From Candidatus Woesearchaeota archaeon (GTDB lineage: Archaea > Nanobdellota > Nanobdellia > Woesearchaeales > ARS49): a stretch of 64,000 nucleotides of DNA. The notes under the pieces were generated by a model, which worked only from the letters and a program-made list of their open reading frames with translations, was not told where the DNA came from and made no database searches. Shown piece by piece: positions 1 through 64,000 of this stretch. The stretch covers positions 18,829-82,828 of the forward strand of contig JAWAAW010000002.1 in the NCBI GenBank assembly GCA_038884975.1, read 5' to 3'. How positions within the stretch are numbered: position 1 is the stretch's first letter; each line of letters opens with the position of its first letter. The position numbers and the translations under genes are program-made.

Positions 1-296
1 CTTATTTGTTCCCAGTTCCTGCCTGGATTAAAGACTGCAAATGAGGCAATGAATGGTATTTTTCCCATTAATGCCATTCCTGCTGCTATTGTTGCAAGGT
101 TTTGTTCTGCAACCCCCACTTCAATAAACCTTTCAGGGAATCTTTTTTTGAATTCTGTTAGGCGCGTGCTTTCTGTTAAGTCTGCACAGAGAGCAACAAT
201 ATTCTTGTTTTTTTCTGCGGCAATAATCATGCCTTCTCCGAATCCAGTTCTTGTTGCCTTTAGTTCTGGCTTTGTGAACACAACTGAGTTTGTCAT
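1..296 (-). CDS. Transketolase, C-terminal (pyrimidine-binding) subunit; only the 5' part is in the window, runs off the left edge
   Basis: Not on the ORF track (no stop in window). My translation of the minus strand from ATG 296-294 gives MTNSVVFTKPELKATRTGFGEGMIIAAEKNKNIVALCAD... ATGA start/stop overlap with the upstream N-terminal subunit gene at 293-296. Confidence 0.8.
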   Translation of the reverse strand, partial: MTNSVVFTKPELKATRTGFGEGMIIAAEKNKNIVALCADLTESTRLTEFKKRFPERFIEVGVAEQNLATIAAGMALMGKIPFIASFAVFNPGRNWEQI

Positions 297-1165
297 TTTT
301 GCTCGAGTTTTTTGCGTTCTGCTTCAAGTTCCTGAAGCGCCTTCTTTGTTTGTTCTTCGTTTGGTGCTTTTCCGTGCCATTCAGGGTCGTTTTCCATGAA
401 GGAGACTCCCTTGCCTGGTGTTGTGTGCGCGATTATGCAGGTGGGCACGTCGTGTTCTTTGCTGTTTTCAAGTGCGTCAATGATTTCCTGCATGTTATGG
501 CCGTCAATTTCAATGACGTGCCAGCCAAACGCCTCGTATTTCTCCCTTAGAGGCTCCAAGGGCATTACTTCTTCGGTGTGTCCGTCAATCTGTATGTTGT
601 TGCGGTCAATAATTACTGTGAGATTGTTTAATTGCATTTTGTTAGCGAACATTATTCCTTCCCACGTGTTGCCCTCGTCATGTTCTCCGTCGCTTGTTAT
701 GCAGTAAACGTGGTTCTTTTTTCCATCCATCTTGAGCGCGAGTGCCATTCCTGCTGCTTGTGAGATTCCGCAGCCCAATGGTCCTGATGTTGTTTCAAGT
801 CCTGGCAGTGAGTCTCTGTGAGGGTGTCCTTGGAGCCTTGAGCCGAATTTCCTTAGCGTCATAAGTTCTTTCAGGGGAAAGTATCCTGTGTGGGCCATTG
901 CTGCATATCTTGCTGGGCAAATGTGTCCGTTGCTTAAGACAAGAATGTCTCTTTCTGGCCAGTCTGGCTTTTTTGGGTCGTGTTTTAGGACATTGAAGTA
1001 TAGCGCGGTGAAGACGTCTGCCATTCCGAGTGAGCCTGCAGGATGCCCGGAGCCTGCGGCAGAAATCATTTTGATTATGTCTTGCCTGAGAGTTTTTGCA
1101 ATAATGTTTAATTTTTTTATGTCTTTGATTTTTTTGAACGGCATATTCTCCTCTTTTTTCGTCAA
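293..1165 (-). CDS. Transketolase, N-terminal (thiamine-diphosphate-binding) subunit
   Basis: 290 aa ORF with GHPAGSLGMADVFTALYF, LSNGH and ITSDGEHDEGNTWEG motifs typical of the N-terminal half of split transketolase. Confidence 0.9.
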   Translation of the reverse strand: MTKKEENMPFKKIKDIKKLNIIAKTLRQDIIKMISAAGSGHPAGSLGMADVFTALYFNVLKHDPKKPDWPERDILVLSNGHICPARYAAMAHTGYFPLKELMTLRKFGSRLQGHPHRDSLPGLETTSGPLGCGISQAAGMALALKMDGKKNHVYCITSDGEHDEGNTWEGIMFANKMQLNNLTVIIDRNNIQIDGHTEEVMPLEPLREKYEAFGWHVIEIDGHNMQEIIDALENSKEHDVPTCIIAHTTPGKGVSFMENDPEWHGKAPNEEQTKKALQELEAERKKLEQK

Positions 1166-1186
1166 GAACTTCTTGTTGTTGATTAT

Positions 1187-1837
1187 TTAAATTTTGCTTC
1201 TTATTGCTTCAATTCCTTCTGGCACTGTTTTTGCTTTGTGTATTGCATTGCCTGCTACGAGAATGTTTGCGCCTGCCTTTACTGCGAGCCTTGCTGTGTC
1301 CTTGTTTATTCCGCCGTCAACTTCTATGTCCAGTTTTGGAGCCCATTTTCGTATTTGCGCGACTTTTTTGAGGGTGCTTGGAATTAGTTTTTGTCCTCCA
1401 AATCCTGGCTTGACAGTCATTACGAGGACCATGTCAACGAGCTTGAGGAATGGCTTGATTTTTGTTGTTGGTGTTTTTGGATTGATTGCTATTCCTGCCT
1501 GCAAGCCTTTTGTTATTATTTGGTTGATGAGGTCAAGGATTTTTTTGGTGTCTTTTAGTGATTCGTAATGGAATATTATTCTTTTTGCATTCATGTCGAT
1601 ACAGTCTGAGAGGTATTTTGCGGGGTTCTTGACCATTAGTTGGCATTCTATTTCAATGCTTGTTTTTAGCCCTTTGAATTCTTTTGGCTGGACTGTTTTG
1701 TTTGGCACGAATTTGTTGTCCATTATGTCAAACTGGGCTCTTTTTACGTATGGTTCTATCTTTTTGAGTTTTGTGAGGAATTCTTTTTTCGTCTTGCACA
1801 ATAGTGAAGGAACTATCTCAACGTGGTGCTTTTCCAT
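1187..1837 (-). CDS. rpe: Ribulose-phosphate 3-epimerase
   Basis: 216 aa; FDIMDNKFVPN, VKPGFGGQKL and EVDGGIN motifs. Confidence 0.85.
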   Translation of the reverse strand: MEKHHVEIVPSLLCKTKKEFLTKLKKIEPYVKRAQFDIMDNKFVPNKTVQPKEFKGLKTSIEIECQLMVKNPAKYLSDCIDMNAKRIIFHYESLKDTKKILDLINQIITKGLQAGIAINPKTPTTKIKPFLKLVDMVLVMTVKPGFGGQKLIPSTLKKVAQIRKWAPKLDIEVDGGINKDTARLAVKAGANILVAGNAIHKAKTVPEGIEAIRSKI

Positions 1838-2276
1838 TTTCTATCCTCGTTATTTCTTCCAGTCTTCTTTTGTGTCTTTCTTCGCCTGAGAATTCTGTTT
1901 CCAGCCATAATTTTACGATTTTTTTTGCGTGATTCAGGGATAGTTCCCATCCTGATAGGCAGAGGACATTTGCGTTGTTATGCTCCCTGCTTAATCTTGC
2001 GTTTCTGAGAGTCCAGACTGCGACTGCGCGGACTCCTTTGACTTTGTTTGCCGCTATGCAGACTCCTTCTGCGCTTCCGCAGATCAGGATTCCCATTCCT
2101 TTTCCTTGCGAGACTGCCTTTGCTACCTTGTACGCATACACAGGGTAGTCGTCATTTGGGTTTAGCTCAAATGCGCCTTCGTCAACCACGCGGTATCCCG
2201 AGTGGTCAAGAAATTTTTTTAATTCCTGCTTGAGCTTGAATCCTGCGTGGTCTGCGCCAATGTGGATTGTTTTCAT
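1818..2276 (-). CDS. rpiB: Ribose-5-phosphate isomerase B (RpiB/LacAB family)
   Basis: 152 aa; IHIGADHAGFKLK and ILICGSAEGVCIAANKVKGVRA motifs; overlaps rpe by 20 nt. Confidence 0.85.
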   Translation of the reverse strand: MKTIHIGADHAGFKLKQELKKFLDHSGYRVVDEGAFELNPNDDYPVYAYKVAKAVSQGKGMGILICGSAEGVCIAANKVKGVRAVAVWTLRNARLSREHNNANVLCLSGWELSLNHAKKIVKLWLETEFSGEERHKRRLEEITRIENGKAPR

Positions 2277-3190
2277 TGTGCTTTTCCCGCGCTTCCGAAG
2301 AGTTTTATGCGGTGCTCAACAACTTCTTGCATCAGTTCGCGCGCCCTGCCGAGTATGTGGCGTGGGTCAAAATCTTCTGGCTTGCTTGCGAGAAACTCGC
2401 GCACTCCTGCGTCAAACGCAAGTCTTAAGTCGGTGTCTGTGTTTATTTTGCAAATGCCGTTCTTTATCGCTTCCTTGATTTGTTCGTCTGGAACTCCTTC
2501 TGGCTTTCCGAGCTTTGCGCCATAATGTTCTGCTGTTCGCACGAGCCACTCCGGCACTCCGCTTGCGCCGTGCAGTACAAGAGGCACTCTGACAATCTGC
2601 CGGATTTGCATTAGTCTGTTTATGTCGAGTTTTGCTGCTCCTGCAAATTTGTAAGCGCCGTGTGATGTCCCGATTGCTACAGCCAATGCATCAATGCCTG
2701 TTTTTTCAACAAATTCTTTTGCTGCGTTCGGGTCTGTGTAAATTATTTTGCGTGCAACAATCTTTTCTTCTGCTCCGCCTATTGTGCCCAGTTCGCCTTC
2801 GACAGAAATCCCTCTTGCGTGCGCCATTGAAACAACTTTTTTTGTGTTTGAGATGTTTTTCTCAAATGGCAGGTGTGAGCCGTCGTACATTATGCTTGTG
2901 TATCCTGTTTTTATTGCTTTTTTGATTATTTCCATGTTTCTTCCGTGGTCAAGGTGCAGGACTATTGGTATCTTGTGGTCTTGCGCTGCTTGCGAGACAA
3001 GGCATTTCAAATAATTTATTCCTGCATAATCTATTGCGCCCTCGCTTGTCTGCAGTATTACGGGAGATTTGAGTTTTGAGGCAGCGTTGGTTATTGCCTG
3101 CATTATTTCAAGGTTGTTTATGTTGAATGCTCCGACTGCATATTTTCCTTTTTGTGCTTTTGTGAGAACTTGCTTGAGTGTTGCAAGCAT
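2273..3190 (-). CDS. fba: Class II fructose/tagatose-bisphosphate aldolase
   Basis: 305 aa; GAFNINNLE, PVILQTSEGAIDY, VLHLDHG and LVLHGASG motifs; ATGA-type overlap with rpiB. Confidence 0.8.
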   Translation of the reverse strand: MLATLKQVLTKAQKGKYAVGAFNINNLEIMQAITNAASKLKSPVILQTSEGAIDYAGINYLKCLVSQAAQDHKIPIVLHLDHGRNMEIIKKAIKTGYTSIMYDGSHLPFEKNISNTKKVVSMAHARGISVEGELGTIGGAEEKIVARKIIYTDPNAAKEFVEKTGIDALAVAIGTSHGAYKFAGAAKLDINRLMQIRQIVRVPLVLHGASGVPEWLVRTAEHYGAKLGKPEGVPDEQIKEAIKNGICKINTDTDLRLAFDAGVREFLASKPEDFDPRHILGRARELMQEVVEHRIKLFGSAGKAQ

Positions 3191-3194
3191 TTTT

Positions 3195-4160
3195 TTAGAG
3201 CCTCGTGACGATTACTTTTGCTTTTGGCGCCTTTTCAATCTGTCTTCTTGTGAGGAGGTTTTGTTTTGCGCCAACTTGCTGGATGACTGCTGCTGCTTCT
3301 GCCATGCCCCACTGCATTGCTTCCTTGATGTCTTTCTTTATGATTATTCCTGCAAGCATTCCTGCTGCGAATGCGTCTCCTGCGCCTGTTGTTTCAACGA
3401 CCCTGATGCGAGGGGGGATCAGCTGGTAGTGCTGTATGCCGTTGTACGCATGCACTATTCTTGGTCCGTCTGTGATTACTGCTATTTTTGCGTGTTTTTG
3501 TAGTTCAGAGAGTAATTCCTTACAACCTGCTGTTTGCATTCCTGTAAGTGCTTGTGCTTCTTCCTTGTTCATTATGAGGAGGTCGCAGTCATCAATTATT
3601 GGCTTGAGTGCTTTTGAGCCCATTTTTGCAATGTACATGCTTGGGTTAAATGCATACTTGGTTCCTTTCTTTTTTGCAAACATTGCTGCTTTTTTGAGTG
3701 TTTCAAAGCTTTGGTTCATCATTGCGCTGAAATAAAACCATTTTGTCTTGAGTTTTTTCCACGGAACTTCGTATGGCGCAAGCTTGTCATTGACTCCTTT
3801 GAATGCGAGTATGCTTCTGTCGTGTTCCAGTCCTGTTAGTATTACGCTGTAGCCTGTCATTCCTTTGGCTTTTCCGCCAAGAAAGTCTACTTTTTCGCGT
3901 TTCATTTCGTCAAGGATTGTTTTTGCGTGGAGGTCTGTGCCGACTTCGCCAATCCATGCGGTTTTCAGTCCGAGTCTTGAAAAGGCAACTGCTGTATTTG
4001 TTCCTCCTCCGCCAGTGTCAACGTGGAGGTCTTCTACAAGGATTTTTTCGCCTATTGCGTAGCAGACATCTTCATGCCCCTTGTGTTTCATTATTTCTGG
4101 TTTTTTTGTTTTCACAAATACGTCTACGGTTCCAGAACCCAATGTTATTACGTCGTACAT
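3195..4160 (-). CDS. PfkB-family carbohydrate kinase (ribokinase/phosphofructokinase-like)
   Basis: 321 aa; GGGGTNTAVAFSRLG and TTGAGDAFAAG signature motifs. Confidence 0.8.
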   Translation of the reverse strand: MYDVITLGSGTVDVFVKTKKPEIMKHKGHEDVCYAIGEKILVEDLHVDTGGGGTNTAVAFSRLGLKTAWIGEVGTDLHAKTILDEMKREKVDFLGGKAKGMTGYSVILTGLEHDRSILAFKGVNDKLAPYEVPWKKLKTKWFYFSAMMNQSFETLKKAAMFAKKKGTKYAFNPSMYIAKMGSKALKPIIDDCDLLIMNKEEAQALTGMQTAGCKELLSELQKHAKIAVITDGPRIVHAYNGIQHYQLIPPRIRVVETTGAGDAFAAGMLAGIIIKKDIKEAMQWGMAEAAAVIQQVGAKQNLLTRRQIEKAPKAKVIVTRL

Positions 4161-4210
4161 TTTTGCCTCTTTTTGTGAAAGAACGAGCCGTTGGCGTTTA
4201 TAAATATTTC

Positions 4211-4585
4211 TTACAATAATCTGGTTATCATCAGCATTGCCACTGCGCCGATGACTATGCCGAGAAGGTATTCTTTTGCTGTTATTTGAAATGGCAGCTT
4301 GTGCAGTGGTTTTTGTGGGTTTTCAAGTTCTCTAATTCTTTTCTCCACTGCCGCAAGCATCAGGCGCCTGTCCTTGATTTCTGAAAAGACGCTTGCGAGG
4401 TGGTCGTCGCGGATTATGTGTAGTATCCAGTTGTGGAAGTCGTTCTTTTCATCATTGACGTGGTGCCTGAATACTTCCTCGTCCATTGTTGCGAGCTCGT
4501 TTGCCAGTTCATACAGGTTTTTTATGGTGCTTCCGCTCTTTAAATGAAACACGTGCTCTGGGTGTACGTCTTTCAAAAAGCTCAT
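4211..4585 (-). CDS. Small protein, paralog 1 of a tandem triplet (HxxN-x2-KNDFxNW motif), C-terminal TM anchor
   Basis: 124 aa; FHLKSGSTIKNLYELANELATMDEEVFRHHVNDEKNDFHNWILHII; C-terminal hydrophobic LLGIVIGAVAMLMI. Confidence 0.6.
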   Translation of the reverse strand: MSFLKDVHPEHVFHLKSGSTIKNLYELANELATMDEEVFRHHVNDEKNDFHNWILHIIRDDHLASVFSEIKDRRLMLAAVEKRIRELENPQKPLHKLPFQITAKEYLLGIVIGAVAMLMITRLL

Positions 4586-4586
4586 T

Positions 4587-5051
4587 TCAGTGTATTACGC
4601 ACTTTACTGCCTTTGTGGCCTTCTTTTCTTTCTCAATTTTTTTTTTGACTTCTTCGCGGTGCTCTTTGCTTGCGAGCTGCGCAACCTCTCTCAGGAGGTG
4701 TTTCATTATTGCGCGTTGGGTTTCAATCTTGTCTCTTATTTTCTGCATTTCTTCTGCCAAAGTCGGTGATTCAAACACATCCCTTACCCAGTTGGCAAAG
4801 TCATTCTTCCACTCGTTGACGTGGCTCCTGAATGTTTCTTCTGCCATTGTTTCAAGTTCGTCAATCAGTTGGAAGAGACTCTCTATTTTCCTACCGTCCT
4901 GCAGCACGAAGTGTTTTTCTACAGGCGCTTTTCCGAATTCTTTCTTTCTGTAGAACACTTCAAGCCTTGTTTTTGGTTCTGCCTGTATGACTCTTGCAGG
5001 CTTTCGTGCAGCATACACCTTTCTTGCTTTAAGTTTCCTCTTTTTCGCCAT
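4587..5051 (-). CDS. Small protein, paralog 2 of the tandem triplet
   Basis: 154 aa; FVLQDGRKIESLFQLIDELETMAEETFRSHVNEWKNDFANWVRDVF; basic N-terminus, charged helical C-terminus; SD-like GAGGTGGG upstream. Confidence 0.6.
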   Translation of the reverse strand: MAKKRKLKARKVYAARKPARVIQAEPKTRLEVFYRKKEFGKAPVEKHFVLQDGRKIESLFQLIDELETMAEETFRSHVNEWKNDFANWVRDVFESPTLAEEMQKIRDKIETQRAIMKHLLREVAQLASKEHREEVKKKIEKEKKATKAVKCVIH

Positions 5052-5113
5052 AAACCCACCTCTACTTGCGTTTTTAGTAATATCTTGTTTTTAAATATTA
5101 CGTATTGAGCTGC

Positions 5114-5395
5114 CTATTTTCTTTTCAGGAATGTTTCCACTGCTTTTGCACTGTCAAGCTGGTTTTTTGCTGCGAGGAGTTTTTGCGCAAGTTTTTGCTC
5201 GCCAAAGACGTCCTTTACCCAGTTGTGGAAGTCATTCTTTTGCTCGTTTGCATGGTAGTTGTACGTGTCAGGATGCATCTTCCGCAAGCCTTTTGCGAGC
5301 TGTGCAAGTGTCGCATAGATGCTTCCGTCGCTTACGTAAAAGCACTTTTCCGGCGCCAGTGCGCTCGTCTTTTTTTTGTTTGTTTGTTTTTTCAT
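5114..5395 (-). CDS. Small protein, paralog 3 of the tandem triplet
   Basis: 93 aa; FYVSDGSIYATLAQLAKGLRKMHPDTYNYHANEQKNDFHNWVKDVF; ends in TAG. Confidence 0.6.
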   Translation of the reverse strand: MKKQTNKKKTSALAPEKCFYVSDGSIYATLAQLAKGLRKMHPDTYNYHANEQKNDFHNWVKDVFGEQKLAQKLLAAKNQLDSAKAVETFLKRK

Positions 5396-5413
5396 TGTTT
5401 TTTCCTCCTTTTT

Positions 5414-6628
5414 TTAGATCTGTATAAGCCTTCTTAAGGCAGAGCTTACTGAGTTTTTCTCTTCTGACTTTACCCTGAGGATTATGTCGTTGAGTATGTT
5501 CATGTATGCAATGAATGCCTCGTAAGGGCTGTCGTAAGGGTTGAAGTATTTGTGCACGTCGCCGTCATTGAACCATTTTGTGCACATGTAGTAAAAGTGG
5601 TCGCTTGTGCTGAGCTTTCTCCAGGCATCAATAAGTGCTTCGTCTCTGCTTGCGAGCACTTCTTTCCTGAGCGAGTACAGTCTTTGTGCTGCTGAGTTTT
5701 GCATTCTGTTTCCAAGCCATGCAGAAGTGTCCCTTTCAATGTCTGCCCAGCTCATTGGTGCGTGGATGTCAAGCTCATCCTTTGGCTCAACCTTCATAAG
5801 CTCGGAGGGCCAGTGGAAGGAAATGTTTCTTTTCTTTAATTCTGCTGGCAGGTGTTCGAGGAACTTGAATATTCCCGTGTCCTCCCATTGGTGTTCGCCG
5901 AATGTTTCGTAGTCCATGAAGAGGTTGATTGTATCGCCCAGTATTGGTGCAATCCACTCAGCATATTTTTGTGCCGTAACTGGGTAGCCACCCCAGTTCT
6001 TGTCACCAAACCTGAAAGCGATATCGTCAGAGAGCTTATAGTTTTTGAGCAAGAGCCGCATGCGTTTTGTTGTTTTTGGTTTGTAGACATAATTTGGCGA
6101 TTTCCAGCCAAGGATGTGGTCTGCGCCTTCTGCAAGTATTGCCTTGTAGCCCATTTCCTCTGTTGTTTTTGCGAGGTGGTTGTTGTAAATAAGCTCTGTA
6201 TTCCGGAAGACAATTGGTTTTTGTTTGAACATTTCTTTTATCATGCGTTGGTGCATTCTTACCTGGTCAACAAATTCGTCCTTGTCGTGCAGGAATGCGA
6301 GAGAATGGTAATATGTTTCGTTGAGGAACTCGACTGCTCCTGTTGCTGCGAGTTCTTCAAAGCTGTCAATGACTGCAGGAGTGTATTTTGCAAATTGTTC
6401 CATTGCTGTTCCTGTAATGCTGAATGCAACTTTGAAGTCGTCGTGTCTTGCAATCAAGTTCCTTATTATCCTGTTTGCTGGAATGTAGCATTTTTTTGCA
6501 ACTTTTTGCATTACTTCCTTGTTTTTGTGGTCGTCAAAGTAGTTTGTTTTGTGGCCGATGTCAAACACGTTGTATTTTCTCATCCTGAATGGCTGGTGTA
6601 CTTGGAAATACAGGCAAATATTTGTCAT
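5414..6628 (-). CDS. Glycoside hydrolase family 57 (alpha-amylase / alpha-glucan-active enzyme)
   Basis: 404 aa; N-terminal ICLYFQVHQPFR, GTAMEQF and FMDYETFGEHQW motifs characteristic of GH57. Confidence 0.85.
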   Translation of the reverse strand: MTNICLYFQVHQPFRMRKYNVFDIGHKTNYFDDHKNKEVMQKVAKKCYIPANRIIRNLIARHDDFKVAFSITGTAMEQFAKYTPAVIDSFEELAATGAVEFLNETYYHSLAFLHDKDEFVDQVRMHQRMIKEMFKQKPIVFRNTELIYNNHLAKTTEEMGYKAILAEGADHILGWKSPNYVYKPKTTKRMRLLLKNYKLSDDIAFRFGDKNWGGYPVTAQKYAEWIAPILGDTINLFMDYETFGEHQWEDTGIFKFLEHLPAELKKRNISFHWPSELMKVEPKDELDIHAPMSWADIERDTSAWLGNRMQNSAAQRLYSLRKEVLASRDEALIDAWRKLSTSDHFYYMCTKWFNDGDVHKYFNPYDSPYEAFIAYMNILNDIILRVKSEEKNSVSSALRRLIQI

Positions 6629-7842
6629 CTTGTCACCTCTTCATATATTGCCTTGACTCTTTTTGCTGGTTCGTTAAGGTTGAATTTATTTGATTCTGAG
6701 TGCCCGTTTTCTCTTAATTCTTCCTGAAGTTCTTTGTGCCTGAGCACGCTTACGATCATATCTGTCATTTTGTTTATGTCCCAGAAGTCTGTTTTTAGGC
6801 AATGCTTTAGCACTTCTGAGACTCCGCTTTGCTTGCTTACGATTACAGGTGTCTTGTTTTTCAGGCTTTCCAGGGCCACAAGTCCGAATGGTTCTGAAAC
6901 GCTTGGCATCACGTAAACGTCTGCCATCTGGAATGCCTTGTGCACGTCAGGACCTTGAAGGAAGCCGGTGAATATTGTTTTGTCAGCAATGCCGATCTCG
7001 TGGGCCCTGTTGATTATTCTTGGCATCATGTCCCCGTCGCCTGCGATCACAAAGAGGGTGTTTGGTTCGAACTCGCTGACTTTTTTTGCAACCTCTATGA
7101 AATAGTCAGGCCCTTTTTGTATTGTTATCCTGCCGAGGAAAAGGACAACTTTGCTTTTTTTGTTCAGTGGTGACTTGTAGTTCGTGTGGTATTCTGGGCT
7201 GTCTTCTTCAATTCCCCAGTGCACAACCCTTATTTTGTGCTCTGGAATCTTGTAATGTTTTATCACGTTGTTTTTTGTGAGGTTGCTGTTCGCAATGATG
7301 ATGTCTGCTGCTTTGAGCCCTTCGTATTCCTTGTGCGCTATGTAGTGGTTGGGATTGTCTGCTGTGCGGTCAAATTCTGTTGCGTGAATGTGCACAACCA
7401 ATGGCTTTCCTGATGTTTTCTTTGCTTCTATGCCTGCCTCGTATGTCATCCAGTCGTGCGCGTGGATTACGTCATGGCGCTCTTTTTTTGCAATTGTCTT
7501 TCCTATTCTTGCAAACCTTTTTGCCTCTGCATAAATGTTTTTTCCATAGAATCCCTTGGTGCTTAATGGCGCATAGTCTTCTTCATATTGTTCTGCTGTT
7601 TGGTATGGTGCAAGCATTGATGGCACAGGGATTGTTTTGATGTTTTTTGCGAACTGGTTTGCTCCGATGAGTTTCACGAATTCTGCTTTTGCGTCTTCCG
7701 GCGCAACAGGCATGACGAACGTGACTTGCACATTGTTTCTTGCCAGTCCTTTCGTGAGGCCGTAGCAGGCAGTTCCAAGCCCCCCTGTCTTGAATGGCGG
7801 GAATTCCCATCCGAACATGAGCACGCGCAGAGGTTTTTTCAT
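6625..7842 (-). CDS. Glycogen/starch-synthase-like glycosyltransferase (GT-B fold)
   Basis: 405 aa; VLMFGWEFPPFKTGGLGTACYGLTKGLA N-terminus resembles archaeal glycogen synthases; HAHDWMT; C-terminal PSVSEPFGLVALES GT-B motif; ATGA overlap with GH57. Confidence 0.8.
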   Translation of the reverse strand: MKKPLRVLMFGWEFPPFKTGGLGTACYGLTKGLARNNVQVTFVMPVAPEDAKAEFVKLIGANQFAKNIKTIPVPSMLAPYQTAEQYEEDYAPLSTKGFYGKNIYAEAKRFARIGKTIAKKERHDVIHAHDWMTYEAGIEAKKTSGKPLVVHIHATEFDRTADNPNHYIAHKEYEGLKAADIIIANSNLTKNNVIKHYKIPEHKIRVVHWGIEEDSPEYHTNYKSPLNKKSKVVLFLGRITIQKGPDYFIEVAKKVSEFEPNTLFVIAGDGDMMPRIINRAHEIGIADKTIFTGFLQGPDVHKAFQMADVYVMPSVSEPFGLVALESLKNKTPVIVSKQSGVSEVLKHCLKTDFWDINKMTDMIVSVLRHKELQEELRENGHSESNKFNLNEPAKRVKAIYEEVTR

Positions 7843-8099
7843 TGTTCTGCCTCCACGCCGAGGAATTTCCTTCCTTCCTCGCTTAGTTCGTAAATCTTGA
7901 CGTAAGAGCTTGCGAATACTTCTCTGACAAATCCTCTGCCTTTGAGCCAGATTAAGTGGTTGTCTACTGTTTTCCAGTTTATTCCTGTGTCTTTTGCGAG
8001 CTGGTTGACGGTCTTGCGGCCTTTTAGAAGGTCAGATAGGATGTCGTGCCTTAGTTCTTTGAAAGTTCGCTTGGGGTTTCTGTCCTTTGGTGGAAACAT
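7839..8099 (-). CDS. Small winged-helix DNA-binding protein, first gene of the glycogen block
   Basis: 86 aa; HDILSDLLKGRKTVNQLAKDTGINWKTVDNHLIWLKGRGFV looks like wHTH; overlaps the GT start. Confidence 0.6.
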   Translation of the reverse strand: MFPPKDRNPKRTFKELRHDILSDLLKGRKTVNQLAKDTGINWKTVDNHLIWLKGRGFVREVFASSYVKIYELSEEGRKFLGVEAEQ

Positions 8100-8274
8100 C
8101 CTGCCTCTGCGCCACTAGTTGTGATTTTTGTATACTTGTTTGACATTTTATATTTAAATGTTCCTTTTTTTAATAAGAAATTGTATTTAACCAAATTTGA
8201 AAGCTTTGTTTATCTTTGTTAATTAAAAAAAATAAAAGCAGTGGAGAACTTTTGTGTTTTTTGCAGGACTGCAC

Positions 8275-9141
8275 TTATTCTTTTGAGAAGTCTTCAAGAA
8301 TGTCCTTTATTGTTATTATTCCTACTGGTATTTCCTTCTTGACAAGCACTACTGAGCTTACGTCGTTATTTACCATGAGGTCAATGATGCTTGCCATTGA
8401 TTCTTCTGGTGCTGCTGTTATGCAGTTTGGGACGTGAGTAATGACATTATGCACAGGCAGTTCAAGCAGGTTTGTTTTTTCTCCAACACCAAAGCCGGTG
8501 TGTTTTCCCATTTGGTGACTTGCTGCATGTGGAATCCGCATTCTTGTTCTTGGGAATGCGTGGACATCAATAAGTATGTCTGTCAGACCGAGTATGCCTA
8601 TGAGCTTATTTTGGCTGTCTACCACGACGATTTTACTGATTCCTTGTTTGCTCATTAGGTTCATTGCCTTGCTGACTTTTTCATTTTGGTTTATTGTGAC
8701 AAGCTTCATGCTTGCAAGCTCATCTGCCCTTACTCTTGAATAGAAAGTTCTCAGGTTTGCAATAACATCCAGGGAGTGCGCCATGCCGATTACGTGCTCT
8801 TTTTTCTGCTCTGTGATTATGATTGGTAGTGCGTGCACGTCTGCTGTTGCCATCAATCGCGCGATTTCTCTCAGTTCGGTGTTTGGCGAAAGCGTTGGGA
8901 CAAAGAAAGGTGTTTTGCTTTTTGAGCGGTGCTTGAAGATGTTTTTCAGTTTCATTTCTGCAGGGTCAATCCTTGAGGACAAAAGCCATTTTTTTGCAAC
9001 AATCCCTTTGTAATTGCTGTCCTCAAAGACCACTGCATAGCATTCCTTGTGCCTTTCCATCTGCCCAATCAGTGAGGAGACTGTGTCATTAATATCTGCA
9101 ATGATAAAGTCTGTTCGCGCAATGTCAGATGCGGTTACCAT
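8275..9141 (-). CDS. CBS-domain protein (multiple tandem CBS domains)
   Basis: 288 aa; repeated pattern of hydrophobic strand + G(I/V)(V/I)T..D(I/L) segments (GIVAKKWLL, VIGMAHSLDVI, LIGILGLTDILI, PVGIITIKDIL). Confidence 0.75.
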   Translation of the reverse strand: MVTASDIARTDFIIADINDTVSSLIGQMERHKECYAVVFEDSNYKGIVAKKWLLSSRIDPAEMKLKNIFKHRSKSKTPFFVPTLSPNTELREIARLMATADVHALPIIITEQKKEHVIGMAHSLDVIANLRTFYSRVRADELASMKLVTINQNEKVSKAMNLMSKQGISKIVVVDSQNKLIGILGLTDILIDVHAFPRTRMRIPHAASHQMGKHTGFGVGEKTNLLELPVHNVITHVPNCITAAPEESMASIIDLMVNNDVSSVVLVKKEIPVGIITIKDILEDFSKE

Positions 9142-9211
9142 CTTTTTTCTCCCATCTTAATTAAAGGGGCATTATATAAACGTTACTGATAACTGCGCCA
9201 TTCAGGTAATA

Positions 9212-9219
9212 TTTATATA
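9212..9219 (+). promoter_or_regulatory. TATA box (TTTATATA) 24 nt upstream of the ATPase ATG; implies a leaderless or near-leaderless mRNA
   Basis: Sequence aatatTTTATATAgaatt read directly; same 22-24 nt TATA-to-ATG spacing recurs at 16254, 28986 and 41827. Confidence 0.4.
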
Positions 9220-9242
9220 GAATTAAGCAACGTAAACACGTC

Positions 9243-11855
9243 ATGGCTTGGTTTGACGAGTCTGTGCCTGCTGTCCTCAGGGAATTGGGTGTTTCTCCTA
9301 CAAAGGGGCTTTCTGATGAGGAGGCAAAGTCAAGGCTTGAGAAGTATGGCAGGAACAGTATTGAGGAAGCGCACAGGATTTCATTGGTCAAGATATTCCT
9401 TAACCAGTTTGCGAGCCCAATAGTGTGGATTTTGCTTGCCGCAATGCTGATTTGTGCTCTGATTCCTGAATGGACTGATTTCTGGGTAATCGCGGCAATA
9501 GTGATCTTGAATGCGATTCTTGGTTGCGTGCAGGAATACCGCGCAGAGGAAGCTATTGAAGCATTGAAAAAAATGGTAAGCCTCAAGGCAAAAGTTTTAA
9601 GGGATGGAAAAGTTGTTGAGATTGATGCTTCTGAAATTGTGCCTGGCGACATTATTTTGCTAGAGACAGGCGACAAGGTGCCTGCTGACGCAAGGCTGAT
9701 TGAGACTATTAATCTTGCCACGCAGGAAGCTGCACTCACTGGTGAATCAACTCCTGTGCTGAAAAACCCTGAGGTATTGCATGACCATGTTGCTGTTGCA
9801 GACCAGCATAATATGGTGTTCTCAAGCACGATCGTCACAAGTGGCAGGGGCAAGGCTGTTGTTGTGACCACGGGGTTAGGAACTGAGATAGGTAAGATTG
9901 CAAAAATGATAAAGGAAGCAAAGGCAGAGCCAACTCCTTTGCAGAAAAAGCTTGCAAGCCTCAGCAAAATGCTTGGAGCTCTCGTAATACTTATTGCGCT
10001 TGTTGTGTTTGGTGCTGGCGTGTTTTACGGCCTGCCTGTTTATGAAATGTTCCTTGCTGCAATTGCATTGGCTGTTGCTGCAATTCCAGAGGGCTTGCCT
10101 GCAGTTGTGACTGTTGCGTTGGCTGTTGGCGTGCAGCGGATGGCAAAGTGCAAGGCCCTTGTCAGGAAACTGCCTTCTGTTGAGACTCTTGGGGCTTGTT
10201 CCGTAATCTGTGCTGACAAGACAGGCACGATGACGCACAATCAGATGACAGTAAAGCACGTTTTTGCAAACCAGGAATCAATACCTGTGTCTGGATCTGG
10301 CTACAGTCCTGTCGGAAGGTTTGCAAAGAATCCTGACCAGTTCAGCATGCTTCTTAAGATTGGCGCCCTGAACAACAATGCTAAGGTTGTGCAGGAAAAC
10401 AATGAATGGAAAGTCATTGGCGACCCTACAGAAGCAGCATTGATTGTGAGTGCCCGGAAGGCAGGCATTAATGTTGAACAACTGAACATGACTTATCCGA
10501 GGCTCAGGGAGATTGAGTTCACGAGTGAACGAAAAATAATGACTACTGTGCACAGGATGGGCGCAAAAATGCTTGTTTGTACAAAAGGCGCGCCGGAGGT
10601 CGTGGTAAGGCTCTGTACAAGGCAGTTGGTTAATGGAAAGATTGTCAGGTTTTCAAGAAGTGATGCTGAAAAAGTGCTCGCAATGAATGAGGCGTATGCG
10701 AACAGGGCGTTAAGGGTTCTTGGGTTTGCGTACAAGCAGGTCGTTCCGGGAAGTAAGGAAAAGCTTGAGTCTGACTTGGTTTTTGTCGGCTTGCAGGCAA
10801 TGATTGATCCTCCAAGAGCAGAAGTCAAGGAGGCAATACAAAAATGTGAGGGCGCAGGTATTAAGGTGGTGATGATTACAGGAGACCATTTGACAACCGC
10901 AAAGGCAATTGCAAAAGAGCTGGGCATGACAGGAAAGGCAATAACCGGTGTTGAGCTTGACCACATAACAGACCTTGAGCCCCTTGTTGAGGAAATCAGC
11001 GTTTATGCAAGGGTCAATCCTGCGCACAAGATTCGCATTGTGGAAGCGCTGCAAAAAAAGGGTCATGTTGTTGCAATGACTGGTGATGGCGTGAATGACG
11101 CGCCTGCGTTGAAGAAGGCAGACCTTGGCATAGCCATGGGTATTACGGGGACAGATGTTGCGAAAGAGGCAAGCGCAATGGTCTTGGCTGATGACAATTT
11201 TGCAACAATTGTTAGGGCTGTTGAGGAAGGCAGGGTTATTTTTGACAACATCAAAAAGTTTGTTGAGTACCTCCTGTCGAGCAATATGGGCGAGGTACTT
11301 ACGCTTTTCATCGGAATACTTCTTGGTTGGCCTTTGCCTGTCACAGCATTGATGATTCTCTGGATTAACCTTGTCACAGACGGAGCTCCTGCACTCGCGC
11401 TCGGCATTGACCCGCCTGAGCCGGGGGTGATGAAAAGGAATCCGAGGAAGATTGAGGAAAACATAGTCAACAAGTCAAGAGGGACAATGATATTGCTGAT
11501 TGGCCTGATTATGATGCTTGGCACCTTGTTCGTGTTTGACCTTTACGAGCCGGATTTGCAATTGGCAAAAGCCCAGACGATGGCATTCACGACGCTGATG
11601 CTTTTCCAGATGTTCAACGTGCTAAACCAGCGCTCTGAATCAGAATCCTTGTTTGTTGTTGGTGTGTTCAGGAATTATTGGCTCTGGCTTGCAATAATTG
11701 TTTCTGTCAGCCTGCAGCTTGCAGTGGTGTATTTGCCGTTCCTTCAGCACTTGTTCGGCACAGTCGCCCTTGGAGCAAAAGACTGGCTCATTGCAGCAGG
11801 CATATCTGCGAGCGTGCTCGTGTTTGGAGAGATTGTCAAACTAATTAGGCGTTAA
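9243..11855 (+). CDS. P-type ATPase, Ca2+-transporting (P2 type)
   Basis: 870 aa; ICADKTGTMT phosphorylation site, PEGLPAVVTVALAVGVQRMAK, MTGDGVNDAPALKKADLGIAMG. Confidence 0.9.
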   Translation: MAWFDESVPAVLRELGVSPTKGLSDEEAKSRLEKYGRNSIEEAHRISLVKIFLNQFASPIVWILLAAMLICALIPEWTDFWVIAAIVILNAILGCVQEYRAEEAIEALKKMVSLKAKVLRDGKVVEIDASEIVPGDIILLETGDKVPADARLIETINLATQEAALTGESTPVLKNPEVLHDHVAVADQHNMVFSSTIVTSGRGKAVVVTTGLGTEIGKIAKMIKEAKAEPTPLQKKLASLSKMLGALVILIALVVFGAGVFYGLPVYEMFLAAIALAVAAIPEGLPAVVTVALAVGVQRMAKCKALVRKLPSVETLGACSVICADKTGTMTHNQMTVKHVFANQESIPVSGSGYSPVGRFAKNPDQFSMLLKIGALNNNAKVVQENNEWKVIGDPTEAALIVSARKAGINVEQLNMTYPRLREIEFTSERKIMTTVHRMGAKMLVCTKGAPEVVVRLCTRQLVNGKIVRFSRSDAEKVLAMNEAYANRALRVLGFAYKQVVPGSKEKLESDLVFVGLQAMIDPPRAEVKEAIQKCEGAGIKVVMITGDHLTTAKAIAKELGMTGKAITGVELDHITDLEPLVEEISVYARVNPAHKIRIVEALQKKGHVVAMTGDGVNDAPALKKADLGIAMGITGTDVAKEASAMVLADDNFATIVRAVEEGRVIFDNIKKFVEYLLSSNMGEVLTLFIGILLGWPLPVTALMILWINLVTDGAPALALGIDPPEPGVMKRNPRKIEENIVNKSRGTMILLIGLIMMLGTLFVFDLYEPDLQLAKAQTMAFTTLMLFQMFNVLNQRSESESLFVVGVFRNYWLWLAIIVSVSLQLAVVYLPFLQHLFGTVALGAKDWLIAAGISASVLVFGEIVKLIRR

Positions 11856-11900
11856 GTTTAAATACGAATAATTCGCAATTCTCTTAAAAAGAGGTAATGA

Positions 11901-13037
11901 ATGAAGAGGTTTTTATTGTTTGCTGCATTTGTAGCGTTTGCTTTTGTTGCAGGCACCAATGCGTATGTTCTGAAGGAACCTGTTGGGTAGGGCTTTGAAA
12001 TAATAACAGGAATGCAGTCATTAAACTCTTCTGAAATGTTGTGTTCTGATTCCGACAATGCTTCAAGTCAAAACCTTAAAATTTATTCAGGACCACAGCT
12101 TACGCCACAATCAAGGCCTGATGTTTTCATAAAAGGGTTTATCAATCACACAGTTTCTGGAAAGCCAACAATTTATCACGACCTGTGAAGGACAGAGGAA
12201 TATCTTGTTGAGAACTTGTGCCAGCGTGGCAAGTACAAAGGGCTGCAGGGCATAACCTGCCCGTATGGCTGCAACAACGGAATCTGCATTGTTCCACCAG
12301 GAAATACCTGCATTGATACTGATAACGGGGTGAAATATGGAATCCAAGGCCAGACAAAAGTGTGTTGGGATAATTACTGTCTTCTCGGCGGGCTTGAAAC
12401 CTGCATTGATACAGCAAACCTTACAGAATCATACTGCACTCCTGAAAAAACAATAAAATGGATCACTTATGAATGCCCGCACGGCTGCGTGAATGGTGCG
12501 TGCGTGGAAGCACCGCTGCCTGTGTGTGAAGGACTTCAAATGGTGTGGGAGCAGGGCAGGCGCGAGAATTACACTTATTCAGCTGACCCTTGCACAGGCT
12601 ACCGCTGCCTCAGGGGCAATGAAATAAGCCCGGAGTGCTATAATGCAGCAACATGCCCTTCTGCATGCACAAATGGAATGTGCGTGTTTATTCCTGAAAT
12701 GAAGAATAAATGCCCGCCGCCTCAACCTATAACTCTACCTCAACCCGTTATTACACCTCAACCAATCACTGAAACAGTCACTTGCTTGTTTGTTTTTCCA
12801 ACAAAGCTTCCTGTGTGCACTTCATCAAAGGGGAGCTGCACTGGTGCACTTGGAAGCAGTTCCACGTGCACTGTTCAGGTTAGCGGGGTTGAGGGGGAGG
12901 TAGTCACTTGGACGTCTGATTGTGGCAATGATGCGAAGCCAGTAACAACCGCAATTAATGGGCAGAACAAGAGTATTGCTTTCATATGCACTCAAATCCG
13001 TATGCCACGAGAGCCAAAGATTCCTTTGTGGCATTAG
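11901..13037 (+). pseudogene. Cys-rich secreted protein gene in one reading frame, interrupted by in-frame TAG (11988-11990) and TGA (12186-12188)
   Basis: ATG 11901 with GAGGT 6 nt upstream and TTTAAATA at 11857-11864. MKRFLLFAAFVAFAFVAGTNA signal peptide, TAG at codon 30, same frame continues (..CSDSDNASSQNLKIY..), TGA at codon 96, same frame continues into track ORF 12216-13037. Confidence 0.45.
12216..13037 (+). CDS. Cys-rich repeat protein (longest uninterrupted ORF of the interrupted gene above)
   Basis: 273 aa; repeated CP[YHS]xCxNGxC(V/I) units (ITCPYGCNNGICI, YECPHGCVNGACV, TCPSACTNGMCV); no signal peptide of its own; TTG start. Confidence 0.5.
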   Translation: MCQRGKYKGLQGITCPYGCNNGICIVPPGNTCIDTDNGVKYGIQGQTKVCWDNYCLLGGLETCIDTANLTESYCTPEKTIKWITYECPHGCVNGACVEAPLPVCEGLQMVWEQGRRENYTYSADPCTGYRCLRGNEISPECYNAATCPSACTNGMCVFIPEMKNKCPPPQPITLPQPVITPQPITETVTCLFVFPTKLPVCTSSKGSCTGALGSSSTCTVQVSGVEGEVVTWTSDCGNDAKPVTTAINGQNKSIAFICTQIRMPREPKIPLWH

Positions 13038-13145
13038 TCTGTCCAGGCTGAATGTTCTATCTGGGCAGAGCAAATCCAGCGAAAACTATTTAAACTTAAA
13101 TGCTGACATGAAGAACAATATCCTGTTTTAAAGGGGTGAACGTGC

Positions 13146-13457
13146 ATGGTCAAAAAACTTGAGTTCAAGGCAACAGTGCCTGTTGAGATGGGGGATGAGA
13201 GTTCTGGTTCGTCAAGGGATATCTGGCTTGCAACATGGGGTGTTGTTGCAGTATTCGTGATAGTGGTTCTTGTGCTGTTCTTCACGGGCAATATTCCAAC
13301 AATGACTGGTGCAGGGGTTACTTTGGTGCCTGAGCAGAATGCATGCCAGCGTGGAAATGCTGTCACTGACATTGCGCGCGCGAACGAGATTATTTCAGCA
13401 GGAGGGGTCTGCACTCAAGGACTCCTGCCGTATGTGAAGTGCTGCTGGTGGCCCTGA
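13146..13457 (+). CDS. Small single-pass membrane protein with Cys-rich C-terminus
   Basis: 103 aa; TM segment WLATWGVVAVFVIVVLVLFF; C-terminal ...GGVCTQGLLPYVKCCWWP. Confidence 0.5.
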   Translation: MVKKLEFKATVPVEMGDESSGSSRDIWLATWGVVAVFVIVVLVLFFTGNIPTMTGAGVTLVPEQNACQRGNAVTDIARANEIISAGGVCTQGLLPYVKCCWWP

Positions 13458-13613
13458 AAGACAGTGTTGCGCTGATGAAAAAGGCTGATTTTTGGTTTGT
13501 TTTCATTGTTTTGTTCATACTTCTTGCCTTATTGCTCTTGGTTATTAACATTCACGGAATCTTTCCAACTCCGCCTGCCATGGGGCTTGCAAAATCATCA
13601 ATCCCTGCGTGAA

Positions 13614-14429
13614 ATGAAAATGAGAAAAACAAGTATTTTTAATGAATGGCTTTTTGCGTGGAAGCTTATTTGGAAAAAGGGATGGTATGTTCCGGCAAGT
13701 GCAGTTCTCGACGTGCTTTTTCTTGTCCTTTATGGCTTTATGACCTCGCAATTGTTTGACAAGCTTACAGAACACGTAATCGTAATAGGAACTCTTCTGA
13801 CAGAACAAATGCGTGCTGTTGCTGACAGGACCAGGCCCGCAATTATTGATGCATTGTTTCAGCCACCCGTGAGCAGGTATACTTGGCAGTTTGTTGCCTT
13901 GCTGGTAATTCTTGCAATTGTCGTTTTTGTGTTGTTCTGCGTGTTTCAGGGGCTTGCTTGGTTTATTGCAGCAAGACTGACTGGCTCAAGGACGCATTGG
14001 AGGAAATATTTGCTTGTTTTTGCGCGCATAAACTTGCTGTGGGCAGGTCTTTATTTTTTCTGGCAGGTTGCTGACACTGTTTTTAATCTTAGGAGGGTTG
14101 CTGTGGAAAAAATTACCGGACAGATAATTGCTGGTTCAGGAATTGTCATGCAAGTTCTTCTTGCTGTTTTGATTTATTTTGCGATTGTTTCTTACGCTTT
14201 GCTCGGAATCAGGAAGGCATTTGTTGTTGGAACAAGAAAAATAATTGTCCTGCTTCCTGCGGTGGTTATTGTTTGTTTGCAATTCTTTATTTGCAATTAT
14301 TTCTTGATAAGGCTTGCGGAAATAAGTCCGAAACTCTCATTTATTATAACCGCAATCGTGCTTGTTTTGCTTCTTGCATGGACAAGGGCATACGCAACTA
14401 TTGTTGTGAGGCAAGCGGCTCATGTTTGA
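13614..14429 (+). CDS. Polytopic membrane protein, same family as 45774-46601 and 54307-55191
   Basis: Track ORF 13497-14429; ATG at 13614 (MKMRKTS) preferred. Aligns with 45774-46601: VLDVLFLVLYGFMTSQLFDKLTEH / LVDLIFVIALTQLHYEVFSKASEH; QGLAWFIAARL / KGILWFIAHNV; LLAWTRAYA / ALAWTRVLW. Confidence 0.65.
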   Translation: MKMRKTSIFNEWLFAWKLIWKKGWYVPASAVLDVLFLVLYGFMTSQLFDKLTEHVIVIGTLLTEQMRAVADRTRPAIIDALFQPPVSRYTWQFVALLVILAIVVFVLFCVFQGLAWFIAARLTGSRTHWRKYLLVFARINLLWAGLYFFWQVADTVFNLRRVAVEKITGQIIAGSGIVMQVLLAVLIYFAIVSYALLGIRKAFVVGTRKIIVLLPAVVIVCLQFFICNYFLIRLAEISPKLSFIITAIVLVLLLAWTRAYATIVVRQAAHV

Positions 14430-15177
14430 GCATTCCATTAACCCTGTTTTTTTAAGCATTGGACCTATTGAGATAAGGTGGTATGGGATTATGTGGGCTG
14501 TTGCCTTTTTGTTTGTTTATTGGTACGTGAGAAGGGCTGCAAGGAAGGGCTTGGTGATGCTTTCTGATGATGATGTTGATTGGCTGATGGTGTGGCTAAT
14601 TGTGGGGGTTATTCTTGGGGCTCGGCTGTTTGAGGTTTTTGTTTGGGAGCCCGGTTATTATTTTGCGAATCCTGCAGAGATAATCGCAATATGGCATGGT
14701 GGTCTTAGCTTTCACGGTGGTCTTGTTGGGGGGCTTGTTGCGGGCTATTTTTTTGCGAGAAGGAAGAAAGTTGGGTTTTTGCGGCTTTGCGACATCTGCA
14801 TCGTGCCCATTGCTCTTGGACAGGTTTTTGGAAGGATTGGTAACTTCATTAATGGCGAACTTTGGGGCAGAATAACAAGCGTGCCCTGGGCTGTCAAGTT
14901 TCCTGGCGCAGAGGGATTCAGGCATCCTTCGCAGCTTTACGAAGCGTTGTATGACTTGGTGATTTTCTTGGTCCTGTTGCCTCTTGCCGGCAGGAAGCAT
15001 CACGATGGATTTATTTTTGGGCTTTTTCTTGTGCTTTATTCTATCTTTCGTTTTGTGACTGAGTTTTTTCGGGAGCCGACAGCTTATGTTCTTGGATTGA
15101 CTCTTGGTCAGGCATTGTGCATTCCAATGCTTGTGTTTGGAATCTGGCTGTTATTTTACTCCAAAAAGTTAAAATAG
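14422..15177 (+). CDS. lgt: Prolipoprotein diacylglyceryl transferase (bacterial-type Lgt)
   Basis: 251 aa; GPIEIRWYGIMWAVAF, WHGGLSFHGGLVGG, GRIGNFINGELWGR and RHPSQLYEALYD match the conserved Lgt blocks; ends TAG TAG. Confidence 0.9.
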   Translation: MFEHSINPVFLSIGPIEIRWYGIMWAVAFLFVYWYVRRAARKGLVMLSDDDVDWLMVWLIVGVILGARLFEVFVWEPGYYFANPAEIIAIWHGGLSFHGGLVGGLVAGYFFARRKKVGFLRLCDICIVPIALGQVFGRIGNFINGELWGRITSVPWAVKFPGAEGFRHPSQLYEALYDLVIFLVLLPLAGRKHHDGFIFGLFLVLYSIFRFVTEFFREPTAYVLGLTLGQALCIPMLVFGIWLLFYSKKLK

Positions 15178-15199
15178 TAGTTATGTTGAGTTGAATTTT

Positions 15200-15544
15200 A
15201 TGTTGAGAATAATCTTGCTTTTGTTTGTGCTTCTTGTTTTTGCGGGCTGCGTTCAGGTTCCTGTGGATGAAACAACGCCTCCTGAGGGAATTCAGGAGCC
15301 TGTTTTTGAGCCGCAGACGATTGCTGCGGAGATGCTTGCAAGAAACACTTCAGGACCAACTCCTCTTGCGCCTTTGCCTGATGAGTCAAAGCCAAGCGTT
15401 CCTGTTGTGAGGCCAAAAGCAATTGTTCCCAACATTACTAACTCATCAGCGATCAACAGAACAGCCCAAATGCAGAAAGGCTGGACAACAGAGCCGATAT
15501 CAATAGAAGAAGGAGAAACGAAATACGTTTACATCAAGCAATGA
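15200..15544 (+). CDS. Putative lipoprotein (lipobox LVFAGC) directly downstream of lgt
   Basis: Track ORF 15191-15544; in-frame ATG at 15200 gives MLRIILLLFVLLVFAG|C, a textbook lipobox; the rest is Pro-rich and unstructured-looking. Confidence 0.65.
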   Translation: MLRIILLLFVLLVFAGCVQVPVDETTPPEGIQEPVFEPQTIAAEMLARNTSGPTPLAPLPDESKPSVPVVRPKAIVPNITNSSAINRTAQMQKGWTTEPISIEEGETKYVYIKQ

Positions 15545-15555
15545 GGTGTTTTTTT

Positions 15556-15804
15556 ATGCCAAAGCACAAGGTTAAGGTGTATTCAACTCCGACATGTCCG
15601 TACTGCCATATGGCAAAGGATTATTTGAAAGAGCATAAGATTGAGTTTGAGGACGTTAATGTTGCAGAGGACAAGGATGCCGCGAATGAGATGGTTGAGA
15701 AAAGCGGGCAAATGGGTGTTCCAGTAATAATTATTGACGAAAAGATAGTTGTTGTTGGGTTTGACAGGGCTGCGTTGAAAAAAGCGCTGGGACTGAAGGA
15801 TTGA
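15556..15804 (+). CDS. Glutaredoxin-like small redox protein
   Basis: Track ORF 15541-15804; MPKHKVKVYSTPTCPYCHMAKDYL (CPYC active site), GVPVIIID. Confidence 0.8.
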   Translation: MPKHKVKVYSTPTCPYCHMAKDYLKEHKIEFEDVNVAEDKDAANEMVEKSGQMGVPVIIIDEKIVVVGFDRAALKKALGLKD

Positions 15805-15971
15805 CTGCAAAACAACAAAGCTTTTAAACCAAATCCTGCTTATTGCGTTCATCAAAGACCAGAGGGGCGTTATTTTTTTCTTCTGACGCCCTGATTTTTT
15901 TTTGTTCAGCTGGCAGTCTAATAAGAAGTTTTTTAAAGCAACAAAGACGACAAATTCTCATTGTGTTTGTT

Positions 15972-16043
15972 GGGCCTGTAGTTCATCGGCAGAACGCACC
16001 CCTCGCACGGGTGAGGCGCCGGGTTCAATTCCCGGCAGGTCCA
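15972..16043 (+). tRNA. tRNA-Ala (anticodon CGC)
   Basis: Hand-folded cloverleaf: GGGCCTG/CAGGTCC acceptor with G3:U70, D stem GTTC/GAAC, anticodon arm CACCC-CTCGCAC-GGGTG, T arm CCGGG-TTCAATT-CCCGG, discriminator A; no encoded CCA. Confidence 0.9.
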
Positions 16044-16101
16044 TTAAGCAGTAAAACCTGCGGTTGTCAACACTTGTTGACCGCCACACGGCAGGTTTAT
16101 T

Positions 16102-16175
16102 GGGCCAGTAGTTCAATCCGGCAGAACGCGCCGCTGGCAGCGGTGAGGCTCCGAGTTCAAATCTCGGCTGGTCCA
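16102..16175 (+). tRNA. tRNA-Ala (anticodon GGC)
   Basis: GGGCCAG/CTGGTCC acceptor with G3:U70, anticodon arm CGCCG-CTGGCAG-CGGTG, T arm CCGAG-TTCAAAT-CTCGG. Confidence 0.9.
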
Positions 16176-16253
16176 TATAAGATCAGCTGTAGTCCTCATT
16201 GCAACTACACATTTTTTTATTATTTTTAACCTTTTTTTAGGTTATTGCTAATG

Positions 16254-16261
16254 TTTATAAA
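16254..16261 (+). promoter_or_regulatory. TATA box (TTTATAAA) 22 nt upstream of ATG 16283
   Basis: Read directly; supports 16283 as a genuine (leaderless) start. Confidence 0.4.
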
Positions 16262-16282
16262 TCATAGAAGGGTATCTGTTAT

Positions 16283-17077
16283 ATGAATGGGTTAGCAAAG
16301 CTTGTAATGGCGGCTGCTCTTGCGCTTGCAGGACCGCAGGGTGCAGTGTCGCGGGAGGGGCAGGAAATTCCGCAAATCTAGAAATACAAGAGCAACCCCG
16401 CAGCGCCGGAATGCAGCCCATCGCCAGATTCTTTATTTTCAATTGGGGTTGATGTTGCTGGCAAGTATGTTGTCCCAACAAGAAAGTCTCTTTCCAGCAA
16501 GATAAAGAGTGAAGCTGATAATCCCACGCTTACTAATCCTGCAACAGGCACCACTTGGTATGGCGACCAGATAGGTGCTTTTGATCCCTGCAATAAGATG
16601 TGGCTTTCTGAAGCCAGCTTGTATGTTAGATACATTCCTGGATTTGACTTCTTCATACGCCCGTATGCCAAGCTTTCTTTGGTTGGGCAATTTGTGAATA
16701 AATCAAAGGAATTCGACACTTTGCACGATAATGATTTGAGGGGTGCAAGCCCGCCGCGCGAGCCAGGAGTATCCTACATTTTCACATCTGAACGCAGACC
16801 ATTTCCACTTTCGCCAGAGCTTGGAGCACAGGTCGATATGACAGATAATTTTAAAATCCTTGTTGGTGTGGGCTATGAACGTGTCGAATGGACTTATTTC
16901 AAGAGTATTAATGGTGGCACAAATTATGATGAGTTTGATAAAACCTGGAATGATGTTTTAAATCTAAGGGTGGGATTTTGCTATAGACCAGGTAATGCTA
17001 CTGAATTTGGTTTTACGACATCCTTTTTGGAAGAGGCAGGACTTGGCGGATACCTTTCAATTAGCTTCAGTTTCTGA
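16283..17077 (+). pseudogene. Signal-peptide protein with beta-barrel-like C-terminal half, interrupted by in-frame TAG at 16379-16381
   Basis: ATG 16283: MNGLAKLVMAAALALAGPQGAVSREGQEIPQI, then TAG. The same frame stays open (KYKSNPAAPECSPSPDSLFSIGVDVAGKYVV...) into track ORF 16598-17077. Confidence 0.45.
16598..17077 (+). CDS. Beta-strand-rich protein ending ...GGYLSISFSF (longest uninterrupted ORF of the gene above)
   Basis: 159 aa; alternating hydrophobic strands (FKILVGVGYERVEWTYF, LNLRVGFCYRPGNATEFGFTTSF, GGYLSISFSF) and C-terminal Phe, reminiscent of bacterial outer-membrane beta-barrels. Confidence 0.45.
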   Translation: MWLSEASLYVRYIPGFDFFIRPYAKLSLVGQFVNKSKEFDTLHDNDLRGASPPREPGVSYIFTSERRPFPLSPELGAQVDMTDNFKILVGVGYERVEWTYFKSINGGTNYDEFDKTWNDVLNLRVGFCYRPGNATEFGFTTSFLEEAGLGGYLSISFSF

Positions 17078-17138
17078 TTTGCAGTTGGTCAACCATAACA
17101 CTTTTAAACCGCCTGCCTTTATTGTTGGTGGAGAGAAA

Positions 17139-17777
17139 ATGAAAAAAGCGGTCTTGTTTGATTTTTGGGGTACGCTTGTTCAGCAGGGCGCGTATTCGCC
17201 GCTCAAGCAGACTTATCGGCTGATGCGTCCACAGATGGTGTTCGGCGAGTTTGTGGAAAAGTTTGAGCGTGCGGTAATGACCAAGCTTTATGATGACCAG
17301 GCGCTGATGTTCAGGGATGCCTTTGAGGCGTTTGGGCTGAGGGCTCCTGATTGGGTTATTGAGAAGCTTATCGGCATTTGGAACAAGAACAAGCTTCTTG
17401 CAAAATTGTATCCTGACACCATGCAGGCATTGGAAATGCTGAAATCAAGAGGAATAAAGACTGCCATTGTTTCAAACACGCCGAAATTGTCTGTTGAGGG
17501 ACTGCTTGAGAAGTTTGGTTTTGACAAGTTTTTTGATGCGGTATGCTTTTCTTACGAGACAGGGCTGCTGAAGACAGATGCTGAAATGTTTGATATTGTG
17601 CTTGAAAAGCTTGGTGTTGGAAAGGAGGATGCCGTAATGGTTGGCGATAGTCTTGAGACAGACATTGTGGGCGCAGAGAAGGCAGGAATAATGGCTGTAT
17701 TGATTGATAGGAAAGGCACTCGTGATTATAAGAATAAGATAAAGAGTTTGGTGGAAATTGAGAATTTTTTGGGGTGA
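17139..17777 (+). CDS. HAD-superfamily hydrolase
   Basis: Track ORF 16995-17777; ATG 17139 gives MKKAVLFDFWGTLV (DxD-type motif I variant), VSNTPK, MVGDSLETDIVGAEKAG. Confidence 0.8.
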   Translation: MKKAVLFDFWGTLVQQGAYSPLKQTYRLMRPQMVFGEFVEKFERAVMTKLYDDQALMFRDAFEAFGLRAPDWVIEKLIGIWNKNKLLAKLYPDTMQALEMLKSRGIKTAIVSNTPKLSVEGLLEKFGFDKFFDAVCFSYETGLLKTDAEMFDIVLEKLGVGKEDAVMVGDSLETDIVGAEKAGIMAVLIDRKGTRDYKNKIKSLVEIENFLG

Positions 17778-17783
17778 TTGTTG

Positions 17784-18191
17784 ATGGAGGACTGCGTTTT
17801 TTGCAAGATTATTGCCGGAAAGATTCCTGCAATGAAGGTTTACGAGAATGACAAGATTTTTGCATTTCTTGACATAATGCCTGTAAATCCGGGACACACC
17901 CTTGTAGTCCCTCGCGCACACCATGCTGACCTTCTTGAGACTCCTGATGGCGTCTTGAGTGATATGATAACGAGGACAAAGAAAATAGCAACGGCAATCA
18001 TGAAGGCAGTCAATGCTGACGGTTTCAATGTGGGAATAAACACAAAGCCTGCAGCAGGCCAGGCAGTGTTTCACACGCACCTGCACATAATGCCAAGGTT
18101 CAAGGATGACGGGTTGAGGCACTGGCCGCACAAGAAGCTTTCTGACGAGGAAATGAGAAAAGTGCAGGACGCTATAAAGGCGAATCTGTGA
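17784..18191 (+). CDS. HIT-family (histidine triad) protein, canonical motif
   Basis: CVFCKI zinc motif and intact HTHLHIMPR histidine triad. Confidence 0.85.
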   Translation: MEDCVFCKIIAGKIPAMKVYENDKIFAFLDIMPVNPGHTLVVPRAHHADLLETPDGVLSDMITRTKKIATAIMKAVNADGFNVGINTKPAAGQAVFHTHLHIMPRFKDDGLRHWPHKKLSDEEMRKVQDAIKANL

Positions 18192-18230
18192 GCAAGCTTT
18201 TTAAACCGACTTCTTTCCTGTTCTTTTTAA

Positions 18231-18304
18231 GGCGGTGTAGCTCAGCCTGGCAGAGCAACGGTTTCATAAGCCGTGGGTCGCGTGTTCAAATCACGCCACC
18301 GCCA
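18231..18304 (+). tRNA. tRNA with anticodon CAT (elongator Met or Ile2)
   Basis: GGCGGTG/CACCGCC acceptor, D arm GCTC-AGCCTGGCA-GAGC, anticodon arm ACGGT-TTCATAA-GCCGT, T arm GCGTG-TTCAAAT-CACGC. Confidence 0.9.
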
Positions 18305-18352
18305 TAAAGCTTTAATACTCTTTTATGCAATTTCTTGTGTGAGGTGATTTTA

Positions 18353-18514
18353 ATGGCTGAAGCCAAAGTCAGAGGATGGGTTTATGTTGTTGCCGCATTG
18401 GTTGCAGGATATTTTGGTTGGCAAGGAAACTTGCAGTGGGCGGTGTATGTGCTTGCGTTGTGCATGCTTTTCTCAGGCTACCATCACCTGACTACAAAGG
18501 AAAAGCACAGCTAA
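18353..18514 (+). CDS. Possible 53-aa two-TM membrane peptide
   Basis: Below the track threshold. My translation: MAEAKVRGWVYVVAALVAGYFGWQGNLQWAVYVLALCMLFSGYHHLTTKEKHS; GAGGTGA 7 nt upstream of the ATG. Confidence 0.35.
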   Translation: MAEAKVRGWVYVVAALVAGYFGWQGNLQWAVYVLALCMLFSGYHHLTTKEKHS

Positions 18515-18582
18515 TCTATTTTTTCTTTTTTTGTTTTTATAAGAAAGCTTTATAAGAAATTATCCTAAATTCTTTATTATCT

Positions 18583-18640
18583 GCCGGAGTCGCATAACCT
18601 CGTAGTTATGCAGAACAAGAGGTCTTGTGACAAGGCGAAT
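18583..18640 (+). other. tRNA-Ser-like 5' fragment containing a perfect 7-bp hairpin
   Basis: GCCGGAGTCGCATAACCT resembles the 5' end of the adjacent tRNA-Ser (GCCGCAGTCGCATAACCT) but continues as hairpins GCATAAC-ctcgta-GTTATGC (18592-18611) and ACAAG-aggt-CTTGT (18615-18628); no cloverleaf. Confidence 0.4.
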
Positions 18641-18723
18641 GCCGCAGTCGCATAACCTGGTATTGCACAGGCCTGGAGAGCCTGGCCCGCAAGGGCATCC
18701 CGGTTCAAATCCGGGCTGCGGCG
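18641..18723 (+). tRNA. tRNA-Ser (anticodon GGA), type II with long variable arm
   Basis: GCCGCAG/CTGCGGC acceptor, anticodon arm CAGGC-CTGGAGA-GCCTG, variable arm GCCC-GCAA-GGGC, T arm CCCGG-TTCAAAT-CCGGG, discriminator G. Confidence 0.9.
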
Positions 18724-18763
18724 TATTGAAGCAAGGCGTTGTTTTTGTGTATTGCGAGATTTG

Positions 18764-18801
18764 ACCGGGGCTCGCCAGCTTCAGCTGGCCGCTGTCCCGG
18801 T
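18764..18801 (+). ncRNA. Conserved two-helix hairpin element, copy A, downstream of tRNA-Ser(GGA)
   Basis: ACCGGGGC-tc-GCCAGC-ttca-GCTGGC-cgct-GTCCCGGT. 30 of its nt recur at 21386-21415 with a compensatory C:G to T:A change. Confidence 0.5.
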
Positions 18802-18822
18802 TCAAATCCGGGCTGCGGCGTA
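18795..18822 (+). repeat. Exact 28-nt direct repeat of the tRNA-Ser(GGA) 3' end (partner 18698-18725)
   Basis: TCCCGGTTCAAATCCGGGCTGCGGCGTA occurs at 18698-18725 and 18795-18822. Confidence 0.8.
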
Positions 18823-18852
18823 GTAACGTTTAAATACTAATCCTCAAGAACT

Positions 18853-19872
18853 GTGCTTGTGGCAACGATTGCTTTTTTTGAGCTTGAGCCTTGGGAAAAA
18901 AAGTACGTGAAAAAGAGGTTGAAAGAGCACAAGCTGGTTTTTGTTGATGAAACTCTGAATCCCGAGACTGTTGATAATGCAAAAACAGCTGATGCTGTTA
19001 GCGTATTTATTTACTCAAAAGTTGATAAAAAAATACTCTTGAAGCTTCCCAAACTAAAACTCGTTTGCACGAGGAGCACTGGTTTTGACCATATTGACTT
19101 AAAGACGTGCAAGTCAAGGAGGATATCTGTGACAAACGTGCCTGCGTATGGCGACATTACTGTTGCAGAGCACACGTTTGCGCTTCTGCTTGCGCTTTCA
19201 AGAAAGATTGTGCAGGCCGTGGAAACAACTCGCAAGGGGAGTTTTGAGTTTACAGGGCTTTGCGGAACAGACCTTAAAGGGAAGACGTTGGGTGTTGTGG
19301 GAACAGGAAAAATTGGCAGGAATGTTGCGCATATTGGCAGTTGCGGGTTTGGGATGAAAGTGATTGCCTTTGATTTGTTTCCAAATCCTGCACTTGCAAA
19401 GGAATGTGGTTTCACGTATGTTCCGTTTGATAAATTGCTTGCTGAATCTGACGTCATTACTTTTCACGTGCCATTGACTAAAGAAACAAAACATATGCTC
19501 AATAGGAAAAACCTTCGCAAGGTAAAGAAAGGCGCAATATTGATTAACACGTCACGGGGTGCAGTGATTGAGACTGGTGCAATTCTTGAGGGCGTCAAGG
19601 AAGGGATTTTTTCAGGCGTGGGACTTGACGTGATAGAAGAAGAGGGGGCAATGAAGGAGGAGCTTGAATTATTGAGCAAGCCGTCCAAGAAAAAGGAAAT
19701 AGACTACAAGACCCTTCTTCAGGAGCACATACTTGTGGAACAACCAAATGTCCTCATCACGCCCCACTGTGCTTTTTACTCAAAAGAGGCACTGCAGAGA
19801 ATCCTTGACACGACAATACAAAACATTGAGTGCTTCATTGCAAAGAAGCCTGTCAATGTGGTCAAGTGCTGA
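18853..19872 (+). CDS. D-isomer-specific 2-hydroxyacid dehydrogenase (D-lactate / phosphoglycerate dehydrogenase family)
   Basis: 339 aa; GVVGTGKIGRNVAHI NAD-binding loop, INTSRG, HCAFYS; GTG start. Confidence 0.85.
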   Translation: MLVATIAFFELEPWEKKYVKKRLKEHKLVFVDETLNPETVDNAKTADAVSVFIYSKVDKKILLKLPKLKLVCTRSTGFDHIDLKTCKSRRISVTNVPAYGDITVAEHTFALLLALSRKIVQAVETTRKGSFEFTGLCGTDLKGKTLGVVGTGKIGRNVAHIGSCGFGMKVIAFDLFPNPALAKECGFTYVPFDKLLAESDVITFHVPLTKETKHMLNRKNLRKVKKGAILINTSRGAVIETGAILEGVKEGIFSGVGLDVIEEEGAMKEELELLSKPSKKKEIDYKTLLQEHILVEQPNVLITPHCAFYSKEALQRILDTTIQNIECFIAKKPVNVVKC

Positions 19873-20702
19873 TGAAAAAGATAACTGCTCGCGATATTTC
19901 TCTTAGGCCCAGAAGAAAGAGTTCTCACAAGGGCGACAACGGCACAGTGCTTGTTATTGGAGGAAGCGAGGATTATGTGGGCGCGCCAGCCCTAGTTGGT
20001 ATGTCTGCGCTGGCTGTATTGAGAAGTGGTGCTGACTTGGTAACTGTTGCCGCGCCTGAAAAAGTTGCGTGGACAATCAATGCTATTGCTCCCGACCTTA
20101 TTACGAAAAAAATCAAGTGCGCGAATTTCACGCCAAAAAACGTGCCTGAAGTTTTGGAGCTTGCAAACAAGGCGGATGTTGTTGAGATTGGCAATGGAAT
20201 CTCTCTTACCACTGGCGCTAAAGAATTCATTAAGCTGTTTGTTGAGCATTATCGCAGACCTTTGGTTATTGATGCTGCTGCCTTGCGTGTTGTCCGCATT
20301 CAGGATGTTTCAGGAAGTGTGCTGTTGCCTCACGCAATGGAATTAAAGGAACTGCTTACAAACAGCAGATTGTCAGAAAAAGAGTTACAGGTGCATCTTG
20401 GCTCAAATGTTTTGGTAAAGAAAGGGCACCCAGTGACAGAAATAATATCAAAAAACAAGAGAGTGATTAGTTGCACAGGCAATGCTGGCATGACGCATGG
20501 AGGCACGGGTGATGTTCTTGCAGGGATCGTTGCTGGATTGATGGCTCAGGGCAATGATGCTTTCAGTGCTGCCTGCGCCGCTGCTTTTGTGAATGGCAAG
20601 GCAGCGGACATTCTTTACAAGAAGAAGGGGTTTGGTTATCTCGCGAGCGATTTTGTTGAAGTAATTCCTTTTGTGCTTAAGCGTTTTCAGAGGCAGACAT
20701 AA
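19872..20702 (+). CDS. nnrD: ADP-dependent NAD(P)H-hydrate dehydratase (YjeF C-terminal family)
   Basis: Track ORF 19830-20702; ATG 19872 (TGATG overlap with the upstream stop); SHKGDNGTVLVIGGSEDYVGAPAL and GGTGDVLAGIVAGLMAQG. Confidence 0.8.
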   Translation: MKKITARDISLRPRRKSSHKGDNGTVLVIGGSEDYVGAPALVGMSALAVLRSGADLVTVAAPEKVAWTINAIAPDLITKKIKCANFTPKNVPEVLELANKADVVEIGNGISLTTGAKEFIKLFVEHYRRPLVIDAAALRVVRIQDVSGSVLLPHAMELKELLTNSRLSEKELQVHLGSNVLVKKGHPVTEIISKNKRVISCTGNAGMTHGGTGDVLAGIVAGLMAQGNDAFSAACAAAFVNGKAADILYKKKGFGYLASDFVEVIPFVLKRFQRQT

Positions 20703-20740
20703 ACTTTAAAAAGCTACACTTGGTTTTTCGTCGTAATAAT

Positions 20741-20813
20741 GCCCCTGTCGTCTAGCGGCCAAGGATAAAGCCCTCTCGCGGCTTTGACACGGGTTCAAAT
20801 CCCGTCGGGGGCG
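20741..20813 (+). tRNA. tRNA-Glu (anticodon CTC)
   Basis: GCCCCTG/CGGGGGC acceptor, D region GTCTAGCGGCCAAGGAT, anticodon arm AAGCC-CTCTCGC-GGCTT, T arm ACGGG-TTCAAAT-CCCGT. Confidence 0.9.
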
Positions 20814-21203
20814 TTAGAAACGCAAAGGCATTCTGCCGCCTTTCTTTCCTTCTTTTTTCCATCGCCTTTTCAGGTCAGAAATATCTTTGAGAATCATTTC
20901 TTTTGTTGGCTTGAAGTCTCTGAATGCGCTTTTTGGGATTCCTCTTGTTTGAAGCGGCGTCTTGTGGATTTTTCCTGCATTCCAGCCGCGCTTTTTCATT
21001 TCCTCAATCAGTTTCTGATGTCTTTTGATGAGCGCTTTTACTCTGTTTTCGTACCTTATTATTTCAGGATGATTTACCCACCCTCCTTTTTTTCCTTGAT
21101 GTCTTTTTGCTATTGCTCCAATAATTATGTGAATTTCAAGGTGTTCGCCAAGCAGGCGCTGGTCATCAAGGCATTCGGGCGGAACAAGCCAGACTCTTAC
21201 CAT
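20814..21203 (-). CDS. Pyrimidine-dimer DNA glycosylase-like protein (T4 endonuclease V / DenV-like family)
   Basis: Track ORF 20814-21266, but its first 21 codons overlap tRNA-Ser(CGA). ATG 21203 gives MVRVWLVPPECLDDQRLLGEHLEIH, resembling the N-terminus of the family. Confidence 0.6.
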   Translation of the reverse strand: MVRVWLVPPECLDDQRLLGEHLEIHIIIGAIAKRHQGKKGGWVNHPEIIRYENRVKALIKRHQKLIEEMKKRGWNAGKIHKTPLQTRGIPKSAFRDFKPTKEMILKDISDLKRRWKKEGKKGGRMPLRF

Positions 21204-21261
21204 GCATGCAGTAATTAAGGCAAGGTTTAAAAATGCTTCATAAGATTTATGTTCTTGTTTT

Positions 21262-21363
21262 GCCACCGTCGCATAACCTGGTAGTGCAGCGGTCTCGAAC
21301 TTCAGAAATGAACGACAGAACCGCGCCTTTACGGGCTTCCCGGTTCAAATCCGGGCGGTGGCG
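21262..21363 (+). tRNA. tRNA-Ser (anticodon CGA) with a ~19-nt intron after position 37
   Basis: GCCACCG/CGGTGGC acceptor, anticodon stem GCGGT...ACCGC enclosing CTCGAA + CTTCAGAAATGAACGACAG + A, variable arm GCCTTTACGGGC, T arm CCCGG-TTCAAAT-CCGGG. Confidence 0.85.
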
Positions 21364-21385
21364 TAACAGAGTGAAGCCATTGCAC

Positions 21386-21423
21386 GGGCTCGTCAGCTTT
21401 AGCTGACCGCTGTCCGGGCGGTG
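21386..21423 (+). ncRNA. Conserved two-helix hairpin element, copy B, downstream of tRNA-Ser(CGA)
   Basis: GGGC-tc-GTCAGC-ttta-GCTGAC-cgct-GTCC, followed by GGGCGGTG (repeats the acceptor 3' strand of the tRNA) and a T-run. Confidence 0.5.
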
Positions 21424-21427
21424 CATT

Positions 21428-21919
21428 TTATTTTTTGTAAATCTTCAAAGCAAGAATTGATGTTGGTGCAAATTTTTTTGGTTTTCTTTTTAGCATGTCA
21501 AGCATTTTTTCCCATTCCATGAATCTGCCGCTTTCAATTTCTATTTTGTTCAGTTTTCCAACATGAGGAACTGTTAATTTGTATTGCATGATGAATGCAT
21601 TTTCTGGTTTTGTCTTGTGCCTGAACTTGAACAATTGTCTGATGTTTTTTGGTTTGACGCCAAGTTCTTCTTGAATTTCCCTTATCGCTGCCTGGCGGTA
21701 GGTTTCGCCTGTGTCAACATGTCCCGCAATGGAAACATCAAGAAGTTCTGGATAAACTGCTTTTCTTTTGCTTCTTTTTGCAACAAATATCCTGCCTTTT
21801 TTGTCAAACACAAATGCCTGAATCATCCTATGGGGGAGAAATTTTTTGTGGCATTTTTCGCGGGCTTCTTTTCCCACAACCTTGTTCTTCTCATTGACGA
21901 CATCGAGCATTTCCTGCAT
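21428..21919 (-). CDS. NUDIX hydrolase
   Basis: 163 aa; Nudix box GHVDTGETYRQAAIREIQEELGV. Confidence 0.8.
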   Translation of the reverse strand: MQEMLDVVNEKNKVVGKEAREKCHKKFLPHRMIQAFVFDKKGRIFVAKRSKRKAVYPELLDVSIAGHVDTGETYRQAAIREIQEELGVKPKNIRQLFKFRHKTKPENAFIMQYKLTVPHVGKLNKIEIESGRFMEWEKMLDMLKRKPKKFAPTSILALKIYKK

Positions 21920-21963
21920 GAGTTTGGAACTAGCGATTTGGTATATAAAGACTGCGCAAAGAA

Positions 21964-22275
21964 TCAGACATCAACCATTTCTATCTCAATATTGAGCCCT
22001 TCTGGGATGGGTACGCGCATTACCAGTCTTAATGCCCTTTCGTCTAACCCAAGGTCAATGAGGCGCTTGTGGACGCGCATTTCAAAGCGCTCCCACGTTG
22101 CTGTTCCTCTTCCGCAGGGTGACCTCTTTGTGGTCACTTTCATTTTTTTTGTAGGAAGAGGGATGGGTCCGCGTATGTCCACGCCCGTCTTGTCGGCAAT
22201 ATCTTTAATGTAAGCGCATGTCTGATTGAGCTTGTCTATGTCAATGCTCGCCAACTTGATGCGTGCTTTTTGCAT
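21964..22275 (-). CDS. rps10: 30S ribosomal protein S10 (uS10)
   Basis: 103 aa; ARIKLASIDIDKLN...IRGPIPLPTKKMKVTTKRSPCG...WERFEMRVHKRLIDL. Confidence 0.9.
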   Translation of the reverse strand: MQKARIKLASIDIDKLNQTCAYIKDIADKTGVDIRGPIPLPTKKMKVTTKRSPCGRGTATWERFEMRVHKRLIDLGLDERALRLVMRVPIPEGLNIEIEMVDV

Positions 22276-22320
22276 AATGCTGGTTTCCCATAATTAAAAT
22301 AAAAAAAAATGGAAGGCTGT

Positions 22321-23601
22321 TTAGGCCTTCTTTACGAGGTCGATGCACATTCCTGCAGCGACAGTGTTTCCTGAGTCCCTGACTGCGAACTTTGCAAGCT
22401 TCGGGATGTCCTTTTGCTTCTCGATCACGAGCGGCTGCATCGGTTTTATCCTTACGACTGCAACGTCGCCGTTCTTGATGAAGTCTGGCTTGTCCTGTAA
22501 TGTTTCGCCTGTTGCAGGATTTATTTTTTTCACGAGCTCCACAAACTGGCACGCAACTTGTGCTGTGTGGATGTGGAATACTGGCGTGTATCCTGCAGTA
22601 ATGACTGTTGGGTGGTTGAGCACGACAAGCTGGGCAGTGAATTCTGTCGCAACTGTCGGCGGGTTGTCAACCTTGCCAAGGACGTCTCCGCGCGCAATGT
22701 CCTTTTGTTCTATGCCACGGACGTTGAAGCCCACGTTGTCCCCTGGTTCTGCTTCTGGGATTGCCTCGTGGTGCATTTCAATGCTTTTGACCTCGCCCGT
22801 GACTCCTTTTCCTTCACGGGCAGGCATTATTATTACCTTGTCGCCCACCTTCATTACCCCTGTCTCAACACGGCCAACCGGCACAACGCCGATTCCCTTG
22901 ATGTTGTAGACGTCCTGCAATGGCAGGCGCAAGGGCAGGTTTGTTGGCTTTTCAGGCGGCGAGAGCTTGTCAAGTGCTTCAATCAGTGTTGGTCCTGTGT
23001 ACCAAGGCATGTTTGTGCTCTTCTTGACAACATTGTCTCCCGGGTATGATGCTATTGGGATTACCTGGACCGTCTCAACCTTGTAGCCGACGCTCTTCAA
23101 AAGCGCAAGTGCATCGTTCTTTATTTGCTCAAATTTCTTCTGGTCGTACTTGTTCAGGTCCATCTTGTTGCATGCAACAATAACCTGGCCGACTCCAAGG
23201 GTCTTGCAGAGGAATGCGTGCTCTTTTGTCTGTGCTTGCACTCCTTCTGAGCCGACCACAAGGACTGCGGCGTCTGCTTGAGATGCGCCTGTAATCATAT
23301 TCTTGATGAAGTCCCTGTGGCCTGGTGCGTCGATTATTGTAAAGTCGTACTTTGGCGTGGTGAACTTCTTGTGAGTAAGGTCTATTGTGACTCCTCTTTC
23401 ACGCTCTTCCTTCAGCTCATCCATGACGAAGGCAAATTCAAATCCGCCCTTTCCAAGGCGTTCTGCCTCTTCCTTGAGCTTCCTGAGCGTTTGTTCCTCA
23501 ATGTTGCCGGAGTCAAAGAGCAGACGTCCGACTGTTGTAGACTTGCCGTGGTCAACATGACCCACGAATACAAGATTCACGTGTGGTTTTCCTTTTGCCA
23601 T
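22321..23601 (-). CDS. tuf: Translation elongation factor 1-alpha (aEF-1alpha)
   Basis: 426 aa; [33 protein letters not shown]; archaeal/eukaryal-type sequence. Confidence 0.95.
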
Positions 23602-23654
23602 AATGAAACCCCTCCTATTTGGAAATGTGTTTGTTAGACGATAGGAAAGGCATC

Positions 23655-23675
23655 TATTTATAAAGGTTTCGAGAC
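23655..23675 (-). promoter_or_regulatory. BRE + TATA promoter of tuf (minus strand CTCGAAACC-TTTATAAA)
   Basis: 18-nt block tttataaaggtttcgaga (23657-23674), identical to 27370-27387. Sits between the fusA stop (23676) and the tuf ATG (23601); AGGAGGGG SD downstream. Confidence 0.5.
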
Positions 23676-25880
23676 CTATGCGCCAAGCATTCCTGCTGTG
23701 AGCCCTTTGCGCTGGATTATTTGTTTTACTACCTTGTCCTGAAGTTCTGACGGTAGTCTCTCGAAGACTTGGTCGACGAGGGAGCTTGTTCCCCTGCCGC
23801 CTGTTGCGGATCTGAGGTCAGAGCTCCAGCCCAGCATTTCAGCCACTGGTAGCTTTGCCTTTATTATTGATAAAGCACCTTCTTGGACGAGTTCAAGCAC
23901 TTGGCCGCGCTTGTTCATCACAAGTTTTGTCAGTTCTCCAGTGTACTCGACAGGTCCCTCAATAAGGTGTGTTTGCATTGGCTCAAAGATTGCAGGGCCA
24001 GCGCTCATCATTGATGTCTTGATTGCTTCCCTGACTGCGGGATACATTTGTGCAGGTCCGCGGTGGATTGCATCTTCGTGAAGCTTGATGTCGCTCATCA
24101 CGACCTTGACGCCAAAGCACGGTTCCCTTGCAAGGGGTCCTCCGTCCATGACTTGCTCAAAGCCGTCAAGCAATAATTCCATGACTTCGCCTATCTGCAC
24201 AATTCCTCTTGTCTTGTCAATGAATATGTTGCCTTTGTAAATGTCCTTGACTGAAAGGGCGGTGTCATTGTCATAACCAACGTCAACAAGCGAGTCTCTT
24301 ATTGCCAGGTCCTTTTTCTTTATTCTTCCTTCTGGCAGTTCTCCATTCCTTATGAGTTCCCTGACGTGGGGCTCAAGCGGTTCAACATACATGTATACTT
24401 TGTTGTGCTTGTTTGGTGACTTGCCTTCTGCTTCAGGACCTTTCTTTGTGACTGTTTCGCGGTAAACAACAATCGGTGGCGAGGTTTTCACGTCAACATT
24501 TTTCTCTGTTTTTATTCTGCCTTCAATGATTTCAAGGTGGAGTTCGCCCATTCCGTGCATAAGGTTTTCGCCGGTTTCGGGATTGATTTCTATCTTTATT
24601 GATGGGTCTTCCTTTGCAACCTTCCTGAGGACATCGACGAGTTTTGACAGGTCTTGTGGTTTTACTGGCTCAATTGCTTTTGTAATGACTGGCTCGAAAA
24701 TGTGTTTTAATTCCTCAAAGGGCTGTTCTGGTTCAAGGGTTATTGTTTCACCTGCTGTTGCTGAAATGCCTGCGAGTGCTAGCACGTTTCCTGCAGGAAC
24801 CTCGTCTACGAGTTCAGGTTTTACTCCCTGATACATCATTACCTGTGCGATTTTTTGGTGCTGGCGGGCGAGGTTCAAGTATACCTGCATGCCTTCCTTT
24901 ATTGTTCCTGAATAAAGCCTGCCTGCCGCAATTTCTCTTCCTGACCTTGGGTCTATTGTGATTCTTGTGACGCAGAATGCAACTTTGCCGTTTCTGTTGC
25001 AGCTGATGAGGTCCTTGCCGAATTCCGAGTCAAGGTCTCCGCGCCATATTTTTGGAATTCTGTATTTTTGCGCTTCTATTGGGTTGGGCAGGTGCTTTAT
25101 GACCATATCGAGCAGGACTTCGTATAATGGTGCGTTCTTCCAGGTCCATTCCTGTCTCTGTTGTTCTGTCATTCCGCCCTTGTAAAGGTTGATTATGTCC
25201 TTGAAGCTGATTCCTTTTTTCTTCATAAAGGGCACAGAGGTCGCCCAGTTTTCTCTTGCTGAGCCGAATGCCACAGAGCCTGTTGTTATGTCAACCTGCC
25301 ATTTTTTCTTGAATTCTGGTTCTGCAATGCTTTCTATCAGCCTGTTGAATTCAGTCACTATCTTTAGGAATCTTTGCTGCATTTGTTCTGGCGTGAACTG
25401 TAGTTCTGTGATGAGCCTGTCGACCTTGTTGATGAAAAGGACTGGCTTGACCCTTTCTCTTAGCGCCTGCTTGATGACGGTTTCTGTCTGGGGCATTATT
25501 CCTTCAGAGGCGCAGACGAGCACGACAGTGCCGTCTATTGCTCTCATTGCCCTTGTGACGTTTCCGCCGAAGTCAACGTGGCCTGGCGTGTCTATTAGAT
25601 TTATTAGGTATTCCTGTCCTTCAAATGTGTGAACCATTGAAACGTTTGCTGCATCAACAGTGAGAAGCCGTGTCTGTTCATCAAGGTGTTGCCAGGTTGC
25701 CATTCCCTTCTCGAGGGAGCCTGCTGCTGCCTCTGACATCAGGCCTGCTGCTGCAAGAAGATTGTCTGTCAATGCTGTTTTTCCGTGGTGGATGTGCGCG
25801 CTTGTGCAGATGTTGCGTATGTTTTCCTGCTTGTCTGACAAGCGCTTCATTTTTTCCAATTGTGTTTCTTTTTCTACCAT
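23676..25880 (-). CDS. fusA: Translation elongation factor 2 (aEF-2)
   Basis: 734 aa; [28 protein letters not shown], diphthamide-region [11 protein letters not shown]; ends in TAG. Confidence 0.95.
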
Positions 25881-26380
25881 TTTGCATCACACTGCGTGAA
25901 TATGTCGTGCACTGTCTTGTATGAGTGCAGTTCTTCGGGTTTGAACCAGAGTTGTATTTCGCGTTCTGCTTCGTTTTTGTCGCTTGAGGCGTGAATTATG
26001 TTTCTTACCGCAACATTGCGGACGTCTGCGCAGTGATAGCTGTGGTGTGCAAAGTCGCCACGTATTGTGCCTGGCAATGCTTTTTTGGGTTCTGTGTCTC
26101 CAACCATTTTTCGGGTTACTTCTATTGCGCTGCTTCCTTCAAGGCAGATTGCTACTACGGGTCCTTCCTGCAAGAACTTGATGAGCTTCTCGCGCACGTG
26201 CTCGCCTCTCCTTTTGGAAATGTCCTCTGTGTAGTGCTTCTTTGTGTGCTCAGCATTTGCCCAAATCATTTTCATTCCCACAATCTTTAGTCCTGCGCGC
26301 TCGAAGCGCGAAATTATTTCTCCCATGAGGCACCTTTGCACCGCGTCAGGCTTCAGCAGCACAAGGGTGCGCTCAATCAT
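25874..26380 (-). CDS. ndk: Nucleoside-diphosphate kinase
   Basis: 168 aa; ERTLVLLKPDAV, GTIRGDFA, NIIHASSD (catalytic His). Confidence 0.9.
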   Translation of the reverse strand: MIERTLVLLKPDAVQRCLMGEIISRFERAGLKIVGMKMIWANAEHTKKHYTEDISKRRGEHVREKLIKFLQEGPVVAICLEGSSAIEVTRKMVGDTEPKKALPGTIRGDFAHHSYHCADVRNVAVRNIIHASSDKNEAEREIQLWFKPEELHSYKTVHDIFTQCDAKW

Positions 26381-26586
26381 TTCTTGCCCTCCTTTGCTGT
26401 CTTGAGCTGCCGCTTTTCTCTTGCGTACTCAAGGGTCCAGCGGGTTGTGCGCGGCTTGTGCTCCTTGTCAAGCAGGTGTTTTTCGCACTTTCCTGAGCAA
26501 AACATGAATATCCTGCCATCTGTTTTTACGAACATTATTCCTGTGCCTGGCTCTATGACTTTCCTGCAGAAGGAGCAGCGTGCCAT
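26377..26586 (-). CDS. rpl24e: 50S ribosomal protein L24e
   Basis: 69 aa; CSFCRKVIEPGTGIMFVKTDGRIFMFCSGKC zinc-ribbon. Confidence 0.9.
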   Translation of the reverse strand: MARCSFCRKVIEPGTGIMFVKTDGRIFMFCSGKCEKHLLDKEHKPRTTRWTLEYAREKRQLKTAKEGKK

Positions 26587-26588
26587 GC

Positions 26589-26909
26589 TTATGCACCTCC
26601 TGCCCTTCCGCCCTTGTTGAGCGGTCTTGCTTCGATTTCTGTTTCCCTGAGCATGAGTATGTCATCCTTTTGGACAGGCCCTTTGACGTTCCTTCGCATT
26701 ATTTTATCCTTGTCTCTTCCCTCAAGGACTCTTACTCTTACTTGTATTGCTTCTCCCCTCATTCCTGTCCTTCCGATTACTTCTTCAACCTTTGCGGGTG
26801 TTGCTGTTGTGAACCTTACGCCTTCTGCTGCCTGCTTTGCGCCTGCTGGTCCTTTTTGTGCAGGTGCTGGTTGCGTCATGTCAACAATTTTTCTTTTTGG
26901 GTCTCCCAT
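26589..26909 (-). CDS. rps28e: 30S ribosomal protein S28e (with an N-terminal extension if the ATG at 26909 is used)
   Basis: 106 aa; core [57 protein letters not shown]. Confidence 0.85.
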
Positions 26910-26914
26910 CGTGC

Positions 26915-27241
26915 TCAGGCTCCTTTGAGGTCCTTGATGATTGTTTTTGCTTCTCCTTCTGAGATTATTGCGATTGCTCCTGTGGGCACTTTTATTCCTG
27001 CTGCTGCGCCAAGTTCTTCCTTGCTCGGTACCTCAACACATGGAACTCCTTTTTCCTTTGCGAGAAGTGGCAGGTGCATGACGACTTCTGCAGGCTGGAC
27101 GTCTTTTGCATAGACGACTAGCTTTGCAGTGCCGCGCTCAAGTGCCTTTGTTGTTTCGTTTGTGCCTTTTTTGATTTTGCCTGTGCTTCTTGCAAGCTCT
27201 ATTGCTTCGAGAGCCTTTTCCGCAGGTCCTTTGTCTGCCAT
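26915..27241 (-). CDS. rpl7ae: 50S ribosomal protein L7Ae
   Basis: Track ORF 26915-27286; ATG 27241 (MADKGPAEK) has GGAAGGAGG 7 nt upstream; [29 protein letters not shown]. Confidence 0.9.
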
Positions 27242-27367
27242 TTTTTTCCTCCTTCCGACAATGTGAGGATAAGAATTGCACCTCACTCTGCGCGAGACGC
27301 TAGACGCAATACGCGAGACGTCTGACGCATCATTGTTTCATCGGTATGACTGCGAAAATCAAGGAGT

Positions 27368-27388
27368 TGTTTATAAAGGTTTCGAGAA
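27368..27388 (-). promoter_or_regulatory. BRE + TATA promoter upstream of the L7Ae-S28e-L24e-ndk operon
   Basis: Same 18-nt block tttataaaggtttcgaga (27370-27387) as at the tuf promoter, directly after the stop of the upstream gene (27390); about 100-nt leader to the L7Ae ATG. Confidence 0.5.
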
Positions 27389-27389
27389 C

Positions 27390-28319
27390 TTATTTCCTTT
27401 TCTTCCGTGTCTCGTATGCTTTTCTCCAAGCCTTCATTTGCTTGATGTTGCGCTTTAGTTCTTGGTGTTCCTTTAGTTTTTTGCCTAGCGTCAGGCTTAC
27501 TCCTGCGCCCGGGATTACTGTTGCGGCAAGCTCCGCACCGACCTCAAAGATTCCTTCTGAAATCAGGTGTTTTTTCATTTCTTCGCTGATTATGCGATTG
27601 CCGCGCTTCCATGCGCCCGTGATTGCATCGACTTCTATTGTTTTTCCGCTTTCAGAACCTTCTTCCTTGAATTCAAAGACGTGCACGGGTCTGAGGAGCA
27701 TTGCGAGTTTCTTGATTTCAACTATTTCTTGTATTATTTTGTCTGCCTGTATTGGCTTGATGAGCTCTTTTATTAGCTGGTTTACTATAAATGATGCGCG
27801 CATGCTTATTTGTTCGACAACAGTGTCTTTTGACTGAATGCTCTTAAGGTTTCGGATTTTTTTGCGCTTGCTTCCAAGGTAGCGCTCAAGGTTTTTCTCT
27901 TTCTCCTGCACTGCGCTTTGGAGGATTTCCTTGGAGTATTGCTCAAAACAGTGGTCTTCTGCGTCAAAATGCACGTAAGGCTCGTCCGGGCTTACTGCGA
28001 TTGTCTTGTTGTTGAAAGTGACACTTCTGACTTCTGGCTTGACGGGGAATCCGTAGTTGCTTTTTCGCTTGTATTCCTGAATGCTTTCGCCTATGACGTG
28101 CCAGAAAGGCACATACCTCTTTTGATATGCAGAGAGCATTATTTGGCGCTTGTTTTTTTCAAATATTTTCACGATTCCGTTGAAAACCCCGAATGCCTTT
28201 ATTCTGTTTTGCTCCGCTATTGCTTGGGCTTCATCCTTGGAATAAACGTCCTCAAGGATTTCTATTGTCTTTGCCCCTTTTGCAAACATTATCTTAACCA
28301 TTTTTTTGGAAAAACGCAA
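27390..28319 (-). CDS. Hypothetical protein, 309 aa, no family recognised
   Basis: Long ORF with protein-like composition; C-terminal hydrophobic GAELAATVIPGAGVSLTL followed by a basic tail; overlaps the UPPS-like gene by 26 nt. Confidence 0.5.
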   Translation of the reverse strand: MRFSKKMVKIMFAKGAKTIEILEDVYSKDEAQAIAEQNRIKAFGVFNGIVKIFEKNKRQIMLSAYQKRYVPFWHVIGESIQEYKRKSNYGFPVKPEVRSVTFNNKTIAVSPDEPYVHFDAEDHCFEQYSKEILQSAVQEKEKNLERYLGSKRKKIRNLKSIQSKDTVVEQISMRASFIVNQLIKELIKPIQADKIIQEIVEIKKLAMLLRPVHVFEFKEEGSESGKTIEVDAITGAWKRGNRIISEEMKKHLISEGIFEVGAELAATVIPGAGVSLTLGKKLKEHQELKRNIKQMKAWRKAYETRKKRK

Positions 28320-28962
28320 GGCTGTTTAAAAATGCTTCTTTGCCAAAATCCTTCCAGTGAAAGTCAGAGAAATGCACTATGGCACCAGGCGAGTCCCAGA
28401 GGAGCATGCTTCCTGTTTTTCTTGCAGGCGCAGTGTGGATTATCAGGCTTGGCGGCAATAATGTTGAGGTAAGCATTGCTTCCTTGAGTGTTTCTTTTGT
28501 TATTTGTTCTGGTGCAAGCTTGCCTAATTGGACGTGCTTTGCCAATAGTTTTGCGCCTTCAACAATGTCTTCTTGGCCGTCGTAGCGGATGCAGAAGTTG
28601 ACAAAGCACCGGTCATAATCGCTGGTGGAGGAAATCACGTGCTTTATTGGTTCAAGGGTGCGTTCTGGAAGCTCGTACCACTTGCCAAGCACTGATATTT
28701 TTACTTGGTTGTTGTCAAGGAAAGGCTCGTGCATCAGTGCTGTGAAGAGGGTTGTTATTGTGTCAACCTCGTTTTCTGTTATTGATGATGGGAAGTGGAT
28801 TGTGAGCATTGGAATTCTTAAGTTGAGTGCGATTGTGATTAATTCCATCACGTTTCGTAGGGTTGTTTCTGCAGGGACATGCTCTTGCAGGTTCAGGCTT
28901 ATTGCAACGTGTGTTGGGAGTGGTCTTGGGCTTAAGCTCACTCGCCCTTCGGTCTGGTTCAC
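28294..28962 (-). CDS. Undecaprenyl-diphosphate-synthase-like (cis-prenyltransferase fold) protein with degenerate catalytic motifs
   Basis: 222 aa; colinear with UppS blocks (HVAISLNLQEH for HVAIIMDGNGRWA; CFVNFCIRYDGQEDIVEG; LIIHTAPARKTGSMLLWD for LVIRTGGEHRISNFLLWQ; FHWKDF). Confidence 0.7.
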   Translation of the reverse strand: MNQTEGRVSLSPRPLPTHVAISLNLQEHVPAETTLRNVMELITIALNLRIPMLTIHFPSSITENEVDTITTLFTALMHEPFLDNNQVKISVLGKWYELPERTLEPIKHVISSTSDYDRCFVNFCIRYDGQEDIVEGAKLLAKHVQLGKLAPEQITKETLKEAMLTSTLLPPSLIIHTAPARKTGSMLLWDSPGAIVHFSDFHWKDFGKEAFLNSLAFFQKNG

Positions 28963-28985
28963 AATGATTTTTCAAGGGGCAAGTA

Positions 28986-28993
28986 TTTATATA
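28986..28993 (+). promoter_or_regulatory. TATA box (TTTATATA) 23 nt upstream of ATG 29016
   Basis: Read directly. Confidence 0.4.
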
Positions 28994-29015
28994 TGTTCTG
29001 AACAAAGTTGTGGTT

Positions 29016-29879
29016 ATGATTGAGGTCTTGCTTTTTTTGGTCGCATTGTTTGTGTTAATTGTTGGTGCTTACACTGACATCAGGACGCGGGAGGTTCCTG
29101 ACTGGGTGAATTTTGGAGGCATTGTTGCAGGGCTTGGAATAAGGGCTGCGTGGGGTTTTGCAGGCAATGGCTGGGCAGCGTTGGGTTTTGGTTTGTTTGG
29201 TTTTGTTGTTTTTTTTGCTCTTTCAATAATTATGTATTATTCAAGGCAGTGGGGTGGTGGTGACAGCAAGTTGTTGATGGCAATGGGTGCTTTGCTTGGC
29301 TTGTGGTTCTCAAAGGATAATGCAGGGGTTGGTTTTTTGCTGTGGGTGTTGCTTGCTGGCGCTGGCTATGGAATAGTCAGCAACATTGTGCTCGCCGTAA
29401 TGAACTGGAAGCTTTTTCTCAAAAGGTATGCTGAATTGTTCAATAAGGTGCGTTGGGCAAACTTTCCTGTGCTTTTTGTATTTCTGCTTGGTTTCGCTTT
29501 TGCTGTTGCTACTGATGACCTCTTTTTCAGGATGCTTGTTCTTTTTGTTGCATTGATTGTGCCAGTGCTTTTTTATCTCGCGATTGGGGTGAAGGCTGTT
29601 GAGAACTGCTGTATGTATAGGAAAATCCATCCCTGCCTGCTCACAGAGGGTGATTGGATTGCAAAGCCAGTCTTTTACAAGAGGAGATACTTGTGTGGAC
29701 CAAAAGACCTTGGGGTCACAAAGAAAAAAATCAGGGAGCTGCGGCGCCTTGGAATAAAACAAGTTATTGTCAAGGACGGGATTCCTTTTGTGCCTTCCTT
29801 CCTTATGGCATTTCTTTTTTATTTGTGGCTTGGTAGCCCGCTTGAATGGTTTTTTAAGGTCTTATCTCAAACTCCCTGA
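29016..29879 (+). CDS. A24-family aspartic peptidase (archaeal prepilin/preflagellin peptidase, PibD/FlaK/EppA-like)
   Basis: Track ORF 29010-29879; GAYTDIRTREVPDWV (first catalytic Asp) and WGGGDSKLLMAMGALLG (GxGD); polytopic. Confidence 0.8.
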   Translation: MIEVLLFLVALFVLIVGAYTDIRTREVPDWVNFGGIVAGLGIRAAWGFAGNGWAALGFGLFGFVVFFALSIIMYYSRQWGGGDSKLLMAMGALLGLWFSKDNAGVGFLLWVLLAGAGYGIVSNIVLAVMNWKLFLKRYAELFNKVRWANFPVLFVFLLGFAFAVATDDLFFRMLVLFVALIVPVLFYLAIGVKAVENCCMYRKIHPCLLTEGDWIAKPVFYKRRYLCGPKDLGVTKKKIRELRRLGIKQVIVKDGIPFVPSFLMAFLFYLWLGSPLEWFFKVLSQTP

Positions 29880-30129
29880 ATTCGCCTGTTGGTTTTTTCC
29901 ATTTCGCATTGATGACCTCAACCTTTGACCACGCATTTCCTTGTTTGCACTTGTCAAGCAGTTTCTGAAGCAGTGCTTTTTCTGCTTCTGCAACTACCTC
30001 TACGGTACCGTCGGGGTTGTTTTTAACCCATCCTGTTGCTCCAATGCTGCCTGCTAGCTTTTTCACGAACGCCCTGAAGAAGACGCCTTGAACCTTTCCC
30101 TTGATTATTGCGTGGATTCTTGTTTTCAT
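29854..30129 (-). CDS. Acylphosphatase
   Basis: 91 aa; IKGKVQGVFFRAFVKKLAGSIGATGWVKNNPDGTVEVVAEA. Confidence 0.85.
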   Translation of the reverse strand: MKTRIHAIIKGKVQGVFFRAFVKKLAGSIGATGWVKNNPDGTVEVVAEAEKALLQKLLDKCKQGNAWSKVEVINAKWKKPTGEFREFEIRP

Positions 30130-30644
30130 GGCAGTCTTTCCAATTGCTTGAGAAGATAGTTTTCTTCCTCTTCTTCCTTTATTTCTTCTGGCTTTTTTTC
30201 TTCTTTTGGCTTTTCCTTTTCTTTCTCAAATACTCCTATGCCTTTTGATTCTTCCTTGAGCTGGAGTTCTATCGTGCTCATCTCTTCTTCTGATAATTGT
30301 TTTGGCTGCCATAATATGTTGAGGTTGTCGTTTTCCCTGCGGGGAATTACATTGATCAGGAAGTGGTTGACTGATTGGCCTGCCGCAATGCCGTTATTCA
30401 CGATTATGTTTGTTCCTTCTGCTCCGAGCGCTTCAAAGACTGCTATTGAGACCTTGTTTGCCTTGTCAAACATTTTGCCAATCATGAAGTCAGGCACTTG
30501 TTCAAGGATTGCCGCGTGCGTTTTTGGTGCAAGGATGATGTGGCCCGGCACTGCTGGTTTTGGGGCAAGAAGGATTGCGATTTGTTCGTCTTCAAATAGC
30601 ATTCCCTTTTTCTCTTTCAGCAGGTCGCAGATTGCGCAAGCCAT
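30126..30644 (-). CDS. HIT-like protein with degenerate histidine triad and Glu/Lys-rich tail
   Basis: 172 aa; CAICDLL zinc motif; the triad position reads NHFLINVIPR (2nd and 3rd His replaced); tail KEKEKPKEEKKPEEIKEEEEE. Confidence 0.7.
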   Translation of the reverse strand: MACAICDLLKEKKGMLFEDEQIAILLAPKPAVPGHIILAPKTHAAILEQVPDFMIGKMFDKANKVSIAVFEALGAEGTNIIVNNGIAAGQSVNHFLINVIPRRENDNLNILWQPKQLSEEEMSTIELQLKEESKGIGVFEKEKEKPKEEKKPEEIKEEEEENYLLKQLERLP

Positions 30645-31282
30645 TATCCTGTCAGAAGCCGTGCTATTTCGTCAAGGTTTGCGCCTTTAGACGGCTTCTT
30701 TTCCTCCTTTTTGGCTGGTTCTTTTGCGGGTTTTTTTGGTTCTGCTTTTTTAGGCTCTTTTTTTGGCGCTTGTGATTCCTCTTCTGTTTCCGGCTCGCCT
30801 TCTGTTTTTAGCCCGAGTGCTTTTGCAATTGCTTTTTTGAGTATTTGCTGGGCTTTTTTTGTGTCCGCAGCACTCATTGCTCTTTCTGGCAGGATTAGTC
30901 CAACTTCATCCTTTTCCATTCTTGGTATTACGTGCATCATGAAGTGCTGTGCTCTTTGTCCTGCTGTGACTCCGTTTGCGACAAAGATGTTTGTGCCTTG
31001 CGCTTTCAGTGCCCTGAGTTGTGCGTGGGAAACCCCTTTTGCAATCATTCCTATGTGTTGCAGTAATTCTTCTGGAAGCTGGGGCATGATCATGTAATGT
31101 TCTTTTGGTATTATGAGCGTGTGTCCTGGGTTGGCGGGATTTATGTCAAGAACGCAGACCACTTTGTCGTCTTCGTAGATTTTTTTTGAGGCAACCCTTC
31201 CTGCGGCTATGTGGCAGAATATGCATTGTTGTTTTGCCATTTGTGCCGTTTCTTCAGGACTGAGTGTGTGTTCTTCTGCCAT
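30644..31282 (-). CDS. HIT-like protein with partly degenerate histidine triad and Lys/Glu/Pro-rich tail
   Basis: 212 aa; CIFCHI; the triad reads QHFMMHVIPR (central His replaced by Met); tail PKKEPKKAEPKKPAKEPAKKEEKKP. Confidence 0.75.
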   Translation of the reverse strand: MAEEHTLSPEETAQMAKQQCIFCHIAAGRVASKKIYEDDKVVCVLDINPANPGHTLIIPKEHYMIMPQLPEELLQHIGMIAKGVSHAQLRALKAQGTNIFVANGVTAGQRAQHFMMHVIPRMEKDEVGLILPERAMSAADTKKAQQILKKAIAKALGLKTEGEPETEEESQAPKKEPKKAEPKKPAKEPAKKEEKKPSKGANLDEIARLLTG

Positions 31283-31382
31283 TGTTGGTTTGAACCTTGC
31301 TTTTGTTTATAATATTTGCTTGTAAAAACCGCATTATTTATAAATGAGTATTGCTCGATGTTGGCTGAAAAGAGGCGAACTG

Positions 31383-31862
31383 ATGGACAGGCGTGGTGTT
31401 TCACCGCTTATTGCAACTATCCTTCTCATACTTATGTCTGTCGGTATGGGTGTTGCAGTGATGAGTTGGGGTGAGGAATACATTGAGGAAAAGGCAGAGT
31501 TCGTGCAGGGTGTTCAGGAAACACCCACGAGTTGTGATCTTGTCTCGATGAACGTGATAAGGGTTGGCGGTGTTGACCAGATGTGCGTGCTTGACGGCAA
31601 GGTCAAGGGCATGATTGACAATGGTCATGACGTGAGTGTTGAAAGCATTCACGCCAGAATTCTTGGCGAGGCAGGCGTGAGCGTTGTTGAGAACGTACTT
31701 GACAAGCCATTGCCAAAGGGCAGTGCTGCGCAATTTATGTTCCCGTCAGGAGACGTGGGTGCAATCATTCAGATAAAGTTTACTCCAAGCATAAGGATGG
31801 GTGGCAAGACTGTTCCGTGCCCACAAAAGACTCTTCTTGTTGAGAACATCAGGAATTGTTAG
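31383..31862 (+). CDS. Archaeal type IV pilin-like protein (class III signal peptide)
   Basis: Track ORF 31344-31862; ATG 31383 gives MDRRG|VSPLIATILLILMSVGMGVAV, the archaeal pilin N-terminal motif. Confidence 0.75.
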   Translation: MDRRGVSPLIATILLILMSVGMGVAVMSWGEEYIEEKAEFVQGVQETPTSCDLVSMNVIRVGGVDQMCVLDGKVKGMIDNGHDVSVESIHARILGEAGVSVVENVLDKPLPKGSAAQFMFPSGDVGAIIQIKFTPSIRMGGKTVPCPQKTLLVENIRNC

Positions 31863-32509
31863 GAAAAGACCTGCTTGCTTGGATAAATCCAGCTTCTTAT
31901 TGCGTCTTTGAGGTTTCTGGCAAGCGTTTTCTTTGGCGTATTTGCCTTGACTGATTCAATCTCTTTTGCTGCTAACCCTGTCGGGGTATTGCATTGGTTT
32001 AGCCTGCAATAATCTCCTTCCATCTTTTTGTTAATGAAGTGGAATGAGTTTCCTTTTGAATTAATCAGTTGCAGTGGTTTTTTTATGCTTATGTCAAAGC
32101 TGTTCTCAACAATAATGCTTGATGAATCAATTATTTTCATTCCGACGTTGTTTCGAATAAGGTTTGCATTTATTATCGTGATTTGTTTTGAGTTCTTTAT
32201 GAGGATTCCAATTTCATAATTTGCTATCTGGCAGTTTTTTATGGTTATGTTTTTGCGGTTTATTAGAACGATTCCCGCGTTCTTGAAAGCGCCGTGCAAT
32301 ACGCTTGTGCCGCAATCAAGCACGATGTTGTCCGCTGTTATGTTTATGCCGTTGGGGTAATTGTGGGGGTAATAATTATCAGCGCATAATAACGTGTCCT
32401 GGCTTATTCTTTGGGGGTCAATCTCGCGCGTGCATGTCCTGCTTATGGCAAGAACAGGGTGGAGCAGGAAGCAGAATACCATAATAATGACTGCAATTCT
32501 TGATTTCAC
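31859..32509 (-). CDS. Secreted parallel beta-helix repeat protein
   Basis: 216 aa; signal peptide; NITADNIVLDCGTSVLHG...KNITIKNCQIANYEIGILIKNSKQITIINANL; paralog of 32611-33465. Confidence 0.65.
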   Translation of the reverse strand: MKSRIAVIIMVFCFLLHPVLAISRTCTREIDPQRISQDTLLCADNYYPHNYPNGINITADNIVLDCGTSVLHGAFKNAGIVLINRKNITIKNCQIANYEIGILIKNSKQITIINANLIRNNVGMKIIDSSSIIVENSFDISIKKPLQLINSKGNSFHFINKKMEGDYCRLNQCNTPTGLAAKEIESVKANTPKKTLARNLKDAIRSWIYPSKQVFS

Positions 32510-32610
32510 AGCACACCTTCTTTTTTTTTGCGGCCAAGCGGTTGATTCTGATATATAATTATTTCTGATTGTTGTTTCTGAGCTGCTGAATGGGCTAAGA
32601 GCAAGCAGTC

Positions 32611-33465
32611 TTAACCGTGCTTGTAGTGGTGGTGCTGGAAACAGAGGAAGCCGAACAAGTAAGCAATTACTGCCAGGAATGTCATTGTCCAGAACCTTGC
32701 TTTTTCAGGAAGCATCTGCATGAATGATTTTGTTACGGTTCCTGTTGACATTATTGGCGTGCTGGTTTGTTTTTGTGTTGACAGGTTAAGCGTTTGAGGC
32801 GTGCTTTCTGGCTTTTTTGGTTCTGCTGGTGCAGGGGTTTCCTGTTCTGGTTCTTCCTTTGACTGCTCTGTTGGCGCTGGGCAGTCATTGTCATTCTGGT
32901 AGGAACAGCTTGGTGAGCAGTAAAAATCTTCATTCTCGCACGGGTTCATTATGCCTGCGCCATTGCAAATGTTTTCCTTGCAAAAGTCCCTGTCAAGTTC
33001 CTTGTTTGTTATCCAGAACGTGTTGAATTTTGATGCCAGCGAGCTCACAGGCTTGAGAATACTCTTGTCCGCATTGTTTTCAAACCTGTTCTCAAATGCC
33101 TGGTACATCCTGACGCCAATCCTGTTTTTCAGCAATGCATTGTTCTTTATCGTGTTCCTGTTTCCTTCTTTTACGTAAATTCCCACGTCATAATTTAGGA
33201 TGTTGCAGTTCTTCACAGTGACGCCGTTTGCGTGGTCAACTGTTATTCCCTGTCCGTCCTGCAATGCTGTTCCCCGAATGATTGCGCCGTTGCAGTCAAG
33301 CGTGATGTTGTCTGTCTTGATTGTTATGCCGCTTGGAACGTCATACGCCTTGTTGCAGAGGATTGTGTCTTTGGTTATTTGCATAAGGTCAAATGCGTCC
33401 TCGCACGTGGAAAAAACACAGGGCAAAAACGCAATGAGAACCAAAAGATGTGTTATTTTTTTCAT
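32611..33465 (-). CDS. Parallel beta-helix repeat protein with Pro/Thr/Glu linker and C-terminal TM anchor
   Basis: 284 aa; ITIKTDNITLDCNGAIIRG...VTVKNCNILNYDVGIYVKEGNRNTIKNNAL; C-terminal FWTMTFLAVIAYLFGFLCF + HHHYKHG. Confidence 0.65.
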   Translation of the reverse strand: MKKITHLLVLIAFLPCVFSTCEDAFDLMQITKDTILCNKAYDVPSGITIKTDNITLDCNGAIIRGTALQDGQGITVDHANGVTVKNCNILNYDVGIYVKEGNRNTIKNNALLKNRIGVRMYQAFENRFENNADKSILKPVSSLASKFNTFWITNKELDRDFCKENICNGAGIMNPCENEDFYCSPSCSYQNDNDCPAPTEQSKEEPEQETPAPAEPKKPESTPQTLNLSTQKQTSTPIMSTGTVTKSFMQMLPEKARFWTMTFLAVIAYLFGFLCFQHHHYKHG

Positions 33466-33677
33466 TGCAACCTCTTCATCTCGGCAAAAACAACAATTGT
33501 TGGCAAGTAAATCAGCACGAGCACGAAAATGATGACGAACGTGAGCGTGTTGAATTGTCCTTCAAGAACCCTTAGCAGTGCGTAAGCAAAAGGCAATGCC
33601 AGCAATGGCTCGATAAAGTCAGTGTATTTGTATTTTTTGTTCCACAAATAGCTGAAAAACCCTCTTTTTTCTTGCAT
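33462..33677 (-). CDS. Small two-TM membrane protein
   Basis: 71 aa; hydrophobic segments; stop overlaps the start of the downstream gene. Confidence 0.45.
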   Translation of the reverse strand: MQEKRGFFSYLWNKKYKYTDFIEPLLALPFAYALLRVLEGQFNTLTFVIIFVLVLIYLPTIVVFAEMKRLQ

Positions 33678-33716
33678 TCAGCAACAATTGCGCAGGTGAG
33701 GATAAAAAATTTTTGG

Positions 33717-34565
33717 TCAGATTACGTAAAAGTCAATGTAGTCCTCTTTCTCATTAAGCTTTCCGTTCTGCCATACCTCAACGCGTAATGGTATTGCGGC
33801 AAGGTCGTCAATCCAGATGTTGGTTGTCTTGCCAGGGTCCTGCAGGTCTGTGAACTTGTAAAGCGTGGCTGTCCTGTCCCCAATGTGGCTGCCGGGCAGG
33901 ATTGTCGTTGGTGTCCTGTAAAGGAAGTCCTCAAGCCATTTGGTTGGCATCTTTAAAACAAATTTGTCAAAATCTACAGGAAACCTGAAGCCGACAAAAT
34001 TGTCACAAGGTGTTCCCATGCGTTTTTTGACCAGTTCTGGAGGAGGAATGCATTCTGCAGTTGCATTCCTGCCAATAAGGTCAATATGAACCGTGTTTAT
34101 CACCACTTTCATCCTCCTGCCATTGATGTCTTGGTCTCCAATCGGATAATTAGCAATGAGTTTTCTTGTTATTGTGCCGTTTGCAACAACAATCTCATCG
34201 CCTTTGTATAAGAACCTGTAATTCCTTATTTTGCTCGCATTCTCATAAAGCAGGTTGGTGATTGTTGGTTTGTATTTTCCTGCCCTTTCTGCTGTTTCCC
34301 TTGCCTTTTGTGCTGCTTCTTCGTATTCCTGTTGTTTTTGTGTTTCTATTTCTGTAGCAAAATCAACGGTGTCGCAAATTCCATTTTCGTTAAGGTCCCT
34401 GCAGCATCCGCCATTGTTTGGAATTTCAGGCCATTTGCATTGAACAGCAGGTTGGCTTCCTGGCTGGGGGGATGCGCAGCTGGCAAGAATAACCAGCAGC
34501 AAAAACACAATCCATCGCATACGCGCTCGCAACGCTATATTGGTATTTAAATTATGCTGGCGCAA
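33717..34565 (-). CDS. Putative lipoprotein (lipobox ILASC), no family recognised
   Basis: 282 aa from ATG 34565; alternative ATG 34520 gives MRWIVFLLLVILAS|CASPQPG. Confidence 0.6.
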   Translation of the reverse strand: MRQHNLNTNIALRARMRWIVFLLLVILASCASPQPGSQPAVQCKWPEIPNNGGCCRDLNENGICDTVDFATEIETQKQQEYEEAAQKARETAERAGKYKPTITNLLYENASKIRNYRFLYKGDEIVVANGTITRKLIANYPIGDQDINGRRMKVVINTVHIDLIGRNATAECIPPPELVKKRMGTPCDNFVGFRFPVDFDKFVLKMPTKWLEDFLYRTPTTILPGSHIGDRTATLYKFTDLQDPGKTTNIWIDDLAAIPLRVEVWQNGKLNEKEDYIDFYVI

Positions 34566-34725
34566 AAAGCAGGATTATTATGTTGCTGGTCAAGTTTAAT
34601 TCCTTATCTCTTATTCTCCACATCTGCAAGTATATGTCTTGCAAAATATAAAGTTTAGCAAAAAATCGAGAAGAGTTGTGGTTTTGCTTGTGCCAGAAAA
34701 GCAAGGAACCAGTATTATGTTCTGA

Positions 34726-34814
34726 AGCCTCCGGCGAGAGTTGCACTCGCGACCCCCACCTTTTTGTTGTGATTGCATACCAAGGTGGTGCTATAGCTAC
34801 TAAGCCACGGAGGC
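34726..34814 (-). tRNA. tRNA-Thr (anticodon GGT) with a ~16-nt intron and a non-canonical D-loop/T-loop
   Basis: Minus strand: GCCTCCG/CGGAGGC acceptor, anticodon stem CCACC...GGTGG enclosing TTGGTA + TGCAATCACAACAAAA + A, T arm GCGAG-TGCAACT-CTCGC (G at position 55), discriminator U. Confidence 0.7.
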
Positions 34815-34841
34815 ACTAAAGAGAGACTCTCAGAAGCGTAT

Positions 34842-35147
34842 TTAAAGATTGCCAAATTTTTTATAAAGCTTGTTCTTTAATTCCTTTACGATCATGTATT
34901 TGTTGAAGAGTATTATTGGTTGGTTGTGCTCGCGAGGTCCTTGTATTTTTGTGTTTCCTGTTACCATGAACGTGATTCTTTCCTCAATGCTTAAGGGCTT
35001 TGCAAATGTCACTTTTGCGCCTGTTGCGCCGTCTTCTGCAGGGAATGGCGCGATGTAATTGAGTTCTGGGGCTGAAATGCTGACAGGGGCGTATTGCGCC
35101 CATTTTCTGCTTTTGCGGGGCTTATTTGCAGATTGATTCCACTCCAC
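34842..35147 (-). CDS. Hypothetical protein (GTG start), possibly the C-terminal part of a frameshifted gene
   Basis: 101 aa; protein-like (PVSISAPELNYIAPFPAEDGATGAKVTFAKPLSIEERITFMVTGNTKIQG); overlaps 35009-35389 by 139 nt in another frame. Confidence 0.4.
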   Translation of the reverse strand: MEWNQSANKPRKSRKWAQYAPVSISAPELNYIAPFPAEDGATGAKVTFAKPLSIEERITFMVTGNTKIQGPREHNQPIILFNKYMIVKELKNKLYKKFGNL

Positions 35148-35389
35148 GACTCAGGGGTCTTGTCAGAGGCAAGGAGTTCAAGCATTATTCCGTCTGCATT
35201 ATGGACTGTGGCGTTGTTGTAAAAAACACGCTTTCTTTCGTGCTGTTGGACAATTGCTTCTTGTTGTTTTTTGTTTTCTGCCCTGCCCGGAATAAGCAAG
35301 TATCCTGCTGATGCAAGAGTTGCAAGCCCCAGAGCTCCAATAGCCGTTATGAAGAAATTGTTGCTGAACTTGTAAGCTGCCATAAGCAC
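35009..35389 (-). CDS. N-terminally anchored hypothetical protein, possibly the N-terminal part of a frameshifted gene
   Basis: 126 aa; TM FFITAIGALGLATLASAGYLLI; the last ~45 aa look non-protein-like (Gln/Ser-rich). Confidence 0.4.
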   Translation of the reverse strand: MLMAAYKFSNNFFITAIGALGLATLASAGYLLIPGRAENKKQQEAIVQQHERKRVFYNNATVHNADGIMLELLASDKTPESWSGINLQISPAKAENGRNTPLSAFQPQNSITSRHSLQKTAQQAQK

Positions 35390-35417
35390 TGCAACTTGTG
35401 GTTTTTTAAAAAACTGA

Positions 35418-35500
35418 TGCCCGGGGTCGGAGTCGAACCGACGAACCCCTGCGGGACCGGATCTTAAGTCCGGCGCGTTTGGCCACTTCGCTACCCGGGC
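35418..35500 (-). tRNA. tRNA-Leu (anticodon TAA), type II
   Basis: Minus strand: GCCCGGG/CCCGGGC acceptor, anticodon arm CCGGA-CTTAAGA-TCCGG, long variable arm, T arm GTCGG-TTCGACT-CCGAC, discriminator A. Confidence 0.9.
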
Positions 35501-35548
35501 GTATTGTATTTGTATTCAGCAGGTGTTTAAAAAATGTGCTGTCCAGAA

Positions 35549-35884
35549 TTACCTTAACTTTTTTCTTAGTTCTGCTAATTGCCTGTTTATTTCATCAAGA
35601 GAGTGTTGTTGTGCAGGGATTGTTTCTTGAAAGTTCTTTTCTTCTCCTTGTCTTGCAGGTCTTTTTTTGCCGCATATTATGAGAGCGACAATCAGCATGG
35701 TCATCAGTAGCCCTACTGCTGTGAGGAATGGCTTGAAGTCTCCTATGCCATTTGCAGCAAATGTTTGGTTTCCTGTGGCAAGCCCTGTTGGTGTGCTGAA
35801 CTTCATTACTGCGAGCGTTATCATGAAGAGCATCAAGAAAAGGGTCAGGTGGGTCCAGGTATGGAATCGTTCTGTCGGATTCAT
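35549..35884 (-). CDS. Small membrane protein (2 TM)
   Basis: 111 aa; two long hydrophobic segments, charged C-terminus. Confidence 0.5.
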   Translation of the reverse strand: MNPTERFHTWTHLTLFLMLFMITLAVMKFSTPTGLATGNQTFAANGIGDFKPFLTAVGLLMTMLIVALIICGKKRPARQGEEKNFQETIPAQQHSLDEINRQLAELRKKLR

Positions 35885-35915
35885 ATTCCTTGGCCTGTTT
35901 TTACTGGTATTTAAA

Positions 35916-37784
35916 TTATTGGGTTACGAGCACTTCAACATCCTTGCCAAAGATTTTCTTTAGGCTTTCAAAGACAGGTTCCTTGATGAATGCCTTTGGC
36001 GGTATTGCAATCTTTGCCAGTGCTTTTTCGTATTCTTCCCATGAGCTTGTCTCAAGCGGTCCAAGGGAGCCGTCCCTGTTGATTGTTGCTTTCTCAATGA
36101 TTTTTTCAGGCGCGTCAAGGTTCCTGATGACAAAGGCGACAGTGCCGAGGAGTGTTATTTCGCCGAACTTGTCGCCGTATTTTACCCTGACTTTTGTCTG
36201 CTCAAGCTCTCTTCCGCGCTTGCGCTGCAGGTACTCTACAAGGAATTTGATGAGTTCTGCTGAGTTCTTGCGGGTTTTTTCAAGGTCTGTCTTTGTGAGT
36301 TTTCCTGCATCGTATGCTTTTTTTGCGTCAAGGAATTCGTTTAGTAGTCTGAGGAATCTTGTAGGTATTTTTCCTGTTGATATGAGCTTGTCTTCAAATT
36401 TGCTGATTAATTCTTCCTCAAGCACTTTTTCTTCCCCTTCTGCCTTGAGCACGTCTCTTATTATTGTGAGAATTGTCTCGTGCAGATTGATTATCATTTC
36501 TTCTTCTTTTGTTTTTTCTATTTGGGCAAAGAGCTTTTTGAGGCGCTTCATGTATTTTTCAGAGTCCTCAAGCAATTTGTCAAGTTCTTTTCCAGTTACT
36601 TCTTTTTTTATGCCGTGCTCGATGTCTTTTCTTGTCTGGATGACGTTCTCAAGCATTTTCACGTATTCTTCTTCAAGGAGTTTCTCCTTCTTGACTAATA
36701 TCTCGCGGAGTACTTCGCAGGTTTCTTTTGGTGCTGGTGGTGGTATGCCGTAAAGCATCAAAGCGGCTTGTGTTGGGGTTAGTATGCTCCAGAAGAAGTC
36801 TTCTGTTGCTATGTCCTTGAACTTGAACTTTATGCGGTCCAGTCCCTGCTCGCCTGTGCTCATGTACATGTCGATTGCTTCTGGTGATGGCTTGATTTTG
36901 CCCATCTTGAGCAGTTGTTTCCAGGGCATGAATATTCCTCTGTCAAAGAATGGCACTCCATCTCTGAGGAAGGTGAACATGACCGGGTTTGCTTCCCTGA
37001 TTGCGTCCCAGAAGTCTGTGAGGATGTATGTTTGGATGTTGAGCTTGTTCCTTATTCCTGTAATGTCTCCTGCATCAAGACCCATGTTGATTATTATTGC
37101 GCGGAGCTTGTCCTTGAGTTCTGCCCTTGTCATTTTTTTGACGTCTGTGTCGTCTATGACGATGAAAACGTCTATGTCGCTTTCTTTTGTTGCCCTGCCT
37201 GTGACTATGCTTCCTGCAAGGACGTAAGCCACGATGTATTTCTCAAATTTCTTGAGGGCCATTGTTTTGTGTACTTCTGCAATCTTTATTGCGCCGAGCA
37301 TTCCTGTGTCATAGATAGGTGCTGACATTGCAATTAGTTGGAGCCAGTCGTATTTTGCGTCGTAGCAGTTTTGCCACAATTCCGTAATCAGGAGGGTTTG
37401 GGGGACTATTGACTGGTCTATTTCACGTGCGGTGGTGTCCATTATTGCCGTGAGTTTGTCCTTTAATTCCTGTTTTGACATTTTTGATGGTTCTGTGTCA
37501 TCGATGAGGACAAGGACGTGGTGCTTGTCTTTTATTTGCTCAAATCTTTTTTGTTCTTCTGCAAGAATTTCTGGAGGCAGTGTTGCTGGTGGGGCTTTTG
37601 GGGGTGGCATTAGTGCTATTCCCTTGATGTACTTGTCAAATTTTTCAATTATTGATTTCTGGAATTTTTCAAGCTTTGCTTTGAGTTGTGCAAGTTTTTC
37701 TTTTACTTCTGGTGGGAGGCTTGCGTCTTGTGGTGCTTCTTCTTTTTTTGATTCTTTTTGTTCTTTCTTGTCTTTTTTTGCCAT
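35916..37784 (-). CDS. Nucleotidyltransferase-domain protein (Pol-beta-like NTase), large multidomain
   Basis: Track ORF to 37865; ATG 37784 (MAKKDKKEQ) follows GGAGG and avoids overlap with the upstream gene. AGSIVTGRATKESDIDVFIVIDD is a GS...D.D NTase motif; an upstream degenerate copy VLVLIDDTEPSKMSKQELKDKL parallels VFIVIDDTDVKKMTRAELKDKL. Confidence 0.7.
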   Translation of the reverse strand: MAKKDKKEQKESKKEEAPQDASLPPEVKEKLAQLKAKLEKFQKSIIEKFDKYIKGIALMPPPKAPPATLPPEILAEEQKRFEQIKDKHHVLVLIDDTEPSKMSKQELKDKLTAIMDTTAREIDQSIVPQTLLITELWQNCYDAKYDWLQLIAMSAPIYDTGMLGAIKIAEVHKTMALKKFEKYIVAYVLAGSIVTGRATKESDIDVFIVIDDTDVKKMTRAELKDKLRAIIINMGLDAGDITGIRNKLNIQTYILTDFWDAIREANPVMFTFLRDGVPFFDRGIFMPWKQLLKMGKIKPSPEAIDMYMSTGEQGLDRIKFKFKDIATEDFFWSILTPTQAALMLYGIPPPAPKETCEVLREILVKKEKLLEEEYVKMLENVIQTRKDIEHGIKKEVTGKELDKLLEDSEKYMKRLKKLFAQIEKTKEEEMIINLHETILTIIRDVLKAEGEEKVLEEELISKFEDKLISTGKIPTRFLRLLNEFLDAKKAYDAGKLTKTDLEKTRKNSAELIKFLVEYLQRKRGRELEQTKVRVKYGDKFGEITLLGTVAFVIRNLDAPEKIIEKATINRDGSLGPLETSSWEEYEKALAKIAIPPKAFIKEPVFESLKKIFGKDVEVLVTQ

Positions 37785-37789
37785 AATTA

Positions 37790-38674
37790 TCATTCCTCCT
37801 GGATCATTATCGGTTGTTCTGTTATTGTGAGCATTCCTTTTGCCAGTTGCAGGAATGTTTCCCACGCGGTTGTTCCTGCCTTGATTATTCTTTGCACAAA
37901 GTCAAATGCTATGTTGTGGAGTCCGTTGCTTGCGGGATTTGGCAGTATGTTGCTTCCGATTCCTGCAATGTTGTTTTTTCTTATTGCATTCATCCATGCC
38001 AGTGAGAATGCGAATGCCTTTGCTTCTTCGTCATGGGCGTTTTTGAGAGTGTGAGTTAGCACGTGTCCTATTTCGTGGCCTATCGTGAGCATTAGCCTGT
38101 CCAGCTGGTCTGCTTTTGCAAATACCTCGCTTGTTCCTTTGCCATTTGCATTAAGGCTGAATCCCTGCACGCCCGGATGCCACTTTCCGAAGTATGCCTT
38201 GTGCGCCTTTTTGAGTTCTTTTTCGTTGAGCACGGTGATTATTATGTCGTTGGGCAGTTCTTCGCCTGTTGTTGCCTTGAATGCTTCCATGATGTATTCT
38301 TCTATTTCTGCTGCGTTGCCAACAAATCTTGCGGTGCTTCCCGGGATGAGGAATCTTTCTGCAGTGAAGTATTGTGGTGTGTTGAATGCGAGGTATGTTC
38401 CTCTTGCGGATTTTGGGATGTACGCATTGAAGCTGCCTAATGGCTTCTCAATTGAGGAATGTGCAACAATGCTGTCTATTGAGTTGTGCGCGTAGAACTT
38501 TAGGTCTGCATTCCAGCTGCTGCCATACGGCTCACTTGAGCTGTTGCCGTATGAAAATCCGCCTGAATAACTGAAGCCCTGTTTTTCTCCGCAGGAATAG
38601 AATGCCCTGCAATTAATTGGCGCTATGCTGTAATTCCCGCTTCCCCCTTCGCCGTAAGAGCTTCTGCCGTACAT
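37790..38674 (-). CDS. Putative zinc metallopeptidase (HExxH) with Gly/Ser/Tyr-rich N-terminus
   Basis: 294 aa; LTIGHEIGHVLTH; N-terminal low-complexity YGRSSYGEGGSGNYS...GFSYSGGFSYGNSSSEPYGSSW. Confidence 0.6.
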   Translation of the reverse strand: MYGRSSYGEGGSGNYSIAPINCRAFYSCGEKQGFSYSGGFSYGNSSSEPYGSSWNADLKFYAHNSIDSIVAHSSIEKPLGSFNAYIPKSARGTYLAFNTPQYFTAERFLIPGSTARFVGNAAEIEEYIMEAFKATTGEELPNDIIITVLNEKELKKAHKAYFGKWHPGVQGFSLNANGKGTSEVFAKADQLDRLMLTIGHEIGHVLTHTLKNAHDEEAKAFAFSLAWMNAIRKNNIAGIGSNILPNPASNGLHNIAFDFVQRIIKAGTTAWETFLQLAKGMLTITEQPIMIQEE

Positions 38675-38675
38675 T

Positions 38676-38894
38676 TTATTTTATCTTCTCTTCCAATGGT
38701 TTTTTTGCAGCTGCCTTTTTTGCTTCTGCCTCAAGGTCAACTCCAAGCTCTTTCAATGCTTTGACGTGCATCTGCATCAATTGCTCAACGATTGCGAGCA
38801 GTCTTCCGAGCTCCTGCCTTTCCTTTGCCAATGTCGTTAGGGCTCCTTTGTGGAAGCCAATCTGTTCTGGTGAGCTTTCTGTTTTCTTTGCCAT
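38676..38894 (-). CDS. Small helical / coiled-coil protein
   Basis: 72 aa; 1-nt gap to the downstream gene. Confidence 0.45.
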   Translation of the reverse strand: MAKKTESSPEQIGFHKGALTTLAKERQELGRLLAIVEQLMQMHVKALKELGVDLEAEAKKAAAKKPLEEKIK

Positions 38895-38986
38895 GATTAT
38901 CCTCCATGTATGACTAAAAAGTCACACTTTAGCATATTACGTGAATTAGGGATATAAAGCTATTGGGACAAAAAAGTCATATTTTA

Positions 38987-39481
38987 TTATTTTTCAAATA
39001 TTTTTCCTATTATGTTGCGGGCGTCCTTGTTGTTGAACAGGTATTCGCTTCCCTCCATAAGATAGACCTTGCTGATTTTTGCTTCCAGAATTGAGCCCCA
39101 GCACGGTTTGCATACCCGCCAGTCTCCCCAGAGGTAAATGTCTGCATTTTCTGTATCGTGCCCTGCTTCTTTTGCATGTCTTATTGCCTTTTGCTCGCTG
39201 TGGTTTTTTGGGTGGCATCCCTCGCAAGACTCATACCCTTGTCCTGTTGGTGTGTTGGGGCTTTTTCTTTTACATCCGTGCTTTTCGTGATATTCGCTGC
39301 CGTTTGCGCCCCTGCCGATTATTTCTCCGTCCCTAACAACAAATGATGCTGTTGGGTGCTCCTTGTCAAGCGACATTATCCTTGCATAGTTCTCAAGTTT
39401 TTTCATTAATTCGTGGTTTGCAGGAATGTAGAGGAGTGTCCTTCCTTCAGGAATGTAAGGATTTGCTATTTTGTCAGCCAA
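38987..39481 (-). CDS. Cytidine/deoxycytidylate deaminase family protein (dCMP deaminase-like)
   Basis: 164 aa; HSEQKAI (H[AS]E zinc/catalytic motif) and VCKPCWGSI (PCxxC). Confidence 0.7.
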   Translation of the reverse strand: MADKIANPYIPEGRTLLYIPANHELMKKLENYARIMSLDKEHPTASFVVRDGEIIGRGANGSEYHEKHGCKRKSPNTPTGQGYESCEGCHPKNHSEQKAIRHAKEAGHDTENADIYLWGDWRVCKPCWGSILEAKISKVYLMEGSEYLFNNKDARNIIGKIFEK

Positions 39482-39528
39482 ACTCGCTCACCTATGATTT
39501 GTTGCTTGGCAGGGGTTTATATGTGTTT

Positions 39529-40800
39529 TCAGAAGTCCTCCAGTGACTTTTGTGGTTTTTTTGGTTGCTCTGTGATTTTCGGTTTTGGAACTGGTGCTTT
39601 TTCGTCAAATATTGGGTGGCCGTATTCTCCGTCATAGCCCGGATGCCATTTTATTTGCTGTTTTCTGTTGCGCATTATCAGCTCAACGATTTTTGGCTCT
39701 GTTGCCTTGGATAGTTCTTCTTCTGTTGCGTCAAGTAAAATATTTAGTTCGTTGCCAAACTTTCCAATAAGGTCATAATATGCCTTGAATGTGTTTTTTG
39801 ACGCGACCGGGCTGCCGATCGCTGCTGAAATGAGTTCTGAGAGCGGAATGAGGTTTGTGTATTGTTTTGCGTTTGGCGCCTTGCTCCCTTCAGGTCTGTC
39901 TGCGAGTTGTTCAACGCGGTGAGCAACTCCGATTGTCAATTGCTGTCCGCATTTTGGGCAGGTTTTTTTGACGGCAAGGGCTTCTTTTGGACTCATTACT
40001 ATTCCGCAGTTTCTGTGGCCGTCAAAATGGTATTTTCCTTCCTCTGGGAAAAACTCTATTGTTCCTGCAAGTCCTTCTCCTGTGCGTATTGCTTTCAGGA
40101 TGTTCTTGTATGTTAGTTCTTTGACTTCAAATATTGTTGCTTCCCTGCCTATGCGCCATGGCCAGAATGAGTGGGTGTCAGAGAAAGAAACAAGGTTTGT
40201 GTTGTCAAGTTCTGAAAGGCGCCAGTTCATTGAGGGGTCGCTTGACAGCCCTGTTTCTATTGCGCGAATGTGTTTTGTCTGGTCGTGGAAGCAGTCCTTG
40301 AGGTGGTCGTATCCGCTTTTGTCGCCGAAAATCCCAAACCAAGGGGTCCATACGTGGGCAGGGATGATTTCTATTTCTTCGGATATTGAGCGCATCATTT
40401 CAACAAAGTCTGCAGAGCTTATGTTGAATATTGGTCTTCCGTCATAATCAAGCCTTCCTTTTTTGGCAAGCATTTCTGTTATTTGTTCAACAACTTCCCT
40501 TGATGGGGCCAAAACAACGTGGTGCACCCTTCTTCCTTTACCTTCATCTGTGTAAACCAGCGAGATTTCTGTCTGGTAAATGAACGGGTATCCTGTTTTT
40601 GTCTGGTACACGCCTGTTCCGGGAATTTCTGTGAGTTCCTGTTTTAGTTCAGGAGCCCATTGCGGGTGCTGGAAATCGCCTGTCCCTAACAAGCCAAGCC
40701 CTTTCAGCCTTGCGTACTTTTCAAGGTTTGCAATGTTTGTTTGTCTTGAGCATGCTCTTGAGAAGCGGCTATGAATGTGCAGGTCTGCAATGATTCGCAT
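39529..40800 (-). CDS. Endonuclease Q-like protein (PHP domain + zinc finger)
   Basis: 423 aa; MRIIADLHIHSRFSRA, LLGTGDFQHPQW, RVHHVVL, IPAHVWTPW, SFSDTHS, GKYHFDGHRNC, CPKCGQQLTIGVAHRV: colinear with Pyrococcus EndoQ as I remember it. Confidence 0.8.
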   Translation of the reverse strand: MRIIADLHIHSRFSRACSRQTNIANLEKYARLKGLGLLGTGDFQHPQWAPELKQELTEIPGTGVYQTKTGYPFIYQTEISLVYTDEGKGRRVHHVVLAPSREVVEQITEMLAKKGRLDYDGRPIFNISSADFVEMMRSISEEIEIIPAHVWTPWFGIFGDKSGYDHLKDCFHDQTKHIRAIETGLSSDPSMNWRLSELDNTNLVSFSDTHSFWPWRIGREATIFEVKELTYKNILKAIRTGEGLAGTIEFFPEEGKYHFDGHRNCGIVMSPKEALAVKKTCPKCGQQLTIGVAHRVEQLADRPEGSKAPNAKQYTNLIPLSELISAAIGSPVASKNTFKAYYDLIGKFGNELNILLDATEEELSKATEPKIVELIMRNRKQQIKWHPGYDGEYGHPIFDEKAPVPKPKITEQPKKPQKSLEDF

Positions 40801-40838
40801 ATTCTTTTGTCCTTTGGCGTGGTATTAAATACTTTTGT

Positions 40839-41795
40839 TTACTTGAAGTACTGTTGAAGATTGAGTTCTACTATAACAAAAACGATGTAAAAGAGTATCA
40901 GTGAGACTCCTTCTTTCCACGTGAGCTTTTCGCCGCTTTCAATGAATGTTGCGAACAGGAATGTTATTGCTATCATGAATGCAGCGCTTGTCACGAAGAG
41001 AAAGAATGAGTTTGTTATTGGCGTGATTAGTGCTGTTATTGCAAGGACCACTGTTGAGTTAACGACAACTGCTCCGACAAGGTCTCCGATGGCAAGCGGT
41101 GCATGCTTTGCCAGCACGGCCCTTGCGCTGAATGTTAGGTCAGGAAGCGAAGTGCCAATAGCCACAAAGAACAGGCCTATTATTATTGGTGGCATGCCAA
41201 GCATTGTTGCAAGTTCTGAGCCGTAATGCACAACCCATTTTGAACTCACGTATAAGCCGATTGCGCAAACAATGAATATGACAAAGGTCAGGAGCGCAGT
41301 CCAGTGACTTATATGGTCTTTGAACTTTTTTTCGTATTGGGCGTGCTTTGAGGTTACCATCTCATACATGTATATTGCAAATGCGCCGAGGAGGATGAGG
41401 CCGTCAAGTCTTGATAGTTCTTTTCCAAAATACATCAGCACCATCGGCAGGGCTGTGAGGAATACCATTCCGAAGACTTCTCTCGGGATTATTTTTCGCT
41501 CGATTCTTATTCCTCTTGCAAGAAGTATTGCTATTCCTGCAATAAGTGTCAGGTCAACTATGTTTGAGCCTATCACGTTGCCAAGTGATATTGTTGGTTT
41601 TCCTTGTATTGCAGAGCTTATGCCTACAAAAAGTTCTGGAAGTGATGTGCAGAATGCCATCATTATGAATGCAACTATGAACTCATTAATGCGTAGGAAT
41701 ATTGAGATTTTTGAGAGGCTTTTGACTAAAAGCCAGCCTGACAATACCAGTAGCAGGCACGCTCCAAGGAATAATGCTATTGTTGTTATCACCAT
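40839..41795 (-). CDS. Na+/Ca2+ exchanger family (CaCA) membrane transporter
   Basis: 318 aa; two alpha-repeats GTSLPELFVGISSA...GNVIGSNIVDL and GTSLPDLTFS...GDLVGAVVVNS. Confidence 0.85.
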   Translation of the reverse strand: MVITTIALFLGACLLLVLSGWLLVKSLSKISIFLRINEFIVAFIMMAFCTSLPELFVGISSAIQGKPTISLGNVIGSNIVDLTLIAGIAILLARGIRIERKIIPREVFGMVFLTALPMVLMYFGKELSRLDGLILLGAFAIYMYEMVTSKHAQYEKKFKDHISHWTALLTFVIFIVCAIGLYVSSKWVVHYGSELATMLGMPPIIIGLFFVAIGTSLPDLTFSARAVLAKHAPLAIGDLVGAVVVNSTVVLAITALITPITNSFFLFVTSAAFMIAITFLFATFIESGEKLTWKEGVSLILFYIVFVIVELNLQQYFK

Positions 41796-41854
41796 TTTTT
41801 TTAACGCTTTTGCAGAAAGAAGGTTATTTATACCTTTTGGTTTCTATCAGGGGC

Positions 41855-42379
41855 ATGGTGCGTTTAAGGTCAGGTGTTTTTGGGTTTTTTGTTGGCTGGA
41901 TTTCAAGACTGATTTATGTGTCTTCATTGGCTTCATTGATTCCTTTTGGTGCCATGATTTTTACTTCTGCGCCAGCAGAGATTCCTGTGGGGTTTGGTTA
42001 TTTTCCCTTGACTGCTTTGGGATTGCTTGGCGTTAGTGCATTAATTCTTTTTTGTTATCATCGGAATCTTGCGCGCACTTTTGCGTCTTTGGGTTTGATG
42101 ACTTTGATTCCCGGAATTGGGGCATTGGTTCTTATGCTTGTTAACAAGGACGTGGTTTTTGCTATTTTTGCCAGGTTTGTGTTTGGTTTTGGGAAAATTG
42201 AGCCTTATCTCAACTCTTACATTGAATCAGCAATTCCTAATACGTGGTTGTTCATTATTGCTTACGTTCTTTTGGGATTTTTGTTTTTGTATGTTGCTGT
42301 GAAAATTAAATACAGGTATGCCCTGGTTGGTTATTTCAGAAGAGTTTTTGGTTCGCGGGCAAGGATTTATAAGCAGTAG
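41855..42379 (+). CDS. Polytopic membrane protein, unknown family
   Basis: Track ORF 41774-42379; ATG 41855 lies 22 nt after TTTATAC (41827-41833). Confidence 0.55.
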   Translation: MVRLRSGVFGFFVGWISRLIYVSSLASLIPFGAMIFTSAPAEIPVGFGYFPLTALGLLGVSALILFCYHRNLARTFASLGLMTLIPGIGALVLMLVNKDVVFAIFARFVFGFGKIEPYLNSYIESAIPNTWLFIIAYVLLGFLFLYVAVKIKYRYALVGYFRRVFGSRARIYKQ

Positions 42380-43360
42380 TCACTTGTTATTTTTGTACCA
42401 TTCCCATGAATTTCTAAGCCCGTCTTCCAAACTAATTTTTGGGTGGTAATCAAGTGTTTTTCTTGCCTTGCTGATGTCTGCTTGTGAATAAGGCACGTCG
42501 CCCTTTCTGAGAGGCTCAAACTTGGGTTCTTCTGTAACGCCTGTTATTTTTGCAATCATTCTTGCAGCATCAATTATTTTTGTGGAATTGCCTGAACCAA
42601 TGTTTATGATGCTGCCGGGTTCAACATTCCTTGTAAGGGCCGCGATGATTGCGTCAACAACGTCCTCAACGTGCACGAAATCCCTTGTCTGGTTGCCGTC
42701 GCCATAAATGACGAATTGTTCTTTTTTTCTTGCGCGTTGGAAGCATTTTGCTATAAATCCGATGTATGGTGAGGCAGGGTCTTGGTCAGGTCCGTAAACA
42801 TTGAATAGGCGCAAAATTACTGTCTCAAGCCCGTGTTCTCGTGCGTACATCATTGCAATCTCATCAGCAGCAAGCTTGCTTATTGCGTATGGTGAAAGCG
42901 GGTTTGTTTTTGCGTCTTCTGTTATGGGAAGCCGTTTTGGGTTTCCGTAGACTGCTGCTGTTGAGGCAATGACAACCCTTTTGACGTTCTCTGCTTTTGC
43001 TGCTTCAAGCAGATAAATCATCTTGCCGTGGATTTCCTTGCAGTATTTTTGCGGGTCGCGCATTGATTCCTCAACAGAAATCGGTGCTGCAAGGTGGACG
43101 ATGGCATCAACAGGGGGGATTTGTGAATTGTCGTCAATGTTCTTGCGTTTTTTGAGCATTTTTAGGACTGTTCTGGTGTCCTTTACGTCCATTCGCCAAA
43201 CTTCAACTTTTTTGTCTTTTTCAATCTCTTTTTCGCGCCTTAATGATACCTCGCTTGCAGAATGATTGTCAATTGCATCAACATCGTGATTCTGGCTGCG
43301 TAGTTTTTTGATGATGTGGCTGCCTATAAAACCCGCACCCCCTGTAACCAAAACGTGCAT
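42380..43360 (-). CDS. NAD-dependent sugar epimerase/dehydratase (SDR, UDP-glucose 4-epimerase-like)
   Basis: Track ORF to 43429; ATG 43360 gives MHVLVTGGAGFIGSH; YAISKLAADE (YxxxK). Confidence 0.85.
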   Translation of the reverse strand: MHVLVTGGAGFIGSHIIKKLRSQNHDVDAIDNHSASEVSLRREKEIEKDKKVEVWRMDVKDTRTVLKMLKKRKNIDDNSQIPPVDAIVHLAAPISVEESMRDPQKYCKEIHGKMIYLLEAAKAENVKRVVIASTAAVYGNPKRLPITEDAKTNPLSPYAISKLAADEIAMMYAREHGLETVILRLFNVYGPDQDPASPYIGFIAKCFQRARKKEQFVIYGDGNQTRDFVHVEDVVDAIIAALTRNVEPGSIINIGSGNSTKIIDAARMIAKITGVTEEPKFEPLRKGDVPYSQADISKARKTLDYHPKISLEDGLRNSWEWYKNNK

Positions 43361-43433
43361 TTGGGTGCGTGATGTGTTGCTCTTAAAAAAATTTGCGCTT
43401 TCTTTATATAGACGCGCACACTTCAGCATTTTT

Positions 43434-44108
43434 ATGGTGGGGGAGCGATACAGTCATAGCCTTGACATTGGCGAGGAGCTTGAAAAGGAGAAGGCGGCAG
43501 AGGAACAGCAGGAAGAAAAGAAAGAGCAACCAGCTGAAGAAAAGCAACATCCCAAATCAATTCAGCAGGTTTTCGAGGAGCAAAAGCCTGCGCCTGAACC
43601 GAAAACCGCGCCTGAAGAGCCAGAACAAGAGCCTGCTGAACCGCAAGCATCTTCTAAAGAGACCTTACCTAATGAAGAACAACTTGAGGGGGCTTCGTCA
43701 GATCTTGCAGTAAATAAAACAGACCCTGTTGAGGAAGACATTAATGCAATAATAACAAAGGAAATGCCAGAACTGCCCCAGAAAAAGACAGTTTGGGCAA
43801 ACAGGTGGCTTCTTGGGGTTGTTTTTGTGGTGTTTGTTGCGGGGATTTTATTTGTTTGGTTGAAAAGTGTGCCTAAAAATGCAGAAGAGTCCTCACCACA
43901 ATTCCTTGAGCCTGTTTCGTTAGTTGTTTACAACATGACTGGTGCTGTTCAGGAGAGCATGCCTTTATCTGAGCCGGTAATTGTCAAGGAAAATGTGTCT
44001 GTGAGCGAACCAGTCCTTCCTTCAGGTAGGCAGTTGGACAAGGCAGAATCCGCTCCAGCATCGCTTGATGAGCTTCCTGATTTCTTGTCAGAACGGCTTA
44101 AGGACTAG
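43434..44108 (+). CDS. Acidic low-complexity protein with one TM segment
   Basis: ATG 43434 in track ORF 43308-44108; Glu/Lys/Pro-rich N-terminal half, TM WLLGVVFVVFVAGILFVWL. Confidence 0.5.
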   Translation: MVGERYSHSLDIGEELEKEKAAEEQQEEKKEQPAEEKQHPKSIQQVFEEQKPAPEPKTAPEEPEQEPAEPQASSKETLPNEEQLEGASSDLAVNKTDPVEEDINAIITKEMPELPQKKTVWANRWLLGVVFVVFVAGILFVWLKSVPKNAEESSPQFLEPVSLVVYNMTGAVQESMPLSEPVIVKENVSVSEPVLPSGRQLDKAESAPASLDELPDFLSERLKD

Positions 44109-44929
44109 TTTCTTTTTAAATAATGTGCTCTGGCATTCTCCCTTGCTTCGGTTGCTTCATTAATGTCGATTTTGCTGTTTTTGTTAGTGTCGATTGAGAT
44201 GAAATGCTTGAACATTTCCTTGTCCTCCAGCCTGCCTTGCATTGATTCAACCAGAAAGAGGTATTCTTTCATTGCTTCCTGTGCTTCTTGGTTGTATGAA
44301 AAAACAAACTGTCCGTTTGCGCTGTAAAATCTTACTTCATTCTCAGCTGCAATCATTCTTATTTCCTTTTCTCCATTGCATGATATGTTTATGACACAAG
44401 CAGCTATTCCTGACAGGATTGAGGCTGCTGCAAAGATTGGTTTCAGGAAAGATGCCTTTTGTTTTGGTTCAATTATTATTCTATCAACTGTTTTTCTTTT
44501 TGGTTCTATTATGCAGTATTGCTTGTGCTTTGAATTGAACATTTGATAAGCAGGATCAACTTGGATTTCTCCTTCAGGCACTCTTATGATTGCGCAAGCA
44601 TGTGCCACTCGTGCGCCTTTGTAATCGACATCGACGTGTGCATAGTATGCCTTGATTTTCATTTTTCTTGCAAGTTCGACGTATAGGAGTGCTTGGTCGC
44701 TGCAGATTCCTTTTCTGCGTTCTATTGTGATTTCAGGCTCGTAAGGAATGCCGTCATCAAGGTGGTTGTCAATTGCTCTCTTTCTTTCAAGATCGTATGC
44801 AATGTTTTTTGTCATCCAGTCATATATTGCTTTTGCCTTGTCAATTAGTGGTGCAGCGTGATATACTGTGCTTGATATTGTTTTGATGACCGACTCAAGT
44901 GTTGGACCCATTTTTTTTGTTATCCCCAA
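44105..44929 (-). CDS. Transglutaminase-like cysteine protease fold protein with TM segment and C-terminal EF-hand-like loop
   Basis: 274 aa; KGICSDQALLYVELAR (Cys), HACAII (His), QVDP (Asp); TM IFAAASILSGIAACVINI; DTNKNSKIDINE (nt 44156-44191) fits the 12-residue EF-hand loop pattern. Confidence 0.7.
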   Translation of the reverse strand: MGITKKMGPTLESVIKTISSTVYHAAPLIDKAKAIYDWMTKNIAYDLERKRAIDNHLDDGIPYEPEITIERRKGICSDQALLYVELARKMKIKAYYAHVDVDYKGARVAHACAIIRVPEGEIQVDPAYQMFNSKHKQYCIIEPKRKTVDRIIIEPKQKASFLKPIFAAASILSGIAACVINISCNGEKEIRMIAAENEVRFYSANGQFVFSYNQEAQEAMKEYLFLVESMQGRLEDKEMFKHFISIDTNKNSKIDINEATEARENARAHYLKRN

Positions 44930-45166
44930 AAGCTTCCCGGGACAGCGGTTTTGGGGATTCCTCTTGTTTTTTCCAAGGGATGAAGTAATATATGTGCTTG
45001 GAATTAAAGGCGGTTTTGTTGCAAGAATACTTATTATTCCGGCGTTGCTGAAGACTTTCCGGTTTGGTTGGAAGAATTTTTTGGAGAACCTGCCTAATTC
45101 CGGAAAATTTCCGGTTTTTTAAGAATGATTGCGTGTTTTTTTTTCAGGCTGTTGTTTAGTAAAACA

Positions 45167-45787
45167 TTATTTTTGCCATCTAAGATATGCGACAGGGCTT
45201 GCTGCAAGTATGCCGTAATCAGGGTTTGCAAGTATGAATAATGCTCCAAAGTCTGTTCCTGCTGCTTGCCCTGCTATGTATTCGCCGGGCGAGTAGCCTT
45301 TTGCAAAAATTATTTTTTTGTTTGAGTATATTAGTGGCACTATTTCGCAGTACAATGGGGCTCCTTTGATTTTGTATGAGTATGTGCAGAGTTGTGCCTG
45401 CAGGAATTTTGTTGGGTCGTTTGGATAATATCCTGCTATGCCTGAGAATGTGTGTATTCTGTCTTTTTTGAGGGTGAGATAGTTGTAAAAGTTCATTTCA
45501 GGAATTGCTATCCTGTCCACTTGGAATCCCAGTATTTTTGGAATAAGTGATTGTCGTGGGGGTAGTTTGTCCTTGTCATAGGTCATTTGCATTATTTTGA
45601 TGGAGTTCAGTGATGGATAATTTGTTGTGGGTGTGGTTTCAAACATTAATCCCATGTTGAATGGTTCGTAAACGTAAACAGGTTCTGTTGTTTTTCCTGT
45701 TATGTTGTTTGCGTAAAAAAGCATGAAAAGCAGTGCTGTAATGCTTACAATTCCGAGCATTATTATTTCCCATTTATCCATGCTCAA
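45167..45787 (-). CDS. Operon gene 8: N-terminally anchored protein, unknown family
   Basis: 206 aa; TM IIMLGIVSITALLFMLF; start overlaps the stop of gene 7 by 14 nt. Confidence 0.55.
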   Translation of the reverse strand: MSMDKWEIIMLGIVSITALLFMLFYANNITGKTTEPVYVYEPFNMGLMFETTPTTNYPSLNSIKIMQMTYDKDKLPPRQSLIPKILGFQVDRIAIPEMNFYNYLTLKKDRIHTFSGIAGYYPNDPTKFLQAQLCTYSYKIKGAPLYCEIVPLIYSNKKIIFAKGYSPGEYIAGQAAGTDFGALFILANPDYGILAASPVAYLRWQK

Positions 45788-46601
45788 TCACCCCGTGTAC
45801 TGCTGTCACCCAGAGGACTCTTGTCCACGCAAGTGCTGGCAGTGAAAAGAGTATTCCAAAAACAAGAGGCAGGTAAGGGTTGGTTTTCATCAGCAATGAA
45901 GGGGTTAGTATTGCAATTAGTGTGATTATTGTGCTGAGCAAATGAACTGGCAGGAGTTGTTTCCATTGCTTTGTGCCGATTATGAATGTCTGGGTGAATA
46001 CTTTGTGAGGCACAAGCGCGTATGAGACATAAACAAAATATGTGAGCGCCCAAAAAAGCAGCATTGTGATTATGTTTGCCATCTTGATTCCTATTAATGG
46101 GAAGACTGTTGTTGTTGCATAATCAAGCAGGTTGAGCGAGATTACTGTGATTATTATCAGTCCAATGAACCATAATGTTGTTATTCCTGCAAAATTTAGG
46201 ACAAACCATCCTGAATGCTGCTTTTTTTCAGCAACATTGTGGGCAATAAACCATAGTATTCCCTTGCATACGAGCCACGCAAGCAATGCTCCAAGCACAA
46301 ACAAGCCGATGTACTTGAGCAGTTGGTTGTATTCTGTCATGAATTCTGGCGAGTTTAGTAGTGTCATGTCTGTCACGTTTTCTGTTTCTGCAATTATTTT
46401 TGCTTGTTCTCCAATCATTGTTGTGAGCCTTACTGCATGCTCGCTTGCCTTGCTAAAAACCTCGTAGTGGAGCTGTGTGAGTGCTATCACAAAGATCAAG
46501 TCAACAAGAACAGCAAAAAGGATGAGTTTCTTGTTGCTAATAAATGAGTGCCAGGATTTTGTTATTGTGGAAAATGCTGGAGTGGTCATGTTATTCTGCA
46601 A
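45774..46601 (-). CDS. Operon gene 7: polytopic membrane protein (family shared with 13614-14429 and 54307-55191)
   Basis: 275 aa; see the alignment blocks under 13614-14429; start overlaps the stop of gene 6 by 11 nt. Confidence 0.65.
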   Translation of the reverse strand: MQNNMTTPAFSTITKSWHSFISNKKLILFAVLVDLIFVIALTQLHYEVFSKASEHAVRLTTMIGEQAKIIAETENVTDMTLLNSPEFMTEYNQLLKYIGLFVLGALLAWLVCKGILWFIAHNVAEKKQHSGWFVLNFAGITTLWFIGLIIITVISLNLLDYATTTVFPLIGIKMANIITMLLFWALTYFVYVSYALVPHKVFTQTFIIGTKQWKQLLPVHLLSTIITLIAILTPSLLMKTNPYLPLVFGILFSLPALAWTRVLWVTAVHGVIEHG

Positions 46602-49600
46602 GCGTGAGATTTTCAGTTAAATGTGGGATTCTGATGGTTGTGTTTGGTTCTGTGGCTTGATCTTCTTTTGCTCCAAGCGCGGTTAGCGCAGCTTGTTTTT
46701 TGTCTTTAAGAGTTTCAAGTGTCTTTTCTGCATTTTTTAAGGCGGTTTCTATTTCGCGAGGGATGTTGCCCGGAAGTGTTGATTCAAGCTTTTTTGCAGA
46801 TTCTTCAAACTGGTTTGCGGCAGTGGTCAGTGCGTTCATTATTTGCAGTGCCCGGACTTGTTCTTTGAGTCCTTCTTCCTTTATGCTTGTGGTGACCTTG
46901 ACGAGTGCAATTTGTGCATTGCGCTCGTTTTGTGCAAGTTTTTTGAGGAATTGGATTATTTCTGTTGCATTGGTCTTGTTTAATTTATTGATTTCATTAG
47001 TTGCGTTTTCTTCTTCATTTTTTAGATTTTTGAGTATTTCGATCAGTGTTTGTGCTGCTGCTTCAAATTCCTTTGGTGCTGTTGCTTCTGTTGTTTGCAG
47101 TGCTGATTTTGGTGCGCACTGCACTTGGAAAGTGATTGTTTTTTGTTGTGGTTCTCCTGTTTCTGGGTCTGTGCTTATTTGTTCTGATGGGTTGCCTTGC
47201 CTGTCTGCGTCATAAAGCGTGAAGTATGCCTTCCACGTGATTGGCGTGTTGGGGTCGCATCCCTTCTGTCCTGCCACTTTTGTCGGGTCGTAAATTGCGA
47301 GTATTTGTAGTTTGTCTGTGCCGCTGAATACTGCCTTGTCAAACTCAAGCATTACGTTTACTTCTTGTTTTGTTGCGGTTCCTGGGATTGTGAATGTGAT
47401 GCGGTTGGATGGTGTGTCTGGTGATTGTTGTCCTGTTGCAATCACTTGTGTTGTAGAATCAAGCCAGCCTGTGCGGTCATCGCGCTTTAGCTTGTCTAGT
47501 GCTGCAGGGTTGACTTGCCTGACTTCGTACTTTGCATCTCCAGGACTTTTTCCGTAATCAATGAAGTTTATTACGAATCCGTATTTCGTGGTTGCTGGAG
47601 TGTTTCCTTCCTTGACGGTTAGAGTGGTGACGAATTTCTTGAGCGAGATTATAGGCCATAATTCCTGCAACACCCCTCCTGTTGTTGGTCCAAGGGCGCT
47701 GTGCCGCTTGATTGTGTCCTCGTTGAGCACGAAAGTGCCTAATGGCGTGTCGTCGATTTCCATCGGCACCATTAGCCGGTAATTGCCGTTTGTTGTTAGT
47801 GCGTAATTAATGCTTGTGGCGTCGTTCGTGGTTTGCAATAATTTTGTCGTGCCGTCAGGCATCAAGGCATCAACAACATTGCCTGCTGAGTCTCTTATTT
47901 CGTAGGTTAGGAATTTTCTTGCCTGGTTCTGGAATCTTCTTTCTTCTGGGAATACTTGTTTGATTTCAAGGCTGAAGTTGAGCTTGTCTCCAAGAGCGAA
48001 TGCTTTTTGTTTTTCAGGATACGTTTCTTTTGCTGAGATTATTCTTATTCCGCTTTCCTGCTCCCCAAACATACACCTGAATTTCCCTGAGAATGCGTCA
48101 AGCGCGCAGAATGCTGGTGCTGCTCCTCCCACTTCGCGTATTGAGCATTCTGCCTTGTCAGTGCGGACTTGTCTTGTTACTTTGTCTTCCCATTCCCATT
48201 CAAGTATTGCAGTGTCATACCTGTATCCCGCAAGGTCATAGGAATTTTGCGGGCTTACGACGAATGGTGCGTCAAAGTTCACGAGGTCAAACTTTCTTGC
48301 AAGTCCGTTGCCAAGCTCTGGCGCGCTTACAGTAAGTATTTCTTCTTTTGTTGTGCAGTCGCACTTTCCGTCAGGATATTGTCTTGGGTCGCAGTTAAAT
48401 CCTGAACTGCACTTGAGTTTGAGCCTGTACCTGACGTCTGCTCCTGCAATTAGTCCTCCTGCTATCCTGTAAGCCCAGGTGGTGATTCCGCTTGGTGTGG
48501 TTGTTGGGTCGTAGCTGATGAATGTTCTTTCGCAGGTTGTGAGGGCGCCTTCTGTGTCAACAGGTATTTCTTCAACTTGTTGTTGGAACAGTCCTTGTAT
48601 GTTAAGGTCCCATGTTCCTGTGAATGCCCATATGCAGATTGCGTGAACGAGTTTTCTTTCGCTGAACAAGGACTTGTACAATGATGTTTCTCCGTAGCGC
48701 TGGTTTATGCTTCTGCTTACTTCTGTTCCTGCGCCAGTGAGTGCTCCGAGGACGTTTCCGAAGCCGCCTGCTGCGGGTCTTGCACCAATTCCTGGAGCGT
48801 TGAATTTTTGTGTTATGCACGTGATTGCTTCAAATAGGAGGTCGCAGATTGTGCTTGAGAGTTTTGCTGCGCAGAAGCCAGCACTTCCTTCTCCTGTCAG
48901 TAATATCTTGCTGAAGCATCCGTGGAGTGCTCCGAGGACTGTGCGCCACATTTGTAGGTAGCTCGTGACTGCTGGCAGGCAGACGCATTCAATGCTTCTC
49001 AATAATCCTGAGTAGGGTCTTACGATGTATTGTTGGTCTGGCATTCCGACAATGTCATTGACTTTTTCCCATGCTCTTCTTAGGTTGCCTTTGTCGCAGG
49101 GTTCTATCTTGTAGCCGGATTGTGTTGGCTTGCAGAGTTCTTTTTCAAGGCAGGCAATTTGTTGTTCTTCTGTCATTCTTTCTGGTGTTTTGCCTTTTTC
49201 TGTCCTTGTTTGTGGTGTTTGTCCAAAGCAGTGTGTGACTTTTGTGTCAAGGGCTGCTGTGAGTCCTTCGCTAAGCCTTAATTGGTTTGCTTTGTCTATT
49301 CCTGCTTCTTCATTTGTCATTTTTTGGAATTGGGGTGTCTTTACTGCATAGCCGAGGTAGACCTCGTATCCTGTTGCTGTTCCGCCTCCGCCGAGGAATG
49401 GTATTGCTGGCGCCCTGAGGGTTGTGCGTCCTGCTTCAAATCCTCTTGGAATCACAAAGAGGTATGCTGCGTTTGCGTCTGCTCCTGGTCTTGCCGGGCG
49501 GGGTCCTACCCATTCTGCTTCAAGGCTTACGACTTGTGCTGTTGGTTCTCCTGTCTTGCTTTCGCAGAATCCTGCAACTGCGTTCCAGAGTGTGTTGCAC

Positions 49601-52362
49601 TTGAGCGTGGCGAGGTCTGGGTCATTTGCTTGCTGTGCTGCAAGGCACGTGCTTTGTTTGAGTTCGTCAAAGGTGTCAAGGCTTTCGCCAAGCAGTGTTC
49701 CAGGTCCGCACGCGCTGCTCCATTCCTTCTGGTATTGTATTCCGCAGCAGTTGGGGTGGGCTGGGTGTAATGTTTTTTTGCAGTCTTCTTTTGTTGGCCC
49801 GTTAGGGAATGTTGTTGGAGGGCTTGTTCCTTTTGCAATGTTGAATAGTTGTTTGATGCCGAGCTTGGCTTCGCTTTGCCCGCTTACCCTTGCAAGATAA
49901 TTCTCGGAAGATTCTTCTGCTGCAGGTTCAAGCCCGGTTTCTGGGCTTTCTCTTGGAGCAGGAACCCCTGAATATGTTGGCGTTATGTAGTTGTAGTCTT
50001 TGTACGTGAATGCGCAGTCATTTCCTGCATAGAGTTTGTTGTTTATTGCCCATTTTTGGAAGTGTTGTGGGTCGTTCTTTTGCACTTGTGCGCTTATGTC
50101 TTCGAGTGGTTCTGCATTGCCTGTGTTGTCTTTGATGTATGTTGAGAATGTTGGCGCGCTTGGGCATCCAACCCTGTCGCACAATGCGTGCATGACGTTT
50201 GTTTCAAACTTCTTCCTTGACTCTATCTTTTTTTGGCATATCATGCATTTTTGTTGTTGTGTTGGTTTGTCTTTGTATGCTGCTTCGCAGAGTCCTGCTT
50301 CTGCTACTGCCTTGTTCCACCCTCCTGCTCCTGAGAATGCGTCCATTATTGCGCTTCCTTCGCAGGACATCTTTTCAGAGAACCAATTGAACATTAGCCA
50401 TACGTTGCTTGCAAGGCAGCCGTAAAGCACGTATTCGCCAATTGTTGTTATTGGCTTCAATACCTTGTCAATTATGCTTATTGCCTTGTCAATAACTTCC
50501 ACTGCTGTTTTTAGGAGTCCTTTTGGTATTATGTCGTTTGGTATTGTTTGGTCTATTGCAATCTCGATTGGAATGCATACTTTTTGCATTCTTGGTTCTA
50601 TTTTTGGTGTGACTATTGGCAGTCTTGGGTCTGTTGGCTTGTATTGTATTATTTCTTGGAAGTTGATTTCCATTTGCAGGAATAGTTTGACGCACCCTGT
50701 CCCGGGCACAAGGCATTCTCCTCTTCTGTGGTCTGAGAGTGCTCTTTCTTTTTCGTTCGGTCCTGCTTCTGGCTTGTCAGGCAATGGGTTGACGTTCTCA
50801 AATTGTATTTGTATGTAGCCGACAGTGTCTTTCTTTCCTTTTGCTTTTGTGTACGCGTTTACTCGTATCCAGTCGTGGTCGTAGTCTTTTTCAGCTCCTT
50901 TTGAGAGCATTATTGGTCGCACGTCAATCCTGCCGAGCTTTACGTCCTGAGTGCCTGTGTAAGTTATGTTGAAGGGTATGCCTATTTGTTGTATTCCCTG
51001 AATCATTAATCGTGGCAGGAGTATGTTTGGCAGTGCTTCGCCAATGTTTGCAGTCCACCACGTTCCAAGGCCGCAGAGGAGGAAGTCAACATCGTAAGGA
51101 CCATATGTTGCCTTGTTTCCTGCAAGGTCAATTGCCTCTAGCTTTATCTTGTTTGCCCATCCCTCGCCTATTTCGACTGTTGTTTTTGTTGTTCCTTTCT
51201 TTATGCGCACGTCAGTCCGCAGCCGTGTCTTGATTGAGAATGAGCCGTCTGGGTCTGTTACTTTGTACTCGCTTGGTTTTTGTTCGTCATTGATGTATAC
51301 GAGGACGGTTCCTTGTTCGTCAAGCTTGCCTTTTATTGTGATGTCAGGAACGTATGATGGGCTTATCTTGTCAAGGTTTGTTTCAACAAGTTTTGGTGCC
51401 GTGTTGTCCTTTCTTATTGTTTGCTTAATGACTTCTTTGTTTCCTGCAGTGTCTTCAAAGATGATTTCAAGGTCATTGATTCCTTCTGTCAATGGCACCG
51501 TGATTGAGAATGGGCTTCCTGCGGTTATTGTTTGGTATGGTGTTTCGCAGGAAAGGTTTATTTCTGGCAATGCCGATGGTGTTATGTTTGTTCCGCCTGT
51601 TTTTGTTGCTGTCAAGATGTCTGCAGAAATGCCGGTGTTGCAGCTTGTGTCAATTCCTGAAATGCTGTAGCTGTATTGTGTTCCTGGCTTTAAGTTGGTG
51701 TCGCGGTATGTTGGCACTTGTGTTGTTGCGATTCTTCGTCTATCTCGTTCTACAAGGTATTCTTTTATGTCTGATGCAGTGCTTGGGTCCCATACGAGTT
51801 CAATCTCGTTTGGTTCTGCCTTGTTAACCCGGAGATTGGTGATGATGTCCGGTGGTGTTGTGTCTGTCTTGTGTATTACTCTCCATTTTATTGTGACTTT
51901 TTCGTTTACTTCGCCTGTTATTGTTATGCTGTTTTCTTTTGTTGAGTCAGGTATTTCATTGTCAAGCGTTACCCCTGGCGGCTTTCCGTCAAATAGCAAA
52001 GTGTATTCCTTTGTTGCAATATTGTCGCCTTCGTGCGCTTCAAGCTTGATTTTGTTTTCTCCTTCTTTTAATGGGAGGTTTGTTATTTTGAATGTGCCGT
52101 CAGTGCCTGTCGTTATTACTCTTTGTCTTGCCTCGTTCACGAAGGCGTGGATTGTTGCTTTTGCCTTTGTTCTTCCTTCTATTGTTATTGTGGGCTTGTG
52201 TGAGTATGCTGGGATGTTTGCTTCAATGTCAAGGGTTGTTAGTCCTGCTCCTCCTTCAACTACCCAGCCTGTAAGCATGTTCGCGCTGGCAACTGGCAAC
52301 GTGATGATGAGCATTGCCAGTGCCAGCGAGAGCAGCTTATTCAAATTCGGGTTTGAGCGCAT
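46591..52362 (-). CDS. Operon gene 6: giant secreted protein (1923 aa) with Ig-like repeats, one FN3 domain, a Cys-rich core and a C-terminal coiled coil
   Basis: Signal peptide LALAMLIITLPVASA; FN3-like PPDIITNLRV..IELVWDPS..YLVERD..YRDTNLKPGTQYSYSISGID (about nt 51622-51858); Ig-like units bounded by DGKPPGV / KDNTAPKL; many Cys in the central 900 aa; last ~180 aa heptad-like. Confidence 0.85.
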   Translation of the reverse strand: MRSNPNLNKLLSLALAMLIITLPVASANMLTGWVVEGGAGLTTLDIEANIPAYSHKPTITIEGRTKAKATIHAFVNEARQRVITTGTDGTFKITNLPLKEGENKIKLEAHEGDNIATKEYTLLFDGKPPGVTLDNEIPDSTKENSITITGEVNEKVTIKWRVIHKTDTTPPDIITNLRVNKAEPNEIELVWDPSTASDIKEYLVERDRRRIATTQVPTYRDTNLKPGTQYSYSISGIDTSCNTGISADILTATKTGGTNITPSALPEINLSCETPYQTITAGSPFSITVPLTEGINDLEIIFEDTAGNKEVIKQTIRKDNTAPKLVETNLDKISPSYVPDITIKGKLDEQGTVLVYINDEQKPSEYKVTDPDGSFSIKTRLRTDVRIKKGTTKTTVEIGEGWANKIKLEAIDLAGNKATYGPYDVDFLLCGLGTWWTANIGEALPNILLPRLMIQGIQQIGIPFNITYTGTQDVKLGRIDVRPIMLSKGAEKDYDHDWIRVNAYTKAKGKKDTVGYIQIQFENVNPLPDKPEAGPNEKERALSDHRRGECLVPGTGCVKLFLQMEINFQEIIQYKPTDPRLPIVTPKIEPRMQKVCIPIEIAIDQTIPNDIIPKGLLKTAVEVIDKAISIIDKVLKPITTIGEYVLYGCLASNVWLMFNWFSEKMSCEGSAIMDAFSGAGGWNKAVAEAGLCEAAYKDKPTQQQKCMICQKKIESRKKFETNVMHALCDRVGCPSAPTFSTYIKDNTGNAEPLEDISAQVQKNDPQHFQKWAINNKLYAGNDCAFTYKDYNYITPTYSGVPAPRESPETGLEPAAEESSENYLARVSGQSEAKLGIKQLFNIAKGTSPPTTFPNGPTKEDCKKTLHPAHPNCCGIQYQKEWSSACGPGTLLGESLDTFDELKQSTCLAAQQANDPDLATLKCNTLWNAVAGFCESKTGEPTAQVVSLEAEWVGPRPARPGADANAAYLFVIPRGFEAGRTTLRAPAIPFLGGGGTATGYEVYLGYAVKTPQFQKMTNEEAGIDKANQLRLSEGLTAALDTKVTHCFGQTPQTRTEKGKTPERMTEEQQIACLEKELCKPTQSGYKIEPCDKGNLRRAWEKVNDIVGMPDQQYIVRPYSGLLRSIECVCLPAVTSYLQMWRTVLGALHGCFSKILLTGEGSAGFCAAKLSSTICDLLFEAITCITQKFNAPGIGARPAAGGFGNVLGALTGAGTEVSRSINQRYGETSLYKSLFSERKLVHAICIWAFTGTWDLNIQGLFQQQVEEIPVDTEGALTTCERTFISYDPTTTPSGITTWAYRIAGGLIAGADVRYRLKLKCSSGFNCDPRQYPDGKCDCTTKEEILTVSAPELGNGLARKFDLVNFDAPFVVSPQNSYDLAGYRYDTAILEWEWEDKVTRQVRTDKAECSIREVGGAAPAFCALDAFSGKFRCMFGEQESGIRIISAKETYPEKQKAFALGDKLNFSLEIKQVFPEERRFQNQARKFLTYEIRDSAGNVVDALMPDGTTKLLQTTNDATSINYALTTNGNYRLMVPMEIDDTPLGTFVLNEDTIKRHSALGPTTGGVLQELWPIISLKKFVTTLTVKEGNTPATTKYGFVINFIDYGKSPGDAKYEVRQVNPAALDKLKRDDRTGWLDSTTQVIATGQQSPDTPSNRITFTIPGTATKQEVNVMLEFDKAVFSGTDKLQILAIYDPTKVAGQKGCDPNTPITWKAYFTLYDADRQGNPSEQISTDPETGEPQQKTITFQVQCAPKSALQTTEATAPKEFEAAAQTLIEILKNLKNEEENATNEINKLNKTNATEIIQFLKKLAQNERNAQIALVKVTTSIKEEGLKEQVRALQIMNALTTAANQFEESAKKLESTLPGNIPREIETALKNAEKTLETLKDKKQAALTALGAKEDQATEPNTTIRIPHLTENLTLAE

Positions 52363-54310
52363 CGCGATAGTCTCCCTCCAGTATGTATGACATCATGTTC
52401 ATTTTTTGTTCGTCAGTTACTGCTGTTGGCAGATGTTCAACGAGGTGGATTGTCATTGTTGGCTTGCCTGCTATTTCTGTGTAGTTTATCCTGAGTGTTT
52501 GGGCGTTGTAGCCTCCTATCTGGTTGTCGCGCAGGAATAGCATTGCGTCAATGTCGTAATAAGCATCGTCAAGCACTAATTGTAGTGTTTCGTTGGTTGT
52601 TGGGAAGCCGATGTATTGGTCGAATGTCTTGTTTACAAGGCTTACTGCCAGCGAAACCCTTTCGTTTGGTTTTAGCGGTCTTGGGGTTCCCCAGGTCTTT
52701 GTTTGTCCGTGATAGGGGTGAACGACAAACTTTAGTTGCATGTCCTGCAATTGTTTCATTTCAATGTCAAGCCTGTCGCTTGTCATTTGTTTGGTTGTTG
52801 TTAGGTATCCTTCTTTTGATGCAGTGATGAATGGGTTTGTGCAGCTTCTTGGCAAGTAAGTGAGGAGTTTGTATGTTCCTCCTTCTGCTGTTGTTTTTCC
52901 GAGCTCGCATTCTTGGTCAAAGCATTTGTAAGTGATTTGTACGTCTGGCATTTCCATAAGCACGCCTGTTCCTTCCAGTGGGCCTAATGCGCGTATGTCC
53001 ACTGGCTTGTCTCCGAGTGTTGTGCAGAATTCAGGCGCTCCAAAGTCAATGCTCTGGAACCTCCTTAAGCCAAAAGCAACACGTTCTGGGGAATTGTGGT
53101 TGATTAGGACTGGGAATGCGAACTGGAACACGAATCCTTTTCCTTCAAATGCCTTGTCGTCCCTTATTGATGCCTTGACGTAATAAATTATGTCGTAAGT
53201 GAAGTGCCATTGGTTGATGCAGAGGAAGCGGAGGAATTTGCCAGCCCCTTTTCCTGCATTTGACTTTAGTATTGAGCCGTCATTTGGTTGTGCATTCAGT
53301 TGCATTCCCCATGCGGGTTGGTATTCAAAACCAATCTTTAGGTCTGTTGGTTTTATTCCTATGTCATAGAACAGGTTGAAGTACTGGTATGCGTCGTCAG
53401 GCGCTGTGGTTTTTGGCGGTTTCATGTCCTTGCCGGCTTCAAGTTCTTTGGTCATTCTTTGGTATTCCTTGTGTAGTGTTTCGTAAGTGCTTTTGCTTTC
53501 TGTGAATGGGAAAAAGTCAGTGTTCTTGATGCGTATTGTGGGAATGTAGTAGTATAGGAGCCTTTCAAGCCTCGCTTGCACTTCTGGAAGCCTCCATCTC
53601 TTTGTGCCGCATTCTATTGTGAAGCCGTCCAGCGGGATTTCATTGTCTGTTGCCATAAGGTCTATTGTTGCGTTCTCAAAATAAGCGAATTCATTCTCTT
53701 TTGACATTGTTGCGTTTGCGAGCTCCCATATTTTCTTAAGGCGCACGGGCATCTTGACAACGAAGTCAGGCACTCTTGTCCTTCTGTCCCCTGACGTGAG
53801 CAATAACGGCCAGTTTATTCTCAGTATGACTTCGTTGTCTGCAATGATTGTCCTCGTGCTGATGTTTCCTTCCTCTGTTATGATGAATCTTTCCTTGAAT
53901 GGCTCAAATTCGCCAGCACATTCCTTGAGGCGTTCGTTTACGTATCTTGAGATTTCTCGTTCCATATAAGTTGGGCTTGGAGTTCTGTCCTCTCCCTCAT
54001 AATACCACAATGGCACCTTGAAGTAATTAGCCGAGTCTATTGGTATGTGTGCTGTTGGTGTGCGCTCAATTATTCCTGGAAGGTTGATGAATCCTCCTTG
54101 CAATCCCAGTATGCCAAGTCCTTCCCTTGCAATGTCATTGGCGCAGGTCTGGACAAATTCGTACACTGGCCTGATGTCTTCTGGTACAATCACTTCCTCT
54201 TCTATTGGTTTTATGACTTGCCTTGTTGTGAGATAAGTGGCTATTGCAATGCTGACTAACAGGATTAGGCCGATGATTATGAAGATGGTTATTTGCCCCT
54301 TTTTTGTCAT
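52337..54310 (-). CDS. Operon gene 5: 657-aa protein with class III (pilin-type) signal MTKKGQITIFIIIGLILLV; paralog of gene 1
   Basis: N-terminus matches the [KR]G|Q + hydrophobic pattern of archaeal prepilin-peptidase substrates; aligns with 59725-61905 (VPLWYYEG / VPYWWHMS; INWPL / LEYPL). Confidence 0.8.
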   Translation of the reverse strand: MTKKGQITIFIIIGLILLVSIAIATYLTTRQVIKPIEEEVIVPEDIRPVYEFVQTCANDIAREGLGILGLQGGFINLPGIIERTPTAHIPIDSANYFKVPLWYYEGEDRTPSPTYMEREISRYVNERLKECAGEFEPFKERFIITEEGNISTRTIIADNEVILRINWPLLLTSGDRRTRVPDFVVKMPVRLKKIWELANATMSKENEFAYFENATIDLMATDNEIPLDGFTIECGTKRWRLPEVQARLERLLYYYIPTIRIKNTDFFPFTESKSTYETLHKEYQRMTKELEAGKDMKPPKTTAPDDAYQYFNLFYDIGIKPTDLKIGFEYQPAWGMQLNAQPNDGSILKSNAGKGAGKFLRFLCINQWHFTYDIIYYVKASIRDDKAFEGKGFVFQFAFPVLINHNSPERVAFGLRRFQSIDFGAPEFCTTLGDKPVDIRALGPLEGTGVLMEMPDVQITYKCFDQECELGKTTAEGGTYKLLTYLPRSCTNPFITASKEGYLTTTKQMTSDRLDIEMKQLQDMQLKFVVHPYHGQTKTWGTPRPLKPNERVSLAVSLVNKTFDQYIGFPTTNETLQLVLDDAYYDIDAMLFLRDNQIGGYNAQTLRINYTEIAGKPTMTIHLVEHLPTAVTDEQKMNMMSYILEGDYRDALKPEFE

Positions 54311-55191
54311 AGTATTCTCCTGAGTGTGTTTCTCATATATATTCTATACCATGCCATGAATGCAAAAAGCAGGACGAAATACATCATCATTTGCATCTTT
54401 CCTTGCGCAATACTTAGTATCCAGCTCAATAATACGTAAATGATAAAAATGTAGCAGTATGGGTGCGCGAACCTTGCTAGTGAACCCACTCCTGTGCCGA
54501 ATGTGTCCTTTAAAGCAGCCCCGAATGCATTGTTTTTTGTGAAGGAATGATGCAGGATTGTTGTGAGATGGACATATAGCAGGACTGTTATTGCAAACAA
54601 CGCTATTATTGCAAGGGGTGATTTCATTGTGACAAGGAAGAATCCTGTGATAAAGACCCAGATTGTGCACCAGATTAGGTTTAGTAGTCCAAGGCGCAGA
54701 AAGAATTGAGTTCTGGTTCGTTTTGTGAGCAAAACATTCCATATCATTCCACGCGAAACAGAATAAGCAATCAATGCAAGCAGATAAAACACGACAAGTG
54801 CAATTATTGCGTTTATGAAAAACCTTTGCAAGATGTCATTGTATGCAGAAAGCATTGCAGGATTTAGCGAGGTTCCAATCGGCAGTGTTCTGAGTTTTTC
54901 AATGCTGTTCTTTAGGAGGGCATAAAGCCCAAAAAATAATAATGCGCATACAACCCAACACATCGCATCAATGAACATTATCCAAGCGTATTCTTTGTTA
55001 AGCTTGAATGAATTGATGAATTCCTTGAATTCTTCTTTTGCTGATTTGTTCGGTGTGAGCAGTAGGATTAGTCCTGGAATTGCAATAATTAGTGCCTCCA
55101 ATGATTGTTGCATTATGTACGTGAGCACTGCGATTATGATTAGTGCGATGCCGATGATTCGTGGTGTTGTGATTAGTTGCTTTATTTTCAT
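54307..55191 (-). CDS. Operon gene 4: polytopic membrane protein (same family as genes at 45774 and 13614)
   Basis: Track ORF to 55311; ATG 55191 (MKIKQLITTPRIIGIALIII) forms an ATGA overlap with the gene 3 stop; FFLRLGLLNLIW parallels FARINLLW / FAGITTLW. Confidence 0.7.
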   Translation of the reverse strand: MKIKQLITTPRIIGIALIIIAVLTYIMQQSLEALIIAIPGLILLLTPNKSAKEEFKEFINSFKLNKEYAWIMFIDAMCWVVCALLFFGLYALLKNSIEKLRTLPIGTSLNPAMLSAYNDILQRFFINAIIALVVFYLLALIAYSVSRGMIWNVLLTKRTRTQFFLRLGLLNLIWCTIWVFITGFFLVTMKSPLAIIALFAITVLLYVHLTTILHHSFTKNNAFGAALKDTFGTGVGSLARFAHPYCYIFIIYVLLSWILSIAQGKMQMMMYFVLLFAFMAWYRIYMRNTLRRIL

Positions 55192-56564
55192 ACGTTTGCT
55201 CCTGGGGGCGGTGTTCCTGGTGTTGCTGGCGCTCCTGGTCCTTCTGTTGTTGGTGTTGTTACTGCGTAAGGTGCTGTTGGTCCGCCAGCGTATTGGGCTA
55301 TTCCGTTGCATATTTTGTGAACGCGCTTGCCCCCGAAGCTTGTGATTTCAGGGTCAAAAACAAGGCATACTTCGCTATAGTCTGTTGAGGAAACCTTGTA
55401 TAATGCTGATGCTCCTATTGCGCTTGTTGTTCCGCCTTTTGCAAGTGTTTGTGGTGTGCTCCACCATGATGCTGTTCTTTCTCCTCCAAACACGACGTTA
55501 TAAGTCATTTCCTTTTCTTCGTCCGGGTTTGTGAGGGCAAAAGTGACTGTGTATCCCCAGTACGTTGCGTTTGGCGTGATGATTGGGAGTGAGCGTTGTG
55601 CTTCTATGTGTGCTGTTGCTTTTGGCGCTCCTCCTGCTGGTGGCGTGTATAGTATGCCGTCGCGCGATGGGGTTATGTCCGTGTATCTGCCGCATATTTG
55701 TGATGCCCAGCATTCTGTTCCTCCTATGTGTAGGGTGTCGCACATTATTTCATTCACTTTGTCCTTCCATTTTTTTAGGAATTCCTTGTCAAAAATGAGT
55801 GAGGACCATCCTGCAAGACCGTAGAATTGTTGGAAGTATTTGATTGCAGTGCCTAATTGGAAGCCTTCTTTTTTCGCAAGATTCTGGGCTTCTTGCCTGT
55901 AATACTGTAGTTCTTCTTCTGCTCCGGGATATTCCTTCAAGACTTGTTCTAATGTTAGCTTTCTCCCCTGTTCATCGTAGTATGTCAATCCATCTGGCTC
56001 ATTTACATCATACCCGATTGTGATTTTTCCTGCAATTTTTCCAAGCTCGCTAATGCCTTTTGGAAGAACTGGCTTTGTTGGCGCTTTGGGAGTTTCTTGT
56101 TGTTGTTCTAACGTCACTCTTTCTTCTGGGAGGGTTGTTGTTGGAGAAGATTCCATTTGGCGTATTATATGTTCAGTTTCTGGATTTACTTTTAATGCGC
56201 TCATTTCTTCTTGTGTTAGTTCGCGTTTATCACCCTTTTCTGTAGTATAAAATTTGTATTCATTTTCAGCATCAGGTTCATATGTTATTGTGCTGATATC
56301 CACAGGTGGGAGAGGGAGTATTGGTTGTATTGTTCCTGCTTCGATTTGTTCGTATGTTGTTTTGAGTAGGGGGTGTAGGTTGTTGATTTCTTCTTGTGTG
56401 AGGTATCTTCCTGTTTGTCCTGGTGGTTGGTAATATGCTCGCATTTGCCCTGTGCTGGGATCTTTGTACATTGACAAGTATGCTTCGTTTATTTGTGTGT
56501 ATGCAAATGCTGCGCTTGAACTAATTATGATTGCAATGATTAGTGTTATTATTTGTTTTTTCAT
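55188..56564 (-). CDS. Operon gene 3: secreted 458-aa protein, unknown family
   Basis: Signal peptide MKKQIITLIIAIIISSSAAFA; Cys-containing C-terminal beta-rich half; Pro/Gly-rich end. Confidence 0.75.
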   Translation of the reverse strand: MKKQIITLIIAIIISSSAAFAYTQINEAYLSMYKDPSTGQMRAYYQPPGQTGRYLTQEEINNLHPLLKTTYEQIEAGTIQPILPLPPVDISTITYEPDAENEYKFYTTEKGDKRELTQEEMSALKVNPETEHIIRQMESSPTTTLPEERVTLEQQQETPKAPTKPVLPKGISELGKIAGKITIGYDVNEPDGLTYYDEQGRKLTLEQVLKEYPGAEEELQYYRQEAQNLAKKEGFQLGTAIKYFQQFYGLAGWSSLIFDKEFLKKWKDKVNEIMCDTLHIGGTECWASQICGRYTDITPSRDGILYTPPAGGAPKATAHIEAQRSLPIITPNATYWGYTVTFALTNPDEEKEMTYNVVFGGERTASWWSTPQTLAKGGTTSAIGASALYKVSSTDYSEVCLVFDPEITSFGGKRVHKICNGIAQYAGGPTAPYAVTTPTTEGPGAPATPGTPPPGANV

Positions 56565-59500
56565 GTTGTTCTTTGTGCTTTGTAATTCTCAAATGTGTCT
56601 GTGAATTGGTCGCACCATTGGTTGCTTATTGAGCCGAAGTCGGTGAGGCTCTTGAAGTTCTTGATGTAGTTGATTGTTTCGCCGAGCTGTGCTGCTATTG
56701 ATGTGCCTGCGCAGACATAATACATTGTTCCGCCTGCCTCGCACGCGCTTGCGCAGGCTATTGCGAGTGCTGCTGATACGAGTGCGATTGGGTTAGAGAA
56801 TGCCTGTTGTATCAAATTGAGATAATAGCTCACGATTGGGGCAAATGGGATTATGTTGAATATTTCTCCAACCACAAACCTGCATTGCATGTAGTTTTTC
56901 TGGTCTTTGCACACGCTTGCAGGCATTCCTTGTTCTCTGACGTCTTCAAGCAGGCATAGTCCGTAACGGCATTCTATTTGTTTCCACTTGTCAAGGTTGT
57001 AAATTATTCCTGGAATGCATAATGGCGGGATTATTATGCTGTAAATCAGGCTGTCCTTTACGTTCAAGTACACGTTTGGGTTTTGTACTGCCGTGCCTTC
57101 TTTTGCGATGGCGCCGGCAAGTTGTTCTTTTGTCCATTTGTTTCCAAGGCTTGCCCAGTCATAATACCAGTTTGACATTCCTGCCTTTGCTTTTCCTGCT
57201 GTTTGTGCGCTCATGACGTCAAGCCTGATTTCGCCCATGAATCCTTCGTTGCTGAGGAAGTCAAAAAGTCCTGCCTGGCAGGTTGTGAAGTCGCAGAATT
57301 TCTTGAATGTTGTCAGCAGTCCTCCTTCTTTGTTGAAGTATGTGCGTGATTTTTCTGCTGACCTGCAGGACATTCTTCCTTCTTCTTTCATTGCTTCTGC
57401 CACTCCTTGCAGGCCCGGTATGTTGTAAAGTATGTTTCCAATCGTGTCTGATATTAGTGATATCATTGCGAGAAGGGAAATCACGTTCATTACTGCATTG
57501 AGTATTGTGCACAGCTTTTCAGCCGTTGACATGAATTTCTGCAGTTGCCTGATTATTTTCCACGCGCCTTCCACTTTGTCATTCACGTCCTCAACGTCGG
57601 AATCAATGTTGTTGTAAAGTTCTCCGAGTGGGAGGTTGTAGAATTGCAGGTTTATTGTGATGTTGTCGTGTTCAAGGTTTTGTGGAATGAATTTTCCGAT
57701 TCTGGTAAGCGTTTTCAATGGGCAGGTGAAGTTTAGGTTGTTGATTGTGTAGTCTGTTGCCACAAGGGTCATTACTATGTAGGGTTCTGTGCTTCCTGCA
57801 TAATTGTTTTCAATGCTGAACTCGCTTATGTAGTCTGTTTGTCCTGTGCATTCGCTTAGGTCAGCAGGTCCTTCTACTGTGAGCGGAAAAGCGTTAGTGT
57901 TCGGGCTTTCCATCTTAATCCTGCAATATACTGGGTGTTCAAAGACAGAGAGTGTTGTGCGGTCAAGCAGTTTTGGCGAGCACTCGGAGGTTATTGTCCA
58001 ATAGTTTGGTGCTGTTTCATTGCTTATTCCGAGGATGAATAATTCTGATGTTGTTATTTCTGCCTTGTTTCCTGCAACGTCTGCAAAACTGAATTTGAGG
58101 CGTGTTTCCTGCGGTCCTGAAACCCCGACGTCAATGCTGAACACGCATTTCTTGGTGAGGTTGCCTTCGCATCTTTCTGGCAGGGTTTCATTGCTTCCTC
58201 CAAGGTCTGAAAGGTCCGCAAGTGCTGTCTTGAATCCTGTTGCCTCAACAACGAACTCAAGTGTTTCGCCGAGTGATGTGTAGTTTGTTTTTACTCGTTG
58301 TTGTTCCCTGAATGCTGCTATCTCCACAAGTCGTGGGTTTTCAGGTGCGGTCTTGTCAAAAGTCACGTTCATTTGTAATGTTTTCGTGACTTGGTTGTTG
58401 AGGTTGTCCCTTGTTGTTGGAAGGAGTTTTACAGAATACCTTCCGCTGCTTACTGTTGGGATAACTTTCCAATAGCACTTCCAGTTTTCTGTTCCTGTTT
58501 TTTCGCACTTGCTTGCTTTTGTTTCAGCACCAAGTCCGAGTGAGTGAAGGTCGAAGTATGCGTTGCCTTTGCTCATTCCGCTGCCTGCTTCCTTGAATTC
58601 TGCAATGATTGTTCCTGTAACTCCCAGCACTGGCTTGCCGTCATCATCAACGAATTGGGTGCTTAACGATAATGGTTCAGGGGCAGTGTCGTCAATTCCT
58701 ATTGTGCAAGTGAGTGTTTTTGTGTCTTTGTTGCCCATAAGGTCTGTTGCATTCACTGTTACTTGGCACGTGCTTGGTGTTGTTATTGGGACTTTGCGCC
58801 AAATGAACCAGTCGTGGCTTTTGTCGTCTTTTGGTTTTTTGCCAAGCGTGGGATTGAGTTTTGAGAGGTCTGCATACACTGCTGTTGGATTGATATCAAT
58901 GTCTGGAATCTTAACGAAAACGTCAGCAAGAATGGTCTGTCCTGTTCTGGCATGCGTTATTTCAAAGCCTTCTTGGTCTCTGAGTTCAAGCGCTTCTGGC
59001 GTTGGCTTTCTTGAATCAATAAGTATGTCCTTGCACACGGGCAGGCTCTTGTGATTGAGGTAGTCTGTTGCGACAGCGCAGACTTTTATCCTTCCTGACT
59101 GTCCTTGTATTGTTGGAGTGAATGTGAAAGTGCTGTTTTTTGTGCAGGTGCCAATGCTTGTTGTTATTTGTCCTACTGTTGTTCCGTTTGCGCTTATGTT
59201 GATGAGCTTTATTCCAGAGCAGTCTGTTGTTTTTCCTGCCTCATAACCGTAGTCTTCTGCCTTGAGAACTACCGTGGTGGGTTTTGGGGCGTTGCTTGTG
59301 TTTGGGCTCAGGCTGAATGAAATAATCCTTGGTGGGAGAATGTCTACAGTCAGGGTTTTGTTAATTGAGGCAATTTCTTTGTTTTCTGTATCAAAGAGTT
59401 TTATTGCATAATTGTCTTTTCCGCCATAAATCAGGTCTGTTGTCTTGTAATTGCACTGGTACATCCCTCCTGCCTGTGAAGTGCAGGAGTCCATGAAGAA

Positions 59501-59728
59501 GTATGTGTTGTCATAATGCACTCTTGCTCTTTGCCTTGCAACCTCGTTTGTTGGGCTGCCTGCCATTTGTGCAAGCACTTGTATTGTGAGTTCGTCGTTT
59601 TCCCTTGCAAAACCTTCCACGTTGTCAGTGCCTGAGAATTTTTGGACAGTCATTTGTTGTGCGAACGCGACAGGCAGCATTATGATTAGCCAAATCATGA
59701 ACCATGCCGCGTATTCAAGCATTTTCAT
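56561..59728 (-). CDS. Operon gene 2: giant secreted protein (1055 aa) with Ig-like repeats and a Cys-rich, partly hydrophobic C-terminal region
   Basis: Signal peptide WLIIMLPVAFA; Ig-like units bounded by DILPPRI / DSRKPTPE / DDTAPEP / DKTAPENP; the C-terminal 350 aa hold hydrophobic stretches (LNAVMNVISLLAMISLI, IALVSAALAIACASAC) and many Cys. Confidence 0.85.
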   Translation of the reverse strand: MKMLEYAAWFMIWLIIMLPVAFAQQMTVQKFSGTDNVEGFARENDELTIQVLAQMAGSPTNEVARQRARVHYDNTYFFMDSCTSQAGGMYQCNYKTTDLIYGGKDNYAIKLFDTENKEIASINKTLTVDILPPRIISFSLSPNTSNAPKPTTVVLKAEDYGYEAGKTTDCSGIKLINISANGTTVGQITTSIGTCTKNSTFTFTPTIQGQSGRIKVCAVATDYLNHKSLPVCKDILIDSRKPTPEALELRDQEGFEITHARTGQTILADVFVKIPDIDINPTAVYADLSKLNPTLGKKPKDDKSHDWFIWRKVPITTPSTCQVTVNATDLMGNKDTKTLTCTIGIDDTAPEPLSLSTQFVDDDGKPVLGVTGTIIAEFKEAGSGMSKGNAYFDLHSLGLGAETKASKCEKTGTENWKCYWKVIPTVSSGRYSVKLLPTTRDNLNNQVTKTLQMNVTFDKTAPENPRLVEIAAFREQQRVKTNYTSLGETLEFVVEATGFKTALADLSDLGGSNETLPERCEGNLTKKCVFSIDVGVSGPQETRLKFSFADVAGNKAEITTSELFILGISNETAPNYWTITSECSPKLLDRTTLSVFEHPVYCRIKMESPNTNAFPLTVEGPADLSECTGQTDYISEFSIENNYAGSTEPYIVMTLVATDYTINNLNFTCPLKTLTRIGKFIPQNLEHDNITINLQFYNLPLGELYNNIDSDVEDVNDKVEGAWKIIRQLQKFMSTAEKLCTILNAVMNVISLLAMISLISDTIGNILYNIPGLQGVAEAMKEEGRMSCRSAEKSRTYFNKEGGLLTTFKKFCDFTTCQAGLFDFLSNEGFMGEIRLDVMSAQTAGKAKAGMSNWYYDWASLGNKWTKEQLAGAIAKEGTAVQNPNVYLNVKDSLIYSIIIPPLCIPGIIYNLDKWKQIECRYGLCLLEDVREQGMPASVCKDQKNYMQCRFVVGEIFNIIPFAPIVSYYLNLIQQAFSNPIALVSAALAIACASACEAGGTMYYVCAGTSIAAQLGETINYIKNFKSLTDFGSISNQWCDQFTDTFENYKAQRTT

Positions 59729-61905
59729 TCTGTAACTATCACCGGTGTGAGCAGGTCTTTGTATGGCTCTGAGTAGTCAAACAAGGCGCCCATTACTTCA
59801 AGGTCCTCAACCTTTCTTCTGCTTGCTGGTAAGACCTTGTCAAGGGCGTAATAAATGTATGTGAACTGGATTGTTTTTGCTGCTTGTAATTGTTCTTCTG
59901 TTATTGTCCAGTCATATTCTGCGTATCCTGACATTAGTGGTTTTTCCTTGTTGAAAACTATTTGTGTTGGAGGCACTAATACGCGTTTCGGGCTTCTTCC
60001 AGGTCCTCTGCTGAACTTGCGCTTTTCAGGAGGGATTACGAGGTCTGGGGAGGGGTATAGGAAGCTCTGAATGGTGACGTGATAATCGCCTGCGTACAAT
60101 GTTATGTTCCTTGAAATGTCTGAGGGTGGCCTTCCGCAGGGCACTGGTGCTTTTGATGCAGGCGCCCCGCAGACCTCTCCAAGGATTGTCATTGGTTCTT
60201 CAAACTCTTCTTGTTTGCGTTCAAGCATTATTATCGTGTTTTCTCGAGGTCCTTGGTTCCAGAGGTTGGTTGTTTCAAGCTCCCATCCTGCTGTGCCTGA
60301 TACGTTTCCTGTTTTCATCAGCATCCATTTCTTGACTATGAAGTTGACAGGATATCCTTTTTGGAGCACAAGGTCTATTGTGTTGTTGCTTGCATCAATT
60401 ATGTCAAGCGGCTTTGATGCTGGGGGATAGTCGGGGTGGTTTGCGCTGATTAGTCCGCCAATGCATCTCGGGAGTCTTGCAATGAGTTTTCCATCAGATG
60501 AAGTTCCTATGTGGCAGGTTTCTTGGCCGCATCTGTACAGGATTTCTGCGTTGTCAACAGGCATTCCTGCACTGTTCCTTATGTTTATCGTGATTTCTCC
60601 ACTGGTTTTTTGCAAGGGGTCGCATAATAATGAGCTTCTTTCAGCAATCTCTGCCACAGCCAATGGCGGCCCCATTGTTGCCAATGGCTCGTTGTTCCTC
60701 ATGTTGGCTTCAAGGAAGAAGCGCAGGGAGTATCCTTCTCCTTTGAACGCTTCAGGGTTTGTTATCTCAACGAGGACAGGATAGCTGATGCCGTATGCAA
60801 AATTGTATCTCCTGACTCCGAAGAGGAATCCAAGAGTGCTTGAGAATCCTTCTGGCTGGCATAACTGGCCGTTGCAGTTGAGGTCAAAGTATGGGTTCCA
60901 CCACGGCAGGTATGAGAACTTGACAGACAAGTCCTTGTGCGGCTCAAGGACTGGCACTGTGAATCCTCTGTTGTAGAGGATTTCGTACATCTTCTTGTCC
61001 TTTCCTGCAGGAGCCATCAAGTACTTGTAATTCTTGGTGTAAGTGACTTTCAGCATTGGTATGTAGCTTGTGAGCATTTGCATTACTTTTTCCTTGACGT
61101 CAAATTTTGTCCATATTGTTCCTGTGCCAAATCCGAATTCCATTTCTGACACTGGGGGCAAGGCATTGCTGTCTGCCCTTCCGAATATGTCTATTAGGTT
61201 TCTTGTTGCTCTTTCAAGGAATGTGTGTTCTGCTTCAAGGTTTGTTATGTTTGTGGCGAGCGAATAAATCTCGTAAAAGTTGACTGGAAGTTCTGTTGCG
61301 AATTCCTTTAGCTCAAAGCGTTCTGTTGCTTTTGTTGCCTCAAGAGGGTATTCGAGCCTGACAACGACATTTCGTTTTGTGATTTGGGTGGTTGGCTTTA
61401 TTTCTCCTGCAGGTGTTATCGTGAATGCCTGTTCCTTGAATTTCTCAAAATCGCCAATGCAGTTTGGAAGTTGTTTCTTGATGTAATTGTTCATCTGGTT
61501 TTCTATTTCTTCCAATGATGGGCGTTCGCTTTTGAATTCGCATTCTGACCGGCAATTGTTTTTTGAGCTCATGTGCCACCAGTAAGGCACTTTCAGCTTT
61601 GAGCCCGGCGCGAACTGGACTGCGCTTCCTTCTGTGGAATCAAAAGGGTTGTGTTTTTGTTGCGGGTCTATGTAGCCTCCTCTTTCGCCAATCATTTCCA
61701 GTCCCTGCCTTGCTGTTACGTAGAGGCATTGTGTGATGAATTCTTGTAATGGCTGGACTTCAACAGCGACCTCTGCAACCTTGATTTCCGCTGCTTCAAG
61801 GGGCCTGACTGCCTTTTGCTGTGTGAGGTAAATGAATACTCCAACAGCGACTAAGAGAACCAATCCTATGATTATGAAAATAGTCAGCTGCCCCTTTTTT
61901 GTCAT
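59725..61905 (-). CDS. Operon gene 1: ~726-aa protein with class III (pilin-type) signal MTKKGQLTIFIIIGLVLLV; paralog of gene 5
   Basis: Track ORF starts at TTG 61911; ATG 61905 gives an N-terminus nearly identical to gene 5. Confidence 0.8.
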   Translation of the reverse strand: MTKKGQLTIFIIIGLVLLVAVGVFIYLTQQKAVRPLEAAEIKVAEVAVEVQPLQEFITQCLYVTARQGLEMIGERGGYIDPQQKHNPFDSTEGSAVQFAPGSKLKVPYWWHMSSKNNCRSECEFKSERPSLEEIENQMNNYIKKQLPNCIGDFEKFKEQAFTITPAGEIKPTTQITKRNVVVRLEYPLEATKATERFELKEFATELPVNFYEIYSLATNITNLEAEHTFLERATRNLIDIFGRADSNALPPVSEMEFGFGTGTIWTKFDVKEKVMQMLTSYIPMLKVTYTKNYKYLMAPAGKDKKMYEILYNRGFTVPVLEPHKDLSVKFSYLPWWNPYFDLNCNGQLCQPEGFSSTLGFLFGVRRYNFAYGISYPVLVEITNPEAFKGEGYSLRFFLEANMRNNEPLATMGPPLAVAEIAERSSLLCDPLQKTSGEITINIRNSAGMPVDNAEILYRCGQETCHIGTSSDGKLIARLPRCIGGLISANHPDYPPASKPLDIIDASNNTIDLVLQKGYPVNFIVKKWMLMKTGNVSGTAGWELETTNLWNQGPRENTIIMLERKQEEFEEPMTILGEVCGAPASKAPVPCGRPPSDISRNITLYAGDYHVTIQSFLYPSPDLVIPPEKRKFSRGPGRSPKRVLVPPTQIVFNKEKPLMSGYAEYDWTITEEQLQAAKTIQFTYIYYALDKVLPASRRKVEDLEVMGALFDYSEPYKDLLTPVIVTE

Positions 61906-62041
61906 GCTCAAACCCTTTTTAATCTTGTGCTCGAAAAACCGTTGTTGAGTATTTAAATTTAACTATATTATATGGACGGTGATTGTTACTGTTTTGGAAT
62001 GACGATAAATATTTATATATGCTTGCGGGCGGCTTGGTGGT

Positions 62042-62326
62042 ATGGTTGTTGGGGAACTGGTTGATTATTTGAAGGAGCATCTTGCTCTTGGTTATGACAT
62101 TCATGAGCTTAAGCTGCATTTGGTGCGTTACGGTCATTCTCCAAAGAATGTTGAGGAGGCGCTTGAGATTTTGAAGAGGGAAGCGTTGAATGAGCTTCCA
62201 CAGCCGCCTTTGCCGCCAACGAGTTCTGTTTCTGCTCACACGTGGCTTTTGATGCCTGCAATCCTTTTTGTGCTGTTGTTTTCTATTGGCGTGATTGTCT
62301 TTTTGTTGAGAAATACTGCGCTATAG
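62042..62326 (+). CDS. Small protein with C-terminal TM anchor
   Basis: 94 aa; helical N-domain, Pro-rich linker, TM WLLMPAILFVLLFSIGVIVFLL. Confidence 0.5.
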   Translation: MVVGELVDYLKEHLALGYDIHELKLHLVRYGHSPKNVEEALEILKREALNELPQPPLPPTSSVSAHTWLLMPAILFVLLFSIGVIVFLLRNTAL

Positions 62327-62372
62327 TTTTTTGGATTCTGGAGTGATTTAAGTAAAATGGTTAATCTTGATT

Positions 62373-62531
62373 TCACATCTTTGCCCTTATCATTTCAAGG
62401 GTTGCTGCGACATTGCGCAGAATTTCAACATCTTCTTCTTTTACTGTTCCGTCTTCTATTCTTTTTGCAACGCTCCTGATTATTGCAATCGCGTTTCTCA
62501 TGTTTGTTTTGTCAGAGGATTCGATTGCCAT
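62373..62531 (-). CDS. Possible 52-aa helical protein
   Basis: Below the track threshold. My translation: MAIESSDKTNMRNAIAIIRSVAKRIEDGTVKEEDVEILRNVAATLEMIRAKM; 7 nt downstream of the stop of 62539-63198. Confidence 0.3.
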   Translation of the reverse strand: MAIESSDKTNMRNAIAIIRSVAKRIEDGTVKEEDVEILRNVAATLEMIRAKM

Positions 62532-62538
62532 TTTTCAA

Positions 62539-63198
62539 TTATTTCGTGTATTCTATTGTGTAAATCGTTAGTGCGGAGTTTTCTATTTCCACGTCGAGCT
62601 GTATGTCTTGCGTGTCAAGTTTTTGGTTGCAGGTTTTCACGCAGGCCGCAGTGAATGTGCCGTCCTTGTTGGTTTTGACAATGTCCTTGTCAAAGAGGAG
62701 TGTCCTGCTGTTTGGCGTGACAGCGTAAACGCTGACGAATCCGTTTCCGTCAATTTTCCCGCTGATTCTTAATGATTTTGGCACTGCCTCGAGGTGCACG
62801 CTTCTCGATTCTGATTCAATAAATGCCCAGTTCAGGTCCTGCACGACTTTTTCTTCAGGACTTATTGTTACTGCGCCGAAAACAACAGGCTTGAAGAACA
62901 CCATAAAGCTGAATAGGACGAGAAGGATTGCTGCTGCGATTATGTGTGTTGTTGCGTGGATGCTCGCCTTTGGCGGGTTTTGTATTGTGTTGTAGATTTT
63001 TACGAGCTGGTCATATGCAAGCTCCTTATGCATCGGGTCAAGCTTTGACGAGGCGATTTCCTTGTAAATGTCAAGGAGTTCGCTGTATTTGGTTGTTGCG
63101 CCTGTTATGTCTTTATTGTCAATGCAGTCCTGGGTTTCGTGGTATTTGTCAACAAACTTCTGGACAAGTTCTATTTTTTCTTCAGGAATAATAATCAC
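62539..63198 (-). CDS. Single-pass membrane protein, unknown family
   Basis: 219 aa; cytoplasmic helical N-domain, TM IIAAAILLVLFSFMVFF, beta-rich C-domain. Confidence 0.55.
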   Translation of the reverse strand: MIIIPEEKIELVQKFVDKYHETQDCIDNKDITGATTKYSELLDIYKEIASSKLDPMHKELAYDQLVKIYNTIQNPPKASIHATTHIIAAAILLVLFSFMVFFKPVVFGAVTISPEEKVVQDLNWAFIESESRSVHLEAVPKSLRISGKIDGNGFVSVYAVTPNSRTLLFDKDIVKTNKDGTFTAACVKTCNQKLDTQDIQLDVEIENSALTIYTIEYTK

Positions 63199-63279
63199 CT
63201 TTGCGGTTTTTGGGGCGCTCTTCTATATAAACATTGCGTAGCAACAAAGTTTTTATACTTATCGTTCAGAGTTGGAGTT

Positions 63280-63423
63280 ATGAATGGCAAAGTGCCTGAG
63301 AGGCTTCCTGAGGTGTTATTGTGCCCTAAGTGCAGGAAGCCGTTGCAGTTCATTGAGGCATCATCAGAGTATGTTTGCACGAATTGTGGGTTCAGGCAGC
63401 CAATAAAAAAAAGGTGTGATTGA
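63280..63423 (+). CDS. Small zinc-ribbon protein
   Basis: ATG 63280 in track ORF 63139-63423: MNGKVPERLPEVLLCPKCRKPLQFIEASSEYVCTNCGFRQPIKKRCD (CPxC...CxxC). Confidence 0.55.
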   Translation: MNGKVPERLPEVLLCPKCRKPLQFIEASSEYVCTNCGFRQPIKKRCD

Positions 63424-64000
63424 TGGCAAAAAATCTTCCAAAAGCCCAGCGCGTGGGTGTTTTTGTTGACGTGCAGAACATGTATTACTCGGCAAGATAC
63501 ATGTACAATGCAAAGGTCAATTTCAAGGCGTTGCTGAATGAGGCAGTGCAGGGCAGGACTCTTGTCCGCGCAATAGCTTATGTTATTAGGACTGAGGATG
63601 TTGGGAGGGACGAGTTTTTCAAGGTGCTTGAGAACATTGGTTATGAGGTGAAGGGAAAGGACATTCAGGTTTTTGTTGATGGCTCAAAAAAGGGCGATTG
63701 GGATATTGGAATCGCAATGGATATGATTGAACTTGCTCCAAGGCTTGACACGCTTGTGCTTGTTTCGGGTGACGGTGACTTCATACCTCTTGTTGAGCAC
63801 TTGCAGCGTGCGATGGGTTGCAGGGTTGAAGTTATTGCCTTTGGCAAGAGCGCTTCAGGAAAGCTCAAGGAGGCAGCAAACAATTTTATTGACCTTGATG
63901 AAAACCCGAAGAAGTTCTTGATATCACGAGCTGCTAAGCCAAGGCTTGTTGCTCCTGCAGGACCGCTTGAAACGCATCGTGAGGGGGTTGGGCAGAATGC
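63423..64000 (+). CDS. NYN-domain (LabA/DUF88-like) protein, runs off the right edge
   Basis: Not on the track (no stop). My translation from ATG 63423 (TGATG overlap): MAKNLPKAQRVGVFVDVQNMYYSARY...KKGDWDIGIAMDMIE...LVLVSGDGDFIPLVEHLQRAMGCRVEVIAFG. Confidence 0.8.
   Translation, partial: MAKNLPKAQRVGVFVDVQNMYYSARYMYNAKVNFKALLNEAVQGRTLVRAIAYVIRTEDVGRDEFFKVLENIGYEVKGKDIQVFVDGSKKGDWDIGIAMDMIELAPRLDTLVLVSGDGDFIPLVEHLQRAMGCRVEVIAFGKSASGKLKEAANNFIDLDENPKKFLISRAAKPRLVAPAGPLETHREGVGQN

Follow-up and report, generated by a model that had tools for sequence, protein, structure and literature searches.

What might an archaeon build from eight consecutive genes whose exported and membrane proteins match almost nothing in family libraries? 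Few uncultured archaea are as widespread as Woesearchaeota, and the answer bears on how they construct their surface and on whether and how they attach to partner cells. We explore this question in a 64,000-nucleotide stretch of DNA, the window, from the genome of a Candidatus Woesearchaeota archaeon (assembly GCA_038884975.1, contig JAWAAW010000002.1, positions 18,829 to 82,828). A sequence-only reading had guessed a small-genome archaeon as the source, and the organism is indeed a small-genome DPANN archaeon. The gene cluster described here is a good, if unproven, candidate for a Woesearchaeota cell-surface or cell-contact structure, and it provides a concrete, near order-wide set of large, conserved, exported and unannotated proteins.

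An operon of eight overlapping genes

Eight ORFs, g1 to g8, follow one another on the minus strand between 61905 and 45167, amounting to 16.7 kb of coding sequence in which each gene overlaps the next at every junction:

59725-61905, minus strand: g1, 726 aa, counted from the ATG at 61905 (the listed ORF reaches a TTG at 61911)
56561-59728, minus strand: g2, 1055 aa
55188-56564, minus strand: g3, 458 aa
54307-55191, minus strand: g4, 294 aa, counted from the ATG inside the ATGA overlap
52337-54310, minus strand: g5, 657 aa
46591-52362, minus strand: g6, 1923 aa
45774-46601, minus strand: g7, 275 aa
45167-45787, minus strand: g8, 206 aa
61906-62041, no strand assigned: likely operon promoter, an AT-rich intergenic spacer that separates g1 from the divergent gene and carries TATA-like boxes, as read from the sequence
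62042-62326, plus strand: conserved divergent gene opposite g1, 94 aa
62539-63198, minus strand: up2, a 219-aa single-pass membrane protein
44105-44929, minus strand: transglutaminase-like gene (DUF553/Transglut_core), which follows g8 on its strand after 237 nt

Direct reading of the junctions gives four ATGA overlaps and further overlaps of 26, 11 and 14 nt, so that the gapless eight-ORF operon proposed from the sequence proved exact in its coordinates and at all junctions; NCBI gene calls on the source contig return identical sizes for g1 to g6. ATGA overlaps are frequent elsewhere in the window (for example, at 2273-2276 and 6625-6628), so a single one is ordinary, but seven consecutive overlaps over 16.7 kb are a strong operon signal.

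Several neighbors keep company with the cluster. The family of the divergent gene, 94-420 aa in length, stands opposite g1 in 26 related loci; a minus-strand ORF at 61919-62239 is the antisense shadow of this gene. Upstream of g1 and on the same strand, up2 is kept in 22 related loci and may be an extra cluster member. The transglutaminase-like gene, which holds its position only in the closest relatives, may be accessory to the cluster.

Searches of the eight proteins against Pfam, NCBIfam, PHROGs and PDB returned only generic Ig/fn3 domains, in g2 and g6, and no significant profile match placed them in an already characterized system. The earlier view that the locus lacks a recognizable enzyme or ATPase therefore stands within the eight genes (Pfam, NCBIfam, PHROGs), but not one step downstream of them, where the transglutaminase-like gene comes next on that strand.

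Pilin-type signals on g1 and g5

The g1 protein opens with a class III (prepilin-like) signal, MTKKG/QLTIFIIIGL (the slash marks the cut site), followed by a hydrophobic helix, and its paralog g5 opens with the class III-like MTKKG/QITIFIIIGL; the MTKKGQ[LI]TIFIIIGL N-termini and the g1 and g5 segments quoted beforehand were all found in the sequence. Among 259 family members, 231 carry an N-terminal [KR][KR][GA]/Q[IVL]T[VIL]FIIIG, with a leader mostly of 3-8 residues, and this conserved motif resembles the class III (prepilin) signals of archaea. The pilin-type signal suspected on these two proteins is thus a family-wide trait, and the window also holds a prepilin peptidase gene:

29010-29879, plus strand: Peptidase_A24 (type IV leader / prepilin peptidase, PF01478; E=1.9e-14; score 54.4 bits, cut-off 26.5)

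This peptidase is a candidate trans-acting enzyme for cleaving the g1 and g5 signals, and it could equally serve archaellins.

Behind its signal, g1 is modeled with high confidence (AF2 pLDDT 91.6) as a novel alpha/beta domain at about 48-420 and three beta-sandwich domains at about 437-690. Whereas the alpha-1 helix of canonical pilins is continuous, in the g1 model a low-confidence linker (residues 33-47) separates the hydrophobic helix from the first helix of the globular domain. The two paralogs share 27.7% identity over 553 residues (BLASTP, E=1.5e-36). Few positions are conserved in both the g1 and g5 groups; these include Q6, T8, F10, I12 and G14, and the others, which are Cys, Gly, Pro and aromatic residues, do not resemble a catalytic set. 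No match to g1 was found in Pfam, NCBIfam or PDB.

Giant Ig-array proteins with a common Cys motif

The second part type is a giant secreted protein, present as g2 and g6. In g2, a Sec signal (cut site AFA/QQ) precedes about seven beta-sandwich domains at residues 26-697, joined by D-x-T/K-x-P linkers (AF2 pLDDT 85-90), and a Cys-rich, predicted all-alpha region at residues 706-1055 (AF2 pLDDT 30-65). In g6, a Sec signal (cut site ASA/N) precedes N-terminal Ig-like/fn3 domains, a Cys-rich center with 42 Cys and a coiled-coil-like C-terminal tail, with Pfam matches to fn3, Glucodextran_B and Big_13. The anticipated layout of Ig-like units followed by a Cys-rich region is borne out as long beta-sandwich arrays plus a Cys-rich helical region. 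The two giants have one stretch in common:

56876-57085, minus strand: g2 Cys motif, residues 882-951, ...SIIIPPLCIPGIIYNLDKWKQIECRYGLC..., common to g6
48838-49047, minus strand: g6 Cys motif, residues 1106-1175, ...LLRSIECVCLPAVTSYLQMWRTVLGALHGC..., a homolog of the motif in g2

These segments align as a single 67-residue Cys motif (hhalign, Prob 83.8%, E=7.9e-6), and the g6 HMM matches the same region in many g2 orthologs. Similarity between g2 and g6 is not detectable by BLASTP or with thin profiles; profiles of 72-80 sequences align collinearly (Prob 97.4%, E=1.5e-11).

After the signal peptide, neither giant shows a clear transmembrane helix in family-averaged hydropathy. The window's own g2, however, has three segments at Kyte-Doolittle 1.6-2.1; given the low confidence of the helical model, a membrane-embedded g2 C-terminus is possible. 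One alternative reading is that the operon encodes a membrane-engaging device, for a cytoplasmic bridge or for lipid or nutrient uptake, in which the Cys-rich helical domains of g2 and g6 would insert into or remodel a partner membrane while the Ig arrays and g1/g5 position them. The conserved hydrophobic Cys motif common to both giants (family-averaged hydropathy 1.73 at g2 894-912) speaks for it, as do the membrane contacts that DPANN symbionts form, to which no proteins are yet assigned (PMC11420986). Yet neither fold nor sequence comparison connected the giants with fusexins, pore formers or lipid-acting domains: g2 has no match in a PDB sequence search, and no fusexin (Fsx1/HAP2) fold occurs among its best 50 listed Foldseek PDB matches, a comparison in which the C-terminal helical domain is poorly modeled. 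The poor model of this domain counts against the reading as well, and host attachment by Woesearchaeota itself is debated (PMC11606122). We regard this reading as very unlikely.

Membrane proteins and smaller components

Basic (pI 9.9) and polytopic, the membrane protein g4 contains about six hydrophobic segments, and g7 is its paralog; the relationship is faint by BLASTP alone (E=0.017) and clear when disjoint ortholog sets are aligned (hhalign, Prob 98.7%, E=2.4e-16, 229 columns). Together with 21 relatives, g4 and g7 yield no consistent Pfam match and no PDB sequence match. In g3, a Sec signal (cut site AFA/Y) is followed by a variable middle rich in Pro, Thr and Glu and by a conserved C-terminal domain (about 245-425) that contains Cys; the protein ranges from 351 to 2077 aa among relatives. 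Finally, g8 has a single N-terminal hydrophobic segment, occurs only in closer relatives, and resembles neither a library family nor g3, to which it is unrelated.

An ancient duplication conserved across Woesearchaeota

The sequence-only reading had seen one module used twice. Significant similarity was found within all three proposed pairs; the evidence is solid for g1/g5 and g4/g7, but only moderate for g2/g6. Orthologs are much closer to one another than paralogs are, and, by these comparisons, the duplication into two sets happened long ago and involved at least three types of part. Distant relatives repeat the order g1-g2-g3-g4-g5-g6, in keeping with the synteny expected across related archaea, and a giant protein directly follows the pilin-signal protein in 74 of 92 g1-type and 35 of 38 g5-type loci. 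Permuted clusters (giant, short g3-like, six-segment membrane and pilin-signal protein) keep the same four part types together, their short 165-210-aa proteins matching the g3 C-terminal domain (Prob 74.5%, E=2.7e-5). An apparent g1-g2 fusion in one relative was rejected as an N-run artefact. A structure encoded by a virus or mobile element finds no support either: a search of IMG/VR gave no g1 relative, and PHROGs gave an fn3-type match on g6 only.

The cluster is not peculiar to one genome and is near order-wide in Woesearchaeota. Its breadth raises the alternative of a core envelope scaffold, an S-layer-like wall in which g2/g6 would form a canopy or lattice on g1/g5 membrane stalks, making the operon part of the ordinary Woesearchaeota cell wall. 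Relatives of g1/g5 are encoded in at least 446 stretches from GTDB species genomes, the g1 profile matches 8,500 50%-identity clusters, g1 shows good conservation for a surface protein (34-78% identity), and the cluster keeps its place beside housekeeping genes in relatives (PTH2, ribosomal protein S6e, NOG1). Such wide conservation and such neighbors suit a core envelope structure no less than they would suit an adhesin specific to a host. Foldseek also lists the S-layer proteins SlaB, SbsB and Sap among g1 and g2 matches; however, the matches of both proteins are generic beta-sandwich ones with TM-scores of 0.1-0.2, and the best 50 listed for g1 are all beta-sandwiches. SlaB (8qox_B) matches g1 at E=1.7e-5, with TM-scores of 0.11/0.17 and an rmsd of 26 A. 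Nor are N-glycosylation sequons enriched, and the number of modules varies from one to three between genomes. Furthermore, a locus of eight co-transcribed genes that comprises two paralogous sets and six-segment partners is unlike the S-layer loci known so far, which have one or two genes, and separately annotated S-layer genes are among the top transcripts in a Woesearchaeota metatranscriptome (PMC11606122). On balance, a wall scaffold seems somewhat unlikely.

Pilin-type signals with no filament machinery nearby

The signals on g1 and g5 suggest another possibility, that the operon encodes a complex that forms the tip of a true type IV filament or primes it, with g1/g5 as oversized minor pilins, g2/g6 as PilY1-like tip adhesins, and the ATPase, platform and major pilin located elsewhere. 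Besides the conserved class III-like signal and the A24 peptidase, two observations agree with this: large, Ig-rich proteins of adhesin-like type and a PilY-like adhesin are frequent in archaeal type IV filament (TFF) loci (bioRxiv 10.64898/2026.04.22.720090), and Woesearchaeota express archaellins (PMC11606122), so filament machinery exists in the order. However, neither a secretion ATPase (FlaI/PilB type) nor a platform protein (FlaJ/PilC/TadC, T2SSF domain) was found in the cluster, the rest of the window or the contig flanks examined, and these regions likewise lack a small pilin, g1 and g5 being the only ORFs of the window with the motif. Across 165 related loci, no other ORF bears this motif, and a crude Walker-A scan, which extended as far as 10 kb to either side and stopped earlier where contigs ended, gave only SRP54/FtsY. 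Additionally, no PilY match emerged from Pfam/NCBIfam, and the g2 C-terminus is predicted to be helical rather than a PilY1-type beta-propeller. A filament tip is an unlikely reading.

A proposed anchored surface complex

We propose instead, as a reading evenly poised between right and wrong, that the operon encodes a Woesearchaeota-specific, multi-subunit, non-filament surface complex composed of two sets of parts that go back to an ancient duplication, with giant Ig-array proteins held by pilin-signal anchors. In this complex, g2, g3 and g6 would be exported by Sec and cut at A-x-A sites, and g1 and g5 would enter the membrane and be cleaved behind the Gly of KKG/Q by the prepilin peptidase whose gene lies 16 kb away, leaving the hydrophobic N-terminal helix as a membrane anchor or short helix bundle. 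On the outside, g1/g5 would then expose their alpha/beta head and three beta-sandwich domains, which would hold the adjacent giant (g2 or g6), itself lacking a convincing membrane anchor; we infer the pairing of g1 with g2 from gene adjacency alone. The six-segment proteins g4 and g7 may act as a membrane-embedded partner or assembly platform, and the long Ig-type arrays would project outward for adhesion or cell-cell contact. Since no dedicated ATPase is present, the product would be a static anchored structure rather than an extendable filament. The predicted KKG/Q cleavage by the A24 peptidase offers a biochemical handle on the cluster.

A bolder version of the anchored complex, which we consider quite unlikely, would make it a new archaeal surface machine of Woesearchaeota and close relatives, in which prepilin-processed anchors and six-segment partners deploy Ig giants whose Cys-rich hydrophobic helical domains engage the membrane of another cell. 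If true, it would be the molecular basis of DPANN cell-cell contact or of a cytoplasmic bridge, operating with no dedicated ATPase.

Comparison with known systems

We found no description of this cluster, its duplicated-module structure or its pilin-type signal in the searchable literature. A related set is Module 98 (Castelle et al. 2021, PMC8204110), which comprises widespread, functionally uncharacterized, mostly membrane or extracellular families specific to Pacearchaeota and Woesearchaeota, described as families only; the eight families here probably belong among such unannotated, lineage-specific families.

Archaeal TFF loci resemble the cluster in the N-terminal [KR][GA]/Q signal and hydrophobic stretch of g1/g5, a genomic A24 peptidase and co-encoded Ig-rich secreted giants, but the cluster and its related loci lack a secretion ATPase, a platform protein and a small major pilin, and the signal-bearing proteins are 650-730 aa long with a low-confidence linker after the hydrophobic helix. 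The bacterial minor-pilin/PilY1 tip complex is similar in logic, coupling prepilin-signal proteins with a co-encoded, large, Sec-exported non-pilin adhesin; it differs in that the cluster shows no PilY1 beta-propeller, no detected homology and no pilus machinery.

The SlaA/SlaB S-layer of Sulfolobales likewise places a membrane-anchored beta-sandwich 'stalk' beside a large secreted beta-rich partner. The g1/g5 anchor, however, is N-terminal and pilin-like, whereas SlaB ends in a C-terminal TM helix after a coiled coil; eight genes in duplicated modules, no sequence similarity and TM-scores of 0.11-0.17 further separate the two systems. In the Sulfolobales bindosome, class III signals are carried by sugar-binding proteins rather than filament subunits, and there, as in the proposed complex, large globular non-filament proteins are held at the surface through a prepilin-type signal and hydrophobic N-terminus. 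Unlike bindosome proteins, g1 and g5 have no substrate-binding-protein match in Pfam, such a fold is absent from the best 50 Foldseek matches listed for g1, no ABC transporter adjoins them and no transporter lies within the cluster; their partners are giant Ig-array and six-segment membrane proteins. The anchored complex would widen the known archaeal use of prepilin-type signals to 650-730-aa non-filament proteins that are paired with giant partners, with no filament motor nearby.

Operon organization and neighboring genes

ORF listing of the window places eight consecutive reading frames on the minus strand between 45167 and 61905, numbered g1 to g8 in transcription order. These genes and their surroundings are as follows:

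62539-63198, minus strand: single-pass membrane protein of 219 aa, just upstream of g1
62042-62326, plus strand: divergent gene of 94 aa, beyond the g1 upstream spacer
upstream of g1: AT-rich spacer of 136 nt with TATA-like boxes
59725-61905, minus strand: g1, 726 aa, pilin-signal protein
56561-59728, minus strand: g2, 1055 aa, giant protein
55188-56564, minus strand: g3, 458 aa
54307-55191, minus strand: g4, 294 aa, membrane protein
52337-54310, minus strand: g5, 657 aa, pilin-signal protein
46591-52362, minus strand: g6, 1923 aa, giant protein
45774-46601, minus strand: g7, 275 aa, membrane protein
45167-45787, minus strand: g8, 206 aa
44105-44929, minus strand: transglutaminase-like gene (DUF553/Transglut_core), directly downstream of g8
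29010-29879, plus strand: Peptidase_A24 (type IV leader peptidase), 16 kb from the operon
23676-25880: aEF-2
22321-23601: aEF-1alpha

Each junction was read from the sequence: four are of the ATGA type, the other three overlap by 26, 11 and 14 nt, and all junction coordinates claimed in the sequence-only reading proved exact. A lone ATGA overlap carries little weight, because such overlaps also occur elsewhere in the same compact genome; seven successive overlaps across 16.7 kb mark g1-g8 as an operon. The genes for aEF-2 and aEF-1alpha mark the window as archaeal. The sizes of g1 to g6 agree with the gene calls on JAWABN010000003.1 (GCA_038884635.1), an 88.7-kb contig carrying the exact g1 protein.

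Of the related loci fetched from other genomes, 22 have a member of the single-pass protein's family just ahead of g1 and on its strand, and this protein may be an unrecognized ninth member of the cluster. The divergent gene belongs to a family of 94-420 aa proteins with an N-terminal LVxYxKxxLxxGY motif followed by a transmembrane segment, and lies divergent from g1 in 26 loci; a minus-strand ORF at 61919-62239 was rejected as its antisense shadow. The transglutaminase-like gene is retained after g8 in the closest relatives (L085, L086 and L090) and is absent from that position in more distant ones.

Elsewhere in the window, a bacterial-type prolipoprotein diacylglyceryl transferase, LGT (14422-15177, plus strand; PF01790, E=2.8e-77), sits in this archaeal genome, in agreement with reported bacterial systems in DPANN (PMC8204110). 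A 102-nt Rfam tRNA match (21262-21363, plus strand; 39.7 bits), not called by ARAGORN, is probably an intron-containing tRNA, and two neighboring NosD/right-handed beta-helix proteins (PF05048, PF13229) are encoded at 31859-33465 on the minus strand.

Protein families and predicted structures

Sec-type signals ending in A-x-A are found at the N-termini of g2, g3 and g6, while g1 and g5 begin with MTKKGQ[LI]TIFIIIGL. The basic proteins g4 and g7 each contain about six hydrophobic segments, and g8 has a single, N-terminal one. When all eight proteins were searched against Pfam, NCBIfam and PHROGs, only g2 and g6 gave matches, located in their N-terminal parts and limited to generic Ig-like, fn3 and Glucodextran_B domains; no family was recognized in g1, g3, g4, g5, g7 or g8. 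Relatives scanned one by one (23 of g4/g7, 13 of g3) gave no recurrent Pfam family, only scattered single-member chance matches, and family profiles of g1, g2, g3 and g4/g7 found nothing below E=0.03 among PDB sequences.

The g1 model (pLDDT 91.6, from a 114-sequence alignment) comprises a hydrophobic helix at residues 3-37, a low-confidence linker, an alpha/beta domain at 48-420 and three beta-sandwich domains at 437-690. In Foldseek searches of the whole model against PDB and BFVD, the matches listed cover the beta-sandwiches alone, at TM-scores of 0.1-0.2, and include Bacillus TIE protein, SlaB, Gram-positive pilins and carboxypeptidase-regulatory-like domains. The g2 model (pLDDT 75.7) contains about seven well-modeled beta-sandwich domains at 26-697, followed by a poorly modeled all-alpha C-terminal region at 706-1055; its Foldseek matches in PDB, again at TM-scores of 0.1-0.2, are generic Ig arrays, including the S-layer proteins SbsB and Sap, alpha-2-macroglobulins, mastigoneme and GhpA. 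For the Cys-rich helical domain, a Lipocone/Wnt-like interpretation was considered and dropped for want of supporting evidence.

A pilin-type signal with little filament machinery

Archaeal class III signals carry a basic residue at -2, Gly or Ala at -1 and, in EppA-type substrates, Gln at +1. The pattern [KR][KR][GA]|Q-[IVL]-T-[VIL]-F-I-I-I-G fits the N-terminus of 231 of the 259 members of the g1/g5 family, mostly with a leader of 3-8 residues. When 105 g1-type and 57 g5-type sequences are aligned together, only 32 positions are conserved in both groups, among them Q6, T8, F10, I12 and G14; most of the others are Cys, Gly, Pro or aromatic residues, and the shared positions in this alignment include no catalytic-looking set. 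Judged by its residues, the N-terminal motif is a good match to an archaeal class III signal, and conservation to this degree would be unnecessary for a plain membrane anchor.

Apart from the leader peptidase, no filament-related gene was found in the window. Neither a filament ATPase nor a platform protein was found in the window or in the readable remainder of the contig, and a crude Walker-A scan detected none near any related locus. The g1/g5 motif is itself absent from all other ORFs of the window and of the related loci.

Paralogy between the two halves

The sequence-only reading had proposed one module used twice, which holds well for two part types. BLASTP aligns g1 with g5 at 27.7% identity across 553 residues (E=1.5e-36). 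The same method gives only E=0.017 for g4 and g7, and hhalign comparison of profiles from disjoint ortholog sets (50 g4-type and 10 g7-type sequences) aligns 229 columns with Prob 98.7% and E=2.4e-16. Disjoint sets were used in repeating these comparisons because iterated g6 and g4/g7 profiles had taken in paralogs, making their E-values circular.

For the giants, the proposal is moderately supported. No similarity between g2 and g6 emerged from BLASTP, a g2 HMM or hhalign with thin profiles, and significance was reached only with richer ortholog sets: profiles of 72-80 sequences align g2 1-1041 collinearly with g6 4-1279 (Prob 97.4%, E=1.5e-11), a signal partly due to the Ig domains. Restricting the comparison to the helical regions leaves one 67-residue Cys motif significant (g2 882-951 with g6 1106-1175; Prob 83.8%, E=7.9e-6), and a g6-only HMM matches this g2 region in many g2 orthologs. 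Profile comparison found no similarity of g3 and g8 to each other or to g2/g6, and similarity searches showed no relation of g8 to the short proteins resembling g3 or to those of 187 aa encoded after g6 in distant lineages.

Conservation and gene order

More than 150 full-length relatives of g1 (34-78% identity) are known, all annotated as hypothetical, and those with names come from Woesearchaeota/Nanoarchaeota MAGs. A g1 relative occurs in at least 446 stretches of GTDB species-representative genomes, and of 1.84 billion cluster representatives a g1 profile matched 8,500 at E<=1e-3, with 1,521 reaching E<=1e-30; none was found in IMG/VR viral contigs.

The order g1-g2-g3-g4-g5-g6 is preserved at just 34-36% g1 identity, and PTH2 and ribosomal protein S6e are often its neighbors. 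Across the 165 fetched loci, a g2-type gene directly follows a g1-type gene in 74 of 92 cases and a g6-type gene a g5-type gene in 35 of 38. Close relatives possess all eight genes and the transglutaminase-like gene; more distant ones are without g7 and g8 or have different small proteins following g6. Some lineages show a permuted order (giant, short protein, six-segment membrane protein, pilin-signal protein) in which the short protein aligns with the g3 C-terminal domain (Prob 74.5%, E=2.7e-5), so that four part types make up the recurring unit. The cluster is a genuine and ancient feature found across the order, and the families composing it are unannotated.

In relatives, the interval between g2 and g3 often contains inserted toxin-antitoxin-like pairs (L010, L015, L020, L022, L023, L025, L035, L058, L076, L079 and L080); these are small PIN-domain, nucleotidyltransferase/HEPN-like and winged-helix gene pairs, their character judged from their sequences. 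In a distant lineage (L118, L124, L136 and L157), the gene after g6 encodes a 185-190-aa single-pass protein with no detectable relation to g8, and the one after that a 665-820-aa Sec-signal protein, with enolase next in L118, L136 and L157. An apparent g1-g2 fusion in L017 (3-4976, 1657 aa) was rejected as an artefact of an N run in the record.

Proposed mechanism and role

The operon products would be exported by Sec or processed by a prepilin peptidase. The g1/g5 proteins could be held in the membrane by their hydrophobic N-terminal helix and would themselves be the stalks that grip the adjacent giant. The highest family-averaged hydropathy after the signal is 1.73 in g2, located inside the conserved Cys motif, and 1.2 in g6, suggesting that the giants have no convincing anchor of their own. 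With g4/g7 as a putative membrane-embedded partner, the complex would be static rather than a motor-driven filament.

Such a complex may serve adhesion or contact, or envelope scaffolding. Broad conservation and housekeeping neighbors favor a core role, while the variable module number and giant Ig arrays favor a role in interaction. The cluster is a candidate Woesearchaeota surface or contact apparatus of clear interest, whose function we infer throughout.

Comparison with known systems

No published account of the cluster itself emerged from literature searches. Unannotated families specific to Pacearchaeota/Woesearchaeota were reported by Castelle et al. 2021 (PMC8204110), and the g1-g8 families are probably among them. 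Archaeal type IV filament systems have the signal type and the peptidase in common with the cluster, and their loci likewise often encode large Ig-rich adhesin-like proteins (bioRxiv 10.64898/2026.04.22.720090); however, three of their defining features, the ATPase, the platform protein and the major pilin, are missing here. The likeness to SlaA/SlaB S-layers is architectural only. The Sulfolobales bindosome also places a prepilin signal on large non-filament proteins, as in g1/g5, although the g1-g8 cluster has neither its binding-protein fold nor a transporter. We classify the cluster with archaeal surface structures built on prepilin-signal proteins.
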